A stretch of 64,000 nucleotides of DNA from a virus. Taxonomy: Duplodnaviria; Caudoviricetes. Shown here piece after piece: positions 1 through 64,000 of this stretch; positions within the stretch are counted from its first letter, which is position 1; the number at the start of each line of letters is the position of its first letter. The notes below the pieces were generated by a model, which did no database searches, had not been told where the DNA came from, and worked only from the letters and a program-made list of their open reading frames with translations. The position numbers and the translations under genes are program-made. The stretch is taken from positions 1-64,000 of the IMG/VR virus record IMGVR_UViG_3300014204_000134. One strand, 5' to 3'.

Positions 1-357
1 GATAAAAGTACTTAAAGATTATGATTCTGATGAAATTATTCTTATGTGGGACGAAGAAGAATTAACTACATTATATGATTTTGTAGATGAATTTTATTTA
101 AAACTTATTGAAAAAATATGTGATGTTATTAAAAGTTATCAAAATGAAATAAAAAATTAATAGCGATAATTGGTTGGCAATGAAGTATCTTCTTTCACTA
201 CAGAAGATATTAATGGAAAAATTATTGGTTTTAAATTGGACTCTATCGCTAGTGTTATAGTTGACATTAAAGAAAGTACCGAATGTATTGAAAATAAATA
301 AAAAATACACAATAAAACTAGGATTTGGTTACTATTTTTGAAAGGAGGAAATATAAT

Positions 358-744
358 ATTATTAAAAAAATAATAAGTTATATAAGAAATATATTTAATA
401 AAAGTAATATTCATACAATTACTTTAACTCCTAAAGGAATTTCATTTTTTAAATATTTAAAAGAAAAAGAAATAAATGAAGATATAAAACCAATAGAAGC
501 ATATGATAAGTTTTTTGATGAATTTGATGCCTATATGACTGAAAATTGTTTAAAATTAGAAAAGGAATTTCTTAAAAATAATTCAAATAAAATATTAAAT
601 ATAAAAATAATTAATAGTAATAAGTGGTATAGAGATTACGTAAATAAAACATTTGATGTTTATGATTATAATAAAAATAATTATTCTTTAATTGGTAAAT
701 GTTTTGGATATTTAATAAAAAAAGAAGATTGTATAGTACTTTAA
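358..744 (+). CDS. hypothetical protein (probable ATT start)
   Basis: SD AGGAGG at 343-348 lies inside track ORF 325..744; ATT is 9 nt downstream; the stop codon lies in a repeat arm. Confidence 0.6.
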   Translation: MIKKIISYIRNIFNKSNIHTITLTPKGISFFKYLKEKEINEDIKPIEAYDKFFDEFDAYMTENCLKLEKEFLKNNSNKILNIKIINSNKWYRDYVNKTFDVYDYNKNNYSLIGKCFGYLIKKEDCIVL

Positions 745-807
745 AATTAGATTTTTATGATAGATGATCGAATGGTCTTAGATATTTCGTTATAGGTGGT
801 GGGATTA

Positions 808-984
808 ATGGAATGCGAACATAAATTTGTACTTTTAGATACGATTAAACGAAAAGCAAATGAAAGTTACGGCAACACTTATAAAAGAACAGATATTTTC
901 TTTTGTGAGAAATGCTTAGAAACAAAAGAAGTTAAAAAAGAAAGATATATTGGTTATCGTGAACAAATACCAGATTGGTATTAA
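808..984 (+). CDS. small Zn-ribbon-like hypothetical protein
   Basis: CEH...CEKC; SD AGGTGG. Confidence 0.6.
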   Translation: MECEHKFVLLDTIKRKANESYGNTYKRTDIFFCEKCLETKEVKKERYIGYREQIPDWY

Positions 985-991
985 AAAATAT

Positions 992-1460
992 TAAATGCTG
1001 GATACTGCGCTTATCACTAAACTACCAATAAAATTTAAAGGAGAGAGTGCCAGAGTGAGAGAGTATAATGAGTATGTAGAGGATAAATTTAAAGAGTGGA
1101 ATAATAAGTTTGAAATTCCATATGGTTACGAGTTTCAACTTAAAACAATGTTTGAGTTGGAAGAACAATTTAGAGAAACACCAAAAGAAAACGTAAAAAC
1201 TAAACGTGATATTTTAGACATGATTAATAGAATATATTACAGTATGTATAGATTAAAAGAAAAGAAAATAATATTTACAGAAATACCATGTAGACAATGT
1301 TTATTTTTTGATAGAAATATTAAATATGCTCCAGGTACAGAGTTAATGTGTAATAAACCACTAATTAACGAATTAATTTATAGTTGCAATAAGGATAATA
1401 ATTATAAATATTATATATCAAATCTTATTTATAATAAATAATAAATGTATCCAGCATTTA
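992..1460. repeat. 14-bp perfect inverted repeat flanking one ORF
   Basis: TAAATGCTGGATAC (992-1005) and GTATCCAGCATTTA (1447-1460). Confidence 0.8.
995..1441 (+). CDS. hypothetical protein
   Basis: Track ORF; alternative GTG start at 1055. Confidence 0.6.
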   Translation: MLDTALITKLPIKFKGESARVREYNEYVEDKFKEWNNKFEIPYGYEFQLKTMFELEEQFRETPKENVKTKRDILDMINRIYYSMYRLKEKKIIFTEIPCRQCLFFDRNIKYAPGTELMCNKPLINELIYSCNKDNNYKYYISNLIYNK

Positions 1461-1485
1461 TTACCATAAAAAGGAGATTTCATAA

Positions 1486-1644
1486 ATGAATTTACTAATA
1501 AATTTTTGCCACAATCACTGTAAATTTTATAAAGATGGTTGTAATGAAATGTTAAATATAAACAATGCTACTTATTGTCCTGCTGAACATTTTGCAGATT
1601 GGTTATCTAATGGGTTAGAGCAACTAGATTTGAGGCGCAGATAG
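1486..1644 (+). CDS. small Cys-rich hypothetical protein
   Basis: SD AAGGAG + ATG, 52 aa MNLLINFCHNHC... Confidence 0.5.
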   Translation: MNLLINFCHNHCKFYKDGCNEMLNINNATYCPAEHFADWLSNGLEQLDLRRR

Positions 1645-1645
1645 A

Positions 1646-1870
1646 GTGATACGATACGGCAGAAAGGATTGTAACCACATCTGGCGATACAGAAAAGAAA
1701 GTTGGGAGGATGAGTGCATCCCTGCAATTTGCGTTGAGTGTGGAGCGTTTGGGTGCGGTTGTGACTTTAATCATGATGATATACCGAAGGATATTTTCTT
1801 TGGCGAAGGTCAACGGTATGATGCTAATATAAATGGTAAGTGGGTTAATCCGTATATAAAGGAGAAATAA
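1646..1870 (+). CDS. Cys-rich hypothetical protein
   Basis: CNH...CVECG motifs. Confidence 0.55.
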   Translation: MIRYGRKDCNHIWRYRKESWEDECIPAICVECGAFGCGCDFNHDDIPKDIFFGEGQRYDANINGKWVNPYIKEK

Positions 1871-1871
1871 A

Positions 1872-2036
1872 ATGGGTTACAGTGAAAATTTAGTAGATAT
1901 ACTAATTGACAATTTAATTAAAAGAAGTTATTGTCCCGATAGTCTAGGTTTAGAAGTTAAAGATTTTGAGAGTGAATGTAATGAAGAAAGAAATTGTGAA
2001 GACTGTTGGAAAGAAGCATTAAAAGAGGGAAATTGA
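1872..2036 (+). CDS. small Cys-rich hypothetical protein
   Basis: SD AAGGAG + ATG; YCP...CEDCW. Confidence 0.55.
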   Translation: MGYSENLVDILIDNLIKRSYCPDSLGLEVKDFESECNEERNCEDCWKEALKEGN

Positions 2037-2037
2037 G

Positions 2038-2487
2038 ATGAAAATAGGAGATAGAATCAGATGTGATAATGGTCAAATTTATACTTTAGGCGATAGTAAA
2101 GATTATACTTTTACTATAATTAACAAGTCAGGAAAAATTGTAAATGAAGTTATGGATTCATATTTAAAAGAATGTATGAATCGTGATCCTGAAAATATAA
2201 AATATTTATGTGTTGGTAGAGATATATATGATAATTTCATATATGTAAAAGTATTAGAATTAATTGAACCAAGAAAAGGTAAATGTTCACAGTTTGGAAG
2301 ATCTGATGGAATGGATGGTTCTTGTCATTATTGCTTGGAGTTAGAAGAAAAAACATTTGAACTTTGTAATTTAAAAGAGAAATTATTAAGATATATAAAA
2401 AGAAATACAGATATATATTTGGAGTCATGTAATTTTAATAAAAATATGCTTGATAATTTGAAATATTATATTGAAAATATAACATAA
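2038..2487 (+). CDS. hypothetical protein
   Basis: Track ORF; stop codon in repeat arm. Confidence 0.65.
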   Translation: MKIGDRIRCDNGQIYTLGDSKDYTFTIINKSGKIVNEVMDSYLKECMNRDPENIKYLCVGRDIYDNFIYVKVLELIEPRKGKCSQFGRSDGMDGSCHYCLELEEKTFELCNLKEKLLRYIKRNTDIYLESCNFNKNMLDNLKYYIENIT

Positions 2488-2515
2488 AATCTTGTTTTTG
2501 TGATAGGAGAATAAA

Positions 2516-2866
2516 ATGGAAATAAAATTTAGAGCATGGATTAAAGATGAAAATAAAATGGTTCATGGTTATGATGCTACTGCTAATAGTATATTCACAT
2601 GTGGTTTTAGATATAGAAGGAATGAAATTGAACTTATGCAATACACTGGACTTAAAGACCGCAATGATAAAGAAGGTTACAGAGAAGATATTGTAAATCA
2701 TGATAAATATGGCAATTTTATAATTATATGGGACGATGTTGAAGCTAGTTTTATTTTAAAATCAATAGAACAAAAGTATGGTGCTTTACCAATGTCATTA
2801 TTGAAAGATTGTAATATTATTGGGAATGTTTATGATAATCCCGAATTAATACGGTCACAAAAATGA
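2516..2866 (+). CDS. YopX family protein
   Basis: EIKFRAW...LMQYTGLKD...EDIV...IIGNVYDNPEL signature. Confidence 0.9.
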   Translation: MEIKFRAWIKDENKMVHGYDATANSIFTCGFRYRRNEIELMQYTGLKDRNDKEGYREDIVNHDKYGNFIIIWDDVEASFILKSIEQKYGALPMSLLKDCNIIGNVYDNPELIRSQK

Positions 2867-2945
2867 TGTTTTATACCCTATTACCCAAGAGAACATTTCT
2901 ACAAAACCCTGTACTATGAGTAAAACACATATAGAGGAGGAACCT

Positions 2946-3266
2946 ATGTTAAAAGTAAAACAAATAATTAAAAAATGGTTATTAAAAGAAGAATTAGATA
3001 ATTTATTAACAAAAGAATTAGGTGATATTAATAATAGATTAAATAAGTTAGATAATAAGATTTTTAATGTTAATGATAAGATTGATAGATTCTATAACGA
3101 AATATACGATCATAGTATACTTATTTATCAACACAATAAAGATATAATAAAATTATACGAGCATAATAATATGGATTATTCTAAGCAAATAATTTATACT
3201 TTACCTTTATCAACAAGTTCAACAACAAATTTGTCAAGCTCATCAGCTTGGATGGTAATAAAATAA
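2946..3266 (+). CDS. coiled-coil hypothetical protein
   Basis: SD GAGGAGG then ATG at 2946. Confidence 0.6.
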   Translation: MLKVKQIIKKWLLKEELDNLLTKELGDINNRLNKLDNKIFNVNDKIDRFYNEIYDHSILIYQHNKDIIKLYEHNNMDYSKQIIYTLPLSTSSTTNLSSSSAWMVIK

Positions 3267-3279
3267 GGAGTGTTGATTA

Positions 3280-3636
3280 ATGATTAAATTAAGAGATAAT
3301 GATTTTTACTTTACAATGGAAAAATTGCTTTACAATAAATTAAATATGGGTGCTATAAAAAGAGATTTAGTTGATGTTTCATATCTAAGAAGTGCTAGTA
3401 AAACATATACTTTAGTAAAATTTGCAAAAGAAAACGATCTTGATGTTGTAATGGGATTTACTTCTATAGCACATAAAAAAAGAGAAGATTTAAATTATGA
3501 AAGAATTTATGGAGTAGATGAATTAGAAGGGATGCCTAGAAAATCTGTTGTTATTGATGAGGGAATACCGTCTAGTAAATTAAAAACAATAAAAGAAAAC
3601 GGACATAATCTTGTTACTGGTTATTATTGTAGTTAA
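3280..3636 (+). CDS. small degenerate P-loop-like protein
   Basis: RSASKT (Walker A-like) and VVIDEG (Walker B-like). Confidence 0.5.
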   Translation: MIKLRDNDFYFTMEKLLYNKLNMGAIKRDLVDVSYLRSASKTYTLVKFAKENDLDVVMGFTSIAHKKREDLNYERIYGVDELEGMPRKSVVIDEGIPSSKLKTIKENGHNLVTGYYCS

Positions 3637-3683
3637 AATATGGCGATAAAATAGCAATTTTATCTTTATAAAAAGGAGGATAA

Positions 3684-3989
3684 ATGGAATATTTTATTAA
3701 ATGGCTAAAGGCATTTAAACTAATTATTAGTTTAGAATATAGTACATTTCATTTTGGTTTATTATTTTTTGGTTTTTATTTTATTAAAGAAAGAAAACTA
3801 TATTTTTCTATACACTTATGGTTTCCCAAATATGCTTTAATAATTACTAATAGTGATAAATATTTCTTTTTAAATTCTGCATATAGATTTTATAAAAAGA
3901 AATTAATAAAAGATTTTAACTTTTATATACTACACGTAATTGGTGAAAATGCAACTCAAATTAAAGGGAAAGAAAGTAAATGGGAGTAA
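3684..3989 (+). CDS. hypothetical protein
   Basis: SD AGGAG + ATG; bounded by repeat sites. Confidence 0.6.
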   Translation: MEYFIKWLKAFKLIISLEYSTFHFGLLFFGFYFIKERKLYFSIHLWFPKYALIITNSDKYFFLNSAYRFYKKKLIKDFNFYILHVIGENATQIKGKESKWE

Positions 3990-4022
3990 AATGATGATTT
4001 TGTGATATGAAAGGAGATAAGA

Positions 4023-4394
4023 ATGGAAAAGTATTTGTGGAAATTTGATTTTAACTGTGGACGAATGGGATCATTAGATGGTTTATTTATAGCTACAGAA
4101 AAAGAAGTCAAGAATATAATTGGTAAAAAGGCTTATTTCGGAGAAGTATTGGGTAAACATAGTGAAGTTTACGGTGTTATTGAAAAAACAGAAATAGAAA
4201 AAGTTGATCTTGATTCTGCTGCCGTTGAAAAGGTTAGCAAAATATTGGGCGACACATGGAGTGGTTTTAATCCCCTCAATTATATTAAATATAAATGTCC
4301 TAAATGTGGCGAAGAAGTTCATAACGAAGAGTTTGATAAAAAAAAAGGTTTGTGTTGGGATTGCTCAGATAAAATAGAAGGAGAAATTAAATAA
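4023..4394 (+). CDS. hypothetical protein with C-terminal Zn ribbon
   Basis: GRMGSLDGLF...FGEVLGKHSEV; CPKC...CWDC. Confidence 0.7.
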   Translation: MEKYLWKFDFNCGRMGSLDGLFIATEKEVKNIIGKKAYFGEVLGKHSEVYGVIEKTEIEKVDLDSAAVEKVSKILGDTWSGFNPLNYIKYKCPKCGEEVHNEEFDKKKGLCWDCSDKIEGEIK

Positions 4395-4582
4395 TGTCAA
4401 AATCTTTAACTTTAAATTTAGATAATTTATATGAACAAGGTTATTATTATACTGGTTATGATATAGGTGGTTTGGGTCATAGTATAATCATCAAAGCAGA
4501 AGATAAAGAAAAATTCTTAGATGAATTTGCACGTATTTGGAGATTAGAAGCAGAGAGATTATTAAAAGAAGTTGAAAAATAA
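4394..4582 (+). CDS. hypothetical protein
   Basis: Coupled to upstream ORF. Confidence 0.55.
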   Translation: MSKSLTLNLDNLYEQGYYYTGYDIGGLGHSIIIKAEDKEKFLDEFARIWRLEAERLLKEVEK

Positions 4583-4968
4583 AGAAGTATTTTGTGAGAT
4601 AAGAAATTGGAAGGAAGTAATTAAAATTTGAAAATAAATGAACTTCTTAAATTATATGAAATGTTAAGTTTTTGTTTAGGATATTTTAAAAACAAAGAAG
4701 ATGTAGATGAAGAATTTGTTGATATAGCTGATTGTTTTCATTATGTAAAAGAAGAATTAGATAGAATGTTAAAGAAAGAAAATATATCTTAAAAGAGGCA
4801 TTTTGTTCTCTATAAAACAATAACACCCTCCTTGTACTTTGGAGAGAGCTATTGTTGCACAAAATATATCCTTGATGATAATATTATAAGTTAGTTTATA
4901 ATAAAATATACTTAGTAAATTATGGTAATAAATTTGAACTTTTGTGACCATTGAAAGGAGATTAATCA

Positions 4969-5298
4969 TTGGATATAGTTAAAACTACTACTATATTAGA
5001 TGACAATGGAATTGATATTAAAGATAAAATATCTCTATTTCATCTAAGAGTTAAAAACAAAAAACATAAATTAGATGGTGCATATGGTGTTTCAAGTGCA
5101 GAACGCGATCCGGGTGGATTCTATGAAGTAATATCAGATATTTATTTAATGGGAATATATGAAGGCAATAGTATTATTACAGAATTTAATTATCCTTATA
5201 CTGAGCATTTTAATATAGAAAATGAAAATGTTGAATTAATTGATATAAAAATTGTAGATAGTAGAAGTTTTGCAAGAGAATATTTTGAGAATAAGTAA
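4969..5298 (+). CDS. hypothetical protein
   Basis: SD AAAGGAG + TTG. Confidence 0.6.
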   Translation: MDIVKTTTILDDNGIDIKDKISLFHLRVKNKKHKLDGAYGVSSAERDPGGFYEVISDIYLMGIYEGNSIITEFNYPYTEHFNIENENVELIDIKIVDSRSFAREYFENK

Positions 5299-5329
5299 TT
5301 TAAGTTTTATTAAAAAGGAGTGATTATAT

Positions 5330-5887
5330 ATCCGAATAGGTATTACGGGAACACATGGCACAGGTAAGACCTCGGTCTGTAAAATATTATCTGAAACTTT
5401 AAATATCCCTTATATTGAAGAACAAGCGAGAATATCTTTTAAAATATTAAACATACAAGATTTAGATATTGCTAGATTAGATAATGATAAATTTTCAAAT
5501 TTTCAACAAGACGTTTTGCGTAGACAAATTAATGAAGAACACAGACATAGGGATAATTTTTTAAGTGATAGGACTACACTTTGTAACTATGCTTATTATG
5601 AAGCAAATACAAAAGATTCTCCTAGAATTAGAATGGGATATCAAGAAATTGCTTTAAATAATTTTATGTTTGGTTATGATTTAGTAATTTATGTTCCAAT
5701 AATCTTTGGATTAATTTTAGATGGAGTTAGAAATAAAGGTGAAGATTATAGATATAAAATAGACTGTATAATACAAAATTATTTAAATTTTAATAAAAAT
5801 GTTTATAAACTAAAATCAGAAGGAATAGAAAACAGAGTTAATGAACTAACTGAAGTGATTAACAAATGGAAAACAAAATTAATTTAA
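5330..5887 (+). CDS. P-loop nucleotide kinase (AAA_28/NadR-type), ATC start
   Basis: (M)RIGITGTHGTGKTS Walker A lies upstream of the track start 5516; SDRT and DGVR motifs; in-frame TGA at 5321; SD AAGGAG. Confidence 0.8.
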   Translation: MRIGITGTHGTGKTSVCKILSETLNIPYIEEQARISFKILNIQDLDIARLDNDKFSNFQQDVLRRQINEEHRHRDNFLSDRTTLCNYAYYEANTKDSPRIRMGYQEIALNNFMFGYDLVIYVPIIFGLILDGVRNKGEDYRYKIDCIIQNYLNFNKNVYKLKSEGIENRVNELTEVINKWKTKLI

Positions 5888-6066
5888 ACCACCTCAAAAC
5901 TATTTATTCCCGAATCATTGACTTAGAAGATAGGGGTCTACCTTTTGAGTGGCACAAACTAAAACCACTTTATAAATTAGAAAACCAAATTCTTAAAGGT
6001 TATCAGTTAACCAAAGAAGATATTATCAGAAATAAACTTGATAAATATGGAGGACTAAATGGGTAA
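5866..6066 (+). CDS. hypothetical protein
   Basis: Track ORF. Confidence 0.5.
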   Translation: MENKINLNHLKTIYSRIIDLEDRGLPFEWHKLKPLYKLENQILKGYQLTKEDIIRNKLDKYGGLNG

Positions 6067-6259
6067 GAAAATACCTGAATCAGAACGTAAATTAAGAAAT
6101 ATTAAACGAGAAAAATATAAAACAAGTACAGATTGTATTGCCTGTTTAAAAAATACTATAGGATGTGATAGGGGTAGATTGTACGTGAGTAGGCTTTTAC
6201 CTGGAAGAGCATATAAGTGTGTACCATGTTTCAAATAAAAAAACTTAGGAGGAAATATA

Positions 6260-6490
6260 TTGAATAGTAGATTATATATTAAAGAATCAGACGAATACAG
6301 TTTAGTATTAGATTGGAATTATAACGATCTAGATGAAACAATAAAAAACTATAAAAAAGATAATAATGAAAAAATATTTTATATGGCAATACAAGATAAC
6401 GAAGACGATTTATGTATAGGTTTAACTTTAGAAGGTATGCAAAAACTACAAAATCACATTGATGAGATGATTAAATATATCATAAATTGA
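6260..6490 (+). CDS. hypothetical protein
   Basis: SD AGGAGG + TTG. Confidence 0.55.
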   Translation: MNSRLYIKESDEYSLVLDWNYNDLDETIKNYKKDNNEKIFYMAIQDNEDDLCIGLTLEGMQKLQNHIDEMIKYIIN

Positions 6491-6527
6491 GCGATTTATT
6501 ACTATTTTGAGGTTTATATTATAAGGG

Positions 6528-6860
6528 GTGATTTATATTAGTATTGATAAAGACATGATTGAAACAATGATTATTTCAGAATTACATAAAGCAGAAAAGA
6601 AATTTAAACCATTTAATTCAGGTCATGAAGGTTGGGCAATTATTAAGGAAGAAATAGAAGAAATGCAAGAAATATTATATGGTATAGATTATTATATGGA
6701 TGCAATATGGAATTACGTTAGAGAAAATTCAACAACACAACAATTATTTCATGCACAAAAAATGTATGATGTTACTCTAGATATTATTAAGGAAGCAATT
6801 CAAGTTGCTGCTATGTGTAAAAGATTTCAGAAGGATTTAGGTACAGGGGAGATAAAATAA
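6528..6860 (+). CDS. MazG-like all-alpha NTP pyrophosphohydrolase-like protein
   Basis: HEGWAIIKEEIEE...EAIQVAAMC. Confidence 0.55.
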   Translation: MIYISIDKDMIETMIISELHKAEKKFKPFNSGHEGWAIIKEEIEEMQEILYGIDYYMDAIWNYVRENSTTQQLFHAQKMYDVTLDIIKEAIQVAAMCKRFQKDLGTGEIK

Positions 6861-6884
6861 AACATTCATGGTAGGTGAAATAAA

Positions 6885-7295
6885 ATTTTAAAATGGTTTA
6901 AAAATAAATTAAAACAGTGGTTAGATATTATTGAATTAGAAGAAAATACTAGAGATAATTTCTTTTCTATAGATAGACTTAATGGACAAATGGCACAACA
7001 AAAAAACCTTATAGATATTAAATTATCTCATAATGAACAACTAATTAAATCATTTCTTGCAACGTGTAAAACAGGATATGATTTAGGAGTATCAAATTAT
7101 CATAAAAATTGGTGTGTTTTTGTCAAACAGGGTAAAAATCAAGATTTTATAAAATTCATTGATTTAAGCGATATGACAATTGAAGAAATAAGGCATTTTG
7201 AAAAACAATTAGATGCAATAAATCAAAATAAACAGAAAAGATATTATTATATTGATGCTCCAATGGGGATTAAAGATCATTTTATGTATAAATAG
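6885..7295 (+). CDS. hypothetical protein (ATT start)
   Basis: Frame open from in-frame TGA at 6876; SD AGGTGA; N-terminus (M)LKWFKNKLKQWL. Confidence 0.55.
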   Translation: MLKWFKNKLKQWLDIIELEENTRDNFFSIDRLNGQMAQQKNLIDIKLSHNEQLIKSFLATCKTGYDLGVSNYHKNWCVFVKQGKNQDFIKFIDLSDMTIEEIRHFEKQLDAINQNKQKRYYYIDAPMGIKDHFMYK

Positions 7296-7307
7296 GGGGA
7301 TAATTAA

Positions 7308-7559
7308 ATGAATCAATGTTATGATTGTAAAAATAACAAACAGATTGTTAATAATGATAGTTATATGAAACTTAGTTTTAAAGATGCATTATGGTATTAT
7401 GAACGTGGTAAAACAATTGAATGTAGAATATTAAATAATAATGGTGAAATTATTGATTGGGAAAAATACAATATATGTGAAGGATTAAATATAGCTTTAG
7501 AATTTAATGAAATACTAAATGGGCAATGGTATTTAGTTGGTAAAAATATCATTATGTAG
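7308..7559 (+). CDS. hypothetical protein
   Basis: SD AGGGG + ATG. Confidence 0.55.
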   Translation: MNQCYDCKNNKQIVNNDSYMKLSFKDALWYYERGKTIECRILNNNGEIIDWEKYNICEGLNIALEFNEILNGQWYLVGKNIIM

Positions 7560-7592
7560 TATTTAAAGAAATAGAATTATCTATATATAGTA
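7548..7592. promoter_or_regulatory. tandem NrdR-box-like pair
   Basis: ATCATTATGTAGTA (7548, degenerate) and ATCTATATATAGTA (7579), 31-bp period. Confidence 0.5.
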
Positions 7593-7619
7593 TATAAATG
7601 GCAACGAAATTCGCATTTT

Positions 7620-7982
7620 ATGATAGGAGGAAAATTATTGGATAATAAATGTTCTAATGAAGAAATAAATGTTTATTTAAAAAATAGACAAGAATCAGAA
7701 ATTATACAAAAGATAGATAAATTAATGGAAGAAATTGAAAGCAAATTTGATTGTTTTAGTATTATATATTTAGATTACTGGAGAGGAAAAATCATAAAAG
7801 AAATAATGTATCAAAAAGTAAAAGATATACTTAATAAATTTACTCAAAAAGAATTATTAGAATATAATGAAATGGCAAAAATGTTTACAGATAGTAATTG
7901 TTGTTTTAGTTTTTATAATGTTGCACGAATAGTACATACTGAAATTATAAATATTTTATATCCAAAGGAGGTTTTACAATAG
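7620..7982 (+). CDS. hypothetical protein
   Basis: Track ORF; true start is probably the TTG after SD AGGAGG. Confidence 0.6.
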   Translation: MIGGKLLDNKCSNEEINVYLKNRQESEIIQKIDKLMEEIESKFDCFSIIYLDYWRGKIIKEIMYQKVKDILNKFTQKELLEYNEMAKMFTDSNCCFSFYNVARIVHTEIINILYPKEVLQ

Positions 7983-8182
7983 AAAATTTAATATCAAACA
8001 AACGAGTTGAAAGAATGGAAGTATTTTGGAATAGTGATATACCTAAAAAATATAATAGAGATCAATTAATTGAGTTTGCCAGAGATGATATTGAAATTTT
8101 ATTGAGAGAACGAAATGAAATGGCAAAAATATTAGATTTACTTAATGTGATTGAAAATCATTTTAATGGGGAGGAAAAGTAA
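7979..8182 (+). CDS. hypothetical protein (ATA start overlapping upstream TAG)
   Basis: SD AAGGAGG; ATAG overlap; 67 aa. Confidence 0.5.
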   Translation: MENLISNKRVERMEVFWNSDIPKKYNRDQLIEFARDDIEILLRERNEMAKILDLLNVIENHFNGEEK

Positions 8183-8523
8183 TGTTAGAAAAAATATTTA
8201 TTGCAAATTTATACGCTGAAGATAATGATTGGTTAGGAATTAAAAAGTTTAATGATTATCCAACAGAAAAACAAATTTATGATTTTATTAAAGAAAAAAC
8301 TGAAGACGATAAAGATTGCCATGTAGAAATTGCTAAAGGAATCAAATATAAAAAAGACAATAAAATGGATTGTCAGAATTGTAAATTACACATGAAAGAA
8401 ATAGATTATAGTCATAATGAAGTAGGTTGCAGATGTTCTGAAAATAGAGTTGAACATACTTATAGTTGTATTAATCAAAAGGTTAATACAGAAAATTGTG
8501 CTTATTGTAGATTAATAAAATAG
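8182..8523 (+). CDS. hypothetical protein
   Basis: Track ORF, Cys-rich C-terminus. Confidence 0.55.
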   Translation: MLEKIFIANLYAEDNDWLGIKKFNDYPTEKQIYDFIKEKTEDDKDCHVEIAKGIKYKKDNKMDCQNCKLHMKEIDYSHNEVGCRCSENRVEHTYSCINQKVNTENCAYCRLIK

Positions 8524-8541
8524 TCACAAAACCGTAATTTT

Positions 8542-8838
8542 ATGATAGGAGATGATAATATTAATTTAATAAGTATTATTAAAGAAATACAACGTAAAAT
8601 AAAAACATTAGAAAGTGATAGAGATAAAGCAATTAACAGAATCACAAAAGAATATGATAAACAAATTAAAGATTTAAAAACTGCATTGCAAGTAAATTTA
8701 GACATGAATACTACTTGTTTAAAATGTGAAGGGAAAAAATATATAAAAGTGTATTCTGGTATGTATGAAGATAGAGGAACAAATGAAACCTGCGATAGAT
8801 GTAATGGTACTGGTATTGAGCCACCTAAATTGGTATAA
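8542..8838 (+). CDS. coiled-coil protein with DnaJ-type Zn finger
   Basis: CLKCEG...CDRCNGTG. Confidence 0.65.
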   Translation: MIGDDNINLISIIKEIQRKIKTLESDRDKAINRITKEYDKQIKDLKTALQVNLDMNTTCLKCEGKKYIKVYSGMYEDRGTNETCDRCNGTGIEPPKLV

Positions 8839-8867
8839 AAATGTGGTTTTATGATAGGAGAGAAAAT

Positions 8868-9371
8868 ATGATTAAACTAAAACCAACAAATGAATGTGAA
8901 GTTATAGTTGAACCTAAATATGCTGGTAATTATGGCATTTTTAGGATTGGTGGATGTCAAAGAATACCGAAAGAAGAATACAATTTATGTGAGAGCATTA
9001 AAACCGATATAAAAAGACATGTAGATGATGTAGGACAAGTTTATATAAAACAAGAACATCTTTATGAAGTTGATGGTGAGGAATTTGATACTTTATATGA
9101 AGCACTTTTATATAAACATGAACCAGAAGATATAGAGAAAAGTATTTTACCAAAATATTCTTATAGATATAAAAGGCCAAATGATAATTGTGGTAGTTGT
9201 AGTTCTACTAACGATTTCAAAAAAGTAATTGAAGAAGCATATAGAAACCCTTGGGAGTTTAGTGTTAGTAATGCAGAACAAATATTAACTATAGAACAAC
9301 AAAAATTTTTACAGAATGTAATTAATGCAGGACTAGAAGCAAATGGAAGAATTGAATGGATAAAAAATTAA
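8868..9371 (+). CDS. hypothetical protein
   Basis: SD AGGAG in repeat flank + ATG at 8868. Confidence 0.65.
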   Translation: MIKLKPTNECEVIVEPKYAGNYGIFRIGGCQRIPKEEYNLCESIKTDIKRHVDDVGQVYIKQEHLYEVDGEEFDTLYEALLYKHEPEDIEKSILPKYSYRYKRPNDNCGSCSSTNDFKKVIEEAYRNPWEFSVSNAEQILTIEQQKFLQNVINAGLEANGRIEWIKN

Positions 9372-9413
9372 CTTAAAATATCACATTTATACCATTAGAA
9401 AGGAGTAATTAAT

Positions 9414-10061
9414 TTGGATATTAATTTATTTTCAAGAATAGTTAAAAAATTAGGAGATACAAACATTGAAGATTTTGAATGTACAATTGATAGTAAGATT
9501 TATGGATTTAAAGATATAGGAGATAATACATGGGACGATCAAGGTAAATACCAATATAAATATGAACAAGGTCAGTTGATAGAGATGGATAAAAAATATA
9601 ATGAAATACAATCATTTAATTTCGGGGTTTCTCGTACCGTACAAAGAAGCGGTTCATATTTTTCTGATTATTATTACGAACATTATCCTTATGAATATTT
9701 TGAAATTAAAGAAATACTAATACCAGAAAAAATTATTCCTGCACATACAGAAAATCAGTGGAATAAGTTAGTAATTGATTTAAATAATATTGTAGACGAA
9801 GAGGAAGAAGAAAGAAAGAGATTAGAAGCAGAAAAAATAAAATTAGAAGAAGAAGCAAAAGTAGAAAAAGAAAGACTCATTAAACTTTATCCAATGAATA
9901 AACAAGAAATAATTAAGATAGTAAATAAAAATTTAAAGAAAAAAGGAATAAAATTTACAATACAAAATATGAGAAAAGAATATTTTGATATTGTTGTATC
10001 TAAGAATCTTGAAAGTCAGGAATGGATTGATTATCACAAAAGTATATTTGAAAATATGTAA
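9414..10061 (+). CDS. hypothetical phage protein
   Basis: SD AAAGGAG + TTG; 215 aa. Confidence 0.65.
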   Translation: MDINLFSRIVKKLGDTNIEDFECTIDSKIYGFKDIGDNTWDDQGKYQYKYEQGQLIEMDKKYNEIQSFNFGVSRTVQRSGSYFSDYYYEHYPYEYFEIKEILIPEKIIPAHTENQWNKLVIDLNNIVDEEEEERKRLEAEKIKLEEEAKVEKERLIKLYPMNKQEIIKIVNKNLKKKGIKFTIQNMRKEYFDIVVSKNLESQEWIDYHKSIFENM

Positions 10062-10089
10062 TCAAATTCACTTTTTATGGTAGGAGAGA

Positions 10090-10818
10090 ATGATGAATTA
10101 TAAAAGAGAAAAATATCTTTTATTAAAACAATTACATGATGTAGATCTAATAAATGATTTTAAACAAAATAATGTAATAATTGCTGGTGGAGCAATAACA
10201 TCTATTTTTACAAACAATAAAATAAATGATTATGATATTTATTTTCGCAATATAAATGAATATGATTATATAAACAAACTATTGCAAAATAAAGAAGGAT
10301 TTAAAAATATAGTAAGTACCCAATCGGCAGAAACATATAAAAATAATGAAAAGAATATTACAATACAATTAATAAAATTAGAAAGAATGTTATTTGATAA
10401 TCCAGAAGATACAATTAAAGAATTTGACTATAGTGTATGTATGGGAGCATATGATTTCAAAACTGATAACTTTGTATTTGACAAGAATTTTATCAAACAT
10501 AATGCACAAAAAAGATTGATCTATAACCTTAAATGTAAATATCCAATTTGTGCCCTATATCGTTTGAAGAAATATATGAGAAAAGGTTATGAAATATCAG
10601 GAGCAGAATTAATTAAATTGGCACTTGTTGTTCATAAATTAAATCTTAAAACCTATGCAGACCTGAAAGAGCAATTATTGGGTATAGACACTCTGATGCT
10701 AAAAGAATTAACCGAGAAATTAGAAAGCGATGAATATGCCAAAAAAGAATATGATTTTGATGAATTTATGCATATAATTGAAGAATATTTAGATAGATAT
10801 GAAGATATTTTAAGTTAA
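10090..10818 (+). CDS. nucleotidyltransferase-fold phage protein
   Basis: IAGGAITS...INDYDIYF (GG + DxD)...FDYSVC. Confidence 0.7.
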   Translation: MMNYKREKYLLLKQLHDVDLINDFKQNNVIIAGGAITSIFTNNKINDYDIYFRNINEYDYINKLLQNKEGFKNIVSTQSAETYKNNEKNITIQLIKLERMLFDNPEDTIKEFDYSVCMGAYDFKTDNFVFDKNFIKHNAQKRLIYNLKCKYPICALYRLKKYMRKGYEISGAELIKLALVVHKLNLKTYADLKEQLLGIDTLMLKELTEKLESDEYAKKEYDFDEFMHIIEEYLDRYEDILS

Positions 10819-10828
10819 GGAGATAAAT

Positions 10829-11089
10829 ATGAAAAGAAAAATAACTATAATCTGTGGAGATAGAGGTTATTATGAAATCGAAGATCTTACTGAACAATAT
10901 AATGATTTGCTTTGTACTGATATGACCGAAGAAGAAGTAGATAAATATTTTGCCCCTGGTAAATATGACGGAAAAGATAATGGTACTTATGCTTATGCAT
11001 TTATAGAATGTCTTTGTCAAAGTGATTATTGTCCACCATATTTATTTGATGGTGATGATATGAAAGTTATTGTAGAAATTGTTGAGTAA
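10829..11089 (+). CDS. acidic hypothetical protein
   Basis: SD AAGGAG + ATG. Confidence 0.55.
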   Translation: MKRKITIICGDRGYYEIEDLTEQYNDLLCTDMTEEEVDKYFAPGKYDGKDNGTYAYAFIECLCQSDYCPPYLFDGDDMKVIVEIVE

Positions 11090-11129
11090 TGAAACACGTA
11101 TTTTGTGCTAATAAGTAGGAGGTAATACT

Positions 11130-11342
11130 ATACTTAAAATAAACACAATTGTTAACAAGGGTGGAGAAAGAAAAGAACTATCTAAAATTAAAGATTTTAA
11201 TTGTACTAATTGTGGAAATGATAGTTTTTTATTGACTTGTAAAATAAAAATTATTAAATTAGGTAATGATGAAAATTTGAGAATTAAAGCAATGTACCCT
11301 AAATGTAGTATATGTGGAACTGAATTTCCTGAAGTATTTTAA
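11130..11342 (+). CDS. Zn-ribbon protein (ATA start, not in track)
   Basis: SD AGGAGG; CTNCG...CSICG; in-frame TAA at 11112. Confidence 0.6.
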   Translation: MLKINTIVNKGGERKELSKIKDFNCTNCGNDSFLLTCKIKIIKLGNDENLRIKAMYPKCSICGTEFPEVF

Positions 11343-11356
11343 TAGTAGGAGGCATA

Positions 11357-11578
11357 ATGAACTTACAAATAATAGAAGCGGTAAGGTGTAAAGGGATATT
11401 AACGCAAGTTAGTACATGTTTGAGGTGTCAGTATTTCGTTACTAGAGATGAAATATTGGGACAAATTGAATGTAGAAATGAAAATAAAAAATATAGCAGG
11501 GAAGAACATATTAAAAAATGTAAAGAATTTTATGGTAATAAAATTATAGAGTTTGGTGATATTGATGAAAAACCGTAA
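11357..11578 (+). CDS. hypothetical protein
   Basis: SD AGGAGG + ATG. Confidence 0.55.
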   Translation: MNLQIIEAVRCKGILTQVSTCLRCQYFVTRDEILGQIECRNENKKYSREEHIKKCKEFYGNKIIEFGDIDEKP

Positions 11579-12047
11579 ATGCCACTTCTGTAAAATGGAA
11601 GATAGTGAAATTAATCTTATTAGAGTTGAAGTTGGAGATAAAACTAAATTAAAAAAATATGCACATCAAGAATGTTATAAAAATTATTTGAACAGGAAAG
11701 AATTTTTTAGTTATTTGCATGAAGCACTAGACATACCAAAATTAGATAGATGGACAGTTATGAATATAAATAGTATTGGTCAGGACTATTCTTATGAGGT
11801 CATGTTACATGCTTTAAAGGTGAAAGAAAAGGTGATGTTGGAGAAATTTGGAAAAGGGTTCCCATACATTTTGGCTATTTTAAAAAATCAACTTCCGTTT
11901 TCATATAAGGAAATAAAAAGGCAGCAAAGAGAAAAAGAACTACAACAACATAAAACTAATAATAATTCTTTTTCATATGAAGAATTACCAGAAACAGAAT
12001 ACAAACAAAAGGAAGGTAGACTTGACATATCTAATCTTCTAGATTAG
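11553..12047 (+). CDS. replication-module protein (possible helicase partner)
   Basis: CHFC...HQEC Zn motif; directly upstream of helicase. Confidence 0.55.
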   Translation: MVILMKNRKCHFCKMEDSEINLIRVEVGDKTKLKKYAHQECYKNYLNRKEFFSYLHEALDIPKLDRWTVMNINSIGQDYSYEVMLHALKVKEKVMLEKFGKGFPYILAILKNQLPFSYKEIKRQQREKELQQHKTNNNSFSYEELPETEYKQKEGRLDISNLLD

Positions 12048-12059
12048 AGAGGTGAATTA

Positions 12060-13577
12060 ATGGAGCAAGAAGACATTTTACTAAAAGAAATATATCCAGA
12101 CGAAGCATTTTTAGTTGCACTATTTTATAATAATCCAAAACTATATGAAGAATATGAAGAAACAAAACTAAGTACTAAACATTTTGGTAATAAGATTTGG
12201 AAATTTTATTTTAAAATAGGTAGATTAATTGTTGAACGTGGTGGTCAAGTAATAGACGATATTACTGTTGCAAACATAGTAAATGAATTAAAAATTGATA
12301 AACATTATGATAAATATAATAGATATGAAACAATAGAAGAATTATTAGATGAAATAGAAAACAAAAAAGACAATATGCAACTATATTATAATAATATTAA
12401 AAAATATAATTTACTTAGAGATTTAAAAAAACTATTTGGTGATAATGTAATAAAAAATGAAGGTAATTATGACTATAAATTATTATCAGTAGAACAAATA
12501 GCAAATTATTGGTTGTATAAAACAGAACAAATTGTCATGAGTAATGTTGAAAATAATTTTGAAGAACAATTTTTACTTGATGGTTTAGACGAAGAAGTTA
12601 ACGAATTAAAAGATAATCCAGAAAAAGGATTGCCATTTAACAATGCTAAATTAATGACAAGAGCAACAAATGGTTGGGTTGATGGAGAATTTTATATTTT
12701 TGGTGGTTTCGGAGGAAGAGGTAAAACTTCATTTACATTAGAAAAAGTTATTGCATCTTGTATTAAACATAAAGAAAAATTAGTAGTTATTGCAAATGAA
12801 GAATCAATACAAAGATTTAGAAGAAATTTATTAATTACTGTAATGGGCAATTTTACTAAAGAGGGTTTTGCTAGACATAGAATAAATGAAGGTAAGTTTA
12901 CAGAAGAAGAATACGAAAAATTACAAAGAGCAATTAAATGGGTTAAAAATGTGACCGAAGGCGATAAAAAATTAATTGTTTTTGTATATATGGAAAACTA
13001 TATTATAGAAGATGTAAATAAAATAGTTAGGCATTATTTTAAAAGAGGAATTAAAAAGTACATAGTAGATACTGGTAAACCAAGTGAAGGTAAAAGTGGA
13101 AAAGCAAGATGGGAAATAATGACTGATGATATGAAAGATTTATATAAAATATGTAGAAAAAATGGAGGTGGCTTAGGAGTTACTATATGGGTTAATGTTC
13201 AGTTAGCAGATGCAGCATTAAAAATGAGATTCTTAAATGAATTTGCATTAGGTGAAGCTAAAAAAATGAAAAACGAAGCATCTGTTTTATGGATGATAAG
13301 ACCTGTATGGGATGATGAATTAGAAGGAGGAAAATATGAATTAAATTGTTTTAAATATAGAAAACCTGAGTTTGGAGAAGAAAAACCAGTAAGAGAAACT
13401 TTTAAACTAGATAGATTTATAGATCAAAAATATTATTTATTATTTACTGCAAAAAATAAATTAGGTCAAAGTAATGAAACTGGTTTACCACAAATAGTTT
13501 ATAGAGTTAATTTTAATAAAAATTGTTGGGAAGAAATTGGGATGACATATGTAATTGATGATCATAATTATTACTAG
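12060..13577 (+). CDS. DnaB-like replicative helicase
   Basis: GGFGGRGKTS Walker A, ANEE, IVDT; 505 aa; adjacent to primase. Confidence 0.85.
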   Translation: MEQEDILLKEIYPDEAFLVALFYNNPKLYEEYEETKLSTKHFGNKIWKFYFKIGRLIVERGGQVIDDITVANIVNELKIDKHYDKYNRYETIEELLDEIENKKDNMQLYYNNIKKYNLLRDLKKLFGDNVIKNEGNYDYKLLSVEQIANYWLYKTEQIVMSNVENNFEEQFLLDGLDEEVNELKDNPEKGLPFNNAKLMTRATNGWVDGEFYIFGGFGGRGKTSFTLEKVIASCIKHKEKLVVIANEESIQRFRRNLLITVMGNFTKEGFARHRINEGKFTEEEYEKLQRAIKWVKNVTEGDKKLIVFVYMENYIIEDVNKIVRHYFKRGIKKYIVDTGKPSEGKSGKARWEIMTDDMKDLYKICRKNGGGLGVTIWVNVQLADAALKMRFLNEFALGEAKKMKNEASVLWMIRPVWDDELEGGKYELNCFKYRKPEFGEEKPVRETFKLDRFIDQKYYLLFTAKNKLGQSNETGLPQIVYRVNFNKNCWEEIGMTYVIDDHNYY

Positions 13578-13602
13578 AATTTAGACAAGAAGGGGTTGAT
13601 TC

Positions 13603-14682
13603 ATGGATTTAAAACTACTTAAAAAACGCATATATGAAGAAGATAAAATTGAAACCCTTCTTGATAGTTTAAATTGTGAACACATTAAAAGTGAACAGAG
13701 TGGTAATTTAATTGTTGCTCAATTACCTGATGGTGATAATAAAAGATCAATTCAAATTAAGAACAACGAAAATTTGACAGCAAATATTAGATCAAAAGGA
13801 ATTGGTGGAAATATATTTAGTATAGTAGGATATATTTTATATAATGCTGCTACATTTGAAGAAGTAAGAGAAAATTTATATCAAATAATTCAATATATAT
13901 GTAATACATTGGATTATGAGTTAGAATATTTTAATCAAGTAGAAGAGAAGAAAACTGATTGGAATTGGTTTTTACGGAATGTGCAGAAAGATAGAAAGAA
14001 AGAATTCAAACTTGATGAAATACCTATAAATAAAGTGTTAAATGAAAACATATTAAACCAATATATAGATTATTTATATATTGATTGGTGGAAAGAAGGG
14101 ATAAATGAGAAAACTAGAAGATTTTATAAAATTAAATTTGATTTACGTACAAATAGAATTATAATACCTATATATAATGAATCTGGTTTAATTGGTATTA
14201 AGGGTAGGTATATTTACAAAGACGAAAAAGAAGAGAAAAATAGTGATATACCAAAATACTTTCCCTTATATAATTTTTACAAATCTATAGAATTATTTAA
14301 TCTAGATAAAGCAAAAGAATATATTTTACAAAAAAAACAAGTAATCATTGTAGAGTCTGAAAAAAGTTGTATTAAAGCATGGCGATGGGGAATTAAAAAT
14401 TGTGTAGGACTAATGGGTGGTGATTTATCTCCAACACAAGTATATATACTAAAAAAATTAGGAATAGATATTGAATATATTTTTATGTATGATAAAGATA
14501 AATTTGATAATGATAAAAAAGAAAAAAATATGATGTTACAAATTAAACAGGTTAGAAATAGAGTAATAAAGATAATGAATGATAGAAATGATTTATTAAA
14601 TATCAAAGAAAAACATTCTCCAACTGATTTAGGGAAAGATATATTTACGAAGTTATTGAATAATCACATAAAGTTAATATAA
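13603..14682 (+). CDS. DNA primase (TOPRIM)
   Basis: RIIIPI...GIKGR...KY...IVESEKS...YDKD. Confidence 0.85.
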   Translation: MDLKLLKKRIYEEDKIETLLDSLNCEHIKSEQSGNLIVAQLPDGDNKRSIQIKNNENLTANIRSKGIGGNIFSIVGYILYNAATFEEVRENLYQIIQYICNTLDYELEYFNQVEEKKTDWNWFLRNVQKDRKKEFKLDEIPINKVLNENILNQYIDYLYIDWWKEGINEKTRRFYKIKFDLRTNRIIIPIYNESGLIGIKGRYIYKDEKEEKNSDIPKYFPLYNFYKSIELFNLDKAKEYILQKKQVIIVESEKSCIKAWRWGIKNCVGLMGGDLSPTQVYILKKLGIDIEYIFMYDKDKFDNDKKEKNMMLQIKQVRNRVIKIMNDRNDLLNIKEKHSPTDLGKDIFTKLLNNHIKLI

Positions 14683-14692
14683 AATATAAACC

Positions 14693-14721
14693 TTGACAAA
14701 ATTAGTAAAATATGATATAAT
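14693..14721 (+). promoter_or_regulatory. sigma-A type promoter
   Basis: TTGACA-17 nt-TATAAT with extended TG. Confidence 0.8.
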
Positions 14722-14915
14722 GCAGGTATGTTTCTATAAAGGAGTGATAAATATCGCACATAAACAAAATAATATTATTAGTAGTTTAATTAATCTCTTA
14801 GTACTAGCATTTATTACTATTAACGCACTATTACTAGCAATATCAGTTACGGGATTAAATTATAAATTCTTTAAATATATTTTTCCTGGTATTAATTATT
14901 AAAGAAGGTGATTAG

Positions 14916-16544
14916 ATAGCAAGCTGGCAACAAAAGGAACCCAAAGAAGAATTTTTTATATTTGATAATATAGAAGAAAAATTACGATGTATATACGGAA
15001 TTGATAATCTAAATGAGTGGTTAAAACCTAGCAAAAAATCAGTACATAACCCATTTTTATTAGACAACATAAAAGAAGTTGCAAAAAAATTAATTAAAGC
15101 AATTGAAAATAAAAATAATATCTGTATCAGCTATGATATAGATGCCGATGGGATTTGCGCAGGAACAACTTTATATAGATATTTAAATCATTTTATGGAC
15201 AATATTTCTTATATATATCATCAAAGAGAACAAGGACATGGTATTTCCGTCCAAGTTGTTCCAGAAGAAACAGATTTACTTTTAATATGTGATAGTAGTA
15301 CTTCTGAAACAGAAGCATGTAAAAGTCTTAATGAGAAAGGAATAGATATATGCATACTAGATCACCATCCTAAAACACAAGATAATCCCTTTGCACTAAT
15401 CGTTAATCCAAAATTTTGTACATATCCCAATAAGGATTTATCTGGAAGTGGAGTGGTCTATAAATTAATTCAAGTAATTGACGAATTAACTAGTAATGAT
15501 TATGCAAATAATTATATAGATCTTTGCGGTTTTGGAATTTATGGAGATGTAATGTCTATGACAGAACCAGAGAATAGATATTACGTTTATCAGGCAATAA
15601 AAAACATTAAAAATCCTGGCATTAAAGCATTGTTAAAATTGAAATTAAGTTTTGGTGGAAAAGTAGATTCTCAAACTATAGGATTTACAATAGTCCCAAC
15701 TATAAATGCTGCTGCTAGAATGGGATGCATAGAGAAAATAATTGATTTATTGCTAGAAGACAATTATGATAAATGTTTAATCTTAGCAAAAGAAGTAGTA
15801 AATTTAAATGAAGATAGAAAGAAAACTGAAGTAAAATTATATAAAAAAATTAAAGATAGAATAGATTTGTTACACAATATAATTTGTGTAAAAACAACAG
15901 AAAAAGATGAGATAAATAAAGGTTTCAATGGTTTAATCGCCACTAAAATTAGTGAAAAATATTCTAAACCTTCACTCGTCGTAAAATGTGAAGATGGGAT
16001 CTGTAGTGGGAGTGGTAGAAGTGTAAATGGAGTAAACTTTAAATCTATACTACAAAATACAAAACTGTGTGATTGGGTCAATGGACATGAGGGAGCTTTC
16101 GGAGTACAATTTAAAGAAGAAAATTTAGAGAAAATATATGAAGCAGTAAAAGATAAAATAAAATTCGATAAAGATAAAATATACTATTATGATTTAGAAT
16201 TAGAAGAAGACGAAATAGATTATGACTTAATAAAGAAAATAGAAGAATTTAATTTATTAAGCGGTAAAGACGCTGAAAGTACAAAATTTTTAATAAAAAA
16301 TTGTAGTGCAATAGATAGAAAAGTTCAAGGCAAACTTGAAGATACAATCAAAATTATATCAGACAAAATAAATTTTGTTAAATTTAGGACAAATGAAGAA
16401 TATGCAAAAGAATTAAATGAAGGTAAAAAATTTGATGTAATAGGAAGTTTAAAAATTAATAAATGGTTTAATAACACTAAAGGAATTAAGAGATGGCAAG
16501 AAGATTTGCAAGTATTTATTGAGGATTATAGAATTAGTGAATGA
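14916..16544 (+). CDS. recJ: RecJ-like ssDNA exonuclease (DHH family), ATA start
   Basis: DHH motif I YDIDADG lies upstream of track ATG 15195; ILDHH, INAAARM, SGRS, GHEGAFG; in-frame TAG immediately before ATA; SD AAGGTGA. Confidence 0.85.
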   Translation: MASWQQKEPKEEFFIFDNIEEKLRCIYGIDNLNEWLKPSKKSVHNPFLLDNIKEVAKKLIKAIENKNNICISYDIDADGICAGTTLYRYLNHFMDNISYIYHQREQGHGISVQVVPEETDLLLICDSSTSETEACKSLNEKGIDICILDHHPKTQDNPFALIVNPKFCTYPNKDLSGSGVVYKLIQVIDELTSNDYANNYIDLCGFGIYGDVMSMTEPENRYYVYQAIKNIKNPGIKALLKLKLSFGGKVDSQTIGFTIVPTINAAARMGCIEKIIDLLLEDNYDKCLILAKEVVNLNEDRKKTEVKLYKKIKDRIDLLHNIICVKTTEKDEINKGFNGLIATKISEKYSKPSLVVKCEDGICSGSGRSVNGVNFKSILQNTKLCDWVNGHEGAFGVQFKEENLEKIYEAVKDKIKFDKDKIYYYDLELEEDEIDYDLIKKIEEFNLLSGKDAESTKFLIKNCSAIDRKVQGKLEDTIKIISDKINFVKFRTNEEYAKELNEGKKFDVIGSLKINKWFNNTKGIKRWQEDLQVFIEDYRISE

Positions 16545-16556
16545 AGGTGACAACAA

Positions 16557-18755
16557 ATAGAATTCAATGAAAACATCATAGACTTACTTAAAAAAAGATA
16601 TTTTCTAAAAGATGAAAATGGTAATCTAATAGAAAATTCCTGGGAAGATATATGTAAAAGAGTATCAATAAATATTGCTAGTGCCGAAAAAACAGAAGAA
16701 TTACAAAATACATATGAAAAAATATTTTATGATAAAATGGTTAATTTAGAGTTCATTCCTTCTTCACCTACACTTTTTAATGCAGGAACTACACTTCAAC
16801 AATTATCTTCATGTTTTATTATTGATATTGAAGATAGTATGGAAGGTATAGCCGAAGCATGGAAAGAATGTTCTATAATCTTTAAAAGTGGAGGAGGAGC
16901 AGGATTTAATACAAGTAAAATTAGACCTAAAGGAACATTAGTAAGTACATCGAATGGAGAAGCATCAGGTGTTGTTTCTTTTATGACAATTTTTGATCAA
17001 ATTGTTGAAATTATTAAACAAGGGGGCAAAAGAAAAGGAGCACTAAAAATAGATTTAAATGAAAACCATCCAGAAATATTCGAATTTATACATTGTAAAG
17101 ATACTGATGGAATGCTAAAAAATATGAATATTTCTGTTTCAATTTCAGATAAATTTATGAATGCATTAATAAATGATGAAAATGTAAATTTAGAATTTAA
17201 TGGAACCGTTTATAAAACAATAAAAGCAAAAGATTTATGGGATGAAATAATTAATTCATCATGGAAATCAGGAGAACCAGGAATTAGTTTTAGAGATATA
17301 ATGAATGATGATAATAAAAATTCACATTTAGGTGAAATAAATAGTTCAAACCCTTGCCAAGAATTCGTTAATATACCATATTCTTCTTGTAATTTGGGTT
17401 CAATTAATTTAGAAAAAATTATAAAAGATAAGAAAATTGATTATAAATTACTTGAAGAAAATATACGAGTTGCAATAAGATTTTTAGACAATATGATAAC
17501 TGTTAATAAATTGCCGTTAAAAAAGATTGATGAAATTACTAAATTAATTAGACCTGTTGGATTGGGAACAATTGGATATGCAAATTTACTATTTTTATTA
17601 GAAATACCTTACAATTCAAAACAAGCATATAAAGTTACTGATAAATTATATGAATTTATAAAAAATATTGCAATAGATGAAAGTAAAAAATTAGCTGAAG
17701 AAAAAGGTATATATCCTGCATGGGAAGGTTCCATATGGCAAAAAGAAGATATTAAAATAAGAAATTGTAATCATATTAGTATTGCTCCTAATGGAAGTAT
17801 CGGTTTCATAGCAGATTCTACAGGTGGAATAGAATCTGAATACGCATTAGTTTATTATAGAACCACAAATGAAGGAACTAAATACTTTGTAGTAAATAAA
17901 ATATTTAAAGAAAAACTAAAGGAAATAAATTTATATACAGATGAATTATTACAAAAAATAGTAGATAATAATGGTTCTATTCAAAATATTGAAGAAATAC
18001 CTAGTAATATTCGTAAAGTATTTATTGTTTCTCATGATTTAACACCCAACGAACATTTAAAAACTTTATCAATAATAAATAAACATGTTGATCTTAGTAT
18101 TTCAAAAACGATCAATTTATCAAATTCCGCAACAAAAGAAGAAATAAGTGAAATTTATATTGAAGCATGGAAAAATAATATTAAAGGTGTTACTGTTTAT
18201 AGAGATGGTTCAAGAAAAAATCAGGTATTAAGTACTTCACAAAATAAAGATAATAAAATAAATAATTTACCTAGAGGTTATATATTACCTGCTTTAACTG
18301 AAACAAAAGGACATAGGATTAAATTGTCTACTGGTTGTGGTAATTTATGGTTAATGGTATTCACAGATGAAAATAATGATATTGTAGAAACATTCGTTAA
18401 TACTGGCAGTAAAGGAGGATGTACAATTTCTACTCAGGCAATGAGTAGATTAATGAGTTTATCATTAAGAGGTGGTATTTCATTTGAGGACGTAGTAGAT
18501 CAATTAGAAAGTGCTGGTAGTTGTCCTTCTTATCAATTTGCAAGAGGAAATGGAAGTAAAATAAGTTCTGGAAAATCATGTCCTAGTGCAATAGCAAAAG
18601 CACTTGAAAAATTGCAGAAAAAATTAAAGAAAGGAGAACAAATTAATACAATTGAAATAGAAGAAGAATTAAAATGTCCTGAATGTAATACAAAATTAAG
18701 ATTTATTGAAGGATGTAATCAATGTCCCAATTGTGGTTTTAGCAAATGTAATTAA
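16557..18755 (+). CDS. nrdJ: class II (B12-dependent) ribonucleotide reductase, ATA start
   Basis: LLKKRYFLKD N-terminus upstream of track ATG; SPTLFNAG, SSCF, NPCQE, KGVTVYRDGSR, TSCPD-like domain and C-terminal Zn ribbon; in-frame TGA at 16548. Confidence 0.85.
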   Translation: MEFNENIIDLLKKRYFLKDENGNLIENSWEDICKRVSINIASAEKTEELQNTYEKIFYDKMVNLEFIPSSPTLFNAGTTLQQLSSCFIIDIEDSMEGIAEAWKECSIIFKSGGGAGFNTSKIRPKGTLVSTSNGEASGVVSFMTIFDQIVEIIKQGGKRKGALKIDLNENHPEIFEFIHCKDTDGMLKNMNISVSISDKFMNALINDENVNLEFNGTVYKTIKAKDLWDEIINSSWKSGEPGISFRDIMNDDNKNSHLGEINSSNPCQEFVNIPYSSCNLGSINLEKIIKDKKIDYKLLEENIRVAIRFLDNMITVNKLPLKKIDEITKLIRPVGLGTIGYANLLFLLEIPYNSKQAYKVTDKLYEFIKNIAIDESKKLAEEKGIYPAWEGSIWQKEDIKIRNCNHISIAPNGSIGFIADSTGGIESEYALVYYRTTNEGTKYFVVNKIFKEKLKEINLYTDELLQKIVDNNGSIQNIEEIPSNIRKVFIVSHDLTPNEHLKTLSIINKHVDLSISKTINLSNSATKEEISEIYIEAWKNNIKGVTVYRDGSRKNQVLSTSQNKDNKINNLPRGYILPALTETKGHRIKLSTGCGNLWLMVFTDENNDIVETFVNTGSKGGCTISTQAMSRLMSLSLRGGISFEDVVDQLESAGSCPSYQFARGNGSKISSGKSCPSAIAKALEKLQKKLKKGEQINTIEIEEELKCPECNTKLRFIEGCNQCPNCGFSKCN

Positions 18756-18790
18756 AATAAATACATAAATTAACGGAGGAAAATAATTAA

Positions 18791-19408
18791 ATGGCATACT
18801 TTAAAGTAGATGAAAAAGTATTTTTGAAAGAACTTAAAACCAGTGGAATTATCAAAGTTATTAATCCAGAAGAAAAAGAAGCAATAGTATCTTATTTTAC
18901 AGGTAAAGATCAAGAAGGTAAACCTATATTTGAAGAGAAGGCATTTAAATTTTGGAATATAAGTAAGTTTAAGAAACCACTTGAAATTAAGATAAAATAT
19001 TTTGATGAATCACTACCTAAACTAGAAAAATTTGTTATTGGAGATTGGATTGATTTAAGAGCATCAGAAGATATTTCTCTTAAACAATTTGAATTTGGTA
19101 AATTAAATTTTGGAATTGCAACGGAACTTCCAAAAGGATACGAAGCACATATTGCCCCTAGAGGTTCTACGTTTAAAAATTTTGGCATTATCCAAACTAA
19201 TAGTGTTGGGGTGGTGGACGAATCATTTTGTGGTAATAATGATCAATGGTTTGCTCCGATTCTGGCAATGCGTGATACAGAAATTAAAAAAGGTGATAGG
19301 ATTTGTCAATTTAGAATTATAAGAAAAATGCCCAAAACAAAACTTATAGAAGTTACTGAGTTGAATAATGCTGATCGTGGAGGACATGGTTCAACGGGAA
19401 TAAAATAA
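18791..19408 (+). CDS. dut: trimeric dUTPase with N-terminal extension
   Basis: [31 protein letters not shown]. Confidence 0.9.
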
Positions 19409-19420
19409 GGAGGTCAAATT

Positions 19421-19753
19421 ATAAATATATCAGCAACAACCAAACCTAAAAGACTAACCAAACGTCAAGAGGTAAAACTCTGGAAACAAAATAAACTTAA
19501 ATATCAAACTATTAAAAAACCACCTGAACCATCAATTAAAATCTATAAAAAATCAGAATCAGGTACAACTTTTACCAGAGGAAAAGTAGAAGAATCTAAA
19601 AAGAAATTATCTAAAAAGTTAGATATTATTCAAAAACGAAATGAGAAAAAAGAACGAGATACAGCATTATCTGTTAAAAAACAAGAAGATAAAGAAAATA
19701 TAAAATTGAAAATAGATAATATTATTAAACTATTCTACAAAACGTTCAAGTAG
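19421..19753 (+). CDS. Lys-rich hypothetical protein (ATA/ATT start, no ATG in frame)
   Basis: SD AAGGAGG; 110-codon open frame filling the gap after dut. Confidence 0.6.
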   Translation: MNISATTKPKRLTKRQEVKLWKQNKLKYQTIKKPPEPSIKIYKKSESGTTFTRGKVEESKKKLSKKLDIIQKRNEKKERDTALSVKKQEDKENIKLKIDNIIKLFYKTFK

Positions 19754-19900
19754 GAGTGTTAATTTCTACACTCCTACAAAGGAGTGACTTAATTGAAAAA
19801 ATTAAGAAAAAGATGGAAGTGTTTTATATTTAACAAGAAACCAGTATTGAGATTAGAATATTTCTATAAGTAATAAAACATTCAAATTAAGGAGGATACA

Positions 19901-20497
19901 ATGGCAAAATTTTATATAGTTAATACAAGGGATGAAAGAAATAACAATACATATTATTATATTGCATTTAAAGATAAAGATGATGATGAAATATGTTGCA
20001 CAGAAGCAGTTGCAGAAGAATTTAGTATTCCTGTAGATGAATATCTTAATATATGTAAAAAGAACGGTTCAATAGGAATTAAAAATTTAACTAACTATAA
20101 TGACTTATTTTGTTCAGTAGAACAAGCTCAAAATGCTATACAAGAAATTCTAGAATTTAGTATTGAATTTAATAAAAATAATTGTTGTTGTAATTGCGAA
20201 GAAGACTATTCTGATATTACACCAACTTATCCGCAGGATTTTGTATCCGATGGAGAAGAGATTAGTAACGAACAAATAAACGAAATTATTGAAATGTGTA
20301 TTTATAATCTAGAACAAGATGATGAAGCAGATGGTGTAGACATAACTGAAGGAAATACACTTATTTTAGTTAATAGAAGCCGTATGTGTGATGATCCTGA
20401 ATGTGAAGGACACAATGATTATTATTATAAAGTAACAGTTTGTAAAGGTATTTATGAATATAGTGGTATTGATGATTATAATTTAGAAGACGAATAA
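19901..20497 (+). CDS. acidic Cys-containing hypothetical protein
   Basis: SD AAGGAGG + ATG. Confidence 0.65.
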   Translation: MAKFYIVNTRDERNNNTYYYIAFKDKDDDEICCTEAVAEEFSIPVDEYLNICKKNGSIGIKNLTNYNDLFCSVEQAQNAIQEILEFSIEFNKNNCCCNCEEDYSDITPTYPQDFVSDGEEISNEQINEIIEMCIYNLEQDDEADGVDITEGNTLILVNRSRMCDDPECEGHNDYYYKVTVCKGIYEYSGIDDYNLEDE

Positions 20498-20504
20498 TTA
20501 CATA

Positions 20505-20538
20505 GATTGTGCTAGGGACTAACCTCTCTAGCACAATC
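20505..20538. terminator. stem-loop (probable terminator)
   Basis: GATTGTGCTAG...CTAGCACAATC. Confidence 0.6.
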
Positions 20539-20542
20539 AACA

Positions 20543-20587
20543 CACCATATATTGTGTTTATATATAAAAATAAAACTACATATAGTA
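20543..20587. promoter_or_regulatory. tandem NrdR-box-like pair
   Basis: CACCATATATTGTG (20543) and AACTACATATAGTA (20574), 31-bp period. Confidence 0.6.
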
Positions 20588-20626
20588 TAGGCAATGAAAC
20601 AGTGGTTTCGTGAGAGGAGAAAATTA

Positions 20627-21148
20627 ATGAATAAAATAATGATATTGAAAAGTGGTTCCCCTGCTTTACATAAATTGGGTGATATAGGTAGGGAAGTAGA
20701 CGATTTAATTAGAGTACATTCAGAAACAGAAGAATATTATATTGGTAGTTTTGAAGAAGGTCTTGGATTTATTGATGTTAAGTTTAAAAAAGAAGACTGT
20801 AGACCGCTAACAGAAGAAGAGAGAAAAGATTTAAATGGTAAATGGTATGGTATTAATGGTATGCCTTTATATAGAATTTACGTTGATGAACAAGGTAATG
20901 TTGTAAAAGGAAAATATATCATGAAAAAAGGTACAATTACTAAAGTTACTGACCAAATAGGAGAAGATAAGTCATCTAATTTTATTGGATTAAATGTTGA
21001 ATTTTATGAGGATATTACTATTGATCAAAGTTTGGTAATGTTTATTGGTGATAAATGTATTACAACTTCTAAAGTAGTTAATGTTGAAATTACTGAAAAT
21101 ACTTATGTGATATATACTAAAAATAGTATTTATTATATATCAATATAG
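20627..21148 (+). CDS. hypothetical protein
   Basis: SD GAGGAG + ATG at 20627. Confidence 0.65.
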   Translation: MNKIMILKSGSPALHKLGDIGREVDDLIRVHSETEEYYIGSFEEGLGFIDVKFKKEDCRPLTEEERKDLNGKWYGINGMPLYRIYVDEQGNVVKGKYIMKKGTITKVTDQIGEDKSSNFIGLNVEFYEDITIDQSLVMFIGDKCITTSKVVNVEITENTYVIYTKNSIYYISI

Positions 21149-21357
21149 GACACTTTTTTAAAGGAGAGAATAATGAAAAAAGTTAAAATAATTGCTAATA
21201 ATCCATTAGATAGTAATTGTAGCAATATATCTAATTTTATAGGTTGTACATATAAAGTTGTAAATGAATTAAAAAATGGTAAATTAGAAATTGATTTTGG
21301 TTTTGACATATTAACTGTTTATCCTGGTGAATATGAAATAATTGAATAGGTGATAAA

Positions 21358-21687
21358 ATGAATGAGATATTTGAAAAAGTAGGTATGATTACTTCATTTA
21401 ACGATTTGCGATTTACTATTGATGAAATTGAAAAATATATTATTGAATTAAATGAAGAAAATGAGAATTTACAAAATGAATGTGAATTATTTTGTGAACT
21501 TGAAAAAGATAATGAAACATTAAGAAAAAATAATATTATATATTATAACAAAAATAAAGAATTAAAAAGTAAACTTCAAAACTATGTTAATATTTGTGAA
21601 TATTTACTAAGTAATTATGAGTTATTAAAAAAAGATTTTGATAATTTATGTACTATTAATGATAATACAAAAGAGTTATTAAGATAG
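21358..21687 (+). CDS. coiled-coil hypothetical protein
   Basis: SD AGGTGA + ATG. Confidence 0.6.
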   Translation: MNEIFEKVGMITSFNDLRFTIDEIEKYIIELNEENENLQNECELFCELEKDNETLRKNNIIYYNKNKELKSKLQNYVNICEYLLSNYELLKKDFDNLCTINDNTKELLR

Positions 21688-21885
21688 CAATAAATTATTC
21701 TTATAGAAAGGAAATTAAAATGAGAATATTTGAAAATGATGATATTAAAGAAGGTATACGATTTGGATTTATATTTGGTTTTATGTTTGGATTTTTATTA
21801 ATGGCAATTTTAATACATTTCCATTTAGTTGGAAATATATAGAGAATAAATTTTAACTTTAATTACCATTAGGAGGATTATAATA

Positions 21886-22161
21886 TTGCAATATATAAAA
21901 GTAATTTTACAAATACCAAAAAACCAAAGATATATACATTATATTAATAATGCTGACCAATTTTTAAATTTACCTATTGCTTCTAATAGAAAACCAGTTG
22001 GAGTTATAACTAAAATACTTAATAATAATGATGATTATATTGAAGTTGAAGGAACTTTGTATAATGCAGGAGTTAGTTATTCAAGACAAGAAAATCTGTA
22101 TTCACCTTTTAGGTTTGAGATTAATGAAAACATGGATAGACAGAATTATTACAATATTTAA
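21886..22161 (+). CDS. hypothetical protein
   Basis: SD AGGAGG + TTG. Confidence 0.55.
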   Translation: MQYIKVILQIPKNQRYIHYINNADQFLNLPIASNRKPVGVITKILNNNDDYIEVEGTLYNAGVSYSRQENLYSPFRFEINENMDRQNYYNI

Positions 22162-22313
22162 ATTATTTGATATTGTTTGATTATCCTGTCCTAGTTTAAT
22201 TAACCTGATTAAAGACTATCCAAGGAAGTGAAAATAAAATAGAATATATTGTACATTATGATTGTTTAGGTACAAAACTTAACTTTTATGGTAGTTTAAG
22301 GAGGATAAAATAA

Positions 22314-22646
22314 ATGAAATTATTTGATGATTATAAAAATAAAATATCTCTTAATTCAAAAGAAAAAGGCATTACATATATGGTTGATTTATTATCTCAA
22401 TTAGATAAGGATAATAAAATAAAAGATTTATTAGTTATTGCAAGAATAAATGATGAAGAATTAGGATCGTCTGGTTTGCCACATAATATTTACAATTTTA
22501 CATCTATAGATACTAAAAATGAAGCAACTGTATTTATGCGTTTTGCTACGGATATTTTATTTGATAAAATGGAATATATTGCTGTTAAAGACTTTTTAAA
22601 AGAATACGAAGAACATTGTAGAGAAAATAATAAGATAAATGAATAA
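22314..22646 (+). CDS. hypothetical protein
   Basis: SD AAGGAGG + ATG; between two repeat sites. Confidence 0.6.
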   Translation: MKLFDDYKNKISLNSKEKGITYMVDLLSQLDKDNKIKDLLVIARINDEELGSSGLPHNIYNFTSIDTKNEATVFMRFATDILFDKMEYIAVKDFLKEYEEHCRENNKINE

Positions 22647-22699
22647 CATAAATAAAAAGTTAATATTATAATCATAATAAGGAAGTGAATATAATATAG

Positions 22700-23203
22700 A
22701 TGGCATTACAGAAAGCAATGGTGTCTAGTAAAAGTAACGAATGGTCTACCCCTTGGGATTTTTTTAATGAATTAAATAAAGAATTCGAATTTACATTAGA
22801 TCCTTGTTGTACACATGAAAATGCAAAATGTAAAAAATATTATACTTTAAAAGAAGATGGCCTTAAACAAGATTGGAGTAATGAAGTTGTATTTATGAAT
22901 CCTCCATATGGTGGTAATACAAGAATATGGATGGAAAAAGCATATAATGAAAGTTTAAAAGGGGCAATTATAGTTTGTTTAATAGTTTCTTCAACTGATA
23001 GATCATACTGGCATGATTTCATATTTCCTAAAGCAGCACAAATTAGATGGGTAAGGGGTAGAATTAAATTTGGAAATTCAAAATCAACTGCTCCTTTTGC
23101 AAGCGCAATAGTTATATTTGATCAAATAAATAATTATCCAGAAAAATACATATTTTATAATGAATCAGTTAGTCAGAGAATGAGAAAATTAATTAATACG
23201 TAG
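22700..23203 (+). CDS. phage Dam-type DNA N6-adenine methyltransferase
   Basis: EWSTP...FTLDPC...DGLKQDW...FMNPPY...GRIKFG...APF. Confidence 0.9.
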   Translation: MALQKAMVSSKSNEWSTPWDFFNELNKEFEFTLDPCCTHENAKCKKYYTLKEDGLKQDWSNEVVFMNPPYGGNTRIWMEKAYNESLKGAIIVCLIVSSTDRSYWHDFIFPKAAQIRWVRGRIKFGNSKSTAPFASAIVIFDQINNYPEKYIFYNESVSQRMRKLINT

Positions 23204-23242
23204 ATAGCATAAAAGTAAAATTTTAAGGTAGGAAGTGGTGAA

Positions 23243-23602
23243 ATCAATAAGCGAGAAATTTTAGAAGCATTAATTAACTTTTTAGGTACAAAAGTTAGCA
23301 AACTAATTGACATATCTCAAAAAGCAGAAACACAAGTAATCAAAAATTATTATAATGGTCAAACAAAAGCGTCTATTGAAGTTAGTGAATTAATTATAAA
23401 TTATATCAGTTGTAAATGTCCTAAGAAACCAATTGAACAAAATGACTATATAAACTTAATTGAATCAATAAAGTATCTAAGAGAAGAATGTATTAAAGAG
23501 TCTATGAAAAATGAAGATGGATTATATGATGCATTTTTAAAAGGTAAAGAAGATTTATATAGTGAGATAAAAGAAATTCTAGAAGATTACTTATATATTT
23601 AA
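23243..23602 (+). CDS. hypothetical protein (ATC start, not in track)
   Basis: 119-codon frame; SD GGAAGTGGTG; no ATG/GTG/TTG near the 5' end. Confidence 0.55.
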   Translation: MNKREILEALINFLGTKVSKLIDISQKAETQVIKNYYNGQTKASIEVSELIINYISCKCPKKPIEQNDYINLIESIKYLREECIKESMKNEDGLYDAFLKGKEDLYSEIKEILEDYLYI

Positions 23603-23622
23603 ATAAAAATAGGAGTGATTAT

Positions 23623-24303
23623 ATAAATAAATTTAATTTTAATAATATTATAATAAAACAAATACCTAATTCAGAAGCAAAGAAAATTATTAAAAAATAT
23701 CATTATACACACACTTGTTCTAAAGCTACAATATCACTAGCGTTTTATTATAATAATCAACTATGTACAGTAATAGTTTATGGTCAACCAACTGGTAAAT
23801 ATTTAGCATCTTCTATATGGGAAGGTGGTAATGAAAAAGAATGTACGGAATTGTTAAGATTATTTTCTTTTGATTGGTGTCCTAAAAATATTGAAAGTTA
23901 TTGTATTGCACAAAGTATTAAATTCTTAAAAACAAATTATCCAAAAATAAAAATATTAGTATCTTACGCAGATGCTAGTGTGGGCCATGTAGGTTACATT
24001 TATCAAGCAAGTAATTGGTTATACATAGGAAATTCTAGTCCTGAACCAGAAATATTTATAGACAATATAAAAAGACACAGAAGAGATTTATATGATAAAT
24101 ATGGTACATCTAGTATTAAAAAATTAAAAGATATTTTAGGTGAAAAATTACAAATAGGAAAGAAAAATAAAAAATATAAATATATATACATATTAGGTAA
24201 TTCTAAAAAAGAACATAAAGAATTAATAATTAAATTAAAAGTAAAAATAATAAATGATTATCCAAAAGGAGACTTAAATTATTATAACATCAATGCATCC
24301 TAA
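23623..24303 (+). CDS. Mom-like adenine-modification (GNAT-fold) protein, ATA start
   Basis: EAKKIIKKYHY, ELLRL, ESYCI, SYAD...GHVGYIYQASNWLYIG; SD AGGAGTG. Confidence 0.8.
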   Translation: MNKFNFNNIIIKQIPNSEAKKIIKKYHYTHTCSKATISLAFYYNNQLCTVIVYGQPTGKYLASSIWEGGNEKECTELLRLFSFDWCPKNIESYCIAQSIKFLKTNYPKIKILVSYADASVGHVGYIYQASNWLYIGNSSPEPEIFIDNIKRHRRDLYDKYGTSSIKKLKDILGEKLQIGKKNKKYKYIYILGNSKKEHKELIIKLKVKIINDYPKGDLNYYNINAS

Positions 24304-24348
24304 TACTACATATAGTATTAAACAACAAATTAACATCTATATATAGTA
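24304..24348. promoter_or_regulatory. tandem NrdR-box-like pair
   Basis: TACTACATATAGTA (24304) and ATCTATATATAGTA (24335), 31-bp period. Confidence 0.6.
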
Positions 24349-24391
24349 TATTATTGGCAATAAAAACACAATTTTATGATAGGGAGAATAT

Positions 24392-24748
24392 ATGTATAAT
24401 TTAAATGAAGTTGTTGATTTCATAGAAAATAAATATAAATTTAAATTATTAGAATATCAAAAAGAAATGCTTGATTATATAATTAAAGGATATACTTTTA
24501 GTTGTCCTGTACGTTCTGGTAGAAAAATGATATTAAATGGTTTTGTAGACTATCTTAAAGAAATACATGGTAAACACATAGATGGTTTTAAAGCACAAAA
24601 ACATTTTTCACTTGAGACAGTTATGAAAGAGAATAATTGGTATGAAGAAAGATTAAAAGAATTACAAAATAATAATATAAAATTTGAAACAGAATATCAG
24701 TGTGAATGGTTAGATAATAAATATTTAAAAGAAACAAATAAGGAGTGA
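24392..24748 (+). CDS. hypothetical protein with terminase-ATPase-like motifs
   Basis: KLLEYQ...RSGRK...FETEYQCEW. Confidence 0.55.
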   Translation: MYNLNEVVDFIENKYKFKLLEYQKEMLDYIIKGYTFSCPVRSGRKMILNGFVDYLKEIHGKHIDGFKAQKHFSLETVMKENNWYEERLKELQNNNIKFETEYQCEWLDNKYLKETNKE

Positions 24749-25233
24749 TAAATATACTGCAAAATATACTTAAAAAAGGACATCCTATATTTGGTAAACC
24801 TGCCGAATCTGTAAAACCAAGAGTAATACTTAGTAGTTATATAAAAAATATTATTGCTGAAATGAGTGCAACAATAGATAAACAACAAGTAACTTTTAAA
24901 CATCAAATAGTAGGTCTAACAGCAAATCAAATTGGATATCCGGTAAGAATCATTTGTTTAAATACTGATTCAAAAATATTTATGATTAATCCTGCAATAG
25001 AAAAAGAAAAAGGAAAACAAATAAGTTTAGAGGGTTGCGGAAGTGTCGATGGCGTATTATGTGAAGTTGAAAGACCAAAATATATTGAAGTACATTTTTA
25101 TGATGAAAATGGCGAAGATTGGTGTGGTGAGTTTACTGATTTAAATGCTTGGGTAGTAGAGCATGAAATTGATCATTTAGACGGAATATTTATTACTGAT
25201 AAAGCAATAAGAATAATTAAATTAGAAGATTAA
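24745..25233 (+). CDS. def: peptide deformylase
   Basis: VGLTANQIG, INP, EGCGS, EHEIDHLDG. Confidence 0.9.
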   Translation: MINILQNILKKGHPIFGKPAESVKPRVILSSYIKNIIAEMSATIDKQQVTFKHQIVGLTANQIGYPVRIICLNTDSKIFMINPAIEKEKGKQISLEGCGSVDGVLCEVERPKYIEVHFYDENGEDWCGEFTDLNAWVVEHEIDHLDGIFITDKAIRIIKLED

Positions 25234-25235
25234 TT

Positions 25236-25520
25236 GTGAACAATAAACAACAACTAATAGATGAGAATGTAAAATATATAAAAAATTTAGTTGACAATAT
25301 TGTTGCTGGCAAACAAATGGTTATTAATGTTTCTGAATATTGTATGTATCAAAAAATTGTTACTGATTTATCTATGTTGATTTCTTTTCCCTTAGATTCT
25401 GATAATGTAGAACAAATAATTGGATATGAAAAATGTCTAAAAATTGTTGCTGATATTTTATCGCAGGTATTAGTTGGCGAGATTGATGTGTTTAATAAAA
25501 AAGAAAAATATTTACAATGA
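25236..25520 (+). CDS. hypothetical protein
   Basis: Track ORF. Confidence 0.5.
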   Translation: MNNKQQLIDENVKYIKNLVDNIVAGKQMVINVSEYCMYQKIVTDLSMLISFPLDSDNVEQIIGYEKCLKIVADILSQVLVGEIDVFNKKEKYLQ

Positions 25521-25532
25521 GAAGGTGGTAAT

Positions 25533-25877
25533 ATAAAAGATAAAGAACCATTATTTTCTATAACTAAAAAAGATTTTAAAGTAGATTACTATAAGGGTAG
25601 TGGTGCTGGAGGACAAAACAGAAACAAGAGAGAAACAGCAGTAAGAATTACTCATTTAGAATCTAATGCAGTTGGAGAATGTTGTGAACAAAGAAATCAA
25701 TTGCAAAATAAAAGGGTTGCATTTGATAGGTTAATTAGTTCAGAAAAATTTCAGGTTTGGTTCAAAAAGAAATGTGGAATTGAAATGTTGAGTAAAGAAG
25801 AAAAAAGAAAAATTGAAGAAGAAGTAAATAGGTTAATGGACGAAAAATATTTGAAAATTGAATATTATACACCATAG
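25533..25877 (+). CDS. stand-alone GGQ peptidyl-tRNA hydrolase / release-factor domain protein (ATA start, not in track)
   Basis: DFKVDYYKGSGAGGQNRNKRETAVRITH...CEQRNQLQNKRVAFDRL; 114 aa; SD AAGGTGG. Confidence 0.85.
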   Translation: MKDKEPLFSITKKDFKVDYYKGSGAGGQNRNKRETAVRITHLESNAVGECCEQRNQLQNKRVAFDRLISSEKFQVWFKKKCGIEMLSKEEKRKIEEEVNRLMDEKYLKIEYYTP

Positions 25878-25906
25878 AATATAGTTTTATAGAAGGAGAA
25901 ATTAAT

Positions 25907-26089
25907 ATAAATAAACACGAATTGCTATATAGTTATGAAGATGTAATAATTAATCAAAAGAAAATTGATAAATACTTAATTGATAATTTTGCTAAAATTG
26001 GTATTCCCCTTTTTAATTCTGATGGAAGTTATAGACATTTATTTGAAGTAATAAATGATTTAGAAAGTGTTTGGGACAAAATACAATAA
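25907..26089 (+). CDS. small protein resembling a tape-measure core motif (ATA start)
   Basis: KIGIPLFNSDGSYRHLFEVINDLESVWDKI; SD AAGGAG. Confidence 0.5.
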   Translation: MNKHELLYSYEDVIINQKKIDKYLIDNFAKIGIPLFNSDGSYRHLFEVINDLESVWDKIQ

Positions 26090-26120
26090 TAAATGCAATC
26101 ATTTATGCTAGGAGGTTCCT

Positions 26121-26312
26121 ATGTGGTTGGTAGCAGAAGTAACCGAAATAAAAGATGAGAATAATCATAAACGTAAACCAGATATTTTATTTAGTACTGA
26201 CTGTCATATTTTAAGGGTATTAGATGAAAACGGAGAAGAATTATTTAATACTTCTAAATTAAAACCAATAATAAAAGAGGAAGTTAATGATAAAAACTCG
26301 GATTTGCAATAG
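26121..26312 (+). CDS. hypothetical protein
   Basis: SD AGGAGG + ATG. Confidence 0.5.
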   Translation: MWLVAEVTEIKDENNHKRKPDILFSTDCHILRVLDENGEELFNTSKLKPIIKEEVNDKNSDLQ

Positions 26313-26745
26313 TTGTGATCCCCCTACTGAGTGGCCTTTGACTGAAGAATATTTTTATAAGAATAAAGAAGGTATTGATGGATTTATTGATAAGTGTAAA
26401 AAATGCCAAAAGAAATATAATTTACAAAGATATTATGATAAAAATAAAAACTTAAATAAAATATATGATGTTAATGGTAAGAGTAAAGTTCCTATTGTTA
26501 ATGAAGTAAAAATAACTCAAAAAATGTTGAGACAATGGAAAAATGATTTAAAAACTAGATTGGTAATTCAATGCAAAAATTGTGGAGAATTACATGTATT
26601 TAATAAAAATTACGATTTTTATAATTGCGCTTGCAGAAGAAATTTGATTTATTTTTCTAGTGTCAATTTTGTCTGGTCAAAAATTATATTTAGAGATGAA
26701 AAAATGGAAGGTTATTCACTTTTAAAATATGATCCGTATAAATAA
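26287..26745 (+). CDS. Zn-binding hypothetical protein
   Basis: RICNSC...EYFYK...CKKC; CKNC...CAC. Confidence 0.55.
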   Translation: MIKTRICNSCDPPTEWPLTEEYFYKNKEGIDGFIDKCKKCQKKYNLQRYYDKNKNLNKIYDVNGKSKVPIVNEVKITQKMLRQWKNDLKTRLVIQCKNCGELHVFNKNYDFYNCACRRNLIYFSSVNFVWSKIIFRDEKMEGYSLLKYDPYK

Positions 26746-26757
26746 TAAAAATGAGAT

Positions 26758-27417
26758 TTGATGATAGGAGGAATTGTTATAGAAGGAAATTGTTCTTATT
26801 GTAATAAATATGGGAAAATATTAAAATATAATAATATTTATTATTGCGAAAAACATTTTACTCAATTAAAAAGACATGGAAAAATATTAGAAAAAACCAG
26901 ATTAGACAAAAATAACTTAATAATGCATGATGATTATTTTGAAATTGTACTCAGAAATAATAAAAACGAAGATGTGGGACATACATTAGTATCAAATGAT
27001 AAGTTTGAAATAGTTACTAAATATAAATGGAGATTATCTAAAGGATATATTATTACCACAAATAAAAACGGTAAAAATATATTTCTTCATAGATTAATTT
27101 TAAATTTATTAGATACTCCAAATATATTAGTAGATCATACCAATCATAATCCTTTAGATAATAGGAATGAAAATATAAGAAAATGTACATATAGTCAAAA
27201 TAATATGAATTCACGAAAAGAAAAGGGAAATAAATCTAATATTACTGGAGTAGTTTGGGATAAAGCAAGAAATAAATGGAGAGTACAAATAAGAATTAAT
27301 GGGATTATGACCAATCTAGGAAGATATAATGATTTTAAAGAAGCAGCAAAAGTAAGATTAGAAGCTGAAAGAAAATATTTTGGAGAATTTGCTCCTCAGA
27401 AGGATGTGATAATATGA
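26758..27417 (+). CDS. HNH-AP2 homing endonuclease
   Basis: LHRLIL...VDHTNHNPLDNRNENIR...N; AP2 GVVWDKARNKWRVQI. Confidence 0.9.
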   Translation: MMIGGIVIEGNCSYCNKYGKILKYNNIYYCEKHFTQLKRHGKILEKTRLDKNNLIMHDDYFEIVLRNNKNEDVGHTLVSNDKFEIVTKYKWRLSKGYIITTNKNGKNIFLHRLILNLLDTPNILVDHTNHNPLDNRNENIRKCTYSQNNMNSRKEKGNKSNITGVVWDKARNKWRVQIRINGIMTNLGRYNDFKEAAKVRLEAERKYFGEFAPQKDVII

Positions 27418-28031
27418 TAAAGATTGAAAAAATTAGTGTTTATAATTTTGAAAATAGCATAAGAGGTATGCGTAATGCCTTAAAATCATGGGACAGGTCA
27501 GACTCCTATAATTATTATGATCCTGACTTACATTTTAATACTTATATTATTGGTGAAAATGATATGAAACTTGCTTTAAAACTTATTAAAGCAGGATCAG
27601 AACATTCAAAGTTTTGCAGACAAATTTTTATTTCTATGGATATTACTGCTCCTGATTATTGGTGGAAAGAAATGGACACTTATAAAATTAATACAACCGC
27701 AAATAGCACTTCTACAATGCATAAAATTACTTCGAGATTACTTGATATGAATGATTTTAGCATTGATGAATGGGATGATAATGATTTTATGGTTTTAAAT
27801 AATTTAAATCAATTAATAGAAGAATATCAAAATACTAAAGATAAAAATGTATGGAGAAGAATTATACAAAAGTTACCTATGAGCTATAATTATTTAAGAA
27901 CTTGGACAGCAAATTATCAAAATCTTAGAAATATGTATTTTCAACGTAGAAATCATAAATTAGATTGTTGGCAAGATTTCTGTAAAGTAATTGAAGGATT
28001 GCCGTATAGTCAGCTAATAACTATTAGTTAG
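27414..28031 (+). CDS. ThyX/Thy1-like protein
   Basis: IRGMRN...SWDRSDS, HSKFCR, WWKEMDTY, STMH, LPMSY, RRNHKL; the family link is recalled, not searched. Confidence 0.6.
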   Translation: MIKIEKISVYNFENSIRGMRNALKSWDRSDSYNYYDPDLHFNTYIIGENDMKLALKLIKAGSEHSKFCRQIFISMDITAPDYWWKEMDTYKINTTANSTSTMHKITSRLLDMNDFSIDEWDDNDFMVLNNLNQLIEEYQNTKDKNVWRRIIQKLPMSYNYLRTWTANYQNLRNMYFQRRNHKLDCWQDFCKVIEGLPYSQLITIS

Positions 28032-28042
28032 GGAGGATCTTA

Positions 28043-28546
28043 ATGAAAGAAAAGAAAATTTATATCTGTGAAAAATGTGGAGAGGAATTTAATAGAACAA
28101 TTGAATGTGAAAACCACGAAGTTGAATGTATGGATAAAAAATTACAGTATGATAATAATGTAAAAAATACAGTTGTAAAATTAAAACAAAAATACGGTAG
28201 TCTCATTATAAATGCTGAATATAATACTAAAGTAGATATGTCTTCTTGTGAAAATGATATATATTATATTTACAAATTTGAAATTAAATTAGAACTTTCA
28301 AATGGAAATACAGTATTAATTTATGATGGTATGGATAAAGATTTACGGTCGGGAAACTATTTAGAAGAAAATATTATAATCGAATCTGCTAAAAATGAAA
28401 TTGAAAAATGTCTTCCTACAAGTTATGAAGGAATAATTAATTGGAAATATGAAGATGGTTGGAGAATTGATCGGATAGGTGATATGGAAATAAATGACAT
28501 TGTTAATAGATTACGTGGTAGAAAAGTAAAAATTGAAGCAATATAA
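28043..28546 (+). CDS. hypothetical protein with N-terminal C2H2-like finger
   Basis: YICEKCGEEF...CENHE. Confidence 0.6.
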   Translation: MKEKKIYICEKCGEEFNRTIECENHEVECMDKKLQYDNNVKNTVVKLKQKYGSLIINAEYNTKVDMSSCENDIYYIYKFEIKLELSNGNTVLIYDGMDKDLRSGNYLEENIIIESAKNEIEKCLPTSYEGIINWKYEDGWRIDRIGDMEINDIVNRLRGRKVKIEAI

Positions 28547-28580
28547 TAGTAATGAAAGAAAAGTTTTATGGGAGGAAGAT

Positions 28581-28805
28581 TTGATGAATAATTTTTGTAA
28601 TAAAGATTATACAGATTACGAAAAACTTAAAATGTTATTTAATGAATTTGGTATTAATTATGATAGTTATATTGAAAACAATAAACATATAATAAGTTTA
28701 CAAGCACCAGACAAAAAAGGTAAAATAAATGGCTATATTGGTTTTACAGCTATATTTAATTTTAATCAACATGATAAATTTTTAGATGTTGGCATATGGG
28801 AATAA
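28581..28805 (+). CDS. hypothetical protein
   Basis: SD GGGAGG in repeat flank; between two repeat sites. Confidence 0.55.
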   Translation: MMNNFCNKDYTDYEKLKMLFNEFGINYDSYIENNKHIISLQAPDKKGKINGYIGFTAIFNFNQHDKFLDVGIWE

Positions 28806-28832
28806 AAGATACATTTTAAAGGAGTTGATATA

Positions 28833-29126
28833 ATGGCAATAGGTGAATCACAAAATTGTAACACATGTAAATATAGATGGATGACTCAACTGAATTTTAA
28901 TTCTTCCCATGCACCAATAGGAGCATATGAAGCAGATTGTCATTGTGAAATTTGTACACTAATTAAAACTTATAAAAATGCATTAGATTTCGAATCTAAA
29001 ATCAAAGAAAACTTAAAACAACAAATCAAAGACTATATCTACAAACATAAACACCACGCAATGTATTATGATGATGAAGGTAGTTTAGGAGCGCAAAGTT
29101 TGTTGGATTATTTAGAATTGCTTTAG
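28833..29126 (+). CDS. hypothetical protein
   Basis: SD AAAGGAG + ATG. Confidence 0.55.
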   Translation: MAIGESQNCNTCKYRWMTQLNFNSSHAPIGAYEADCHCEICTLIKTYKNALDFESKIKENLKQQIKDYIYKHKHHAMYYDDEGSLGAQSLLDYLELL

Positions 29127-29138
29127 GAAGGTGGTATA

Positions 29139-29486
29139 ATCCTCTTACAAGTCTATACTGCTCAAATAAAATATACTAACCTAAACAAAATTACAAATAA
29201 TCCAGATTATTTAATTCTTGACCAAAACAAAATTTTTTCACCTGTCAGGGGTATCATACTAGGACGTAAAAACGGTAGATTGTCAGATAAACAATTTAAG
29301 CAAATGTATTATGATTTTCTTAAAGAGAGTTATGAAACTAATAAAGAAGAATTTAATTATTTATTGAATAAAGAGAAAATAATAATAGCAAGTAATTCTT
29401 ATTATTACGAATACGCAGATAGAGTATTACTTGCTAAATTTCTTGAAAAACTTGGTGCTGAAATAAAAGGAGAGATTACTATTTGA
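29139..29486 (+). CDS. DUF488-like protein (ATA/ATC start)
   Basis: LQVYTAQ...FSP...GRLSDKQFKQMY...R.LLAKFL; frame open from TAG at 29124. Confidence 0.5.
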   Translation: MLLQVYTAQIKYTNLNKITNNPDYLILDQNKIFSPVRGIILGRKNGRLSDKQFKQMYYDFLKESYETNKEEFNYLLNKEKIIIASNSYYYEYADRVLLAKFLEKLGAEIKGEITI

Positions 29487-29585
29487 ATCAATATGTACCA
29501 ATTAGTATGATGATAATATTTATAATTTGTATGTTTATTACATATAAATTAATGTTTAAATAAAAGGCAACAAAATTTTAGTTTT

Positions 29586-30395
29586 ATGGTAGTAAAGGAA
29601 GTGAAATTAATATTAGATATAAATAAAATATATAATATGAATTGTTTAGAAGGAATGAAATTAATTGATGATAAATCAATTGATATGATATTGTGTGATC
29701 TCCCTTATGGCACTACTGCTTGTAGTTGGGATATTATAATACCATTTAAACCCTTATGGGAACAATATGAAAGAATTATAAAAGATAATGGAACAATATT
29801 ATTATTTGGAAGTGAACCATTTTCGTCATTATTAAGAATTAGTAATTTAAAATTATATAAATATGATTGGATTTGGGAAAAGGGTAGAGCAAGTGGTTTT
29901 GTTCATGCAAAAAATAAACCATTAAAAGCACATGAAAATATATCAGTTTTTTCAAAAGGTACTACAGTACATAAAAATCAATCAAAAAATAGAATGATTT
30001 ATAATCCTCAAATGGAAAAAGGAAAACCATATATAAAGAAAATAACTCAAATAAATACAGGAAAATTAAACCACGAACCATCTGAAGCAAATATAAATTT
30101 TGTTGGAACTATTAATAAGAACAATGGAACAAGATACCCAAGAAGTGTAATTAAATTTTCAATACATAATGTAGGAAATATACATCCAACACAAAAACCA
30201 ATTAATTTATGTGAATATCTAATTAATACATATACTAACGAAAATAAATTAGTCTTAGACAATTGTATGGGAAGCGGAACAACGGCAATTGCATGTATTA
30301 ACACAAATCGAAATTACATAGGTTTTGAGTTAGACACTATATATTGTGATTTAGCAAATAAAAGAATACTAGATGTAGTAGGTAGGGTATTATAA
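29586..30395 (+). CDS. beta-class N4-C/N6-A DNA methyltransferase
   Basis: DCLEGM-like start, DLPY, HPTQKP, DNCMGSGTT. Confidence 0.9.
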   Translation: MVVKEVKLILDINKIYNMNCLEGMKLIDDKSIDMILCDLPYGTTACSWDIIIPFKPLWEQYERIIKDNGTILLFGSEPFSSLLRISNLKLYKYDWIWEKGRASGFVHAKNKPLKAHENISVFSKGTTVHKNQSKNRMIYNPQMEKGKPYIKKITQINTGKLNHEPSEANINFVGTINKNNGTRYPRSVIKFSIHNVGNIHPTQKPINLCEYLINTYTNENKLVLDNCMGSGTTAIACINTNRNYIGFELDTIYCDLANKRILDVVGRVL

Positions 30396-30426
30396 AAATT
30401 CCGTTTTATAGAAAGTGGTAAATTAA

Positions 30427-30807
30427 ATGAAAGAAACAAAAATTAAAGAATTGACTGAAATAAAATGTTTATGTTGCGGATCAAGGGAATTATCTAAACA
30501 TCATGAAACTAGTTACAGCTTAATAGTTTTCCAATGTTCTAAATGTAAATTATTTATACATGCCAATAAAATGTGTTGTTATTATAAAATTTACGCTATG
30601 CCAAGACATACAAATTATTGGGTAGATTGCGGTGATGCAAGTTCTGATTGTGTAGTGTGTGGTGGATTAGCAACAATTAAAAGAGGTAATATTGACAAAT
30701 CAGAATGGGCAAACAGTTGTCGTATTTGTAATGCTAATATACATGTTGATAATTGCGGAGGTTTTTATGAAAAGTATTGTCCAGAGTGTAAAAAATATAT
30801 GGAATAA
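30427..30807 (+). CDS. Cys-rich Zn-binding hypothetical protein
   Basis: Multiple CxxC; between repeat sites. Confidence 0.6.
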   Translation: MKETKIKELTEIKCLCCGSRELSKHHETSYSLIVFQCSKCKLFIHANKMCCYYKIYAMPRHTNYWVDCGDASSDCVVCGGLATIKRGNIDKSEWANSCRICNANIHVDNCGGFYEKYCPECKKYME

Positions 30808-30841
30808 AAAATTTGATTTATGACCAGGAAAGGATAATAAA

Positions 30842-31219
30842 ATGAAACAAAAATATTATGAAAAACAAATTAGTGTAGGTTCTCCTGAACAATATTATTG
30901 GAATGGTATGAAAAAAGATGATAGACAACCAAAATGGAAAGAAGAACGTAAAAAGTATGGTTTTGATGAAAGAGAAACTTGGAGTTTAGAATTTACTTTT
31001 ATTGCATGGATTTATCCAAGATTAAAGATGTATCGTGAAATTGACGTAGGACATCCAATGGATTTCACTAAAGAACAATGGAATGAAATTATTGATGAAA
31101 TGATAGAAGGTTTTGAGTTATATTTGACAGCACAAAATATTTATGATGAAAAAGTAAATGAAAAAGTAGAGAAATCTTTTGATTTATTTAGAGAATATAT
31201 AAAATGTATATGGTGGTAA
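30842..31219 (+). CDS. hypothetical phage protein
   Basis: GFDERETWSL...WNEIIDEMIEGF; between repeat sites. Confidence 0.65.
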   Translation: MKQKYYEKQISVGSPEQYYWNGMKKDDRQPKWKEERKKYGFDERETWSLEFTFIAWIYPRLKMYREIDVGHPMDFTKEQWNEIIDEMIEGFELYLTAQNIYDEKVNEKVEKSFDLFREYIKCIWW

Positions 31220-31241
31220 CGAAATTACGCTTTTGTAATAG

Positions 31242-31583
31242 GTGGTGAATAATATAAAACCAAATTATATTTTCTTTTATAAAAATGATATTGCACTTGA
31301 CGACATTATAAAACATGCTCCATTCTTTTACGATGAACCAATTCAAATAAAAAGAGGTAAAAATGAAGCAAGATTTGAATATGAACATTTTGATTTAAGA
31401 TGTTATAAAATAAAAAATTTAAATTTATCAATGAGAGGTATTAAAACTTGGCAAATTCTTATAGAAGATGAATTATATGATGAAATTAGTCATGAAATAA
31501 TTTATACAGTATTAGCACCAATGATGGTTCCTTATGAACTATTAGGTGGGAGAATCATTAAAGTAAATAAATATACATCATAA
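31242..31583 (+). CDS. hypothetical protein
   Basis: SMRGIKTWQILIEDE...VLAPM; between repeat sites. Confidence 0.55.
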   Translation: MVNNIKPNYIFFYKNDIALDDIIKHAPFFYDEPIQIKRGKNEARFEYEHFDLRCYKIKNLNLSMRGIKTWQILIEDELYDEISHEIIYTVLAPMMVPYELLGGRIIKVNKYTS

Positions 31584-31626
31584 AAACTGCATTTTATAAC
31601 TATTTAAAATTAAGGAGGAATAAATA

Positions 31627-31980
31627 ATGGGATTAACAACAGATAGAAATCATCCAGATTTAGGATATGGGGCAGACGATAAACCAGTAGAACAAAACAA
31701 AGTATATTTGGTTTTATCAGATGAAGAACTTTCTAAAGGTTATGTTAAACCATATCGTACTAGTTATAAACATTTGACATGTGGCACAATTACAACAATG
31801 AATGAAAAGATATCTGCTACTTATGCAAAAGATCCTTGGTTTTATGGATCAACTTATTGTGTCTATTGTAGTATGCATAGACCCCTTATTGAATTTACAT
31901 GGGAACCAGATGGTGAATCAATGAATCCTAACGAATGGTCAGATGAAGAAATGGATAGAGTTATAGGGTTAAAGAAATAG
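31627..31980 (+). CDS. Zn-binding hypothetical protein
   Basis: HLTCG...TYCVYC...H; SD AAGGAGG. Confidence 0.65.
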   Translation: MGLTTDRNHPDLGYGADDKPVEQNKVYLVLSDEELSKGYVKPYRTSYKHLTCGTITTMNEKISATYAKDPWFYGSTYCVYCSMHRPLIEFTWEPDGESMNPNEWSDEEMDRVIGLKK

Positions 31981-32022
31981 AAAAAGAAAGAATAAAATAT
32001 GCGTTTGATGTTAAGTGAGGAG

Positions 32023-32193
32023 ATGTTTATGAGAGATATATTAAAAACTAAAGAAGAAAAAATTCAGTTTATTATTGGGCACTTACAAAGAATGAAAGGG
32101 TTAGAATTTATTGATCACGATGAAATTAGTGCTTGTAATTTAGCAATAAGAAGATTAAAAAGAACTTTGCCTAAAGAGAAAATATTATCATAA
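32023..32193 (+). CDS. hypothetical protein
   Basis: SD GAGGAG; between repeat sites. Confidence 0.45.
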   Translation: MFMRDILKTKEEKIQFIIGHLQRMKGLEFIDHDEISACNLAIRRLKRTLPKEKILS

Positions 32194-32229
32194 AAAATGT
32201 GTGCTTTATAACCATAAAAGGAGAATAAT

Positions 32230-32502
32230 ATGTTTAAAAAATTACTAGAAATATTAGAATTACAAATAAAAGAACTAGAGATGAAAATGGAAATTTTAAA
32301 TGAAATAGATATTGAAAAACAATGGCATTTAGAAACAGGTAAAAAATTTAATAATTTAATGAGTAATTATGCAATATCAGAAGAAGAGTTACTTTCTATT
32401 TCTGAAACAGTATGTAAATTTGTAACTATTACTAGGAAAACCAATATAGATAAATATTTATTTGAAGATGATAAATTAGAAAAACCAAGATTAATAAGGT
32501 AA
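32230..32502 (+). CDS. hypothetical protein
   Basis: SD AAGGAG + ATG; between repeat sites. Confidence 0.55.
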   Translation: MFKKLLEILELQIKELEMKMEILNEIDIEKQWHLETGKKFNNLMSNYAISEEELLSISETVCKFVTITRKTNIDKYLFEDDKLEKPRLIR

Positions 32503-32548
32503 CTAAATTTGGTTTTTATTACCATAGAAAGGAAAAAATAAATATAAA

Positions 32549-32875
32549 ATGAAAGCAAAAATTATAAAAGTATCTAAACCTACATTTTGGTATGTAAATA
32601 AAATAGGAAAAATATTTGAAGTATGTGATGATGACCACTTATTTTATAAAGTATTAAACATTCCAAACACCTACATTTTAAGAGAAGATTGTATAATAAT
32701 TGAAAATAAAGTAGAAATGTATGATTTTAAATGGAAACAATTACATAATAAAACTTTAAAAATATATGTTGGGGAAGACTTAACTAATGGTACTGATTAT
32801 ACTTGTATAACTACTATAGGTGTTGATGTTGATACTGGAGATATGTATTTTTTAAACAACGAAATAATTAAATAG
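32549..32875 (+). CDS. hypothetical protein
   Basis: Track ORF. Confidence 0.55.
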   Translation: MKAKIIKVSKPTFWYVNKIGKIFEVCDDDHLFYKVLNIPNTYILREDCIIIENKVEMYDFKWKQLHNKTLKIYVGEDLTNGTDYTCITTIGVDVDTGDMYFLNNEIIK

Positions 32876-32887
32876 TAGGAGGATAAA

Positions 32888-33085
32888 ATGGATTATTCAA
32901 ACGACAGATTTATATTTACATTTAGTAATAATTGGAAATATAAACAATTTTCTTTAGGTTTTACTTTTGCTAGTGAAGAACGTTTTACTTGTTCTGATGA
33001 AACTGTTGGAATAACTAAGAAAAGAGAATATTATATCGGTTTATATTTAGGATTTTGGCAACTATTTGTTGGAGTAGTAATATGA
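32888..33085 (+). CDS. hypothetical protein
   Basis: SD AGGAGG + ATG. Confidence 0.5.
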   Translation: MDYSNDRFIFTFSNNWKYKQFSLGFTFASEERFTCSDETVGITKKREYYIGLYLGFWQLFVGVVI

Positions 33086-33348
33086 TTAAAATAGTTGAAT
33101 TCCATCACCCAATTGACAATCCACACGAATATCAATGTAGAATAATTAAATATGAAAGTTTTGAAAAATACGCTAACGATTTAGAAAATGGAGAAGCGCA
33201 ATATTTAGGACAATATTCTTTACCTAGAATTTTAAATATTGAATGGGATTTTAATATATTTGATAATTATGTAATAGTTAAATATATTCATCCTATTAAT
33301 CATTTAAAAATTATACATAAAGCATGGATAGTAAATATAGATTTGTAG
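33082..33348 (+). CDS. hypothetical protein
   Basis: ATGA overlap with upstream ORF. Confidence 0.5.
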   Translation: MIKIVEFHHPIDNPHEYQCRIIKYESFEKYANDLENGEAQYLGQYSLPRILNIEWDFNIFDNYVIVKYIHPINHLKIIHKAWIVNIDL

Positions 33349-33403
33349 TAATAAAATCTAATTTCTATACCACTATAGAAATATAAAATAAAGGAGATAA
33401 TTA

Positions 33404-33940
33404 ATGACTTGTATTGCAGGACTTGTAGATAATGGAATAGTTTACATAGGTGGAGATAGTGCAGGAGTAGGAGGAACATCACTTTCTGTACGTGCAGATA
33501 AAAAAGTATTTCAAAATGGTGAATTTATTTTTGGATTTACCACTTCTTTTAGAATGGGACAATTATTAAGATATTCATTTAATCCTCCTAAGAATTATGA
33601 AAATATTGACATTAATAAATTTATGGTTACTAAATTTATCGAATCAGTTAGAAAATGTTTAAAGGATGGTGGATATGCTTATAAAAACAACGAAGTCGAA
33701 GAAGGTGGAACCTTTTTAGTTGGTTACAAAGGAAAATTATTTAGAATTGATTCTGATTATCAAGTAGGAGAAGCATTAATAGAATTTGATGCTGTTGGAT
33801 GTGGAGAAGACATTGCCCTTGGTTCATTATATAGTACTCAAGGACTAGAACCTAAAGAAAGAATATTAAAAGCACTTGAAGCAGCAGAAAGGTTTAGTGC
33901 TGGAGTAAGAAGACCATTTAATGTGGTTGAATTGAAATAA
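33404..33940 (+). CDS. HslV/proteasome-beta-like Ntn-hydrolase
   Basis: N-terminal M-TCIAGL, GGDS, KVF, AVGCG...ALG. Confidence 0.75.
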   Translation: MTCIAGLVDNGIVYIGGDSAGVGGTSLSVRADKKVFQNGEFIFGFTTSFRMGQLLRYSFNPPKNYENIDINKFMVTKFIESVRKCLKDGGYAYKNNEVEEGGTFLVGYKGKLFRIDSDYQVGEALIEFDAVGCGEDIALGSLYSTQGLEPKERILKALEAAERFSAGVRRPFNVVELK

Positions 33941-33944
33941 GACA

Positions 33945-33989
33945 TACTATATATAGTATAATTAGATTTATATAATACTATATATAGAT
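33945..33989. promoter_or_regulatory. tandem NrdR-box-like pair
   Basis: TACTATATATAGTA (33945) and TACTATATATAGAT (33976), 31-bp period. Confidence 0.6.
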
Positions 33990-34045
33990 ATAAAATGGTA
34001 ATAAACTCAGAACTTCATTGCACTATAAAAAGGAGTTGATATTTA

Positions 34046-34588
34046 ATAAAAAATAAATACGAAATAATAGGAGATATAACTATAATATTTTTAAAAAGAA
34101 AAACTGGAGAAATATTAAAATGTTATATTGATACTGAAGATTTAGAAAGAGTTAAAAAACTAAATGTTTCTTGGTATTCAGTTTGGGATAAAGTTTTAGA
34201 AAGTTATTATGCAAGATGCACTCTTTATATTGAAACAACAGATGGTAAACCAAAATATAAAATGGTTTATTTACATAGATTAATTATGGAAGCAAAAGAA
34301 AATGATTATGTAGATCATAGAGATCATAAAACTCTAGATAATAGAAAAAATAATTTAAGAAAAACTACAAGTGAGATAAATACTAAAAATAGAAAAGGTG
34401 CAAATAGAAATACAACTACAGGACATAGAAATGTTTGTTATGTATCAGCAAAAGATGTTTATAGAGTACAATTACAAGTAAATAAAAAACGTAAACATTT
34501 TGGTGATTTTGATAATTTAGAAAATGCTGTATTTTGTGCAGAGTATAATAGAAGTAAATTAAAATCATACGGAGGAAGTTCTAATTGA
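34046..34588 (+). CDS. HNH-AP2 homing endonuclease (ATA start)
   Basis: (M)KNKYEIIGDITIIFL...IDTEDL; LHRLIM...VDHRDHKTLDNRKNNLR; in-frame TGA at 34037. Confidence 0.85.
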   Translation: MKNKYEIIGDITIIFLKRKTGEILKCYIDTEDLERVKKLNVSWYSVWDKVLESYYARCTLYIETTDGKPKYKMVYLHRLIMEAKENDYVDHRDHKTLDNRKNNLRKTTSEINTKNRKGANRNTTTGHRNVCYVSAKDVYRVQLQVNKKRKHFGDFDNLENAVFCAEYNRSKLKSYGGSSN

Positions 34589-34923
34589 AAATATACGTTA
34601 CTTATCCTTATACAGCAAAAACACCAGAACAAGAAAAAGAAAATGTAATTAAATCAATAGATATTGCTATTAAAATATGGCAAAAAGGTCATACACCATT
34701 TATACCTTTATTATTACACTATTTTAATAAAAGAGTAAAAGAATTAAATTTATCTATTTCATATGATGAATATATGAAATGGGATTTAGAATGGTTGAAT
34801 GAATGTGATGCGTTATTATATACAATAAAATCAAAAGGTACTGATATTGAACTAAATGAGGCAATAGAAAAAAGGAAGATTGTTTATTGGTCGGTTGATG
34901 AGATAGAAGATAGAGGTGTTTAA
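34585..34923 (+). CDS. DUF1937/DUF4406-like (nucleoside deoxyribosyltransferase-fold) protein
   Basis: KIYVTYPY...GHTPFIP...DLEWLNECDAL...SKGTDIE. Confidence 0.7.
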   Translation: MKIYVTYPYTAKTPEQEKENVIKSIDIAIKIWQKGHTPFIPLLLHYFNKRVKELNLSISYDEYMKWDLEWLNECDALLYTIKSKGTDIELNEAIEKRKIVYWSVDEIEDRGV

Positions 34924-34925
34924 TT

Positions 34926-35804
34926 ATAGATATAAATATAAATCTAGAAAATTTATGTGAAGAATATTTAAAAGAAAATATGAGTACAAGAAAATTATCT
35001 ATATTATTTAAATACAACAGGAAAATAATTCAAAGATTATTAAGAAATAGTAATAATAATGATGTACTAAATAAATTAGATAAATATATAAAAAATGTTG
35101 ATATAAATGAATTATGCATAGATTATTTAAATAAAAATATTTCTATGAAATACTTAATGGAAAAATATGATTGTGCTTCGTCTACTATATACAAAAAATT
35201 AAGACAAAGTAATAATAAAGATGTTCTAGAAAAATTAAAAAGAAAGAAAAGTAACATAATATATGTAGAAAACAATTTAATATATGTATTATATAAAAAT
35301 AATAAACATATATTTGATTTCTCAGAGAAATTATTAGAAAAACTAAAAAGATTTTATTGGACAGAAGGTACAAATGGTCATTTGCACACTTCTTATTATG
35401 ATAATAATGGTAAGCAAAAAATATTTAAATCATATTGGCTTGTTATTAATAAACCAAGTAAGGGTTTTGTTGTTGATCATATTAATAAAAATGAAAAAGA
35501 CAACAGAAAAGAAAATTTAAGATATGCTACAAAACAAACTAATAATATTAATAGAAATAAAAACAAAAATAATAAAAGTGGTTATAAAGGAGTGTACTTT
35601 GCAAAAAATATAGGTTTATATATTGCAAAAATACAAAAAGGAAAAGAAATAATATATTTGGGTTGTTATAATAATCCAAAGGACGCATATATTGCTAGAG
35701 CAAGAAAGGAATTAGAAATATATGGAGAATATGCAAGAATACAAGATGGTTTTGAATGGATTATAGAAGAATGGAAGAATATAAAAGAAGGTGAAAATAA
35801 TTAA
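34926..35804 (+). CDS. HNH-AP2 homing endonuclease with N-terminal HTH-like repeats (ATA start)
   Basis: VVDHINKNEKDNRKENLR; SGYKGV; the extended N-terminus completes an internal repeat (LENLCEEYLKEN / INELCIDYLNKN). Confidence 0.8.
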   Translation: MDININLENLCEEYLKENMSTRKLSILFKYNRKIIQRLLRNSNNNDVLNKLDKYIKNVDINELCIDYLNKNISMKYLMEKYDCASSTIYKKLRQSNNKDVLEKLKRKKSNIIYVENNLIYVLYKNNKHIFDFSEKLLEKLKRFYWTEGTNGHLHTSYYDNNGKQKIFKSYWLVINKPSKGFVVDHINKNEKDNRKENLRYATKQTNNINRNKNKNNKSGYKGVYFAKNIGLYIAKIQKGKEIIYLGCYNNPKDAYIARARKELEIYGEYARIQDGFEWIIEEWKNIKEGENN

Positions 35805-38800
35805 TAATTATGTTATTTATCATCTTCATGACGATCATTCAATATTAGATTCAGCAACAAAATATTGGATGTATATAGATAGAGTTAAAGAATTAGAGAT
35901 GAAAGCAATTGCATTTTCGTCACATGGTAACTGCTATAATTGGATATCTAAAAAACAAAGATGTGATAAAGAAGGAATTAAATATATCCATGCATGTGAA
36001 GTATATATCACAGAATCTTTAGAAGAGAAGATTCGTGATAATTACCATACAGTTCTTATAAGTAAAAATTGGGAAGGAGTTAAAGAGCTTAATAAATTAA
36101 TATCAAAAGCAAGTAATAAAGGTGATAATCATTTTTACTATGATCCTAGAATTAGTATTGATGAATTAATTAATACTAGTGACAATCTTTTAGTTACAAC
36201 TGCATGTTTAGCAAGCCCTTTATATAAAGGTAAAGATAAATCAATATATGATAAATATTTAAATTTCCTAATTGAAAATAAACATAGAGTATTCCTTGAG
36301 GTTCAGTACCATTCCTTTGATCAGCAGAAAGAGCACAATTTAAACTTATATGAATTACATAAAAAATACAATTTAAATTTAATCGCTGGTACTGACACAC
36401 ATAATCTCAATTCAGAATTAGCGGATGCAAGAAGAATATTGCAATTAAGTAAAAATATAAAATATGCAGAAGAAGAAACTTTTGATTTAAATTTAAAGAC
36501 ATACGATGAATTAGTAAATGCATTTAAAAAACAAGATGCCTTACCAGAAGAAATTTATCTTCAAGCAATTGAAAATACTAATCAATTATTAGATTTAGTG
36601 GAAGATTTTGAACTTGATACAACAAACAAATATCCTAGACTATATGAAAATGCAGAAGAAATATTTAAAAAGAAAATTAATGAAGGTGTTATAAAAAGAA
36701 AAATAAACAATTATGATATCGAAGAAAGAAAGAAATACTTTAATAGAATTAAAGAAGAACTTGAAGTATATAAAATATGTGATGCCATAGATTATATTTT
36801 ACTACAAGAAAATATTACTTCTTGGGCAAGAGAAAATGGTATTGATCCAGGCCCAGGTAGAGGATCGGTTACAGGTAGTGAAAACGCTTATATTTTAGGT
36901 GTAACTGATATGGATTCGATTAAACATAATTTAAACTTTACTCGATTTTTAAATCCTGATCGTATATCTTTATCGGACATAGATATAGACTACCCACCTT
37001 CACGGAGAAACGAAGTAATAGATTATGTAGCAAACATACCAGGAATATATTTTTCTGAAATTGTAACTTTTAATACCATTAATTATAGGGGTGCTATAAG
37101 AGATACGGGGAGAGCATTAAATATACCTTTATCTGAAGTTGATGAAATAGCAAAAAACTATGAGGGGAATGAAGATTATTACAGAAAGCAATATCCAGAA
37201 TTATTTAAATATGTAGACTTACTTAAAGGAGTTAATGTTAGTATTGGTTCTCATCCTTCAGGATTTATTGTAAGTCCAATAAACATCGAAGAAAATATTG
37301 GAACATTTACAACTTCTACTTGTAGATACCCTGTTTCATGTTGTGATATGAAAGCTGTAGATTCAATAAATTTTGTAAAATTAGATATTCTTGGACTTGA
37401 CAATATTGAAATAATTAATGAAACATGTAAACTAGCAAATATTGAACGAGTTACACCTGATAATGTTGATATTCATAATGATAAAGTATGGAATAGTATT
37501 AAAGAAAATGGATTATCAATATTTCAAATGGAAAGTAAATTTGCTCATGATTCACTATTAAAAGCATTAGAATCATATAATAAAATAAAAGAAACAAATA
37601 AAAATATTACTCGTATTGACTTGATGAGTATGGTAAATGGAGCAATACGTCCTTCTGGAGAATCTTTTAGAGATGCTTTAATTAGTGGTGAATTTAACAA
37701 TAATGGTCATCCCGCATTAAATAATTTACTTTCAAATACACAAGGTTTTCTAGTATATCAAGAATCTATCATTCAATTTTTAGTTGAATTTTGTGGATTC
37801 ACAGCAGCTCAAGCCGATTCTGTAAGGCGTAAAATAGGAAAAAAATTAGGTACTGATGATGTTATTCCAGAAATTAAAGAACGATTTATTAAAACAATGC
37901 AGGATAAATATAATTTATCAAACAAAGAATTAGAAACAATTGTTGAACCATTTTTACAAATTATATCAGATGCTAGTTCATATGGGTTTTCACTAAATCA
38001 TAGTCAACCATATTCATATATTGGTTATATTTGTGGATATTTACGTTATTATTATCCCCTTGAGTTTCTTACAATAGTATTAAATATTAATAAAGATAAT
38101 ATTGAAAAAACAAGTGAAATAATTAAATATGCAAACTCTAAAAGCATTACCATTCAACCAATTAAATTTCGCAAATCCCAAGCAAAATATTCAATGGATA
38201 AAGAAACAAATAGTATTTTTAAAGGTATCGAATCTATTAAATTTTGTAATTCTCAGATTGCCAAAGAACTCTACCAATTAAAAGATAATCAGTACAGTTC
38301 ATTTATTAATCTTTTAATTGACATCGAAAATACTTCTTGTAACTCTCGACAATTAGAAATTCTTATTACTCTTAACTTTTTTGATGAATTTAGTAATAAC
38401 CAAAAACTATTAAACATTTATAATTTATTTAAAAAATTATACGGCAAAAAACAAATCAAAAAAGAAAAAGTATTAGAACTAGGTATTGAAGAATCGACCG
38501 TTAAACAATATTCAAGAGAAACAGCAAAATCATATTTAGACGTTGATATAATTGCCATACTTAAAGATTATGAAAATAAAATACCGAACGAATCAATTAA
38601 TATTATTGATCAAATATCTTTTGAAAAAGAAAATCTCGGATATTCTCAAACTACAATACCACAAATAAATAATAATATTTTCATCGTTGTAAATACAAAT
38701 TTAAAATACACTCCTGTAGTAACTATATATTGTCTTCAAAATGGAGCAGAAGAAAAATATAAAATACCAAAAAAATATTTTAATCAAAAAGAAAAAATAT

Positions 38801-38970
38801 TAGACATTGGTTCTATTATTGCAGTTTCCAAAAAAGAAAAGCGTCCAAGATATAGAAAGACTGAAAATGGATTTGAGAAAATATCTGGAGAGTTTGAAGG
38901 TTATATCACGGACTATTATATTGCTTCAACAGACAAACTCAACAATTACATCAAAACTCTAACCCCATAA
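35791..38970 (+). CDS. dnaE: DNA polymerase III alpha subunit
   Basis: PHP HLHDDHSILD; GPGRGS; RFLNPDR; DIDID; HPSG; KLDILGL; YQE; FSLNHS. Confidence 0.95.
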   Translation: MKIINNYVIYHLHDDHSILDSATKYWMYIDRVKELEMKAIAFSSHGNCYNWISKKQRCDKEGIKYIHACEVYITESLEEKIRDNYHTVLISKNWEGVKELNKLISKASNKGDNHFYYDPRISIDELINTSDNLLVTTACLASPLYKGKDKSIYDKYLNFLIENKHRVFLEVQYHSFDQQKEHNLNLYELHKKYNLNLIAGTDTHNLNSELADARRILQLSKNIKYAEEETFDLNLKTYDELVNAFKKQDALPEEIYLQAIENTNQLLDLVEDFELDTTNKYPRLYENAEEIFKKKINEGVIKRKINNYDIEERKKYFNRIKEELEVYKICDAIDYILLQENITSWARENGIDPGPGRGSVTGSENAYILGVTDMDSIKHNLNFTRFLNPDRISLSDIDIDYPPSRRNEVIDYVANIPGIYFSEIVTFNTINYRGAIRDTGRALNIPLSEVDEIAKNYEGNEDYYRKQYPELFKYVDLLKGVNVSIGSHPSGFIVSPINIEENIGTFTTSTCRYPVSCCDMKAVDSINFVKLDILGLDNIEIINETCKLANIERVTPDNVDIHNDKVWNSIKENGLSIFQMESKFAHDSLLKALESYNKIKETNKNITRIDLMSMVNGAIRPSGESFRDALISGEFNNNGHPALNNLLSNTQGFLVYQESIIQFLVEFCGFTAAQADSVRRKIGKKLGTDDVIPEIKERFIKTMQDKYNLSNKELETIVEPFLQIISDASSYGFSLNHSQPYSYIGYICGYLRYYYPLEFLTIVLNINKDNIEKTSEIIKYANSKSITIQPIKFRKSQAKYSMDKETNSIFKGIESIKFCNSQIAKELYQLKDNQYSSFINLLIDIENTSCNSRQLEILITLNFFDEFSNNQKLLNIYNLFKKLYGKKQIKKEKVLELGIEESTVKQYSRETAKSYLDVDIIAILKDYENKIPNESINIIDQISFEKENLGYSQTTIPQINNNIFIVVNTNLKYTPVVTIYCLQNGAEEKYKIPKKYFNQKEKILDIGSIIAVSKKEKRPRYRKTENGFEKISGEFEGYITDYYIASTDKLNNYIKTLTP

Positions 38971-39140
38971 AAAAATAAGCAGGATTTTCTCCCGCAAGAA
39001 TAATATGTAATCGCATTTATGTTTATACAAAAAAATTGGCAGACATAGAGGGTGTCTGCGCTTTTGCGGAAATGTGAAGTGTTATGTTAATTTAATTATT
39101 ACCATAAATTAAATATAATATACTTTAAATTAATTGTCAA
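38969..39140 (-). ncRNA. candidate small RNA with its own promoter and terminators
   Basis: - strand TTGACA (39140-39135)-17-TATATT; hairpin+U tracts at 39059-39029 and 38995-38969; no real ORF. Confidence 0.45.
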
Positions 39141-39182
39141 TATATTTATGAAAATAAATTAAAAAAATTTAGGAGTGATTTA

Positions 39183-39668
39183 TTGCGTTCTATATGTTTT
39201 GATCAATCAACATCAATTATTGGATGGTCAGTATTTGACAATAAAAATCTAATAGACTATGGTCTTCAAGATTTTAAAAAAATAAAAAATACAGATCAAA
39301 GAATATCAGAAATTAAAAAATGGATGAATAATATCATAAAGGAAAAACAAGCAGAAGTATTTGCAATAGAAGACATTCAATATCAGGGCATGATTAATGC
39401 TTATAGATCATTAGCAGAATTAATAGGAGTAATCAAATCTCACTTTTATGATAACAATTATGCCTACATAATAGTTAAAAATGGAGAATGGAAAAAACAT
39501 TGTAATATCAAAGGTAGAAAAAGAGATGAGCAAAAGGCAAATGCTCAAAAGTTTATTAAAAACAAATATAATATAGAAGTCAGTCAAGATGTGGCAGATG
39601 CCATTTGTATTGGTGAATATTTAGTAAATAAAATACTTAAATTTCCAGACGTAGGACAAACCAACTGA
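39183..39668 (+). CDS. RuvC-like Holliday junction resolvase
   Basis: FDQST...GWSV, AIED, WKK, DVADAICIG. Confidence 0.85.
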   Translation: MRSICFDQSTSIIGWSVFDNKNLIDYGLQDFKKIKNTDQRISEIKKWMNNIIKEKQAEVFAIEDIQYQGMINAYRSLAELIGVIKSHFYDNNYAYIIVKNGEWKKHCNIKGRKRDEQKANAQKFIKNKYNIEVSQDVADAICIGEYLVNKILKFPDVGQTN

Positions 39669-39694
39669 TGAATATAATATTTTGAGGTGATTTA

Positions 39695-39823
39695 ATGAAT
39701 AATTTAAATAAATATAAATTAAGCCTTATTTTCCTAAAAAATTTACTTAATGATAAATTAATTACACAACAAGAATTTGACCTATCAAACAATGATTTAA
39801 AAACAATATATAACGTTAGTTAG
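39695..39823 (+). CDS. SHOCT-like small protein upstream of integrase
   Basis: LKNLLNDKLITQQEFD; SD GAGGTGA. Confidence 0.6.
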   Translation: MNNLNKYKLSLIFLKNLLNDKLITQQEFDLSNNDLKTIYNVS

Positions 39824-39830
39824 TTTCAAT

Positions 39831-39860
39831 AGGAAGAAGTTGCTTATAAAACTTCTTCCT
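39831..39860 (+). terminator. stem-loop terminator
   Basis: AGGAAGAAGT...ACTTCTTCCT followed by a T-rich tract. Confidence 0.6.
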
Positions 39861-39941
39861 AATTTTTGTTTATAATTTGATTCATATTGACTATAACTTT
39901 ATAAAAAAGTATAATTATTTAAAAATTTAGGAAGTGAAAAC

Positions 39942-41636
39942 ATGGAGCTATTAAATTTTCCTAATTATAAATTCAACGATACTATACGAGTTGCAGCATA
40001 TTGTAGAGTATCGTCTGATAGTGAAGATCAAATTAATTCCTTTAATAATCAAAAACAATATTATAATGAATTATTTTTAAAATATAAAAATGTTACATTT
40101 ATAGATTTGTTTGCGGACGAGGGCATTTCAGGTACGAGCACATTAAAAAGACTTGATTTTAATCGTATGATAAAAGATGCCGAAGACAATAAGTTTGATT
40201 TAATATATACAAAAGAAGTATCAAGATTTGCTAGAAATACAATTGATACTTTAAAATATACAAGAAAATTAAAAGAGTTTGGAGTAGGCGTATATTTTGA
40301 AACTGATAATATTTTTACCTTAGATAATGATGGCGAATTAAGACTTACAATAATGGCAACATTGGCGCAGGAAGAAAGCAGAAAAATAAGTATGCGTACT
40401 AAATGGGGTTTAAAACAAGCAATGAAAAAAGGAATTGTTTTTGGTAATGATAAAATATTAGGATTAAATATTGTAGATAAAAAAATTACAATAAATGAAC
40501 AAGAAGCAATTTATATAAAAAATATTTTTCAATGGGTCAAAGAAGGAAAAAGTATTATGGGAATTATAAAACAGTTAAAAATAGATGGATTAAAATGTGG
40601 AAAATTAGGAGGAAAACTTACTCATACTAGTCTTAAACAAATGTTAAGAAACGAAAAATATTGTGGAGATTTAATTCAACATAAAAATATTACTGAAGAT
40701 TATTTAACACATAAAAAGACAAAAAATGAAAATAAAGATTCATTTGTAATAATAAGAAATAATCATCCAGTAATAATTGATCGTAAAACTTGGAATGAAG
40801 TACAATTAATATTAGACGCAAAAGAAGAAAAATTTAAAAACGGGATAGGTTATTCTAAATATGTTTGGGGTGGAAAAATAATTTGTAATTGTTGCGGAGG
40901 CATATATAGAAGGACTTCCTATAAGAATCCAAATGGTAAAAGACATTATATTTGGAAATGTCGTACATCTTCTGAAGAAGGTAAAACAGTTTGTTCAAAT
41001 ACAAGATATATAAGAGAAGACATTCTAGAAAAAATATTAATGGATATATTTAAAAATATCATTTCTAATGATGATAAAAATGAAGTACTACAAAACCTAA
41101 TTAATATATTAGAAAAAAACATTCAAAACTCTAATGTATCTCAAGAAATAGAAACTGTAAAAAAACAATTAAATCAAATACTTATTAAAAAAAGCAAACT
41201 ATTAGATTTATATATGGATGACAATTCTACTTTAACTAAAGAAAATTATAATATTAAAAATGAAGAATATATTAATATTGAAAATGAATTAAAAAACACC
41301 CTTAATGAACTAGAAAATATGAACCAATTAGTAGAAAACAAAAAAAACAAATTAGAAAAATTTTACTTTATTATAAAAAAGAAAATAGAGTTTACTGATT
41401 TTAATAAAGATTTAATTGAAGAGTTTTTAGAAAAAATTGTTGTTAATGAGAACAAATTATTAAAAATATTTTTAATTAATGATAAATATGAAGTAGATTT
41501 ATCAAATAAATATGATGAAAAAATAATCCTAAACCACCATGAAAGGCAGGTTTCATTGCCTAATAGGATTAATTTATATAATATAATGTCATATAATGGT
41601 AATAATTATGACATTGAAATATATCTATATGCATAG
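39942..41636 (+). CDS. large serine recombinase (integrase)
   Basis: AAYCRVSS, DEGISG, SRFARN, AQEESRKIS, recombinase domain, CNCCG Zn ribbon, coiled coil. Confidence 0.95.
   Translation: MELLNFPNYKFNDTIRVAAYCRVSSDSEDQINSFNNQKQYYNELFLKYKNVTFIDLFADEGISGTSTLKRLDFNRMIKDAEDNKFDLIYTKEVSRFARNTIDTLKYTRKLKEFGVGVYFETDNIFTLDNDGELRLTIMATLAQEESRKISMRTKWGLKQAMKKGIVFGNDKILGLNIVDKKITINEQEAIYIKNIFQWVKEGKSIMGIIKQLKIDGLKCGKLGGKLTHTSLKQMLRNEKYCGDLIQHKNITEDYLTHKKTKNENKDSFVIIRNNHPVIIDRKTWNEVQLILDAKEEKFKNGIGYSKYVWGGKIICNCCGGIYRRTSYKNPNGKRHYIWKCRTSSEEGKTVCSNTRYIREDILEKILMDIFKNIISNDDKNEVLQNLINILEKNIQNSNVSQEIETVKKQLNQILIKKSKLLDLYMDDNSTLTKENYNIKNEEYINIENELKNTLNELENMNQLVENKKNKLEKFYFIIKKKIEFTDFNKDLIEEFLEKIVVNENKLLKIFLINDKYEVDLSNKYDEKIILNHHERQVSLPNRINLYNIMSYNGNNYDIEIYLYA
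41525..41570. other. attP candidate A (inside integrase 3' end)
   Basis: AATCCTA-N7-ATGAAA-ggcagg-TTTCAT-N7-TAGGATT, symmetric nested inverted repeats. Confidence 0.45.
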
Positions 41637-41647
41637 ACAATAGAAAT

Positions 41648-41705
41648 ATTTTATATTTGATTATAATAAAGCAAGAATAAATTTTATTATAATCAAATAT
41701 AAAAT
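41648..41705. repeat. 23-bp perfect inverted repeat after integrase (attP candidate B or terminator)
   Basis: ATTTTATATTTGATTATAATAAA-12 nt-TTTATTATAATCAAATATAAAAT. Confidence 0.6.
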
Positions 41706-41838
41706 TTACCTACTTGTTAAAAATAGGTTATTTTTTGTAATTTTTTAATTATTTTATAAATAATTATTGATTATTTAGTTTAAAAAGAATAAAATATAGA
41801 AAGAATATTAAAATGAAAATAAAACGGAGGTGTTCTTT

Positions 41839-43059
41839 ATGGAAGATAAGTTAGAAGGACAAGAGAATCAAGAAGGACAAGGATTGTTTGAGAAATATAC
41901 GGAAGAGAAAAAGGAAAGGGGTAGACCAAAGATTTTGAAGGATGAACCAAAGTTTATTGAAGGTGAAGGATGGGAACTGCACGATATAACTCCTTTATAC
42001 CGTAATGGAGAATTAGTTAAATATTTTTGTTCTGTTCCGATTAATACTCTAGCAGAAATGAGGTTATCAAATAATATTGTTTATAATGAAAAAGTACAAC
42101 GTGGAACTAAATTAGATAATAAGGGTAACATTGTCGAAATATTCCAAAGAAAAAAAGTCAAAGAAATTTATAAAGCATTAGCAGAAGATCGTCTTCATGG
42201 TAGTGTAATTACACTTAATGCTAATAAAGATACGGGAATACAACTAAATTATGATAAAGAAACTGGTGTATTATCAGGAAATAAACCACTTGATCTCTTG
42301 GATGGCAATCATAGAATTAAGGCGATGGTAAAATTTTACAGTGATTATCATAAAGGAAGTAAAAATACTGGAAGTATTAATCCTGAAATGTGGGAAATCC
42401 CACTTGTTATTGAGAATTTAAGCGAGGCAGATAGCTGTGCACTCTTCAGTGAGTATAGCTTAACTCCTCTAAAAGTTTCCAGAACTAGAGGATTATTCCT
42501 AAATGTGTATAATGCTGGAAATATGATTGTAAGACACCTAATGAAAAATGAATTAAGAGGTAGAATTGACTGTATTAATGTAGGATTAAGAAATGAGTAT
42601 GTTGCTACTTTTGGAACACTTACTAATGCTATTAATGCATATCTTCAACCTGCAACACCACAAGAAGCAGAAAATTACAAGAATTATATAAGTGATTTCT
42701 TTAAAATTCTTATAAATACTTTCCCTAGAGCATTTGGAGAAGTATCAAAAGAAGAAAGAAAAGAAGTTAGAAGTAAGTACTTTGTTATCGAACCAATATT
42801 TATGAATGCTTATATATTTTTACTGAAGAATCTTATTGGCAAAGATGATTGGGAGGGTAAAATCAGCAAACTAAAAGATATAATACAAATTGATGGGTGG
42901 TCTGGAGAATTACTATCCAGAGAAAACCCATATTTTGTCAACAACATTACTAGAGGACAAGGAAAAATGGTTTCGACACGTAGTACTAGTAAACTTGTGG
43001 CTGATTCTATAGTGAATTATATCTTGCATGGAGTTTTGACCGATAAACTTGAAGGATAG
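41839..43059 (+). CDS. DndB/DGQHR-like ParB-fold protein
   Basis: VQRG...ITLN...LLDGNHR...LFSE. Confidence 0.6.
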   Translation: MEDKLEGQENQEGQGLFEKYTEEKKERGRPKILKDEPKFIEGEGWELHDITPLYRNGELVKYFCSVPINTLAEMRLSNNIVYNEKVQRGTKLDNKGNIVEIFQRKKVKEIYKALAEDRLHGSVITLNANKDTGIQLNYDKETGVLSGNKPLDLLDGNHRIKAMVKFYSDYHKGSKNTGSINPEMWEIPLVIENLSEADSCALFSEYSLTPLKVSRTRGLFLNVYNAGNMIVRHLMKNELRGRIDCINVGLRNEYVATFGTLTNAINAYLQPATPQEAENYKNYISDFFKILINTFPRAFGEVSKEERKEVRSKYFVIEPIFMNAYIFLLKNLIGKDDWEGKISKLKDIIQIDGWSGELLSRENPYFVNNITRGQGKMVSTRSTSKLVADSIVNYILHGVLTDKLEG

Positions 43060-43064
43060 TAAAA

Positions 43065-43091
43065 AGGGGAGTACCACTTAGGTACTCCCTT
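43065..43091. terminator. terminator between convergent modules
   Basis: GGGAGTACC-actta-GGTACTCCC. Confidence 0.75.
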
Positions 43092-43094
43092 AAA

Positions 43095-44297
43095 TTATAT
43101 TATATTTTTAAATTCTCCTTTAAACCATCTTTCTTTAAATTCATAAAATTGTTCTGGTGTAGTATTACCGTCTTTTTTATAAATTGCATGAAATAAATTA
43201 TGTACTCTATCACAAAGACATACACCAAGAGGATATTTATAATGAATTTCTAAACATTTATTTTCTAATAATTTTAATTCTTCGTCAGTATATTCGTTTA
43301 TAGTTTTATAAGTTAAAAAATCAAGCTCTAAAATTGTTTCTTTAACTATTTCAGCAAAAGAATGTAAATGATGAATTACATTAAATTTTTCACCAGTTAT
43401 AATACATTTATAATTACAATATTTCATACTATCTTTCTTCCATTGTTTAATTTTATTTCTTAAATACTCTAATAAAGGAGTAATACCACCTTTCCAATGT
43501 CGAGACTTATCTCCAGAATAATATTCAACCATACAATAATGACATCCAAATCCATATAATTCTAAGCTTTTTAATGAAACCTTTTGAACACCTTTATCTT
43601 TATGTTTTTCACATATAAATTCATTTGATAAAGAACTTTTAGCATAATTATCTTTATTTACAAGAATTAATCCATGTGCTTTATAACGTTCATCTACATA
43701 ATCAGAATTAAATTTTAATCTTTTGGAAATTGCTTCACTATTACATTTTTTACAAGGATTATCTTGTTTATGTAAATTCCATAATAAAATATCTTGAACA
43801 CCATATTCAGGATGTAAATCACAAATAAAGTTATATTGCAATTTTTGTGTCATTATATTTTTATATTCATATTCATCTAAAAGTAAAGAACAATTTTTAT
43901 TTTTAAACATTTTTACTAATTCTTCATACGGTGTCTTTTTTATATCTGACATTTTCTTTTTATATTGTTCTGTATACATTGAATATTCAACACCATATTT
44001 ATTTAAACAACTTTCTCTATTTTTCTTTGGTTGACAATCCCAACAACAATCTTTTTTAATAGTATTTTTTTCTTTTAAATTTCTATAATTATTATATTTT
44101 TTAACAATTATCGTTTCTTTTCCCTCTTCTAAACAATAATCACATAAGATTTCAATTTCAGCAGTACATCCTTTTGTTACTTCTTCTATTTTTACTTCAA
44201 ACTCATCATCTTTTTTAGTAAATTTATATCCTTTGGATTCATAATGTTTTCTATTTTTCCCACACCATTTAACCATTACAGTTTTACTTTTTAACAT
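43095..44297 (-). CDS. putative HNH homing endonuclease with Zn-binding repeats
   Basis: MLKSKTVMVKW...YESKGY N-domain; WKGGIT; CIITG...IHHL...CLCDRVHNLFH. Confidence 0.75.
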   Translation of the reverse strand: MLKSKTVMVKWCGKNRKHYESKGYKFTKKDDEFEVKIEEVTKGCTAEIEILCDYCLEEGKETIIVKKYNNYRNLKEKNTIKKDCCWDCQPKKNRESCLNKYGVEYSMYTEQYKKKMSDIKKTPYEELVKMFKNKNCSLLLDEYEYKNIMTQKLQYNFICDLHPEYGVQDILLWNLHKQDNPCKKCNSEAISKRLKFNSDYVDERYKAHGLILVNKDNYAKSSLSNEFICEKHKDKGVQKVSLKSLELYGFGCHYCMVEYYSGDKSRHWKGGITPLLEYLRNKIKQWKKDSMKYCNYKCIITGEKFNVIHHLHSFAEIVKETILELDFLTYKTINEYTDEELKLLENKCLEIHYKYPLGVCLCDRVHNLFHAIYKKDGNTTPEQFYEFKERWFKGEFKNII

Positions 44298-44309
44298 CCA
44301 TCAACCATC

Positions 44310-44409
44310 TCCTCACAGCAAATTTACCCCACAGAAAAATAAATAAAAAAGAGAGTGCTCTGTGAGGACAACACTCTCTTTTCTCTAAGCACGACTGATC
44401 GGGTCGTAC
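44310..44409 (-). promoter_or_regulatory. structured RNA leader (hairpin + terminator with anti-SD loop)
   Basis: GTACGAC/GTCGTGC hairpin; AAAAGAGAGTGT/GCACTCTCTTTT terminator; loop TCCTCACAG complementary to CTGTGAGGA at the SD. Confidence 0.65.
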
Positions 44410-44430
44410 AATTTTATATTAATTTAATAT

Positions 44431-44787
44431 TTAACCTTCTGTATTACTATCTGTATTATCTGTAGTAGTTATATTTTTCTTCTGCAACGCATCATAAGAT
44501 TCCATACTTACACCAGCTAAAATCAATCCATTAATACTTGCTAAAAATATATCTAAATTACTAGCTATTTGACCATTAAAATTTAACACAGAGAACAAAA
44601 TGCTCTCACTCAATAATACAACCCATAACTTTGTAGGAAAACTATCTACTTCATATTTAAAATAACTACAAATTTTCTTGAATAATAAATCTAATGCACC
44701 TTTGGAAAACTGAGTTATAACCATAATTGCTGCAACCATTCCTGCTATACTACTTAAGGTTTCTAAAGTAAAAAATTGACCATCCAT
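44431..44787 (-). CDS. holin-like membrane protein
   Basis: Three hydrophobic segments; lysis module. Confidence 0.6.
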   Translation of the reverse strand: MDGQFFTLETLSSIAGMVAAIMVITQFSKGALDLLFKKICSYFKYEVDSFPTKLWVVLLSESILFSVLNFNGQIASNLDIFLASINGLILAGVSMESYDALQKKNITTTDNTDSNTEG

Positions 44788-44812
44788 ATTATAACCTCCT
44801 TATTTAACTACT

Positions 44813-45520
44813 TTATTTTGCCATCCTTGATAGCATTACCCAAAATAACCACTGAGGAGTAGCAAGAGAAACATTACTAATATGTGATTCAGGATTTTGA
44901 ATAAGTGGTTTTCCATTAATGTCTAAAATTTGAGTTAATTTATTAATTGCTTCTGCACCTTTTTGTCCCATCCAATCTTCATAAACGGGCATTGACATAT
45001 CATCACCACCGATTAATAAAATTTCTGTTCTTACATCATTAACAAAATCATCCCAAGTTTTACCATGTTGTTGAAAATAACCTATAGGATCGGTATGATC
45101 TGTTTCATGCCAAGTTTCACTAACCCAAGCATGAGTATTTAGTTGATTAATATTTGTAGGATCAAAACTATATCTAATACAAATATCTACTGTTAACCAT
45201 ATTGTTCTATTCCATGTTTCTTGAAATTTTGTTTCATCGGAAAAATTACACATCTCAATCGACAAGAAACGAATATTAGCAGATTTACAACCATGCCATG
45301 CAGTTAAATTTTCAGGTAATATTTGAGTAATAGAATCATAATCTACAAAATAATGTGCTGAAGCACCACGATCTGCATTATGAAAATATGTATTTTCGTT
45401 AGTATCACTCGCATCAGGAGTTGCAGTTTCATGAATTGTTAAACCAATAGGACTTAAAGTAGTTCCTGAATGATTTAATCCATCTGGTAAAAAATCTTGA
45501 ATTATACTATATCCTTGAAT
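44813..45520 (-). CDS. N-acetylmuramoyl-L-alanine amidase (Amidase_2) endolysin, ATT start
   Basis: LTIHETATP, ASAHYFVD and AWH lie upstream of track start 45265; SIEMC, TH, DHTDP; TAG immediately before ATT; SD AGGTGA. Confidence 0.85.
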   Translation of the reverse strand: MQGYSIIQDFLPDGLNHSGTTLSPIGLTIHETATPDASDTNENTYFHNADRGASAHYFVDYDSITQILPENLTAWHGCKSANIRFLSIEMCNFSDETKFQETWNRTIWLTVDICIRYSFDPTNINQLNTHAWVSETWHETDHTDPIGYFQQHGKTWDDFVNDVRTEILLIGGDDMSMPVYEDWMGQKGAEAINKLTQILDINGKPLIQNPESHISNVSLATPQWLFWVMLSRMAK

Positions 45521-45833
45521 CTAAATCACCTACTTGTTGGTTGGTATTATTTGTAGTTGTATTTATATTATTTTGATTTGTCCCTATAGTTGAAACCCCA
45601 CCATATCCACTATTTCGACTATAATAACTACTAAAACCATAAGCAATAGAACCTACTCCATTAATACCTGCTACATAAAAGGCAATCCCTTTTATTAAAT
45701 CTACATAAACAGCATCTATTGGTTGATTTGTAGCATAACGATATGTTATATATGCAAAACCAATTATAAAACAAATCATTAACCCACTAATTTTCATTTC
45801 ATCTGCTGATAAAAAATTTCTCAATCCATTCAC
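45507..45833 (-). CDS. holin-like membrane protein
   Basis: Two hydrophobic segments; precedes amidase. Confidence 0.6.
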   Translation of the reverse strand: MNGLRNFLSADEMKISGLMICFIIGFAYITYRYATNQPIDAVYVDLIKGIAFYVAGINGVGSIAYGFSSYYSRNSGYGGVSTIGTNQNNINTTTNNTNQQVGDLDSRI

Positions 45834-45845
45834 ATTTTCACCAAC

Positions 45846-46889
45846 TTAATAGTAAACTATAAAAGCACTTTTGTATCCAGCACTCTTTATCTTATCTCTT
45901 AATATTTGTGCATCTATTTTATTTTCACATTTACCAACTTGAACTTTATGATATGAATTAATATAATATATATAAGCATTAAAACCCTTATTAATTAACA
46001 CAGTCTTAGTATTTATAGCATTTTTTTCAATTTTATAATTACCTACTTGTACCCTATAATATTTAGACGAAGGAGGTAGTGGAATAGGGTTTTTAAAATC
46101 TAATTCTATTGCATATGCTTCAAATACATATGGCATATTAAAATCTTTTTCATGTCCTTCAAAAAATTTCTGCGACATAAAATAATGTCCTTTAAGTCCC
46201 CAATCATCTCCCCATGAATTACGAACTTTAACAAAACTAGTTAAGGTTATTCCATCTTTATATGTATAACTTAAATTTTTATTATAAGCTAATCCGAGAG
46301 TTGCATGTCCCCCATCAACAGTGCCTTCTGGCATACATAAAAATCCACCATCTTCAGGATGATAAAAACTAGTAGTTACAATTTGAGCAAAAAGAACTGG
46401 TTGATAATGAGATATAGCATGACAAACTTCGTCCCAAGTTTTAACTAAAGAATATCCTTTAATTTTATAACCTAATGCTTCTTCCAATGCCTTTTGTGGT
46501 ACTTTTGGTAATGGTTTTGACATCATAGAAAAAGGCATTGTTTTTTCTAAACATATTCCTTCTTTTCTTGCAATTTCTAATAATACTTTTGGGTACGTTC
46601 CATCTTCATTAAATTCTCCGTCTTCTTCTTTGGCCCTACAATATCCCTCGCAAACACTAGCAACATCAGGAGCATTATTTATTTTATTTTGTGCAGATAA
46701 AGCACCACAAACTGCTTCACTTACGCAACAAGGCCAAACATCTTGATCAAAAATTGGTGGAAACAAATGCTCTATACTAAATTCGTCTGGTATATTCTGT
46801 AAATGCTCATCTGCTAAAGAAAATTTAATCGGATATTTATGAAGTTTCTTATCATATGGCGAAGGTTTACATTTCCAACTTTTAAACAT
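45846..46889 (-). CDS. papain-like (C1) cysteine peptidase with C-terminal SPOR domain
   Basis: DQDVWPCC, GGHA, VRNSWG...WG...G; YRVQVGNY and HKVQVG SPOR repeats. Confidence 0.8.
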   Translation of the reverse strand: MFKSWKCKPSPYDKKLHKYPIKFSLADEHLQNIPDEFSIEHLFPPIFDQDVWPCCVSEAVCGALSAQNKINNAPDVASVCEGYCRAKEEDGEFNEDGTYPKVLLEIARKEGICLEKTMPFSMMSKPLPKVPQKALEEALGYKIKGYSLVKTWDEVCHAISHYQPVLFAQIVTTSFYHPEDGGFLCMPEGTVDGGHATLGLAYNKNLSYTYKDGITLTSFVKVRNSWGDDWGLKGHYFMSQKFFEGHEKDFNMPYVFEAYAIELDFKNPIPLPPSSKYYRVQVGNYKIEKNAINTKTVLINKGFNAYIYYINSYHKVQVGKCENKIDAQILRDKIKSAGYKSAFIVYY

Positions 46890-46901
46890 TAAATTCCTCC
46901 C

Positions 46902-47324
46902 TTATTTTGCAACTCCCCATGCAGCAGTTCCTAAAATTCCAATTAATCCTATTACTGCAATCACAATCTCCCTTTTATTCCACCCTTTATTTAAATTAAC
47001 TTCCATTTGATTATCATTCTTATCTTTTTTTGTTAAATAATTTAAAAAACTATTACTCATTTGCAATATTGAATCAGTATTTTTGGTCATAATATCTTTA
47101 ATATTATTAAAATTTTCTAAAGATGATTCACTATTTTTCATTAATACTGACTCAATATTTGATTGTGATTTTTCTATACTATCTAAACGTTGATTTGTAA
47201 CAGCAAAATTCTTTTCTAATTCATTAATTTTATCTGTATTTTTTTCAACTTTGATTTCTATTTTTTCAATCTTACATTCTAATTCTTCATTATCCAAAGG
47301 GGACAACAGCATCATTCCTTCCAA
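46902..47324 (-). CDS. XhlA/BhlA-like coiled-coil protein with C-terminal TM
   Basis: Coiled coil then IVIAVIGLIGILGTAAWG. Confidence 0.55.
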   Translation of the reverse strand: MEGMMLLSPLDNEELECKIEKIEIKVEKNTDKINELEKNFAVTNQRLDSIEKSQSNIESVLMKNSESSLENFNNIKDIMTKNTDSILQMSNSFLNYLTKKDKNDNQMEVNLNKGWNKREIVIAVIGLIGILGTAAWGVAK

Positions 47325-47445
47325 TTGAAATTAATCACCCTTTCATGGTATAATAATTTCAACTCCTTTCAATGCACATTATTGATAGGGGAGAGGAGGG
47401 GAGTGGTTGGGTGAAACTGCTCCCCTCTGTTTTGTCGAATAATAT

Positions 47446-47649
47446 TTAATTTTCTTTTTTATCTTCTGTTATTTCTTCTGATATTTTATTTTTACTTTCT
47501 ACTATATTACTTAATTTCATAATTTGAATTTGATATAAAACATTCTGTAAACATAACTCTACTACATTAAAAGGCAATTGACTTTGATTAATTACTTCAC
47601 TAATTTTAGTATTAAATTGGGCAATAAAATCAATATTTTGTTCTGACAT
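47446..47649 (-). CDS. small tail-associated protein
   Basis: SD AAAGGAG + ATG; follows tail gene. Confidence 0.55.
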   Translation of the reverse strand: MSEQNIDFIAQFNTKISEVINQSQLPFNVVELCLQNVLYQIQIMKLSNIVESKNKISEEITEDKKEN

Positions 47650-47684
47650 AAATACTCCTTTCTAAAATATTTTTTATATAAATA

Positions 47685-47713
47685 TTGACATTTTTAGTAT
47701 TATTGTTCATAAT
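47685..47713 (+). promoter_or_regulatory. promoter of the Ig-like moron
   Basis: TTGACA-17-CATAAT. Confidence 0.6.
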
Positions 47714-47736
47714 ATAGTAAAGGGAGGGATTAGATA

Positions 47737-48132
47737 ATGAAAAGAAAATCATTTATTATTTTTATTTTGTTGTTATTGTTTACACTATCTAATATATCTT
47801 TTGCTTTTGCTGATGAAAATGAAACAATAGAATTTCCAACTAAATATGATGTATGGAGTACTAAACCATTTACAGTAAAATTTAATAAACAGTATGATCC
47901 TGCTTCACTGGAAGGAAAAATATATGTTACAGATAAAGATAATAATAATGTTAGAATAAAATATACAATAGAATTATATAATAACTCTATTATAATTGAA
48001 CCAGAAATATATTATCCTAAAAGAGGTTATGATTTGGGTGAATATATATTACACATTGATAAAGGAATTAAAGCAACTGATGGTTCAATTCTAAAACATA
48101 ATATAATTATGAAATTTATTGTTATAAAATAA
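47737..48132 (+). CDS. secreted Ig-like (Big_5-type) protein, moron
   Basis: Signal peptide ending AFA; KPFTVKFN...IIIEP...YILHIDKGIKATDG; antisense to the late operon. Confidence 0.7.
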   Translation: MKRKSFIIFILLLLFTLSNISFAFADENETIEFPTKYDVWSTKPFTVKFNKQYDPASLEGKIYVTDKDNNNVRIKYTIELYNNSIIIEPEIYYPKRGYDLGEYILHIDKGIKATDGSILKHNIIMKFIVIK

Positions 48133-48139
48133 TTATTTA

Positions 48140-51100
48140 TTAATGATACGCAGCAACATGTGCTGCCATAATATCATCAGTATATTGTTCTAATAACTGA
48201 ATACAATAATTTATTATATTTGTAACCCAACTTTGTGTTGCAATTTCACTACCGTTAATATAACCGGATAAACTATTAAAACTGCCATTCACATTTAGTT
48301 TATATGCACCTGGGGTAGTTGTGCCAATTGCTACATTGCCTTCAACAATTAAACCATTCTGTAATGGAGTTGTACTAAAATAATAACTATTGCCTATAAT
48401 TAAACTACCAGCAATGCCAATATAATTTTTATTTATATCGTAAGAAGGATAACCACTCCCACTAGTTATACCTGGCGTTAAAAATATTGAAGTGCCATAA
48501 CTTGAACCAATATTAACATTATCAGTAACATTTATCCATACTTCTTTATTAATAGAACCACGTCTATATAAACTTAAATTACCATAATATAAAGAACTAT
48601 TGCTGTATAAAGAATATAAGTTATAGGTTGCTGTACTACTTTGATAACCTATAAGACTACCTTCAATCATATTTATCCATAAATCATTCGCACTTCTATT
48701 TGTAGAAAATTCTCCTGTTACATTTACATTTCCAGCAATATTTAAACTACTACCATCCCAATCTAAATAACTCGTAGAATTACCTATTTTTAACTTCCAT
48801 ACTGAACTATCTTGTCCTAAAAAGAATCCTCCAGTACTATCAATATAACTTGTTTTTCCACCTAATAAATTACCTGCTAAACTTAAATTACCCAAAGTGT
48901 CCGTCCAAAATTTATCTACCCATGAACCACTTTCATATTTTTGAATCACAAATGTTTTATTACTTGAATTAGTATCTAGTAAAATTTTATTAATACTGCT
49001 TGATAAAGTAATTGTACCTGGATTTAAAGTATCACTTTGTATCGTATTGCCAATGATTGTTGATGCAGTTATATTAGTAGAAGTAATATTACTACCTGAT
49101 ATTGAACTACCTGAAATTGCTCCTGATATTGTTGCGCTTGTAGCAATTAAATTACCTGCCATACTGACTCTGAAGGGAGCAGAAGCATAACTTGCATTTC
49201 CTAGATATATGCCAGAAGAATCTACCTTAAAAATATTATTTAAACTTCCGATGGAAATAGTTCCACCAATTATAGAACTATTAGAAACAATAGATCCTGC
49301 TGTTAGCGTACCTAAAATATTTAAATTACCTATAGTTTCATCTACTTTAAAAACATCGTACCAAACTCCACTTATTTGTCCTTGAATTTTAATACCATTA
49401 TCTGTACCAAAATAATATTTAGCATTTGCTTTTAATAATTCTATGCCGGTTGATTTTAAAGATAATCCACCCATTGTTATCCCTGTTTGATCTGCGGTTA
49501 AAGCATCATTATCATTACCGTCTTTTATATTAATACCATACACACCCGGAGCAATTTGACCTGCTGTAAATCTATCTATACCACCATAAACTACTCTCAT
49601 ACCCTTGAAATCATCAAATCGAAGTGAAGAATCATAGGTTTTACCTGTTTCTAAACCCTTAATTAATTTATCTATTACTGAAATAGTTGAATAATCTATA
49701 GTTCCACTTATAGAATCTTCAATACTAGCTGTGGTAGTATATTCTGTATATTGATCTATAGTCTTATAGTCAGAATAAAAATAAACAATAGGACTATATA
49801 ATTTACCTTCGGCATCTATTGTAGTATGAACAGTTCTATATGTTCTGATTGCAAAACCATAATATTTATAATAATCTGTAGTAATGATAGTTTCTTTAAG
49901 GGGTAAATTGCGTAATATAATTCCTCTTGCATCCGAACAAATGGAAGTGTGAATATCATCTTCATAATCAACAGTATAAACACCAGATGATGATCCAACT
50001 GAAATAAATAGTTCAAATCCATCAATTGGGTTAAGATCGTTAGGAAGATATTGCCAAGATAATGCAAGATTCTTTGATGTATCTACGTTGGTGTTATATT
50101 GAATTAGTAGAGAATTTGGAGCAGTTGGTATTGTTGAGTTGAAGAGGGAAGAACCAATGTAATCCCCCGTTTTGGAGCGATCAAGCCAATCTGCTACCAA
50201 TCCAGTAGCAACAGTAGGATAAGGAATACAATCAACTTGAGTATTCCAAGTATTTTCTTGCATAGTATGTTTAATTGTACTCATAAGGTAGTCGTCGCTA
50301 ATTCCTGTTGAACTTTCAACTACCGTACATTTTCCTAAAATTAAATATGCCAACAGACTTGTTGCCGGTATAGATAATTTTTGAATTGGTTCATATAAAT
50401 TTTGATATAAAAACTGCCCTAAAACCTTCGCTTGATTTTCACTAACTATGTAATCATTAGATATTTCAAGTGTTTTTTCACCATATTTAGCAATTGAAAC
50501 TTGATTAGTAAATTTTGCCTTTATAGGTTGGAAACTCGCAATAGGTTGACCTCTTAATATTAAAGTACTAATTGTTATAATATCGCTTGTATTATTTTTT
50601 AAGGTAAATCTTATTTTACTATCTTTTTGTTCAATTGTATTTACTAAATGAACTGTATTAGCAGCAGGAATCGTTGAAAATTCCACTTCTTCACCTTGAT
50701 TATATTCACTAACATTTTTGTGTGCTGAACATAATATAGTAATATTTGTTGCTGTATCAAAACTTATTGCATTATTACCTGATGCAGAATTATTTGTTAT
50801 TTCAAGAGTATATAATCGTTCTTGTAAAGGAAGTAAAGCCATTGTTTGATATTGATAATTTACACCAACTAAAGTTCCTACGGCTAAATTACTAGTAAGA
50901 TAAATATAACCGTTTTCAATATCTATATCACTAATAGGAGATAGTGTTCCAAAATTAGGATCTGAAAGAATAACTACAGAATTATTTGTCTTATATTTAT
51001 ACTCGCCATCATCATCAAGTTCCATCTCTTTCCATAATGGTTTTTCATCTGTAGTAATTCTATTTTCGTGTCCAGCAACAATAGTATAAGATTCATTTTT

Positions 51101-51862
51101 AATTTCCTGAATATTGACATAGTTTTCCGAAACGAGTTGACTAGGGCATTCACTCTTAAATTCACTTGATATAATTATTGAATTAATCACATCTTGATCC
51201 GAATATGTAATACTTAAATCCGAAATATTATCAACTGTGAATGAATGTTGTGAAATTTCACTATCTGAAAAAAATTGTTTGAATTTAAAAGTTTCTTCCT
51301 CGTAGCAAATTACACATAAACAACTTTCACAGAGAAGTTTTAATAACTCATTCCAGGTAGAATATAAATTTAAATCACATACAGGTATTACTATACCCGT
51401 GTTATATATACTTGTTAATTCACCAGAAGGGGTGCATTCTTGGAACGCACGCAAAATAATTTCTTCAATACGATAATTTAATAATACTTCTTTATTTGTA
51501 ATTGCTTTTTTAAATACCTGTATATAAGATTCAGCAGAAAGAGAAAGTTGCTTACCTTTAACTTTCATATTATTTTTATTAAGGAAACCGCGAAAAATTT
51601 CCGAATAAGTATTGTTATACCCTGCAAGAATTTTAACTTTAGTTTTTGATAAATCTGAATTAAAATATCCAGTTGAATTATCTACTGTTAATGATGCTGT
51701 GCTTGGATCAATATTAGATAATATATAGTTACTTCCTGTAGTTTGGATAGTAACCTCAATTGATAAAACATAATCCGATATATCAGTTGCAAATGTATCT
51801 CCAATTAATACTTGATAGTTTTTTATTTTAAAAGTTTTTGCTGTTTCAGTTTGTATTGTCAA
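48140..51862 (-). CDS. minor tail / baseplate-fibre protein
   Basis: 1240 aa after distal-tail and TMP genes; SIAKYG...ISNDYI hub-like part; Gly/Ser/Thr beta-repeat C-half. Confidence 0.75.
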   Translation of the reverse strand: MTIQTETAKTFKIKNYQVLIGDTFATDISDYVLSIEVTIQTTGSNYILSNIDPSTASLTVDNSTGYFNSDLSKTKVKILAGYNNTYSEIFRGFLNKNNMKVKGKQLSLSAESYIQVFKKAITNKEVLLNYRIEEIILRAFQECTPSGELTSIYNTGIVIPVCDLNLYSTWNELLKLLCESCLCVICYEEETFKFKQFFSDSEISQHSFTVDNISDLSITYSDQDVINSIIISSEFKSECPSQLVSENYVNIQEIKNESYTIVAGHENRITTDEKPLWKEMELDDDGEYKYKTNNSVVILSDPNFGTLSPISDIDIENGYIYLTSNLAVGTLVGVNYQYQTMALLPLQERLYTLEITNNSASGNNAISFDTATNITILCSAHKNVSEYNQGEEVEFSTIPAANTVHLVNTIEQKDSKIRFTLKNNTSDIITISTLILRGQPIASFQPIKAKFTNQVSIAKYGEKTLEISNDYIVSENQAKVLGQFLYQNLYEPIQKLSIPATSLLAYLILGKCTVVESSTGISDDYLMSTIKHTMQENTWNTQVDCIPYPTVATGLVADWLDRSKTGDYIGSSLFNSTIPTAPNSLLIQYNTNVDTSKNLALSWQYLPNDLNPIDGFELFISVGSSSGVYTVDYEDDIHTSICSDARGIILRNLPLKETIITTDYYKYYGFAIRTYRTVHTTIDAEGKLYSPIVYFYSDYKTIDQYTEYTTTASIEDSISGTIDYSTISVIDKLIKGLETGKTYDSSLRFDDFKGMRVVYGGIDRFTAGQIAPGVYGINIKDGNDNDALTADQTGITMGGLSLKSTGIELLKANAKYYFGTDNGIKIQGQISGVWYDVFKVDETIGNLNILGTLTAGSIVSNSSIIGGTISIGSLNNIFKVDSSGIYLGNASYASAPFRVSMAGNLIATSATISGAISGSSISGSNITSTNITASTIIGNTIQSDTLNPGTITLSSSINKILLDTNSSNKTFVIQKYESGSWVDKFWTDTLGNLSLAGNLLGGKTSYIDSTGGFFLGQDSSVWKLKIGNSTSYLDWDGSSLNIAGNVNVTGEFSTNRSANDLWINMIEGSLIGYQSSTATYNLYSLYSNSSLYYGNLSLYRRGSINKEVWINVTDNVNIGSSYGTSIFLTPGITSGSGYPSYDINKNYIGIAGSLIIGNSYYFSTTPLQNGLIVEGNVAIGTTTPGAYKLNVNGSFNSLSGYINGSEIATQSWVTNIINYCIQLLEQYTDDIMAAHVAAYH

Positions 51863-51877
51863 ATATAAGTATCACCT

Positions 51878-52249
51878 CTATTCTTCTTCTAGTGTAAATG
51901 ACATAGTATAATAAGGAGTAAAACTAGAATCGCATATTTCTTCTAAATCTATAGTGTCGTTAGTAATTTGTGTCGTATAACTACTACTACTCGTAGGGTA
52001 TCCGGTAAATGTAATTGAATTTGAAGAAGTAGATGTAAAAAGAGTAAGTAAATTATCTTTATTTGCGGAAGATAATAGATCGAACTCTAGTAAAAAACAG
52101 TTTTTTATTATACTAAATTCAGACCACATTTTACCATTAAGTGCTCGAACAGAAGAATAACCTATACGTTTAACCGAAGGTTTGATATTTGATAATAAAT
52201 CATCTATATTAATAGAAGAGGTAGTACTATTACTAAGGGTTATACTTAT
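51878..52249 (-). CDS. distal-tail-like protein (ATA start)
   Basis: VRALNGKMW...MSFTLEE; ATA directly after the upstream in-frame TAA; SD GGAGGTGG. Confidence 0.65.
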   Translation of the reverse strand: MSITLSNSTTSSINIDDLLSNIKPSVKRIGYSSVRALNGKMWSEFSIIKNCFLLEFDLLSSANKDNLLTLFTSTSSNSITFTGYPTSSSSYTTQITNDTIDLEEICDSSFTPYYTMSFTLEEE

Positions 52250-53398
52250 TTAAACCACCTCCTTAATTAAATCATTTTTAGTTATTTTTCTTAATTCACC
52301 AAAATTATATTCTTTTTCATATTGAGAACAAATTATTTTACCATTATCAATATCAAAATGAATCCATGAATGACCTGAATTTAAGTATTCTTTAGCATAT
52401 TGAATTATTTCTATTATTTTATCATCTTGTGGTATTTTGTCCGTTATAGATATTATTCTTATTTCTTTCCAATTATTATTATATAAGGCATACCATCTTT
52501 TCCTTTGTCTTTCATTAAATTCCTCTTTTGTTTCATTACCTAATTTAACACTTAGTTCATGCCCTCCAAAATCACATTCAATATAAATCATTTCTTCTGT
52601 AAATGCTATATCTAAATTACATCTACTAAAAGGATAATTTAATTCTCCACCTATAAGATTATAAATATATTTTTGTTGATTAGAACAAGGAGCGGTACCA
52701 TTTTGATATAATGTTTTTATTTGCTTCATTTTTATTTCAGTATTTTCACAAGGTGTTTTAGTTCCATACTTTGATAAATTAGTATTTACTTTTTTATTTT
52801 TAAACTCTTCTACTTGTGTTACATATTCGCAACCATATTTATTTAAATTTGTTTTTCTTAGTTTATCCAATCCTTCTTTAGTATTTAAATAGGTTTTTGC
52901 TCCATATCTTTGCATGTTTGTTTTTAAGGCACGTTCTTTTGATTCGTTTGTTTGTGAATAAAATTTATGATTGTATTTTTCATAGTTTGTTAATATTGCT
53001 TTATTTTTTATATCTTCATTTTTCATTGGATTATCAACACCATAATTATTCAACCATGTATTTTTAGTTTTATTTTTCACATGTATTAAAGAACTTGTAT
53101 TTTCTACGTTATACTGTAATAAATTACTCTCTTTTCTTTTAATATTTCTACATTCCATACAACAATCTTTATGTATTATACTATTTATATTTTGTTTAAT
53201 ATATTCGCAATATGTTTTAATAAAAACTCTACCACAATAATCACATTCTACTTCAACTTTTATTTCACTGCCAGTTGATAATTCACTAATATATACTTCA
53301 AATTCATCTTTATTTTTTGTATAAATATATCCTTTATTTTCATAATATTTTTTGTTTTTTGGATTCCATTTTACTTTTATAATTTTAGTTTTTAACAT
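52250..53398 (-). CDS. putative homing endonuclease (DUF559/PD-(D/E)xK-like C-terminus)
   Basis: Same N-domain as 43095..44297; KYG repeats; NLDIAF...IYIECDFGGH...W.EIRI. Confidence 0.7.
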   Translation of the reverse strand: MLKTKIIKVKWNPKNKKYYENKGYIYTKNKDEFEVYISELSTGSEIKVEVECDYCGRVFIKTYCEYIKQNINSIIHKDCCMECRNIKRKESNLLQYNVENTSSLIHVKNKTKNTWLNNYGVDNPMKNEDIKNKAILTNYEKYNHKFYSQTNESKERALKTNMQRYGAKTYLNTKEGLDKLRKTNLNKYGCEYVTQVEEFKNKKVNTNLSKYGTKTPCENTEIKMKQIKTLYQNGTAPCSNQQKYIYNLIGGELNYPFSRCNLDIAFTEEMIYIECDFGGHELSVKLGNETKEEFNERQRKRWYALYNNNWKEIRIISITDKIPQDDKIIEIIQYAKEYLNSGHSWIHFDIDNGKIICSQYEKEYNFGELRKITKNDLIKEVV

Positions 53399-53407
53399 AT
53401 AATCAAC

Positions 53408-53505
53408 TCCTAACCATTGAGTTATTCTAACTAAAAAAGAAAATAAAGAAGGAGAGGGTTAGGATTATATTCCTCTCCTTATCAGTACAGTTGCGCTTCC
53501 GTACC
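53408..53505 (-). promoter_or_regulatory. structured RNA leader (hairpin + terminator with anti-SD loop)
   Basis: GGTACGG/CTGTACT hairpin; AAGGAGAGG/CCTCTCCTT terminator; TCCTAACC complementary to GGTTAGGA at the SD. Confidence 0.65.
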
Positions 53506-53524
53506 TATCTTTATTTGTTAAATA

Positions 53525-56500
53525 TTACCATCTATTTTCTTCCATATCCTTCCAGTACCCAAATATTATTGTCGCTAGATCCTTCATTGCCATTTCGTTT
53601 GCTATAATATTTCCAGCATTTACCGAATATGACATATAATAGTTGGCCGGCATGCTGCTTTCATACACAGTATTCTCTATCCTACTAGTCACCGTAGGTG
53701 TTATATTCTCTAATTCGGCAATATTTACATGTAATATACTCCCTAACGTTTGTGTCACAGAATTTAAACTATTTATTATTGAATTACTAAGAGAAGTACT
53801 TAGTCCACTTTGTAATTGTGCCATTATTACAGGTAATTTTTCTAAAACATTTGTTACAACCATAGGGATTGAGTTGAGGGAAGATTCTATTAGTTGACCC
53901 AATATCCCCCCAAAGTCACCAAATTGTGCAATTCCTGTTTCTATAGCGTCTCCAAACTCAGTACCACTAAAGAACGAGAATGCATCTTCGCCCATTTCGC
54001 TTAAAGTACCCGCCCATCTCTCCTGAACATCACCAAACGCATCCGTCAAAGTTCCAGACAAGTTAGCAAATCCTGAATCACTAAATATATCATCCCACAT
54101 TGATTGCTGATTAGTTATCAAATCAACCATTGTTTGACTCATTTGTTCTTTTAGTTTATTAAATACTTCATCAGCAACTTCGCTACTTTCTTTGAGTATT
54201 TTACTTACCTGACCAGTAACAGTATAAATTTTATTTCCAAATTCATCCAATGACTCCGTAAACAAATTGTCAAAACTAAATATATCACTAAATACACCTT
54301 TCAATTTTTCAGCAATTTCAATTTGTTTATTAATCTCTTCTAATTGTTCTCTTAAATCTTCAGCAGTTATAGGAGTTTGAGCCAAATCCACATTAATACT
54401 TGTTATTTTACTATTTATTTCAGTTAAAATTGCATCCAAATCAATATAACCCTGATTAATACCATCTATTAAACCTTCTGTAGTTGCTATTTGACCAACA
54501 ACAGAATCATTTAATATTTGTGTATCAGAGATATTACTAATATAATTTTGAATATCTTGTAAAATTCCACCAATTTGAGCACGGACACCTTCTGCTTCTT
54601 CACTAGTATCCGTAAAAAATCCATCTTCCATTTTATATATATCTTTATTTTCATTATATAAATCTTTTATTATATTAAAATTGGTGATTAAATCCTCTTT
54701 TACATTTTCAAATCCTTCAAAATTATCAGTATTAGTTAATTCACCTATAATAGCTGATATACTATCAAAATCAAAAGTTAAATAATCTTTAGTTCCTGTC
54801 TCAACAGTTTCTGCTATATCCTGTATCGCACTACTATAAGTAGCAACACTGTCTAATAAAGAACCAACTTGATTATTAAATTCAGTAGTCATTTGCTCAA
54901 AACTAGTATAATCTGCTGAATCACTAATAAAATCTTCCCATGCTAATTTTACTTCACCTAATTGTTCAATCATATAAGACTTAGCATTTTCAAATCCTAC
55001 ATATTTATTTGGATCATTCAATTCAGTAGCCATACTTGTAATTATTGATGCAAAACTATTTCTTAAAGAACCAACATTTTCTTTTGTTATTGTATCAAGG
55101 TTAATACTCCTTAAACTATTATTAATATATTCTTGTAATGGTGCTGCTAATGTCGTTGTTGTTTCTGTTGTCGTTTCTGTTCCCATGCCGAAATATTGTT
55201 CTATGAAATTCTTTAAAGGAGAAGCAAATGCTGTTTCATATTTTGCATTTTCTAAATCTTTTAAATCCTGTTCTAGTTTTGTTTTATATTCTGCTAAACC
55301 TTCTTGAACATCACCTGTATTAATTTTAAATTTCATTTCTTCTAAAGATTTTTGTTTATTTAATAATTCATCAATTTTACTTTTTTCTTCATCTATTCTT
55401 TGTTGAATATTATATTGTTGTAATTCTAATGGATCTGTTGGAATATCATCATACAAATGATTATATTTATTATATAATTCGTCAAAATAACTTCCAAATT
55501 GCTCATTAAAATCCATACTAATTAAAGTATCTTTAAAACCTTCAACTGTAGAAGTTAAGTCTTCTAGTTTTTTAATTGCACTATCAATATCTGCAAAAAC
55601 CGAAGCAAACAATTGTGCTTGCTCTGTTGTTTGTGCTAAACCACGATTTAAATCTTCAACACTACCTAATAAATATTGATATTCTTTTCTTGCTCGTTTT
55701 AAAATCTCAATTTCTGCTTCAGTAATTGTACCATTAGCTTCTTTTGCTTCTAATGTACTTATTAGCCGTGATAAACCATTAATCTGTTGTGTTATTTGGT
55801 TTAGAGCAGTTCTACTATCTTGGATTTTTTGTATACTAGCATTATACATACTATCTAGACTAGATAATCCGGTTCTAAAACTTTCTAATAGTTGCTCAAA
55901 TGGTTCTAAATTTTTATTTTTCAAATAACCAACATTTTTAAAAATATATTTTTCAAAATCAATACTTTCTAGACTTTGTTTAAAATTATCACCAATATTT
56001 GATAATAAAGTATTTAATTCTTCTAATGATTTTAGATTGTATAATTTTAAAATATCATTAAGTGCGCTTGCAGCGTTTGCTGCTGCCGTTAAATCAGTAG
56101 TAGTACCAGCAATTAAACCATTTATTGTTTCTAATAATTCAGGAGCCAATTTACCATCTTTAATTGCTTGATTGATAATATCAACTATACTTTGCAATTG
56201 AGCAGACGCATCCTTATAGTCATCTTTTCCTGCCCATTCAGCAATTTGCGCTATCATTTGATCTCTATAATCTAATAATGTTTGAATATTACCATCATTT
56301 AGATCTCCAGCTAATTGATTAAAATCAAATTTCATTCTTTCTAATTCTTTTACTTGACTAACTAAATCATCAATTTTAGTCTTTGTTTTTTCTAAGTCAG
56401 ATTGTAAAAATCCTAATAAATCACTAGGAACATCTTCAAACATATTTATAAAAGAACCATAAGCATTCTCAAATTGTTTTTCAAATTCTTCATCAATTTT

Positions 56501-59500
56501 TGAAGTCTCAATTTTATCTTTTATACTATCTAAACCATCAGAAAATAAACTAATTATATTGACAGCAGGTAATGCCATATCATTAAATACTTTTTTTATT
56601 GCATTTGCTACTTCAATCTGATGTGCTAAGTCTGCTTCTGTTTCAGTATTTTCTCCTGTTGTGTCCGCTGTAGGAGAACCACTTCCATATTCAGACTTCT
56701 TAGCTTCTAATTTTTTTTCTTGTTCTTCTAGTAATTTTAAGAAATTTACTGTTGAATTATATAACTTTACTAACGGATCTGATTTAATACTCTCATCTAA
56801 ATTATCCCATCCACTTGTAATTTTACTAATTATATCATCGCCATATTTTTCTTTTAAATCTGTTTCAATACTGCTTTTTAAATTTGTATATTGAATTACT
56901 TTAGCATTAAGATCTGCTAATTTAGCATAAAGATCTGTAAGAGAAGTTATTTTTGTGGGATCATAATTAGCATCTATATATTCTTGTTGACTTTGAGCAT
57001 TTTTTTCTATTAATTTAACAAATTCACTAATTATTGCTGCTCTATCTTCTTTCGTTGCTTTTGAAATCTGTTCTAATATTTTATCAAGATCACTACCACT
57101 TAAAATTTTATTTTCATAGCTTTTTAAAAATTCAATAAAATCAGCTAAAGTAATTTCTGTGCCTGTTGGTTTTGTTAGGTCTGTTGGATTATCTGTTGGT
57201 TTTGTGTTTATTGGGTCTGTTGTATCTGGTGGTTCTGTTGGTGTCGTTGGCTCTGTAGGTGTTGTAGGTGTTGTTGGTGTTTCTGATATAATACTTCCTA
57301 AAAGTTTAGCTATTGCTTCTCCTGCACTTACAATACTAGTATTTAAAGTCTTACCAACAGAAGCTCCTGCAATAACAAAACCACTACTAACAGAATTACC
57401 AGCATCAATAATTGCATTTTTCATGTCGGTAGCAGCATCTTCTCCACTATTACTAATAGTAGTACCTAAAAGATCCGCTAATTCACTACCACCCGCTGCA
57501 ATTGCTTCTTCAATAGTTGCGCTTATATTTTCTATAGTAAGACCTAATGAATCTAATATAGTTTGAGTTGAATCAACAATTGCTTGTGCAGCCATCATTT
57601 CATTTTGTATTCTACTCTCTTCAAGAATATCTTTTTCTGTTTGTTTTAATTCGTCTAATAATTCACTTACTCTATTTGCCTGTTCATCTAATAATTGTTT
57701 TAAATTATCACCAACAACATTGGCAGCTTCACCATATTTACCTTGATCTAATAAATTTTGTATATTTTTGCTAGTATCTTCTTGTAATTTCTCAACAGCG
57801 TCAAAATAGGCTTGATATTTAGCCTTAAACATTGCTTCAAATGCTTTATCTTCTTTTCTTTGATTTATAGATTCATATAATGAATCAAGTTCATTTTTTA
57901 AGCTTTCTACTTTACTCTTTGCTTCATTGAATTGATCTTGAATTAATTGTGCATATTTTTTTATTTCATTTAATCTAGTAATATTTTTTAATAAATCTGC
58001 TAAATTACCATTAATTCCTCCTAATGCTGCATCAATTGCAGCCATTGCATCTGCAAAATTACCAGCATCTAAAGCGTCAATTGCTTTTTGTAAATTTTCA
58101 AGTTGTATTAATGCTTCAGGGGTTAATATACGTTGTTGACTAATTTCAGTTATAATACTAGTTAATTCAGTCTTTAAATTTGCTGCTGCTGCATCAATCT
58201 CGTCTATAGAACCTGTCCATAGTAATTCATTAAATTTATTTAAAGGTTCTGTTAGTCGTGATATATAAGGAGCAAGTTCGGGAATAGCAGTTATCTTTTG
58301 TCTTAATTCATCTATTTTAGTACCATAACCTTCAATATACTCTTGTGCCATTGCCCAATAATCTTCTTCGCCCCATTGTGCCCATGCTTTCCTTACTGCA
58401 TCAACTGTTTCCCATTCTTTGTCAGTTAAAGTACCAGTTCTCCATTTGTCAAATAATTGACCTATTTTTGACATATTTCCATTATCGTCTATAAATGTTG
58501 CTTTTTTATATAAATCAGTTAATGAAGTAGTCCATAATTCACTATATTGCATTATATCTTCTGTTAGTTCGTTACTTGTAAAATATGAAGTTATATTATC
58601 TTTGATTGCTTTAATTTGATCTTCTAAATCTTTTCTATATTTATCAAAACTTTCTTTTACATTACCCATTTTAAAATCAAACTTTAATCTTTCAAGTTCT
58701 TTGGCAACATCTAGTAATTCAGAAAATTTGTCTTTTGTTTTTTGTATTAAAGCGTCTATTTTGTCAACAGCAGTAGCATCTTCATCTTCAAAAGCACTAA
58801 GAAAATCTTTATATTTTTCATTAAACATAGAATCAAATATACTATCAAATTTTAAAGTTTTTAATTTTTCTTTAGTCTCTTCAATTCTATTATTAAATTC
58901 TGAAACAGCATTTGCAGCTTTTTTAATTAATTCGTAATTTTTAAATGCTAAAAGAAGAGAATTACTATCTCTGATAACATCTTCAATTGTTAAACCATAT
59001 TGTTTTAATACTGCAATAATTTCAGGATCTAATTTAAGTTTCTCAAAATCTATTTTTTCCTGATCAGTTAATGTTCCAGATAAACTTTTACCAATCAAAT
59101 CAAAGAATTTTGTTCCTTTGTCGCCCAAATATTCTTCAAGACCTTTTTTAACTTTCATATATTCAGACATTCTTTCTTGTGCAGCACTTAATATTTGATT
59201 AGCAATATCTTCTGGTGTTCCAAATAAATTAAAATTAAACATCTTATTTAATTCTAATTTATCTAATGCAGAAATTATCTCATCACCTATATCAGAAATA
59301 TTTTGTCCTATTTCTAATTTTTTATATTGTTCATTCATTTCTTTTAATTTCTGAACAGATTGAGTTAATTCGTTATTATAATCTCCTAACATTGCGGTTA
59401 TTTTTGCTACAATTTGCTGTTGTGAATAACCTTCTTTTGACATTGCAGATATAGCAGAATTCATATCTGCTTGTACTTCGGAAGGTAAATCTGCTATTGC

Positions 59501-62500
59501 ATTTCTAAGTTTTGTTAAATCATCTGCATATTTAATATCAAATTTAATTCTTTCAAGTTCTTCGATATCACTCATCATATCTTGAATTTTTGATTTTAAA
59601 TCATCTATTTTACGTTGAAATGCTTCTAGTTCATTAGCTGGTTCACCTGCTAATGCATTTTGAACCCAACCATATTTAGATTCCATCATATCGTTAAATT
59701 GATTATCTAATTGCATATTTTTTATTTGATCTGCGAAGGCTTTCATTTTTTGTTGATATGAATCAAGCATTGATTGAACTGATGACTCTTGCTCTAGCAT
59801 TTTTTGATTAAATCCTATATTATTTAATAAATCTTTTGCTTGTGCAGCAGTTAAACCAAATTCAATAATCTTTTTACGTGCTTCCTCAATTTGCGCCTGT
59901 AATTCTTTATATTTCTCAGAACCAACTTCTAATGTACTTAATTTCTTTTCGTCTTCAATCATTTGCAATTTAAGATATTCTATTTCACGATATTTTTTAT
60001 ATTTTTCTATTAAAGCATTGTTCTCTTCTTGTAAAAGAGAAATATTTAATTCAGCTTTAGCACGTTCGTTTTCATAATCAGAATTAAATGAATTAGTACC
60101 AGTATAGGTACTTTTAATTATTCTATCTGTATCAATATCATATATACTTTTTTTATAATTATCATTCATTTCTGTAATTAAGTTTGCTATACTTTTAATC
60201 TTTTCTGTATATACATCTAAAAAATCAGTTTCTTTCCATAAATCTTTAAATATTTTAGTTTCTTCATTTAAATTTTGCTGGTCTAATTTATTATCTTTTA
60301 ATTTTTGAGCAATATTATCCATTGCTTCAGCAACATAAAATAAATCTTCTTTTTCCTGACTTGTAATATTACCAGCAGATTCTTTTGATTTTAATTCTTC
60401 ATATATTTTTTTCTTTTGAAGATATGAATTCCATAATTCAGTTTCTTTTGCTTGTAATTCAGGTAATGCTTTTAGATTTTCAAAATATGCATTTTTTAAA
60501 TTGTTAATCTGAGATACATCAAATTCCAAGTTTTTAACAAAATTATTCATAGGAGACATAAATGCATTTTCATTAATTAGTAATGGTTTAATATTCTTAT
60601 TCATATCAATTTCTGCTAATGATTCTCTAAACTTTTTACCAATATTATCTAATGAATCAGATAATTTTTGTATGTTTTCTCCCATATCAGCTAAAACTTG
60701 AAATCGTTGAGTTTTTAATAATTGTTCTTGTTGTAACTCACCTAGACTTGCTTGCTCTTGTTCGAGTTTTCTAATATAATCAAGAATATCTGAGTAAGAA
60801 TCTAAATATCGTTCATTATTTTGAATATTAGTCTCAATTGCTTGATTTCTTGCTTCAATTGCTTCAATATGCCAATCTTCATTCCCTAAAGGTTTATTTA
60901 AACCAAATTTTTGCAATTCTGAATTAGTTGTTCCTGTTGCCCAACCTGCTACATCTGCTGCATTACCATAATTATGTTGACTATTACCAGGGGGAGCAAC
61001 CCACTTTCTTGCTTCTGCTTCACTACCATATTTTGCTAATGCTTCTTCCCAAAGTTGTGCTTGTTCTTCAACCGATCTAAAACCAGAATTAATTTCAAGT
61101 ATTTCATTTTTATATTTTGCTAATGATGCAAGTCTTTTTGCTAATACAGAATCTAATTGTTGCCAATCACCAGACAACCATTCAGAAGGATTAGCATTAC
61201 CTTCCATGTAACTAGACGATAATCCAGCAGAAGAAGAACCTTTAGGTGGATTATTTTGTATATTATGTAGTTTAGCTGTCCAATCAATTATCTGCTTTGT
61301 ATATTCACTATTCATGTCAAAGTATTTATTTAAGGCATCTGTTTCTATTTTTAGACGTTCTCTAAGAATATCCATACCTTCGATAATGCCGAAATCAACT
61401 TTTTTGTTGAATAGTGCAAGAGATTCTACATATTCTTGATTGAATTTTTCTAATGGTGTTTGTACTTTTTCTAGTGATTCTTGGAGAGAAGAGTAGGATT
61501 TGGAAGCTGAATCGGATTCGTTTAGATTAAGACCAAAATTACCTGAACCTACCATATTAGCAAGTTCATTTGCCTTATTCATAAGAGAACCGTAATTACC
61601 TAGTTGTTTTTGTACTTTTGCTAATCCTCTCTGATATTCAGCAGAATTATAAGTTTCAGGAGATACTTCGGTATCGGACATATATTTATAATGAGCAAAA
61701 GTTTCATATGCATCTTGCAAGTTTTGAATACCTTCTATTTCAAGACCGAAGTTTAATAAACGTGCTTTTGTTTCAGCACTTACAATATTGCTTTTTGCTA
61801 TTTGAGATTGAATAGCTGTTTGTGCTTCTGTTACCCTTGCCTGTTTTAATATTTCAAGTGCTTCAACACTAATTGACATTTCTCCATTTTCAATATTTAT
61901 TGCTTGCAAAAGAGTAGGATATTGAGCTACTAATTTTACTATTTGTTCTGTATTTATTTTTTTACCTTCTGCTAAATCACGTAATAGCTGATTATATTCT
62001 ATTATTTCAGAAGAAGATTCTTTGAATGTATCAATTAATCCTTTACTTGCTGTAGCAAAATCAGTAGTTTGAGTAGATAATTTTTTGACAGGCATTTTTA
62101 GAAAATTATCTCTAATTGCTTTCATTATTTTTTCATCAGTTATCCCTGCATTTTTTAATGATTCATTAAATTGATCTACTGCTACAGCCTGTTGTTGCCA
62201 TAAATTTTGATATGCTAAGTCACCAGATTGATATTTTTTAATTTGTTCCTGAAAAGTCTTTCCAATATCTACTGATCCACTTTCAACAAAACTATCAAAA
62301 ATACCTTTTAACTTTTCGGTAGTTATACCTTCCATATTACCAATCTCTTTAGTTACATTTTTTATTAATAAAAGTAATCCAGAATTATCTAAGTTTTTAA
62401 ATTTTTGATCTCCTTGATAAGTCGCCAATAAACCAGATTCAATTTCTTGGAAAGAAGTAGCAGACTCCGCTTTTAATTTTTCTATTAATTTTATATTTGT

Positions 62501-64000
62501 CTCAATTTGCATATTTGTATCTGTTTTTTCTCTACTGGTAAGATTAGGATTATTTAATTTATTTTGTAATTCACGTATTGATTTTTCATATTCAGCTACT
62601 TTTTCCTGATTATCTATTAATGTTTTAAGATCTTTATCACCTTGACTATTAAAATTAGTTTGCATTTTTTGTTTATTTAATTGTAATTCTTGTTCTTTTT
62701 GTTCATTATATTGTTTTAGCAACTCCGTATTGAAACTTGTAGCCTTCCCCTCTAAATCTAACCCACTAACTGCTCCAGGATAAAGAGTTGCTAATCGATC
62801 CATTGTACTTGCTAATTTATCTTTTTGTTCTGTAGTAAGGGCAGTAGCAGAAGATAATTGTTCATAAGTTGATATTAATTTAGATGATTCATTTACTTCT
62901 GAAGAAAGATTTGCAACATCATTTTTTAATTGATTAAAATACTCTTGTTGCTTTTGTTTAGCATTAATAAAACCATCAATTAATTTCATTACCCAACCAA
63001 AAGCTAAAGAAAATGCCACAGAAAGACCAAGAGTGAGGGCGCTCTGAAGGGCGATCGTGGCGATCTTTGCACCAATTGCACCTATTTCAAGTGCTTTTAA
63101 AGCAGCAACTAAACTAAAAACTCCACCTTTTGCTAATGAGGCTGCATTACCCAAAGCAATAATTGGATGTGCTACAATTTTACCTATTGCTAATCTTATA
63201 TTATTTGCCCCATCAAAAACTTTAGCCATTGTTGGTGCAATTCTATTCATTGCTGCATCAATTTTGCTTGCAGTATTAGCAAAATTGATGTCAAAAGCAG
63301 GAATAAGAGGAGATGACTTACCCGATTGATATGCTTGTTTTATTTTATTTTGTGATGCAATTATTTTATCTAATACTGGTATAACTGCATTTAATCCTCC
63401 AATTGAAAAAGTTGAAGCTAAACCTAATTTATTTAATTGCTGTAATGTATAAAACCTACCAATTATACCGTCAAGTTTTGTACTAAATAAAGCTACCGCA
63501 ACAGTCGCAGTAGTTATTAGCGCAGGAATACCACCAACAATAGAAGCAAATTTAGTAAATCCAGTTGTTGCTGAAGTTGCAACATCTACAATACCTTTTA
63601 AAGTACCCGTACTTGATAATGTACTATACAATCCTTCAAGAGAGGATTTAAACATATTAAGATGCGCACGTAATGATTCCATATATATATCCTGTTTACT
63701 TTGGGCCACACCAAGACTATTAGTTGCCTGTTCAGTATTTGATAAAATATTGGAATAATTTTCCATTGTAGCAATAAAAATATTTTTTTGTCTGACTCCG
63801 GCACTATCTAATGCAATTTGATTTTTTTGTACAGAATTTAGGGAATTCCATTTATTACCAAGAGAATCAAGTATTTCTCCTAGTGGTTTTATTTGTGTTG
63901 CTGAAGATTTTATACTAATACCTATATCATAAAAACTTTTCTCGATTTTTTTAAATTGTTCCGGGTCGGACTCGTCGCCAACATTAGTAATTCTAGAAAA
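53525..64000 (-). CDS. tape measure protein with internal M15 peptidase domain (5' end outside window)
   Basis: Frame open to 64000 (FSRI...DIGISIK...LGEILDSLGNKW...AGVRQKN TMP core); long coiled coils; INSGFRS...SQHNYGNAADV...EDWHIE. Confidence 0.9.
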   Translation of the reverse strand, partial: FSRITNVGDESDPEQFKKIEKSFYDIGISIKSSATQIKPLGEILDSLGNKWNSLNSVQKNQIALDSAGVRQKNIFIATMENYSNILSNTEQATNSLGVAQSKQDIYMESLRAHLNMFKSSLEGLYSTLSSTGTLKGIVDVATSATTGFTKFASIVGGIPALITTATVAVALFSTKLDGIIGRFYTLQQLNKLGLASTFSIGGLNAVIPVLDKIIASQNKIKQAYQSGKSSPLIPAFDINFANTASKIDAAMNRIAPTMAKVFDGANNIRLAIGKIVAHPIIALGNAASLAKGGVFSLVAALKALEIGAIGAKIATIALQSALTLGLSVAFSLAFGWVMKLIDGFINAKQKQQEYFNQLKNDVANLSSEVNESSKLISTYEQLSSATALTTEQKDKLASTMDRLATLYPGAVSGLDLEGKATSFNTELLKQYNEQKEQELQLNKQKMQTNFNSQGDKDLKTLIDNQEKVAEYEKSIRELQNKLNNPNLTSREKTDTNMQIETNIKLIEKLKAESATSFQEIESGLLATYQGDQKFKNLDNSGLLLLIKNVTKEIGNMEGITTEKLKGIFDSFVESGSVDIGKTFQEQIKKYQSGDLAYQNLWQQQAVAVDQFNESLKNAGITDEKIMKAIRDNFLKMPVKKLSTQTTDFATASKGLIDTFKESSSEIIEYNQLLRDLAEGKKINTEQIVKLVAQYPTLLQAINIENGEMSISVEALEILKQARVTEAQTAIQSQIAKSNIVSAETKARLLNFGLEIEGIQNLQDAYETFAHYKYMSDTEVSPETYNSAEYQRGLAKVQKQLGNYGSLMNKANELANMVGSGNFGLNLNESDSASKSYSSLQESLEKVQTPLEKFNQEYVESLALFNKKVDFGIIEGMDILRERLKIETDALNKYFDMNSEYTKQIIDWTAKLHNIQNNPPKGSSSAGLSSSYMEGNANPSEWLSGDWQQLDSVLAKRLASLAKYKNEILEINSGFRSVEEQAQLWEEALAKYGSEAEARKWVAPPGNSQHNYGNAADVAGWATGTTNSELQKFGLNKPLGNEDWHIEAIEARNQAIETNIQNNERYLDSYSDILDYIRKLEQEQASLGELQQEQLLKTQRFQVLADMGENIQKLSDSLDNIGKKFRESLAEIDMNKNIKPLLINENAFMSPMNNFVKNLEFDVSQINNLKNAYFENLKALPELQAKETELWNSYLQKKKIYEELKSKESAGNITSQEKEDLFYVAEAMDNIAQKLKDNKLDQQNLNEETKIFKDLWKETDFLDVYTEKIKSIANLITEMNDNYKKSIYDIDTDRIIKSTYTGTNSFNSDYENERAKAELNISLLQEENNALIEKYKKYREIEYLKLQMIEDEKKLSTLEVGSEKYKELQAQIEEARKKIIEFGLTAAQAKDLLNNIGFNQKMLEQESSVQSMLDSYQQKMKAFADQIKNMQLDNQFNDMMESKYGWVQNALAGEPANELEAFQRKIDDLKSKIQDMMSDIEELERIKFDIKYADDLTKLRNAIADLPSEVQADMNSAISAMSKEGYSQQQIVAKITAMLGDYNNELTQSVQKLKEMNEQYKKLEIGQNISDIGDEIISALDKLELNKMFNFNLFGTPEDIANQILSAAQERMSEYMKVKKGLEEYLGDKGTKFFDLIGKSLSGTLTDQEKIDFEKLKLDPEIIAVLKQYGLTIEDVIRDSNSLLLAFKNYELIKKAANAVSEFNNRIEETKEKLKTLKFDSIFDSMFNEKYKDFLSAFEDEDATAVDKIDALIQKTKDKFSELLDVAKELERLKFDFKMGNVKESFDKYRKDLEDQIKAIKDNITSYFTSNELTEDIMQYSELWTTSLTDLYKKATFIDDNGNMSKIGQLFDKWRTGTLTDKEWETVDAVRKAWAQWGEEDYWAMAQEYIEGYGTKIDELRQKITAIPELAPYISRLTEPLNKFNELLWTGSIDEIDAAAANLKTELTSIITEISQQRILTPEALIQLENLQKAIDALDAGNFADAMAAIDAALGGINGNLADLLKNITRLNEIKKYAQLIQDQFNEAKSKVESLKNELDSLYESINQRKEDKAFEAMFKAKYQAYFDAVEKLQEDTSKNIQNLLDQGKYGEAANVVGDNLKQLLDEQANRVSELLDELKQTEKDILEESRIQNEMMAAQAIVDSTQTILDSLGLTIENISATIEEAIAAGGSELADLLGTTISNSGEDAATDMKNAIIDAGNSVSSGFVIAGASVGKTLNTSIVSAGEAIAKLLGSIISETPTTPTTPTEPTTPTEPPDTTDPINTKPTDNPTDLTKPTGTEITLADFIEFLKSYENKILSGSDLDKILEQISKATKEDRAAIISEFVKLIEKNAQSQQEYIDANYDPTKITSLTDLYAKLADLNAKVIQYTNLKSSIETDLKEKYGDDIISKITSGWDNLDESIKSDPLVKLYNSTVNFLKLLEEQEKKLEAKKSEYGSGSPTADTTGENTETEADLAHQIEVANAIKKVFNDMALPAVNIISLFSDGLDSIKDKIETSKIDEEFEKQFENAYGSFINMFEDVPSDLLGFLQSDLEKTKTKIDDLVSQVKELERMKFDFNQLAGDLNDGNIQTLLDYRDQMIAQIAEWAGKDDYKDASAQLQSIVDIINQAIKDGKLAPELLETINGLIAGTTTDLTAAANAASALNDILKLYNLKSLEELNTLLSNIGDNFKQSLESIDFEKYIFKNVGYLKNKNLEPFEQLLESFRTGLSSLDSMYNASIQKIQDSRTALNQITQQINGLSRLISTLEAKEANGTITEAEIEILKRARKEYQYLLGSVEDLNRGLAQTTEQAQLFASVFADIDSAIKKLEDLTSTVEGFKDTLISMDFNEQFGSYFDELYNKYNHLYDDIPTDPLELQQYNIQQRIDEEKSKIDELLNKQKSLEEMKFKINTGDVQEGLAEYKTKLEQDLKDLENAKYETAFASPLKNFIEQYFGMGTETTTETTTTLAAPLQEYINNSLRSINLDTITKENVGSLRNSFASIITSMATELNDPNKYVGFENAKSYMIEQLGEVKLAWEDFISDSADYTSFEQMTTEFNNQVGSLLDSVATYSSAIQDIAETVETGTKDYLTFDFDSISAIIGELTNTDNFEGFENVKEDLITNFNIIKDLYNENKDIYKMEDGFFTDTSEEAEGVRAQIGGILQDIQNYISNISDTQILNDSVVGQIATTEGLIDGINQGYIDLDAILTEINSKITSINVDLAQTPITAEDLREQLEEINKQIEIAEKLKGVFSDIFSFDNLFTESLDEFGNKIYTVTGQVSKILKESSEVADEVFNKLKEQMSQTMVDLITNQQSMWDDIFSDSGFANLSGTLTDAFGDVQERWAGTLSEMGEDAFSFFSGTEFGDAIETGIAQFGDFGGILGQLIESSLNSIPMVVTNVLEKLPVIMAQLQSGLSTSLSNSIINSLNSVTQTLGSILHVNIAELENITPTVTSRIENTVYESSMPANYYMSYSVNAGNIIANEMAMKDLATIIFGYWKDMEENRW

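Follow-up and report, generated by a model that had tools for sequence, protein, structure and literature searches.

What are the short palindromes that recur between the small genes of this phage, and what are they for? The DNA examined is a 64,000-nt stretch (the window), positions 1-64,000 of record IMGVR_UViG_3300014204_000134, and positions 44-100 kb of the record were scanned as well. The source is a large, SPbeta-like phage. An earlier note on this DNA described about 37 copies of the palindrome ATAAAA-N6-TTTTAT and its variants at gene junctions, and read them as an integron- or pdif-like system that shuffles gene cassettes. The palindrome is indeed present at the places described, far above chance, but the count of 37 was too high.

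An 18-bp site with a copy-specific centre

The spacing of the two arms was analyzed by searching for A[TC][AG]AAA followed by TTT[TC][AG]T with every gap from 0 to 20 bases. Within 1-44 kb, AYRAAA-N6-TTTYRT occurred 17 times at the 6-base spacing, with 0-3 matches at each of the other spacings; 44-100 kb of the record gave 8 at 6 bases versus approximately 1 elsewhere. With the arm order reversed, the same search found nothing. The exact ATAAAA-N6-TTTTAT form was observed 5 times against 0.37 expected. The weight-matrix check proposed in the earlier note, performed with the half-site matrix on 1-44 kb, gave 22-24 copies versus 2-3 in Markov simulations. When up to two mismatches were allowed, there were 34 non-coding matches at N6 and about 17 at any other spacing; because of this latter number, roughly one-third of the claimed 37 copies is at background level. 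The robust copy number is about 21-25.

The 18-bp two-armed site with its copy-specific 6-base centre is real. The half-site consensus is AYRAAA and the length of the whole site is fixed. As had been noted, the centre is different in every copy; none of the centres is duplicated or palindromic, and their GC content is 43% versus 27% for the record. The left outer flank in this phage reads GGYA and the right one GRTA, an asymmetric pair. The copies are given below, without strand; L004 and G004 denote two relatives.

312-329, strict, ATAAAA-ctagga-TTTGGT; Shine-Dalgarno sequence (SD) 14 nt downstream
741-758, weaker, TTAAAA..TTTTAT; left-arm stop codon
1466-1483, strict; centre aggaga doubles as the SD of the next gene
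2484-2501, strict; left-arm stop codon, then GATAGGAG
2857-2874, strict, ACAAAA..TTTTAT; end of the YopX gene
3646-3663, exact ATAAAA-N6-TTTTAT; junction
3986-4003, strict, GTAAAA..TTTTGT; left-arm stop codon
4928-4945, weaker; palindromic outer flanks GGTA..(G)ACC
6482-6499, weaker, ATAAAT..ATTTAT, centre TGAGCG
7604-7621, strict, centre TTCGCA; follows an 82-nt promoter-like repeat
8526-8543, strict; then GATAGGAG
8835-8852, exact; left-arm stop codon, then GATAGGAG
9373-9390, weaker; junction
10061-10078, strict; right edge is the end of L004 homology
11089-11106, strict; closes the segment replaced in L004
20594-20611, strict, ATGAAA..TTTCGT; before gene 20627-21148
22272-22289, strict; junction
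23209-23226, weaker; after the Dam gene
24360-24377, exact; follows the second 82-nt promoter-like repeat
26745-26762, strict; left edge is where G004 homology stops
28552-28569, strict; junction
28802-28819, weaker; left-arm stop codon
29570-29587, strict; precedes the N6/N4 methyltransferase gene, G004 homology starts just past the site
30392-30409, exact; methyltransferase stop codon in left arm
30804-30821, weaker; left-arm stop codon
31219-31236, strict, ACGAAA..TTTTGT
31580-31597, exact; left-arm stop codon
31992-32009, strict, ATAAAA..TTTGAT
32502-32519, weaker; palindromic outer flanks GGTA..TACC
33351-33368, weaker; final junction of the array

Position among the genes

In the plus-strand gene region, 21 of the 23 strict copies fall after the upstream stop codon and before the next SD, while the non-coding share of this region is only 13.2%; the junction enrichment anticipated in the earlier note is thus borne out. 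All eight stop codons that it had placed within left arms were found there (742, 2485, 3987, 8836, 28803, 30393, 30805 and 31581), as was, at several sites, the SD-bearing right flank of the GATAGGAG type. Two regions had been described as free of sites. The replication core (11.1-20.5 kb) revealed no copy, and the late-region matches in the window (47624, 58643 and 63774) are all intragenic. At sites 7604 and 24360 the left arm is present though no gene ends there. The sites occupy almost all free junctions in the arrays of small accessory genes, in which the YopX, Dam, Mom and N6/N4 methyltransferase identities were confirmed.

312-11106, plus strand, site-punctuated accessory-gene array 1; includes YopX (2516-2866)
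7554-7635, plus strand, 82-nt promoter-like repeat, copy 1; ends in site 7604
20594-33368, plus strand, site-punctuated accessory-gene array 2; includes the genes below
22700-23203, array 2, Dam gene
23851-24303, array 2, Mom gene
24745-25233, array 2, deformylase gene
29586-30395, array 2, N6/N4 methyltransferase gene
24310-24391, plus strand, 82-nt promoter-like repeat, copy 2; ends in site 24360

A duplex target rather than a hairpin

The calculated folding energies were -0.4 to -1.9 kcal/mol in seven sites and -4.3 kcal/mol in one (2476-2509), for which the minimum-energy fold is another pairing and not the arm-to-arm stem. The folding Z-scores span -1.2 to +1.3. Among 47 non-consensus arm cells, 4 were compensatory, 20 gave wobble pairs and 23 gave mismatches, and the left and right arms draw on one common set of half-site variants. 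The independent variation of the arms, together with the lack of folding, argues for a double-stranded site for a two-part protein and against a hairpin. The sites are probably double-stranded targets for a candidate protein that would bind as two halves.

Distribution among phages

Among palindromes, TAAAA-N6-TTTTA ranks first in SPbeta (34 copies, versus 1.6 at other spacings), in Tsamsa (23 versus 2.3) and in Geobacillus E3 (30 versus 4). The exact motif and its control were counted at 10 and 1 in the Staphylococcus SPbeta-like phage, 13 and 1 in c-st, 26 and 1 in phi127, 28 and 0 in 2S-4, and 26 and 1 in Leuconostoc phiLM33_01; the core pattern gave 35 and 0 in SPR, and 23 and 1 in PBC2. 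Scans of the unrelated Firmicute phages SPO1, SPP1 and A511 for the motif gave 0 each, and phage K has a single copy, within its terminal repeat. Only 1-2 sites are seen in Lactococcus 949, AM4 and PMBT69. The sites are a conserved trait of the SPbeta/Tsamsa/Geobacillus E3 supergroup of large siphophages.

The SPbeta flanks are palindromic as well (T-Y-T-nn-core-nn-A-R-A), which extends the site to 28 bp with an 11-6-11 arrangement, in agreement with the recombinase core-site geometry invoked in the earlier note. The SPbeta sites are found in early and late regions, and also upstream of promoters. At aimR and yorE a site follows a terminator and precedes the next promoter, others are in convergent gaps, and those at aimR, yorE and yosX adjoin SPBRE promoters.

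Exchange breakpoints and shared centres

Alignment of SPbeta with SPR and SPbetaL5 revealed seven unique homology-block ends within 1 nt of the outer edge of a site. The expectation was 0.53, even with all ends taken as intergenic, and none of 2000 simulations reached seven. These joints occur at either outer edge of the site, with no single fixed point. Between SPbeta and SPR, 23 pairs of sites have the same centre, where 0.3 would be expected (34 x 35 / 4096). Flank homology extends to both sides in only 6 of these pairs and to one side in 10, and is lacking altogether in 7. The order of the centres is kept between the two phages, and the distances between sites differ.

For the present phage, the homology to L004 (87% identity) stops exactly at 10078, the right edge of site 10061. 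The centres TGAGCG (6482) and TTCGCA (7604) recur in G004 in the same order and between unrelated flanks, the left flank of site 6482 being unrelated. The accessory genes are reordered in G004. A junction occupied by a site in one genome may be without one in a relative: site 20594 is absent before the G004 ortholog of gene 20627-21148, and site 26745 has no G004 counterpart where the homology stops at its left edge. At the junction of site 30392, G004 carries a site with a different centre. The direct evidence from this phage's own lineage, one exact-edge joint and two shared centres, is thin, and the main support comes from the SPbeta family. The earlier note had advised a look at related phages for gain, loss and reordering breakpoints in the spacers; replacement breakpoints at the site edges and reordered genes were both encountered.

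A candidate recombinase

The earlier note saw no tyrosine recombinase in the window and advised a search beyond it. The same record encodes one at 72.3-73.3 kb (72314-73303, minus strand, outside the window), a Xer-like enzyme of the YomM family. It matches the Pfam Phage_integrase and SAM-like N-terminal domains, is the only Phage_integrase-family match in the record, and has XerA and XerD as its closest solved relatives. Its homologs include those of Tsamsa (53% identity) and SPbeta (YomM, 34%). Residues R176, K214, H280, H307 and Y316 are invariant across seven homologs, and the enzyme is predicted to be catalytically intact; in SPbeta YomM and the staphylococcal homolog, a lysine replaces the second catalytic arginine. 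Lactococcus 949, AM4 and PMBT69 carry a YomM-like recombinase too (approximately 45% identity). Because these phages are nearly free of sites, either the YomM-like recombinase has another core role or the sites belong to another protein. The enzyme is the leading candidate for action on the sites, to which its link is putative.

Sites as proposed crossover points for gene modules

The favoured reading, to which we give roughly even odds, is that the sites are crossover points for gene modules, with tyrosine-recombinase-type chemistry as the likeliest and with matching centres probably needed. A candidate protein, for which the YomM-family Xer-like recombinase would be the first choice, would bind the two half-site arms spaced exactly 6 bp apart, and related phages would exchange modules at the sites during evolution. 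The strands would most likely be swapped across the 6-bp centre, and recombination would be productive only between sites that share a centre (the "address"). Exchange would replace the neighbouring genes but leave the site, its centre and the address order untouched. Such a system would resemble, in nature, the cassette exchange achieved with heterospecific lox or FRT sites. Beyond the observed motif, junction position, independent half-sites, lineage distribution, edge breakpoints and conserved centres between unrelated flanks, we infer the enzymatic catalysis, the matching of centres and the enzyme involved. Microhomology crossovers in the identical 6-bp arms, with selection, would yield an equal edge pattern without a dedicated enzyme. 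If the module-exchange reading is true, the sites would be built-in joints for gene exchange in SPbeta-like phages.

Alternatively, the sites might be stoperator-like operators or roadblocks of a conserved dimeric regulator that silences or insulates accessory early genes, with the edge breakpoints as a secondary outcome of arm microhomology and selection for intact sites. We regard this as rather unlikely. In its favor, independently varying palindromic half-sites suit a dimer, sites 7604 and 24360 are directly downstream of promoter-like repeats, the SPbeta sites at aimR, yorE and yosX adjoin SPBRE promoters, and the essential replication operon is without sites. Furthermore, neither the sites nor a YopR-like gene occur in the virulent Lactococcus 949 group, whereas such a gene is present in SPbeta, Tsamsa and E3, the other three genomes compared protein by protein. 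A regulator leaves unexplained why unique centres are kept letter-perfect between phages with both flanks unrelated, and why block ends cluster precisely at the outer edge. The same gene may have or lack a preceding site. The arms stay the same in phages of Bacillus, Clostridium and Leuconostoc, whereas the specificity of a repressor usually differs from phage to phage. The box recognized by the known SPbeta repressor is another one, and the MrpR-type operators that the earlier note offered as its alternative fail in that specific form, the SPBRE being a distinct box, asymmetric and monomer-bound. Action of host XerC/XerD on the sites, with the arrays as true pdif-like modules in a phage, is less plausible still. 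In its favor, the SPbeta sites have the 11-6-11 geometry, and pdif modules consist of genes with Xer sites on either side (PMC6449649). Among the related lineages, sites are missing only from the one that infects Lactococcus, which uses XerS rather than XerC/XerD, but this contrast is from one lineage only. The site arms presumably match the Firmicute dif consensus poorly, unrelated phages of the same hosts are without sites, and the orientation does not alternate as it does in pdif sites, so that strict pdif membership is disfavored.

The remaining alternatives invoke folded or transcribed sites. An RNA-level signal (a translational-coupling hairpin, an RNase site or the operator of a translational repressor), or a mere by-product of TAA stops and U-rich leaders, would account for the stop codon often held by the left arm and the SD after the right arm. 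It is very improbable in light of the exact 6-base spacing, the absence of a stable fold, the left arms at 7604 and 24360 where no gene ends, and the SPbeta sites between terminator and promoter (aimR, yorE) or in convergent gaps; the degeneracy, symmetric on both arms, is sensible only for duplex DNA. The integron analogy of the earlier note, with folded attC-type sites captured singly at attI by an IntI-type integrase, draws on the overall picture only, of many short one-orientation gene units each trailed by an imperfect palindrome. We discount it nearly completely: the length is fixed at 18 bp and not variable, the sites neither fold stably nor show arm co-variation, the joints are at either outer edge and not at one fixed point, SPbeta sites occur both in early and in late regions as well as upstream of promoters, and the sole Phage_integrase-family match in the record is Xer-like. 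The earlier interpretation is partly supported, by the recombinase-type geometry, the edge breakpoints, the gene reordering, the identical centres between unrelated flanks and the Xer-like recombinase of the record.

Comparison with known systems

The PeSLs of T4-type phages are a repeated intergenic motif in plastic regions of small accessory genes (PMC2839356, PMC4122927). As with the sites described here, the motif marks the limits of insertions, deletions and replacements that distinguish close relatives. Each PeSL combines an early promoter with a stem-loop, measures some tens of bp and presumably acts through homologous recombination. In contrast, the present element is an 18-28 bp palindrome with no promoter, no stable hairpin and a copy-unique centre. 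The pdif modules of Acinetobacter plasmids use dif-like sites of the host XerC/XerD in inverse orientation (XerC/D, then XerD/C) (PMC6449649). In both cases, small gene modules that pass from one replicon to another are bordered by many sites with two arms and a 6-bp centre, but the phage arms have a lineage-specific sequence and the sites are co-oriented. Heterospecific lox or FRT sites have identical arms and different centres, and only same-centre sites recombine, such that the segment between two addresses can be swapped without rearrangement; that system is engineered and its enzyme is known, whereas here the need for matching centres would follow only from the conserved centres between unrelated flanks. 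Integron attC sites likewise accompany one-orientation gene cassettes, each with an imperfect palindrome. They are longer and of variable length, and IntI recombines them at attI in the form of folded single strands; the phage sites fit none of the length variation, folding or single-strand behaviour.

The SPBRE operators of MrpR/SroF are asymmetric and monomer-bound, with a 15-bp ChAP-seq motif, a 24-26 bp operator in the crystal structure and about 10 promoters (PMC10516654; bioRxiv 10.1101/2025.11.27.690993). They too are repeated intergenic elements in the same phage family, and their binder has the tyrosine-recombinase fold. Identity of the junction palindrome with SPBRE was rejected, as the SPBRE sequence derived here is unrelated to it. 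Finally, the stoperators of mycobacteriophage L5 resemble the sites as dozens of small protein-bound elements in short intergenic gaps throughout the genome of a temperate phage. L5/Cluster A stoperators are 13 bp long, asymmetric, oriented with transcription and specific to an immunity group, whereas the sites of the present phage are palindromic and constant across very distant phages.

Gene layout of the phage

The record measures 100,452 bp (25-27% GC), its completeness is estimated at 69%, and the window is its first 64 kb. Genes run rightward up to ~43 kb and leftward beyond. Small genes form two arrays in the rightward part (0.3-11.1 kb and 20.6-34 kb), either side of a replication core encoding a DnaB-like helicase, a Toprim primase, RecJ, a class II ribonucleotide reductase and a dUTPase. 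The second array is followed by an HNH gene, a PolIII-alpha polymerase, a large serine recombinase and a DndB-like gene. The leftward part carries the tail genes, including that of a ~3,400-aa tape measure, and two homing-endonuclease-like genes. The helicase-primase-RecJ order, the PolIII-alpha polymerase, the YopX gene and the long tape measure agree in matching a large siphophage of the SPbeta type. Features in the window are as follows.

24745-25233: peptide deformylase (Pfam, 114 bits) encoded by the phage within the second accessory array
39942-43059: large serine recombinase (Resolvase, Recombinase and zinc ribbon), then the DndB-like gene
43095-44297 and 52250-53398, minus strand: two insertions among the tail genes, each a homing-endonuclease-like gene (PHROG 12131)
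53525-64039, minus strand: tape measure protein, ~3,400-3,500 aa

The serine recombinase and the DndB-like gene are likely the integration module of a temperate phage, and the size of the tape measure implies a very long tail. The stretch was detected in public runs, namely a landfill run, whose metagenome is probably where the record comes from, and a groundwater study with a close relative. Our search for close relatives yielded two loci from the viral-contig scan and, from the metagenome scan, nothing beyond 2-7 kb contigs that cover the helicase; megablast with 11-31 kb as the query gave zero matches in the phage collection.

A palindrome of fixed spacing at gene junctions

The earlier note had reported a palindrome at the gene junctions (ATAAAA-N6-TTTTAT and variants, scanned for here as AYRAAA-N6-TTTYRT; 18 bp, two 6-bp arms around a 6-bp centre), and this palindrome is real. 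The arm pair occurs 17 times at 6-base spacing in 1-44 kb, compared to 0-3 times at each other spacing from 0 to 20, and eight times compared to ~1 in the 56 kb that make up the rest of the record; the reversed arm order peaked at no spacing in the same scan. In the rightward region, where 13.2% of the sequence is non-coding, 21 of the 23 strict copies are held in the gap between a stop codon and the next Shine-Dalgarno (SD) sequence. Enrichment over expectation was seen with a half-site matrix as well, which found 22-24 copies against 2-3 in Markov simulations. The motif is present, but the count of 37 copies proposed for it was too high: allowing up to two mismatches gives 34 non-coding matches at 6-base spacing but ~17 at any other spacing, and in view of this background ~21-25 copies are therefore robust. 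The finer description stood up in each respect. The stop codon falls inside the left arm at all eight places named for it, the right flank is of the GATAGGAG type, the replication core has zero copies, and the 6-bp spacer differs in every copy. No centre is repeated within a genome and none is palindromic. The GC content of the centres (43% compared to a background of 27% in the record, and 42% compared to 30% in Geobacillus virus E3) exceeds that of the genome, which suggests selection on the centres themselves.

Two motif matches (58643 and 63774) lie inside the tape measure gene. An 82-nt repeat precedes sites 7604 and 24360 (window 7554-7600 and 24310-24356); it comprises the palindrome CTATATATAG and a second box, AT(G/A)TAGTAT, 31 bp upstream, a two-box layout that resembles paired NrdR boxes. 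Blocks related to this repeat precede sites in the relative L005.

The site as duplex DNA

RNA folding of eight sites gave -0.4 to -1.9 kcal/mol for seven of them, with z-scores of -1.2 to +1.3; the region at 2476-2509 folds at -4.3 kcal/mol by a pairing other than the arm-arm stem. Across 49 sites from this phage and two relatives, the 47 non-consensus arm positions comprise 4 compensatory changes, 20 wobbles and 23 mismatches. This lack of both stability and covariation led us to reject an RNA hairpin or terminator, and RNA readings of the sites are altogether not supported. The match at record 85602 agrees with the pattern by coincidence; it is a normal terminator with a GC stem. The half-site variants (ATAAAA, ACAAAA, ATGAAA, ACGAAA and ATCAAA) form one set on which each arm draws independently, which has the look of a duplex site read by two protein halves. 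The outer flanks in the record are GGYA on the left and GRTA on the right, and some copies are wholly palindromic (GGTA..TACC). The SPbeta flanks are palindromic too: T-Y-T and two free bases precede the core, and two free bases and A-R-A follow it, so that the complete site is 11-6-11, or 28 bp.

Transcriptional readings were also considered. Hairpin promoters of the N4 kind for a virion RNA polymerase were rejected, the 3,400-aa ORF being the tape measure and not an RNA polymerase. For sigma-70 elements, an extended -10 or a sigma-54 promoter in the arms and flanks, the spacings misfit by eye and the SD is too close. A role as promoter or terminator for a phage RNA polymerase of the YonO type was set aside, as a YonO homolog is absent from this record and from Tsamsa.

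Distribution among phages

In a blind search for 5-mer palindromes at any spacing, TAAAA-N6-TTTTA ranked first in SPbeta, Tsamsa and E3, with 34, 23 and 30 copies compared to 1.6, 2.3 and 4 at other spacings, respectively. Against a reversed-pattern control (motif/control), the exact motif was counted in a Staphylococcus SPbeta-like phage (10/1), Clostridium phage c-st (13/1), Mammaliicoccus phi127 (26/1), Bacillus 2S-4 (28/0) and Leuconostoc phiLM33_01 (26/1), and the core pattern in SPR (35/0), PBC2 (23/1) and SPbetaL5 (29/1). A viral contig of 15.5 kb and 33% GC has 12 copies. Among unrelated Firmicute phages, SPO1, SPP1 and A511 have none and phage K has one, within its terminal repeat. 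Judged by these counts, the junction site is a trait of a lineage and not a peculiarity of this phage. Its placement in SPbeta is as here, at the stop codon of a small early gene and a few bases 5' of the next SD. Further SPbeta copies lie in terminator-to-promoter gaps (aimR, yorE) and in convergent or divergent gaps, which argues for a role at the level of DNA, not RNA. We found no description of the junction palindrome in the literature searched on the motif, yomM or the intergenic palindromes of SPbeta.

Footprints of exchange at the sites

SPbeta was compared with SPR and SPbetaL5 by megablast for the ends of homology blocks. Seven unique block ends lie no more than 1 base from the outer edge of a site, with the entire site inside the homologous block, compared to 0.53 expected with all ends placed in non-coding DNA; none of 2000 simulations (0/2000) reached seven. 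One unit of 377 bp is bounded by sites on both sides. Between SPbeta and SPR there are 23 pairs of sites with the same centre, compared to 0.3 expected (34 x 35 / 4096), and homology extends into both flanks in 6 of these pairs, into one in 10 and into neither in 7. The shared centres (e.g., GATGCA, GTAAAA, AGACTG) follow the same order in both phages at differing distances; the genes that stand between fixed addresses have therefore been exchanged for others.

The evidence from this phage's own lineage is of the same kind and thinner. Homology to L004, a contig of a relative (87% identity), stops exactly at 10078, the right edge of the site at 10061-10078, and from there to site 11089, over 1 kb, L004 has unrelated DNA instead. 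A second such contig, G004, has the centres TGAGCG (site 6482) and TTCGCA (site 7604) in the same order with unrelated flanks, and its gene order differs (methyltransferase, the 20.6-kb gene, the 26.3-kb gene, deformylase). The earlier note had proposed aligning relatives to see whether breakpoints fall in the spacers; the breakpoints observed coincide with the outer site edges, in the SPbeta family and against L004 alike. Logan contigs of public runs aligned to 16-36 kb gave many short-sided joints; two of these (29592>30828 and 23596>24359) end beside sites, but their sides measure 22-28 letters, and such weak joints were left out of the evidence. L004 also carries a 900-bp insertion (L004:1748-2648) between the orthologs of window 11533 and 11626; it resembles a repeated sequence at 90-97 kb of the record, and G004 carries an insert of the same kind adjoining its primase.

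Candidate enzyme and binders

The window encodes no tyrosine recombinase, as the earlier note had observed, and the search of the rest of the record that it proposed found one.

72314-73303 of the record, minus strand, outside the window: Xer-like tyrosine recombinase, 329 aa

A site (73367-73384) lies directly upstream of this gene. The protein has Pfam Phage_integrase (63 bits) and SAM-like N-terminal domains, and its best solved relatives are XerA and XerD. An alignment of seven homologs shows no variation at R176, K214, H280, H307 or Y316, and the second catalytic arginine, a lysine in the SPbeta Xer-like recombinase YomM, is present. With the catalytic R-K-H-R-H-Y set and the two-domain build, it qualifies by sequence as a tyrosine recombinase. 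Homologs are Tsamsa gp227 (53% identity), ORF131 of Lactococcus phage 949 (45%) and YomM (34%). The YomM-like gene stands directly upstream of the tape measure gene in Tsamsa (KC481682, 130191-131168) and in phage 949 (HM029250, 95220-96212), a structural-module setting that is odd for a recombinase. The gene that adjoins the recombinase in this record (G000:C1:71317-72024, L003:465-1172, minus strand) encodes a type III toxin of the ToxN family (Pfam, 134.8 bits). The ORF as called has an N-terminal part made up of a short repeat in three copies, most likely antitoxin RNA repeats in translation.

Three Lactococcus 949-like genomes keep the recombinase and have only 1-2 sites, which counts against a link between the two; no other 6-spaced palindrome was found in these three. 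We screened for a binder among proteins shared between SPbeta and Tsamsa, E3, 949 or the window, and only YopR-like and HU-like proteins and a few enzymes followed the motif. The YopR-like and HU-like proteins track it somewhat better than the recombinase does and are candidate binders only. E3, c-st and Tsamsa have the HU-like protein (YonN), 949 has a weak match to it, and the search of this record (69% complete) found none; its distribution is not decisive for a role as site binder.

Interpretation

The clean exchange of genes at their boundaries is a long-standing question in phages, with random illegitimate joins followed by selection set against dedicated 'linker' sequences. We take the sites described here to be recognized by protein as duplex DNA and to be places where related phages exchange gene modules. 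That their centres are both unique and conserved points to a mechanism requiring the centres to match. Tyrosine-recombinase chemistry fits best of the mechanisms considered, and we infer both this step and the enzyme. We regard it as possible, if doubtful, that this is a natural, phage-encoded cassette exchange in which a conserved YomM-family tyrosine recombinase would swap strands only between junction sites with identical 6-bp centres. Co-infecting or resident relatives could thereby trade genes between two addresses, and because the swap would be limited to same-centre sites the gene order would not be scrambled. A serious rival holds that these are regulator or roadblock sites and that exchange is a side effect. 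Action of the host XerC/XerD on the sites is possible but unsupported; the arms are a poor match to Firmicute dif.

A short, sharply defined site marks exchange points in a large and widespread supergroup of phages. As this supergroup includes the tractable model SPbeta, the question is testable by ordinary B. subtilis genetics. Cassette exchange, if true, would give modular phage mosaicism an enzymatic basis, directly testable in SPbeta and Bacillus subtilis, and centres that act as addresses could be put to use in assembling phage genomes from modules. In annotation, the sites mark off units of expression and exchange in arrays mostly of genes of unknown function.

Comparison with known systems

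The alternative in its specific form, that the sites are MrpR operators, was rejected. MrpR, the SPbeta repressor, binds its box (SPBRE) at ten promoters (PMC10516654), and the motif shared by these ten is ACAAATACAAAAAATATGTAT-like and unrelated to the palindrome. SPBRE is asymmetric, with a 15-bp ChAP-seq motif and a 24-26 bp operator (PMC10516654; bioRxiv 10.1101/2025.11.27.690993), a box that is read by a monomer (bioRxiv 10.1101/2025.11.27.690993); the junction sites differ from it in these respects. Three SPbeta palindromes (NC_001884; 76170, 99497 and 129296) lie 0-40 bp from MrpR-bound SPBRE promoters (aimR, yorE and yosX), on either side.

The proposed likeness to integrons is not supported. 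The attC site, an imperfect palindrome, varies in length, adopts its fold as a single strand and has paired core boxes, whereas the junction site is a fixed 18-bp unit that folds weakly, with 23 of 47 variant arm cells mismatched. As to an IntI-type integrase, which in integrons goes with attI and Pc at the head of the array, the sole Phage_integrase-family hit in the 100-kb record (69% complete) is the Xer-like protein of the late region. The geometry of a tyrosine-recombinase core site, in contrast, was correctly recognized: sites of the Xer/dif type have inverted arms of ~11 bp around a 6-bp centre, and the junction sites have a strict 6-bp centre and, in SPbeta, flanks that extend them to 11-6-11. 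The likeness to pdif modules holds for this geometry but not for orientation. The sites flanking a pdif module are in inverse orientation, C/D then D/C (PMC6449649), whereas the flanks of the junction sites (GGYA left, GRTAGG right) place all of them in one orientation.

The PeSL unit consists of an early sigma-70 promoter and a stem-loop in a repeat. The junction sites have no stable stem-loop, and the position of most of them directly between stop codon and SD leaves no room for a promoter. They are PeSL-like in that the replacement and indel breakpoints of close relatives coincide with the motif. If their centres act as addresses, the junction sites would be the counterpart in nature of the heterospecific recombination sites that have been engineered.

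Follow-up and report, generated by a model that had tools for sequence, protein, structure and literature searches.

The window, a 64,000-nt stretch given as one strand, comprises positions 1 to 64,000 of the virus record IMGVR_UViG_3300014204_000134, a phage record of approximately 100 kb that is 69% complete. The first-pass annotation described at least 16 genes in which a strong Shine-Dalgarno (SD) sequence is followed by ATA, ATT or ATC (ATH) and no canonical start codon (ATG, GTG or TTG) is available, and every one of its coordinates is verified here (Table 1). At all 17 listed coordinates, an SD-like run (AGGAGG, AAGGAG, AGGTGAT or similar) precedes the ATH codon at normal spacing, and the stretch back to the last in-frame stop contains not a single canonical codon. 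Downstream, the first one appears after 5 codons at 25907 and after 12–95 codons at the other listed sites. The aligned SD-ATH spacing is mostly 7–9 at the 17 listed sites and at least four more outside the window. The overlap of the ATA at 7979 with the TAG of ORF 7620..7982, also noted earlier, is present as described.

Table 1. Features with ATH starts in the window, probable further cases, and the promoter upstream of recJ-nrdJ
Feature	Coordinates	Strand	Start codon	SD and aligned spacing	First canonical start or other remark
P-loop kinase (AAA_28)	5330..5887	+	ATC	AAAGGAG, 8	codon 62
Hypothetical protein	6885..7295	+	ATT	AGGTGA, 9	ATG 35 codons in
Small protein	7979..8182	+	ATA, overlapping upstream TAG (ATAG)	AAAGGAGGT, 7	ATG 12 codons in
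Small Cys-rich protein	11130..11342	+	ATA	AGGAGGT, 7	34 codons in
RecJ-like exonuclease	14916..16544	+	ATA	AGGTGAT, 7	ATG, codon 93
Class II ribonucleotide reductase (NrdJ-type)	16557..18755	+	ATA	AAGGTGA	ATG, codon 60
Basic hypothetical protein	19421..19753	+	ATA	AAGGAGGT, 7	sole canonical codon at codon 95/110
Hypothetical protein	23243..23602	+	ATC	GGAAGTGGTGA	ATG 87 codons in
Mom-family DNA modification protein	23623..24303	+	ATA		codon 76
Stand-alone RF-1 (GGQ) domain protein	25533..25877	+	ATA		codon 56
60-aa protein	25907..26089	+	ATA	GAAGGAGAA, 7	next TTG 5 codons on, too far from SD
Hypothetical protein	29139..29486	+	ATC, or ATA at 29136	AGGAAGGTGGT; 7 for ATC, 4 for ATA	47 codons in
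HNH_3 endonuclease	34046..34588	+	ATA	AAAGGAG, 9	ATG, codon 72
HNH_3 endonuclease	34926..35804	+	ATA, or ATT at 34923	GAGGTG	ATG 18 codons in
Amidase_2 endolysin	44813..45520	-	ATT		
123-aa protein, late operon	51878..52249	-	ATA	AAGGAGGTG	ATG 40 codons in; without family match
Probable further case	6537..6860	+	probably ATT	AAGGGGTGAT, then ATT	called GTG within SD
Peptide deformylase (def)	24754..25233	+	probably ATA	AAGGAGTGAT	GTG at 24745 within SD
HNH_3/AP2 endonuclease	26779..27417	+	probably ATA, ambiguous	AGGAGG, 7	upstream TTG and ATG without SD
DNA polymerase III alpha (PHP, DNA_pol3_alpha, finger, HHH_6)	35797..38970	+	probably ATA 35797 or ATT 35800	AAGAAGGTGA	called GTG 35791 within SD
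Consensus extended -10 sigma-A-type promoter, upstream of recJ-nrdJ	14693..14721	+			TTGACA, 17 nt, TG, TATAAT; 12/12 matches

The gene names kinase, recJ, nrdJ, mom, GGQ and amidase, assigned in the first-pass annotation, are borne out by domain matches, whereas its label "tail" for the gene at 52249 is unproven because the protein has no family match. The SD of the latter gene has a pairing energy of -18.1 kcal/mol, the strongest of the set, and its upstream stop-to-start gap is 0 nt. Position 1 of the Pfam profile of the kinase aligns with residue 2 of the ATC-started protein, and the first canonical codon is positioned behind the Walker A motif. Similarly, positions 5–68 of the RF-1 profile correspond to residues 8–70, and the first canonical codon follows the GGQ motif, so the earlier statement that catalytic motifs lie upstream of the first canonical start holds for both proteins. 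It also holds for the histidines of the amidase: the public endolysin call P0002 is truncated to 146 aa and has its first residue 89 residues inside the Amidase_2 domain, past the catalytic His residues near the N-terminus; the calls P0018 and P0042 are similar. The RecJ-like protein contains DHH (residues 69–208), DHHA1 and RecJ_OB domains. Positions 2–76 of the Ribonuc_red_lgN profile match residues 2–80 of NrdJ, and positions 2–192 of the Mom profile match residues 9–200. In the relative G001, the orthologue of the protein encoded at 19421 begins with ATT, and its ORF is devoid of canonical codons.

Probable further cases within the window are located at 358, 6537, 24754 (def), 26779, 31254 and 35797/35800 (DnaE), several of which have a GTG within the SD itself as their sole canonical codon. 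In the G001 orthologue of the gene at 6537, the same codon is also ATT, preceded by AAGGAGG, and no canonical codon occurs until 13 codons in. The ATA-started peptide deformylase matches position 2 of the Pep_deformylase profile at residue 3, and its G001 orthologue has an ATG one codon away. In the ATT-started DnaE, the PHP profile match starts at residue 7. Gene calls also land on GTG inside AGGTGA-type SDs, and the "TTG ORF" at 14693 is probably the -35 box of the sigma-A-type promoter. Beyond the window, clear cases are found at genome positions 74127, 82347, 98683 and 99251. In the whole 100-kb record, ATH initiates at least 20 genes out of about 140, and TTG initiates 24; no CTG start is needed to explain any ORF.

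Of the 25 ORFs with 20 or more codons before the first canonical start, 18 have an SD followed by ATH within the first 20 codons. The frequency expected by chance, estimated from gene interiors, is approximately 7% per ORF (P ~1e-15), and a chance origin of the sites is excluded. SD-antiSD pairing of -10 kcal/mol or stronger is reached at 19/20 ATH sites and at 0.5% of interior positions.

Comparison with homologues, which had been proposed as a check, places the initiator methionine at the ATH codons. Met1 of nine full-length amidase homologues falls on the ATT at 45520, the orthologues on five contigs of other samples have ATA as their start, and dN/dS over the N-terminal 85 codons is 0.18–0.28. 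NrdJ homologues with 49–53% identity begin with an ATG that coincides with the nrdJ ATA or lies close to it, the offset being at most one residue in L002/L131. The three distinct relatives read (L001/L127, L128 and L138) retain both ATA and the SD AAGGTGA; dN/dS is 0.06–0.12 over the N-terminal 60 codons of nrdJ. The ORF upstream of nrdJ in L128, likened to recJ by position, has the same SD and ATA. The kinase orthologue in G001 starts at ATT, with dN/dS of 0.23 over the N-terminal 62 codons. In six comparisons, the segments between ATH and the first canonical codon have dN/dS of 0.06–0.43 at dS of 0.36–1.9, indicating purifying selection. The edges of the Pfam profiles, the amidase alignment, the NrdJ homologue and the dN/dS values all put the predicted N-termini on the ATH codons.

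The same ATH codons occur in independent assemblies from other samples and studies, which answers the earlier concern about sequencing errors. Relatives from other metagenomes keep ATH at nrdJ, amidase, kinase and orf19421, and a 566-bp piece containing the recJ start is identical in a groundwater-metagenome contig from another study. Contigs from the probable source run contain pieces identical to the phage record (among the differences listed). The seven G000/G001 orthologue pairs have the start codons ATC/ATT, ATT/ATT, ATG/ATA, ATG/ATA, ATA/ATA, ATA/ATT and ATA/ATG, and thus 3/7 exchange ATG and ATA. A search for relatives based on the portal protein recovered only small structural-module contigs, in a region where this phage too has canonical starts. 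Decay of a prophage, which had been named as a reason for doubt, is not what is observed: the ORFs are intact, dN/dS is well below 1 and the SDs are stronger than average. At the level of sequence comparison, the ATH sites are confirmed as real initiation sites, neither errors nor products of decay, and core genes are among them. About one gene in six of this SPbeta-like phage really does appear to start at ATH, including those of ribonucleotide reductase, RecJ and the endolysin.

An altered genetic code was considered and rejected. Internal ATA codons of nrdJ align with Ile, Val and Leu but not with Met, which is incompatible with ATA encoding Met. Reading TGA as Trp (table 4) is contradicted by the long ORFs closed by TGA under table 11; TGA, TAA and TAG all function as stops in long ORFs. 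Many of the TGA "upstream stops" are the TGA inside GGTGAT and GGAGTGA SDs.

The ATH starts differ from canonical starts in their context. The median SD pairing is -12.2 kcal/mol for ATH and -10.5 kcal/mol for canonical starts (P = 3e-4), and -10 kcal/mol or stronger is reached by 95% and 60% of them, respectively. In a simple gene model, the median gap to the upstream stop is 12.5 nt for ATH compared to 33 nt for canonical starts (P = 0.006), and 19/20 ATH starts have an upstream stop within 40 nt. Because of the stronger SDs and closer coupling, the ATH codons behave as weak start codons and not as equals of ATG. ATA accounts for 13/20 clear ATH starts, and the interior Ile codon shares are 42% ATA, 53% ATT and 4% ATC. 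In the SD screen, the candidate major capsid, portal and terminase genes start at ATG or TTG.

A phage IF3 variant or inhibitor or an altered initiator tRNA, put forward in the first-pass annotation, is unsupported by searches of the 69% complete record. ARAGORN detected no tRNA gene in the window or the whole 100-kb record, and IF3_C (PF00707), IF3_N (PF05198) and IF1 (PF01176) had no matches at E <= 1 in the record; IF3_C also had no match in the relatives G001 and G002. The only translation-related Pfam families in the scanned ORFs of at least 50 codons are peptide deformylase and the RF-1 domain. The Pfam scan left out one ORF of 3681 codons, ten proteins were scanned against PHROGs only, and most proteins of the phage have no known family. 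Peptide deformylase and the GGQ protein were rejected as causes because both act after initiation; def itself is probably ATA-started. The accompanying statement that IF3 rejects AUH holds for E. coli, where AUH codons reach 0.04–3% of AUG. However, AUU, AUA and AUC reach 5–100% of the AUG level in reporters of C. sporogenes and C. butyricum, with the value varying by 5' UTR (PMC9680021), and the AUA and AUU starts of S. aureus, all behind extended SDs and in only four genes genome-wide, reach 10–30% (PMC13009471).

A crude screen (SD by exact match, ORFs of at least 60 codons) identified ATH starts in 12.5% of the ORFs of the phage record and 17% of those of a close relative. The values for controls are 1.7% for Clostridium phage c-st (GC 26%), 0.4% for a complete 173-kb phage (GC 28%) and 0.9–1.9% for two Clostridium-type chromosomes. 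Since controls of equal GC stay at 0.4–1.9%, AT bias alone does not produce the ATH habit. Together with the four genes of S. aureus, these values also mean that tolerance in Firmicutes alone does not explain the density, and some clade- or host-specific cause is possible. Literature searches turned up no account of densely used AUH starts in phage genes.

The phage is an uncultured SPbeta-like phage, and its host is probably a low-GC Firmicute of the Clostridia type. The portal protein is 33% identical to those of SPbeta-like Bacillus phages and has weaker matches to Clostridium phage c-st, and the relatives found with it carry SPbeta-type structural families (YonB, YonD, YomU and others). 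Searches with the portal protein gave no match in genome_contigs or in 399 sampled Clostridia genomes. The sequences nearest to the amidase are from Clostridia; its best match in genome_contigs has 50% identity, to Desulfotomaculaceae and Pelotomaculum MAGs, and is not diagnostic of the host. In a DNA-level search of INPHARED, the sole match is the dUTPase of SPbeta phages. The sigma-A-type extended -10 promoter points to a bacterial host. An archaeal (Asgard) host was rejected based on the murein amidase, SPOR domain, DnaE, SPbeta-like portal and sigma-A-type promoter. The phage encodes a serine recombinase and a tyrosine integrase, and is therefore probably temperate.

We favour, with a probability of roughly 0.6, SD-anchored and coupling-assisted initiation at weak ATH codons that is tolerated in Firmicutes and needs no phage factor. 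The ordinary initiator tRNA would read ATH with a third-position mismatch (AUA > AUU ~ AUC). The weakness of the codon would be compensated by a long SD-antiSD helix at optimal spacing, often extending into GGTGAT, and by a start approximately 0–40 nt from the stop of an upstream translated gene, so that ribosomes are delivered by translational coupling. Hosts of the Clostridia type are known from reporters to initiate at AUH much more readily than E. coli does; transitions from ATG to ATA, which the extreme AT bias promotes, would therefore be only mildly costly. ATH would become fixed mostly in operon-internal genes for enzymes, nucleases and small accessory proteins, and ATG and ATH would interchange freely among close relatives. 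A less probable alternative, following the idea of the first-pass annotation, is that start-codon proofreading is itself relaxed, by a variant of host IF3, 16S rRNA or initiator tRNA or by an unrecognised protein of the phage that targets the initiation complex. Third-position discrimination would be largely lost in a Clostridia-type host lineage or through such a factor, and AUN would form a full family of start codons, as common as UUG and readily interchangeable with AUG. The ATH density, 10–40x that of controls with the same GC and SD use, fits this explanation, as do the frequency of ATH close to that of TTG (20 or more compared to 24), the seemingly near-neutral exchange of ATG and ATH between close relatives, and the presence of ATH in the core genes of NrdJ, RecJ and the endolysin (clear) and DnaE (probable). 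In addition, 2 of 24 ORFs are candidates in another phage, from a fermentation metagenome, whose NrdJ is related. However, the 100 kb encode no recognised IF3, IF1 or tRNA, the ATH starts require stronger SDs and closer coupling than canonical ones, and the candidate major capsid, portal and terminase genes keep ATG or TTG.

It is improbable that the ATH starts are a designed regulatory set, the "translational lock" of the first-pass annotation, sensitive to the ratio of IF3 to ribosomes or to growth state, kept low in the lysogen or at the start of infection and relieved afterwards, by analogy with infC autoregulation. The ATA of nrdJ is kept in all four variants at dS of 0.36–0.6, the relative efficiency of the AUA of S. 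aureus ccpN rises from approximately 10% to 30% with medium richness (PMC13009471), and a probably temperate lifestyle would suit such a lock. Nevertheless, the set of ATH genes varies between close relatives, with ATG and ATA swapped in three of the seven pairs, and it spans the plus-strand replication and accessory block and the minus-strand late block without a coherent functional class. Sequencing or assembly errors at ATG, loss of starts in pseudogenes of a dying prophage and a reading of ATA as Met are refuted as far as sequence data can refute them, and such an origin is very improbable. The record is a metagenomic assembly and public gene calls are truncated, but the recurrence of the codons in independent assemblies, the intact ORFs with purifying selection upstream of the first canonical codon, the kept SDs, the alignment of internal ATA with Ile and the three functional stop codons all stand against an artefact.

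The preferred reading, weak ATH codons rescued by SD and coupling, has partial counterparts in known systems. The S. aureus and B. subtilis genes infC, ccpN, cvfC1 and citZ likewise combine a long SD, fixed spacing and an AUA or AUU start that is missed by gene callers (PMC13009471). In contrast to the four genes of the S. aureus genome, the phage has at least 20, and its ATH starts belong to phage genes, most of them inside operons, and change from one close relative to the next. The Clostridium reporters demonstrate the AUH tolerance invoked for the host of the phage, albeit in engineered and not natural genes; CUG also worked in them (PMC9680021), whereas the phage ORFs require no CTG start. 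The AUU starts of E. coli infC and pcnB (cited in PMC13009471 and PMC2268962) are also third-position near-cognates used with the initiator tRNA at an efficiency set by IF3; however, they occur in rare, isolated genes, follow a regulatory logic and reach an efficiency of 1–3% or less, whereas the phage set is dense. Mollicutes (NCBI table 4) and animal mitochondria (table 2) are AT-rich and frequently initiate at ATA, ATT and ATC, but they read TGA as Trp (mitochondria also ATA as Met) and have reduced or leaderless initiation. The phage, unlike these, keeps TGA as a stop, internal ATA as Ile and SD-led initiation. Stop-codon recoding by phages, the analogy drawn in the first-pass annotation, reportedly relies on a suppressor tRNA or on genes for release factors and gives a codon a new meaning. 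The ATH phage similarly represents a departure of a phage lineage from standard reading that defeats gene callers; however, no such gene was found in it and no codon has an altered meaning.

Standard callers allow only ATG, GTG and TTG, and consequently approximately 15–20% of the genes of the phage clade are truncated or missed. The phage provides a natural dense set of at least 20 AUH leaders, with matched ATG and ATA versions in close relatives, that is usable for measuring how SD length, spacing and coupling offset a weak start in Firmicutes. If AUN were indeed a full start family, such initiation would be a natural equivalent in bacteria of what is seen in mitochondria and Mollicutes, but on SD-led mRNAs and under the standard code. 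The frequency of 12–17% in the clade compared to 0.4–1.9% in controls makes differences in start-codon fidelity among Clostridia lineages testable.

A strong Shine-Dalgarno-type (SD) run followed by ATA, ATT or ATC (ATH), with no canonical codon (ATG, GTG or TTG) between the ATH codon and the preceding in-frame stop, had been proposed as the start of many genes in the first-pass annotation, and both features are present at all 17 sites listed there. The first downstream canonical codon is five codons in at 25907 and 12–95 codons in at the other sites. A genome-wide stop-to-stop analysis identified 25 ORFs in which the first canonical codon is at least 20 codons in. An SD with an ATH codon occurs within the first 20 codons in 18 of them, compared with approximately 7% predicted from gene interiors (P ~1e-15), and two more have GGGGG-type SDs, which were overlooked by the SD matcher. 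The SD pairing is −10 kcal/mol or stronger at 19 of 20 ATH sites, as opposed to 0.5% of interior positions. Among assignable genes, 78 start with ATG, 24 with TTG, four with GTG, and at least 20 with ATH. Up to nine further cases, including def, DnaE, and a likely Dit-type tail protein, are ambiguous, as their sole canonical codon is either an unsupported upstream one or a GTG inside the SD itself.

The predicted N-termini of the encoded proteins map on the ATH codons. The AAA_28 profile of the ATC-started kinase begins at residue 2, and the all-alpha domain of ribonucleotide reductase occupies residues 2–80 of the ATA-started NrdJ, the first ATG of which is codon 60. In RecJ, the DHH domain extends from residue 69, with the first ATG only at codon 93. 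The Mom, RF-1, and Amidase_2 domains begin within 8–25 residues of the ATH codon. In the alignment of amidases, Met1 of all nine full-length homologues falls on the ATT of the window; the amidase of this phage itself is stored in the database in a truncated form of 146 aa. The database calls of amidase orthologues in five contigs from other samples are also truncated, and their true start is an ATA behind an SD. In NrdJ homologues with 49–53% identity, an ATG start lies at or close to the place of the ATA in the window, and the ATG-started NrdJ of locus L002 is longer than the window's protein by one residue.

A close relative of the phage (G001, 25.8 kb), with an NrdJ 83% identical to that of the window, also starts nrdJ with ATA. 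The kinase starts with ATT in the relative and ATC in the window, and the orthologue of orf19421 with ATT and ATA, respectively. Two neighboring genes have ATA in the relative where the window phage has ATG, and def starts with ATG in the relative and probably with ATA in the window phage. The AAGGTGA, six bases, and ATA preceding nrdJ are kept in three of three distinct relatives read (L001/L127, L128, and L138). In the segments preceding the first canonical codon, dN/dS is 0.06–0.43 at dS of 0.36–1.9, and the recJ start region is identical in a groundwater-metagenome contig from another study. The purifying range of these ratios and the independent identical contig exclude sequencing or assembly errors and gene decay as the origin of the ATH starts. 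Reassignment of ATA is ruled out, because ATA codons within nrdJ correspond to Ile and Val in alignment.

What looks like an ORF with a TTG start at 14693 probably reflects no more than the −35 box of the promoter that precedes recJ (see the list of features). A 49-codon ORF between this promoter and recJ, with an SD and ATC, may instead be the true ORF upstream of recJ. In the close relative, recJ is interrupted by a segment missing from the window, and the ORF over the 5′ part of the gene continues for 318 codons. An intron or the insertion of a homing endonuclease could account for the interruption.

Coordinates of features of the phage and of compared sequences
Feature	Position	Remarks
Promoter before recJ	window 14693–14721	TTGACA, 17 nt, TG, TATAAT (perfect extended −10)
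49-codon ORF before recJ	window 14753	
recJ interruption in close relative	window 15142–15147; L001:3316–4585	about 1.27 kb
Peptide deformylase and stand-alone RF-1 (GGQ) domain protein	window 24754–25877	one gene apart
Large serine recombinase	window 39915–41636	Resolvase, Recombinase, Zn_ribbon_recom domains
Single 3,681-codon ORF, late region	window 53525–64000 (−)	runs to genome position 64570
Tyrosine integrase and ToxN	genome 64–84 kb (L009)	late half
Fermentation-metagenome phage contig with two further ATT/ATC-only ORFs	L130:1511–3570	its NrdJ is 53% identical and ATG-started
555-codon ORF of Clostridium species chromosome (G004)	6396..4729 (−)	one of the 20-kb loci L102–L111

The IMG/VR record of which the window is the first 64 kb is linear, 100,452 bp long, and 69% complete according to CheckV, with a GC content of 27%. 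Its portal protein shares 33% identity with the portals of SPbeta-like Bacillus phages and matches Clostridium phage c-st less strongly; relatives found through the portal protein contain YonB, YonD, and YomU-type structural families. The nearest sequences to the amidase are from Clostridia, and DNA near-identical to that of the phage is present in landfill and groundwater metagenomes. Taken together with the recombinase genes and the promoter before recJ, these features suggest that the phage is probably a temperate siphovirus of a low-GC Firmicute. An archaeal host was considered and rejected, given the bacterial character of the genes and of this promoter. The record contains serine recombinase, tyrosine integrase, and ToxN genes, and thus probably two recombinases. 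The 3,681-codon ORF exceeds in size its presumed counterpart, the tape-measure/lysin protein of SPbeta. Contigs from four metagenome runs connect distant points of the accessory region (window 6000–25999). For example, 7569 is joined to 9974 through a filler of 12 nt, and 10851 is joined directly to 22760; either junction occurs in three or four of the runs. Strains therefore differ by gain and loss of whole gene cassettes.

ATH-only ORFs as a fraction of ORFs, from the same crude SD-plus-ATH screen run on all six sequences
Sequence	GC	ATH-only ORFs
This phage (G000)	27%	12.5%
Close relative (G001)	25%	17%
Complete 173-kb phage (G002)	28%	0.4%
Clostridium phage c-st, first 50 kb	26%	1.7%
Clostridium-type chromosome (G004), 200 kb	33%	1.9%
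Clostridium-type chromosome (G005), 200 kb	31%	0.9%

In the phage contig from a fermentation metagenome, two further ORFs have ATT or ATC, preceded by GAGGTGAT and GGAGGTG, as their only possible start, and the ATH habit may extend past the close clade. The 555-codon ORF of the Clostridium species has GAAAGGAG, 8 nt, and ATT at its second codon, and it reaches a canonical codon only 60 codons in; the arrangement is likely a natural chromosomal ATT start in this Clostridium.

The median SD pairing of ATH starts is −12.2 kcal/mol, compared with −10.5 kcal/mol for canonical starts (P = 3e-4), a difference that holds despite the choice of the best candidate for each canonical gene. The ATH starts are also closer to the preceding stop codon, with a median distance of 12.5 nt versus 33 nt (P = 0.006): 19 of 20 are within 40 nt of it, but roughly one in three canonical starts is more than 50 nt away. 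ATA accounts for 13 of the 20 ATH starts despite the higher frequency of ATT among Ile codons in gene interiors, a bias consistent with descent from ATG through G-to-A transitions. ATG or TTG serves as the start of the candidate genes for major capsid protein, portal, and terminase.

The first-pass annotation had explained the ATH starts by relaxed start-codon proofreading in the phage or its host, possibly due to a phage IF3 variant or inhibitor or an altered initiator tRNA. This idea gained no support from the 69%-complete record, in which neither IF3 nor IF1 was found, nor any tRNA gene along its whole length. The peptide deformylase and the RF-1 (GGQ) protein, both probably ATA-started, are the only translation-related genes found; no other such family was detected in the scans, which covered ORFs of at least 50 codons other than the 3,681-codon one. 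Relaxed start-codon checking, whether a property of the host lineage or of the phage, nevertheless keeps about one chance in five, because about 45 kb, or 31%, of the phage genome lies outside the record and the majority of the proteins belong to no known family. It is concluded instead that the ATH sites are weak near-cognate starts rescued by SD and coupling in a tolerant type of host, a reading that does not by itself explain the ATH density above that of equal-GC controls. The long SD helix would compensate for the weak near-cognate codon, translational coupling with the upstream gene would also rescue initiation, and the host type would tolerate such starts. Tolerance of this kind is supported by measurements in two Clostridium species, in which AUU, AUA, and AUC yield 5–100% of AUG, compared with 0.04–3% in E. 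coli (PMC9680021), and by the natural AUA/AUU starts of S. aureus, four in number, which lie without exception behind extended SDs and reach 10–30% of AUG (PMC13009471).

What the first reader, a model, noticed from the sequence alone, without database searches (positions are those of the whole stretch)
7548..33989. Four NrdR-box-like pairs with an exact 31-bp period, each next to a cassette site and none before nrdJ
Seen: pairs of the near-palindrome (T)ACTAYATATAGT(A) at 7548/7579, 20543/20574, 24304/24335 and 33945/33976. Each pair is 31 bp apart and ends 6-11 bp before an arm-A cassette site. Known: NrdR boxes (acaCwAtATaTwGtgt) occur in tandem about 31-32 bp apart at RNR promoters, and NrdR senses dATP/ATP. 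Inference: the phage puts accessory transcription or cassette recombination under the host dNTP sensor, or its replicating DNA titrates NrdR to derepress host RNRs. The box pair may itself travel as a non-coding cassette end.
Basis: partly seen in the sequence, partly recalled or inferred. Interest (0 to 1): 0.7.

Follow-up and report, generated by a model that had tools for sequence, protein, structure and literature searches.

The report
NrdR operator pairs before phage genes
A large uncultured phage carries six copies of the paired DNA site that the bacterial repressor NrdR, the cell's sensor of DNA-building-block supply, normally uses on ribonucleotide reductase genes, but here they sit in front of the phage's own early and replication genes, so the phage probably reads, or soaks up, the host's dNTP sensor.

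Summary
All four pairs are real. A fifth pair lies in the window at 30334/30366, and a sixth lies outside it at genome position 73310/73341.

Scored only by the published NrdR rule (C4 A6 A8 T9 T11 G13, 15-16 bp linker), five pairs are perfect. Random genomes give 0.03 such pairs.

Clostridium nrdJ, nrdD and nrdE promoters carry the same boxes at the same spacing, and those five genomes all encode NrdR. In bacteria, 34 of 80 pattern hits lie next to RNR, NrdR or NrdI genes.

In viral contigs the pattern is abundant at 31 and 32 bp periods (at least 115 and 117 loci) but rare at 36 bp (6 loci). It is never next to an RNR gene (0 of 94 flanking ORFs). No phage examined encodes NrdR.

Best reading (0.65): these are operators for the host's NrdR. 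They repress or block the downstream phage operons while dATP is plentiful, and they may also titrate NrdR. Binding is inferred, not shown.

The operator travels with a small leader hairpin as a portable unit in front of unrelated genes. I found no evidence of site-specific cassette recombination.

The scan has noted NrdR-type pairs on other phages and mobile elements before (e1-6021288, e1-2147146 and others).

The parts
7547..7593 (.). Site 1. Box 1 is TATCATTATGTAGTAT (5 of 6 conserved positions), followed by a 15-bp linker and box 2 TATCTATATATAGTAT (6 of 6). The stop codon of upstream ORF 7308-7559 lies inside box 1.
7599..7640 (+). Leader of site 1. It reads TGGCAAC, then hairpin arms 7604-7609 and 7616-7621 (ACGAAA / TTTTAT), RBS GGAGG at 7626-7630 and probable start TTG at 7638. 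The ORF runs to 7982 and its function is unknown.
20542..20588 (.). Site 2. Boxes are ACACCATATATTGTGT and AAACTACATATAGTAT with a 15-bp linker; both score 6 of 6. An 11-bp inverted repeat (20505-20515 / 20528-20538) lies just upstream.
20590..20629 (+). Leader of site 2. It reads GGCAAT, then hairpin arms 20594-20599 and 20606-20611 (ATGAAA / TTTCGT), RBS GAGGAG and ATG at 20627. The ORF runs to 21148 and its function is unknown.
24303..24349 (.). Site 3. Boxes are ATACTACATATAGTAT and CATCTATATATAGTAT with a 15-bp linker; both score 6 of 6. It abuts the stop codon of the Mom-like gene 23851-24303.
24355..24394 (+). Leader of site 3. It reads TGGCAAT, then hairpin arms 24360-24365 and 24372-24377 (ATAAAA / TTTTAT), RBS GGGAG and ATG at 24392. 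The first gene is unknown; the next is a peptide deformylase (24745-25233).
30334..30381 (.). Boxes are ACACTATATATTGTGA and ATACTAGATGTAGTAG with a 16-bp linker; both score 6 of 6. It lies inside the 3' end of the DNA methyltransferase ORF 29586-30395.
   Evidence: A pair sharing the stretch CTAGATGTAGTAGGTAG is intergenic in Bacillus phage Tsamsa.
30392..30429 (+). Leader of the additional site. The hairpin is ATAAAA-attccg-TTTTAT (30392-30409), followed by a weak RBS and ATG at 30427. The ORF runs to 30807 and its function is unknown.
33944..33990 (.). Site 4. Boxes are ATACTATATATAGTAT (a perfect 16-bp palindrome) and ATACTATATATAGATA with a 15-bp linker; both score 6 of 6. It starts 4 nt after the stop codon of the HslV-like gene 33404-33940.
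33991..34588 (+). Transcription unit after site 4. A -10-like TAAAAT is followed by GGTAAT, and RBS AAAGGAG lies near 34028. The first gene is an HNH endonuclease read stop-to-stop as 34040-34588, with no ATG, GTG or TTG start near the RBS. Nucleoside 2-deoxyribosyltransferase (34585-34923), a second HNH gene and the DnaE-type polymerase (35791-38970) follow.

Best explanation
The box pairs are operators for the host's NrdR. NrdR is a Zn-ribbon/ATP-cone repressor that binds two 16-bp boxes on the same face of the DNA, as a tetramer, when it is loaded with dATP plus ATP.

The phage has placed six such operators at the heads of co-oriented gene blocks in its early and replication region, and before its Xer-like recombinase gene. 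Each operator sits immediately after the previous gene's stop codon and 38-45 nt before the next start codon. It is usually followed by a -10-like TAnnnT, a small hairpin and a strong RBS.

While dATP is plentiful, NrdR should sit on these sites and either occlude the local promoter or block RNA polymerase arriving from upstream. When phage DNA synthesis, or a nucleotide-depleting stress, lowers dATP, NrdR should leave and the blocks should be expressed. Because the phage carries more such operators than a whole Clostridium chromosome, its replicating DNA would also draw NrdR off the host RNR promoters.

Shown here: the sequence, spacing, enrichment and placement of the sites, their identity with bacterial RNR operators, and the absence of a phage nrdR gene. 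Inferred: that NrdR binds, that the effect is repression, where transcription starts, and what it means for the phage.
For: 1. Definition met. Published NrdR sites are two partly palindromic 16-bp boxes with a 15-16 bp linker and six conserved positions, C4 A6 A8 T9 T11 G13 (PMC13584703, passages; consensus acaCwAtATaTwGtg quoted in PMC4009431, passage). Here 11 of 12 boxes have all six positions and the twelfth has five. Linkers are 15 bp in five pairs and 16 bp in one.

2. Far above chance. Five pairs score 12/12, against 0.03 expected. With up to 2 mismatches to the pair pattern there are 5 pairs, and 0 for the reversed pattern.

3. The same thing in bacteria. I examined the 80 loci that had 2-kb flanks. 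Of these, 34 lie next to RNR-related genes: 20 NrdD, 8 class I/II large subunits, 2 NrdR and 4 NrdI.

4. Clostridium operators match. C. carboxidivorans nrdJ carries ATACTACATATAGTAT and ATACTATATATAGTAT. C. ganghwense and C. rhizosphaerae nrdJ and a Clostridium nrdE carry similar pairs, with box 2 ending 8-16 nt before the RBS, as at the phage's Xer-like gene. All 5 of these Clostridia genomes encode a full NrdR.

5. Positions not used in any search agree. At positions 1, 2 and 3 the low-GC bacterial RNR sites give A .62, T .50/C .31 and A .92. Viral sites give A .52, T .53/C .39 and A .92. This phage gives A .71, T .54 and A .83.

6. The spacing is phase-specific in viruses. There are at least 115 loci at a 31-bp period, at least 117 at 32 bp, and 6 at 36 bp. 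NrdRs of four species bind 14-17 bp spacers (PMC12051234, passage).

7. No phage-borne NrdR. None of 50 related viral records matched TIGR00244 above its cut-off, and none of 28 matched Zn_ribbon_NrdR above its cut-off. This record also has neither, nor an ATP-cone.

8. The carriers are only distantly related. Their large terminase is 21-45% identical to this phage's in 17 of 27 records and was not detected in the other 10. A shared host factor explains this more simply than a shared phage regulator.

9. Density. The phage has 5 pairs in 0.1 Mb. Five Clostridia genomes have 7 pairs in 20.7 Mb.
Against: - No binding or expression data exist. No RNA run holding this DNA is listed.
- The family's usual context is missing. 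No pair precedes the phage's own nrdJ. None was found within about 1.5 kb of the ATP-cone RNR genes of the 6 relatives examined. None of 94 distinct ORFs flanking 80 viral loci is an RNR.
- In Firmicute RNR promoters a -35 hexamer abuts box 1 and the -10 opens the linker. The phage modules show no such -35, and a sigma-70 consensus scan found fewer sites than shuffled sequence (96 against 110). So a promoter at the boxes is not shown.
- The host is unknown. The terminase found no relative in the 399 Clostridia genomes that were scored.
- Cultured relatives mostly lack the pairs. FADO, vB_BcoS-136, PK-3 and pCD1602_4 have none, and SPbeta shows no enrichment of the box.
Confidence: 0.65

Rival explanations
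1. A phage-encoded dimeric regulator of an unrecognised family binds the palindromes cooperatively, and the likeness to NrdR boxes is convergent or deliberate mimicry. This would be the equivalent of SPbeta's master repressor MrpR acting on its repeated SPBRE element.
For: - Repeated operators at the heads of early operons are typical of phage repressors. SPbeta has 10 MrpR peaks on SPBRE promoters (PMC10516654, passages).
- One pair sits before a tyrosine-recombinase-fold gene, and MrpR has that fold.
- In viral contigs the pairs never flank RNR genes.
- The record is only about 69% complete, so a regulator gene could be missing from it.
Against: - SPbeta shows no enrichment of the box: 10 matches against 22 for the control.
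- The Xer-like protein appears to keep its HxxR and LGH..Y motifs. It is 52% identical to homologues in Tsamsa-like phages. Tsamsa shows no enrichment of the box (38 against 36), and the gap before its Xer-like gene is only 9 bp.
- The carriers are very divergent phages. Any DNA with two consensus boxes and a 15-bp linker is expected to be bound by NrdR anyway, because NrdRs from three phyla bind such consensus sites.
- No NrdR-like Zn ribbon scored above the cut-off in 28 records. The best hits were 11.8-13.3 bits, and one of them is a 91-aa CxxC protein without the DSR or RRRR motifs.
Confidence: 0.15
2. The pairs are mainly decoys. Their task is not to regulate the neighbouring genes but to soak up NrdR as the phage genome multiplies, which would de-repress the host's RNR operons and raise dNTP supply.
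For: - Operator density is about 150 times that of Clostridia chromosomes: 5 per 0.1 Mb against 7 per 20.7 Mb.
- The phage's own RNR lacks both boxes and an ATP-cone, so it escapes both controls.
- Some relatives carry three boxes in register.
Against: A decoy could sit anywhere. These sites keep a fixed place: directly after a stop codon, 38-45 nt before the next start codon, and joined to a conserved leader that is preserved across divergent phages. That argues for action in cis. Most relatives carry only 1-3 pairs, which is few for a sponge.
Confidence: 0.12
3. The pairs are AT-rich promoter elements or structural DNA, for example -10-like TATA runs or bent DNA, used without NrdR.
For: - The boxes contain TATAGT/TATATA hexamers, and a TAnnnT follows box 2.
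- The genome is 26% G+C.
Against: - The strictly conserved C4 and G13 and the phase-specific 31-32 bp spacing are not promoter features.
- The reversed-pattern control gave 0 in 28 of 28 records.
- The sigma-70 and sigma-54 consensus scans are at background, and neither lists a sigma-54 site at the modules.
Confidence: 0.05
4. The pairs are recombination sites for the phage's Xer-like or serine recombinase and mark cassette ends.
For: - The same module precedes unrelated genes in relatives.
- One pair lies next to the Xer-like gene.
- Earlier notes of this scan report NrdR-type pairs at the ends of islands and on an integron integrase promoter (unchecked).
Against: - There is no core-site architecture. 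The sites are 16-bp palindromes 31 bp apart, not two arms around a 6-8 bp spacer.
- Tsamsa keeps the recombinase gene, yet the box is not enriched in its genome and its single pair lies far from that gene.
- The pairs do not flank genes as direct repeats at both ends. Each lies only at the 5' side of a gene block.
Confidence: 0.03

Closest known systems
NrdR operators (paired NrdR boxes) of bacterial ribonucleotide reductase operons, e.g. Clostridium nrdJ/nrdD, Streptomyces coelicolor nrdRJ, E. coli nrdAB/nrdHIEF/nrdDG
   Same: Both have two 16-bp partial palindromes with C4 A6 A8 T9 T11 G13 and a 15-16 bp linker, tightly placed before an RBS. The boxes are sequence-identical to those before C. 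carboxidivorans nrdJ.
   Different: None of the phage sites is at an RNR gene. There are six per 100 kb instead of one to three per genome. No -35 hexamer abuts box 1. Most are joined to a conserved leader hairpin. The regulator is not encoded by the element that carries the sites.
NrdR box at P. aeruginosa topA (a known non-RNR target)
   Same: It shows that NrdR can act on a promoter that is not an RNR promoter (PMC4409342, abstract and passages).
   Different: That case is a single box on a chromosomal gene, and its reported effect is activation. Here the sites are canonical pairs on a phage.
PeSLs, the promoter-early/stem-loop mobile regulatory cassettes of T4-type phages (PMC2839356, PMC4122927; search listing and abstract openings only, details recalled)
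   Same: Both are short conserved regulatory units with a stem-loop, repeated in a phage's variable early region and found in front of unrelated small genes.
   Different: Here the conserved part is an operator for a host repressor rather than only an early promoter. The hairpin is a weak A/U stem between the operator and the RBS, not a terminator. The hosts have Firmicute-type ribosome-binding sites.
SPBRE / MrpR of Bacillus phage SPbeta
   Same: Both are repeated operators at about ten early promoters of a large temperate siphophage, which keep lytic genes silent (PMC10516654, passages).
   Different: The SPBRE is a different 15-bp motif bound by a phage-encoded protein. SPbeta does not carry the present boxes.

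Membership tests
NrdR binding site (NrdR-box pair) | Two partly palindromic 16-bp boxes | tested here: met
   There are six pairs, and 33944-33959 is a perfect 16-bp palindrome.
NrdR binding site (NrdR-box pair) | Conserved positions C4, A6, A8, T9, T11, G13 | tested here: met
   11 of 12 boxes score 6 of 6, and box 7547 scores 5 of 6. The rule is taken from PMC13584703.
NrdR binding site (NrdR-box pair) | Linker of 15-16 bp (alternatively 25-27 bp) | tested here: met
   Five linkers are 15 bp and one is 16 bp. In viral contigs there are at least 115 and 117 loci at 31 and 32 bp periods against 6 at 36 bp.
NrdR binding site (NrdR-box pair) | Located in the promoter region of an RNR (or nrdR) operon | tested here: not met
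   No pair lies within 340 bp upstream of nrdJ. The downstream genes are of unknown function, an HNH endonuclease and a Xer-like recombinase. None of 94 flanking ORFs in viral loci is an RNR.
NrdR binding site (NrdR-box pair) | Overlaps the RNA polymerase binding site or transcription start | tested here: inconclusive
   -10-like hexamers follow box 1 and box 2, but there is no clear -35, and the consensus scan is at background. No RNA data are available.
NrdR binding site (NrdR-box pair) | Bound by NrdR loaded with dATP+ATP; host encodes NrdR | not testable with these tools
   The host is unknown. The phage has no nrdR. All 5 Clostridia genomes with identical operators encode NrdR.
PeSL-type mobile regulatory cassette | A conserved composite regulatory unit repeated before unrelated, variable ORFs | tested here: met
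   Leader family A precedes 21 distinct downstream proteins in 13 homology clusters, and family B precedes 19 in 9 clusters.
PeSL-type mobile regulatory cassette | An early sigma-70 promoter plus a terminator stem-loop | tested here: inconclusive
   The hairpin core is 4-6 A/U-rich pairs without a U tract. Paired cells are 80.6% against 77.9% in shuffles, and cells changed on both sides are 26 against 15.2. A promoter is not shown.
SPBRE/MrpR system of SPbeta | The SPBRE motif and an inactive recombinase-fold repressor | tested here: not met
   The boxes are not enriched in SPbeta (10 against 22 for the control). The phage's recombinase-fold protein aligns to XerC/XerA with the HxxR and LGH..Y motifs visible.
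Tyrosine-recombinase core site (dif/lox-like) | Two inverted arms around a 6-8 bp central region | tested here: not met
   The sites are 16-bp palindromes separated by 15-16 bp. The defining architecture is recalled, not taken from a call.

The most novel reading that the evidence does not exclude
Many large, mutually distant phages with Firmicute-type ribosome-binding sites wire their early, accessory and replication operons to the host's dATP/ATP sensor NrdR through a portable operator-plus-leader cassette. In relatives the downstream genes include Tad4 Thoeris inhibitors and DNA methyltransferases.

Gene expression would then be triggered by the fall in dATP that phage DNA synthesis, or a nucleotide-depleting defence, causes. 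The multiplying operators would at the same time strip NrdR from host RNR promoters. This would be a replication-coupled timing device built entirely from a host repressor, and the first case of a virus hijacking NrdR.
Probability: 0.45. Interest if true: 0.85.

Novelty: new variant of a known kind. Interest (0 to 1): 0.72.

Why it matters
NrdR is described as an RNR-specific repressor (PMC9110341, abstract). If phages place its operators before non-RNR genes, two things follow. NrdR has a second, large regulon on mobile DNA. And phages have a simple way to read the host's dNTP and energy state, and to time middle genes to DNA replication.

It would also give a mechanism by which replicating phage DNA raises host dNTP synthesis. 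The idea is directly testable with published NrdR proteins and 57-bp oligonucleotides.

Two searches of the paper library for NrdR boxes together with phage terms listed no paper describing this. The word 'phage' does not occur in three recent NrdR binding-site papers. Subscription journals, including the original 2005 regulon paper, could not be searched.

Tried and rejected
- **SPBRE/MrpR analogy.** SPbeta lacks the boxes, and MrpR was not among the PDB matches of the Xer-like protein.
- **Xer-like recombinase as the binder.** Homologues at 52% identity occur in Tsamsa-like phages. Tsamsa has background box counts.
- **My first guess about pair 30334/30366.** I took it for a coding coincidence shared with Tsamsa. 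That was wrong: the Tsamsa pair is intergenic and the neighbouring genes are unrelated.
- **Phage-borne NrdR, ATP-cone regulator or NrdR Zn ribbon.** Not found. The weak 91-aa Zn-ribbon hit lacks the NrdR motifs.
39 matches against 36.7 expected, and none at the modules.
- **Sigma-70 consensus scan.** Uninformative: 96 found against 110 expected.
- **Rfam.** No family in the window.
- **RNA evidence.** No RNA holder is listed. The two DNA holders are a landfill and a groundwater metagenome.
- **Host search.** The terminase found nothing in the 399 Clostridia genomes that were scored. The Xer-like protein found no close relative in viral contigs.
- **Cultured carriers.** Megablast of the region and blastn of two relatives' modules found only one uncultured faecal phage. 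FADO, vB_BcoS-136, PK-3 and pCD1602_4 have no pair.
- **Function of the first downstream genes.** No Pfam or PHROGs family was found, and the protein atlas gave nothing usable.

Full report
**What the window is.** The window is the first 64 kb of a single 100,452-bp viral record. The record is classed as linear, is about 69% complete by CheckV and has 26% G+C. PHROGs and Pfam annotation shows a large temperate siphophage.
- The plus-strand block 1-43 kb holds small unknown genes, a DnaB-like helicase, a primase, RecJ and a class II-type RNR without an ATP-cone (16737-18755).
- The same block holds a dUTPase, DNA methyltransferases, a Mom-like gene, a peptide deformylase, several HNH endonucleases, a DnaE-type polymerase (35791-38970) and a serine integrase.
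- The minus-strand block holds tail, head and lysis genes, including a 3413-aa tape measure protein.
- The nearest cultured relatives by polymerase and recombinase are Tsamsa-like Bacillus phages and a Clostridioides phage, at about 47-52% identity.

**The observation.** All four pairs are present with an exact 31-bp period.
- The 12-mer with up to 1 mismatch occurs 17 times on both strands, against 1.78 expected.
- The whole genome shows one more pair at 73310/73341, on the side of a minus-strand gene.
- A scan using only the published NrdR rule shows another pair at 30334/30366, with a 16-bp linker.
- Under that rule, five pairs score 12/12 at 31-32 bp. One hundred Markov-1 random genomes gave a mean of 0.03 and a maximum of 2. 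The sixth pair (7547/7578) scores 11/12.
- The spacing histogram peaks at 31 bp.
- No pair lies before nrdJ.

**Anatomy.** Every pair lies at the 5' side of a gene that reads away from it.
- Each pair is packed against the stop codon of the previous gene. In site 1 the stop lies inside box 1. The pair at 30334 lies inside the end of the methyltransferase ORF.
- Where a start codon could be assigned (four sites), box 2 ends 38-45 nt before it.
- After box 2 comes a TAnnnT hexamer, then (T)GGCAAY, then a small hairpin of the form RGAAA-N6-TTTCY, then a strong RBS.
- Across 76 leaders the hairpin has modest covariation support. Paired cells are 80.6% against 77.9% in shuffles. Cells changed on both sides number 26 against 15.2, and 0 of 500 shuffles reached that.
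- The hairpin-plus-RBS motif TTTATGATAGG also occurs at seven other early genes without boxes.
- At the Xer-like gene the hairpin lies upstream of box 1, and box 2 ends 10 nt before the RBS.

**Comparison with the published definition.** I read passages, not whole papers, and no supplements.
- NrdR sites are two partly palindromic 16-bp boxes 15-16 bp apart. C4, A6, A8, T9, T11 and G13 are highly conserved, both boxes are needed, and the linker sequence is free (PMC13584703).
- NrdRs of four species from three phyla bind consensus pairs with 14-17 or 24-27 bp spacers (PMC12051234).
- The DNA-binding form is a tetramer loaded with dATP and ATP. The boxes lie upstream of and overlap the transcription start (PMC9110341).
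- The phage sites meet all the sequence criteria.

**Comparison with real operators.** I scanned the bacterial species collection with the core pattern CTAYATRTAG-N21-CTAYATRTAG.
- Of the 80 loci with 2-kb flanks, 71 had an outward ORF of at least 80 aa within 600 nt. I sent 110 such ORFs to Pfam. I did not send the 19 ORFs from the 40 short-flank loci.
- 34 of the 80 loci lie next to RNR-related genes: NrdD at 20, class I/II large subunits at 8, NrdR at 2 and NrdI at 4.
- The other 46 loci included two families of dispersed repeats in two MAGs, three CBASS genes, a deoxynucleoside kinase and assorted unrelated genes.
- Clostridium nrdJ and nrdE operators have the same ATAC...GTAT form as the phage's boxes. 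Those five genomes all encode NrdR.
- Box positions 1-3, which the pattern did not constrain, have the same preferences in low-GC RNR operators, in viral sites and in this phage.
- In the Firmicute RNR promoters a -35 hexamer abuts box 1 and the -10 opens the linker. The phage modules do not show this.

**Distribution in viruses.**
- The pattern is abundant in viral contigs at 31 bp (at least 115 loci) and 32 bp (at least 117). At the out-of-phase 36 bp there are only 6 loci.
- In 28 of 28 records examined, mostly complete genomes of 130-200 kb, pairs with up to 2 mismatches occur 1-5 times. The reversed pattern never occurs. This phage and one other have the most, at 5.
- The carriers are only distantly related to this phage. 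Their large terminase is 21-45% identical in 17 of 27 records and undetected in 10.
- None of 50 encodes NrdR. The 29 weak hits lie in long open frames and look like the ATP-cones of RNR genes. None of 28 has an NrdR Zn ribbon above the cut-off.
- None of 94 distinct flanking ORFs from 80 viral loci is an RNR. Four are DNA methyltransferases and most are unknown. Two of the 41 scanned with Pfam are Tad4 Thoeris inhibitors.
- The RNR loci of six relatives carry no pair.
- The same leader family precedes 13 (family A) or 9 (family B) unrelated protein clusters.

**Interpretation.** The simplest reading is that these are operators for the host's NrdR.
- The argument is by identity. No other regulator known to me (recalled) uses this palindrome with this spacing.
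- NrdR occurs in most bacteria (PMC9110341, abstract). Published NrdRs bind consensus pairs across phyla. DNA like this should therefore be occupied in a cell with dATP-loaded NrdR.
- What follows from occupancy is inferred. It could be occlusion of a promoter lying in or just after the pair, or a roadblock to transcription from upstream. Either would be relieved when dATP falls.
- The phage's operator density is about 150 times that of five Clostridia genomes. This makes titration of NrdR during replication plausible as an added effect.
- The main weakness is the complete absence of RNR genes next to viral pairs, together with the lack of a demonstrable promoter. This leaves room for a phage-encoded binder (0.15) or a purely decoy role (0.12).
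- Site-specific recombination (0.03) and chance or promoter-only readings (0.05) are poorly supported.

**Relation to earlier notes of this scan (unchecked AI notes).**
- NrdR-type pairs away from RNR genes were reported before on another uncultured phage (e1-6021288, there joined to a sigma-54 promoter).
- They were also reported in a gut Clostridia lineage (e1-2147146, e1-2147147), at the ends of an island (e1-6673738) and on an integron integrase promoter (e1-7724491).
- I tested the sigma-54 idea on this window and found nothing.
- A note on the same genome (e1-5767340) called the phage SPbeta-like. That led me to test the SPBRE/MrpR analogy, which failed.

**Verdict.** The finding is real, larger than reported, and best explained as a phage co-opting the host's NrdR operator for non-RNR genes. 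It is a new variant of a known system, not yet backed by any binding or expression data.

Noticed in passing
G000:C1:73310-73356 (= L001 9310-9356), outside the window: A sixth NrdR-type pair reads TAACTATATGTAGTGT / ATACTACATATAGTAT on the minus strand. Box 2 ends about 10 nt before the RBS of a 329-aa Xer-like tyrosine recombinase (L001 8314-9303, minus strand). A hairpin ATGAAA-gatggc-TTTTAT lies upstream of box 1.
   Followed up: yes
L140, L182, L149 (bacterial loci): NrdR-type box pairs sit directly upstream of CBASS genes in 3 of 80 flanked bacterial loci. Two are CD-NTase genes (a Bathymodiolus endosymbiont and a Propionivibrio MAG) and one is a SAVED effector (Roseomonas). An anti-phage system may be tied to the dATP sensor.
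   Followed up: no
L249 586-634 (Bacillus phage Tsamsa KC481682, about 76485-76533): An intergenic NrdR-type pair with a 17-bp linker lies before gp168. It is followed by the hairpin ATAAAA-tccata-TTTTAT, AGGAGGG and ATG. It shares the stretch CTAGATGTAGTAGGTAG with the window's pair at 30366. It is the only cultured-phage example seen.
   Followed up: partly
window 754, 2497, 7617, 8539, 8848, 10074, 24373, 26102, 26758 (+ strand): The motif TTTATGATAGG (up to 1 mismatch) recurs. It forms the 3' arm of a small A/U hairpin running into the RBS, in front of nine early genes. Only two of these follow box pairs. It may be a translation-initiation or RNA-processing signal of this phage.
   Followed up: partly
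window 14693-14721 (+): A perfect sigma-A consensus promoter (TTGACA, 17 nt, TATAAT, with an upstream TG; 12 of 12) lies just after the primase gene and upstream of RecJ, the RNR and the dUTPase. It may be what drives nrdJ.
   Followed up: no
window 34040-34588 (+): The HNH endonuclease gene after site 4 is open from stop to stop for 182 codons. It has no ATG, GTG or TTG start near its RBS, so it may start at ATA 34046.
   Followed up: partly
L001 7317-8024 (-) and 7916-8018 (genome 71317-72024): A ToxN-family gene (Pfam 4e-39) lies beside 3.1 perfect copies of a 33-nt tandem repeat. This is probably a type III toxin-antitoxin (ToxIN-like) module just downstream of the Xer-like gene. The repeats overlap the 5' end of the listed ORF, so the true start is probably later.
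   Followed up: partly
window 20505-20538: An 11-bp perfect inverted repeat (GATTGTGCTAG ... CTAGCACAATC, 12-nt loop) without a T tract lies between the stop codon of ORF 19901-20497 and box 1 of site 2.
   Followed up: no
L144, L163, L168, L169, L179, L180, L188, L199, L230; L172, L193, L198, L203: Two MAGs, one Granulosicoccaceae and one Peptostreptococcales, each carry many copies of one near-identical pair matching the pattern. These are dispersed repeat families that mimic or carry NrdR-type pairs.
   Followed up: no
L138, L204, L214, L237 (Fonsibacter MAGs): NrdR-type pairs lie between an ABC-2 transporter gene and the cell-cycle regulator gene gcrA in freshwater SAR11 relatives.
   Followed up: no
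G008:C1:123405-123476 and similar places in G004, G007, G023, G030, G032, G040, G043, G048: Some related phages carry three boxes in register (31 + 31 bp), with the outermost box degenerate.
   Followed up: no
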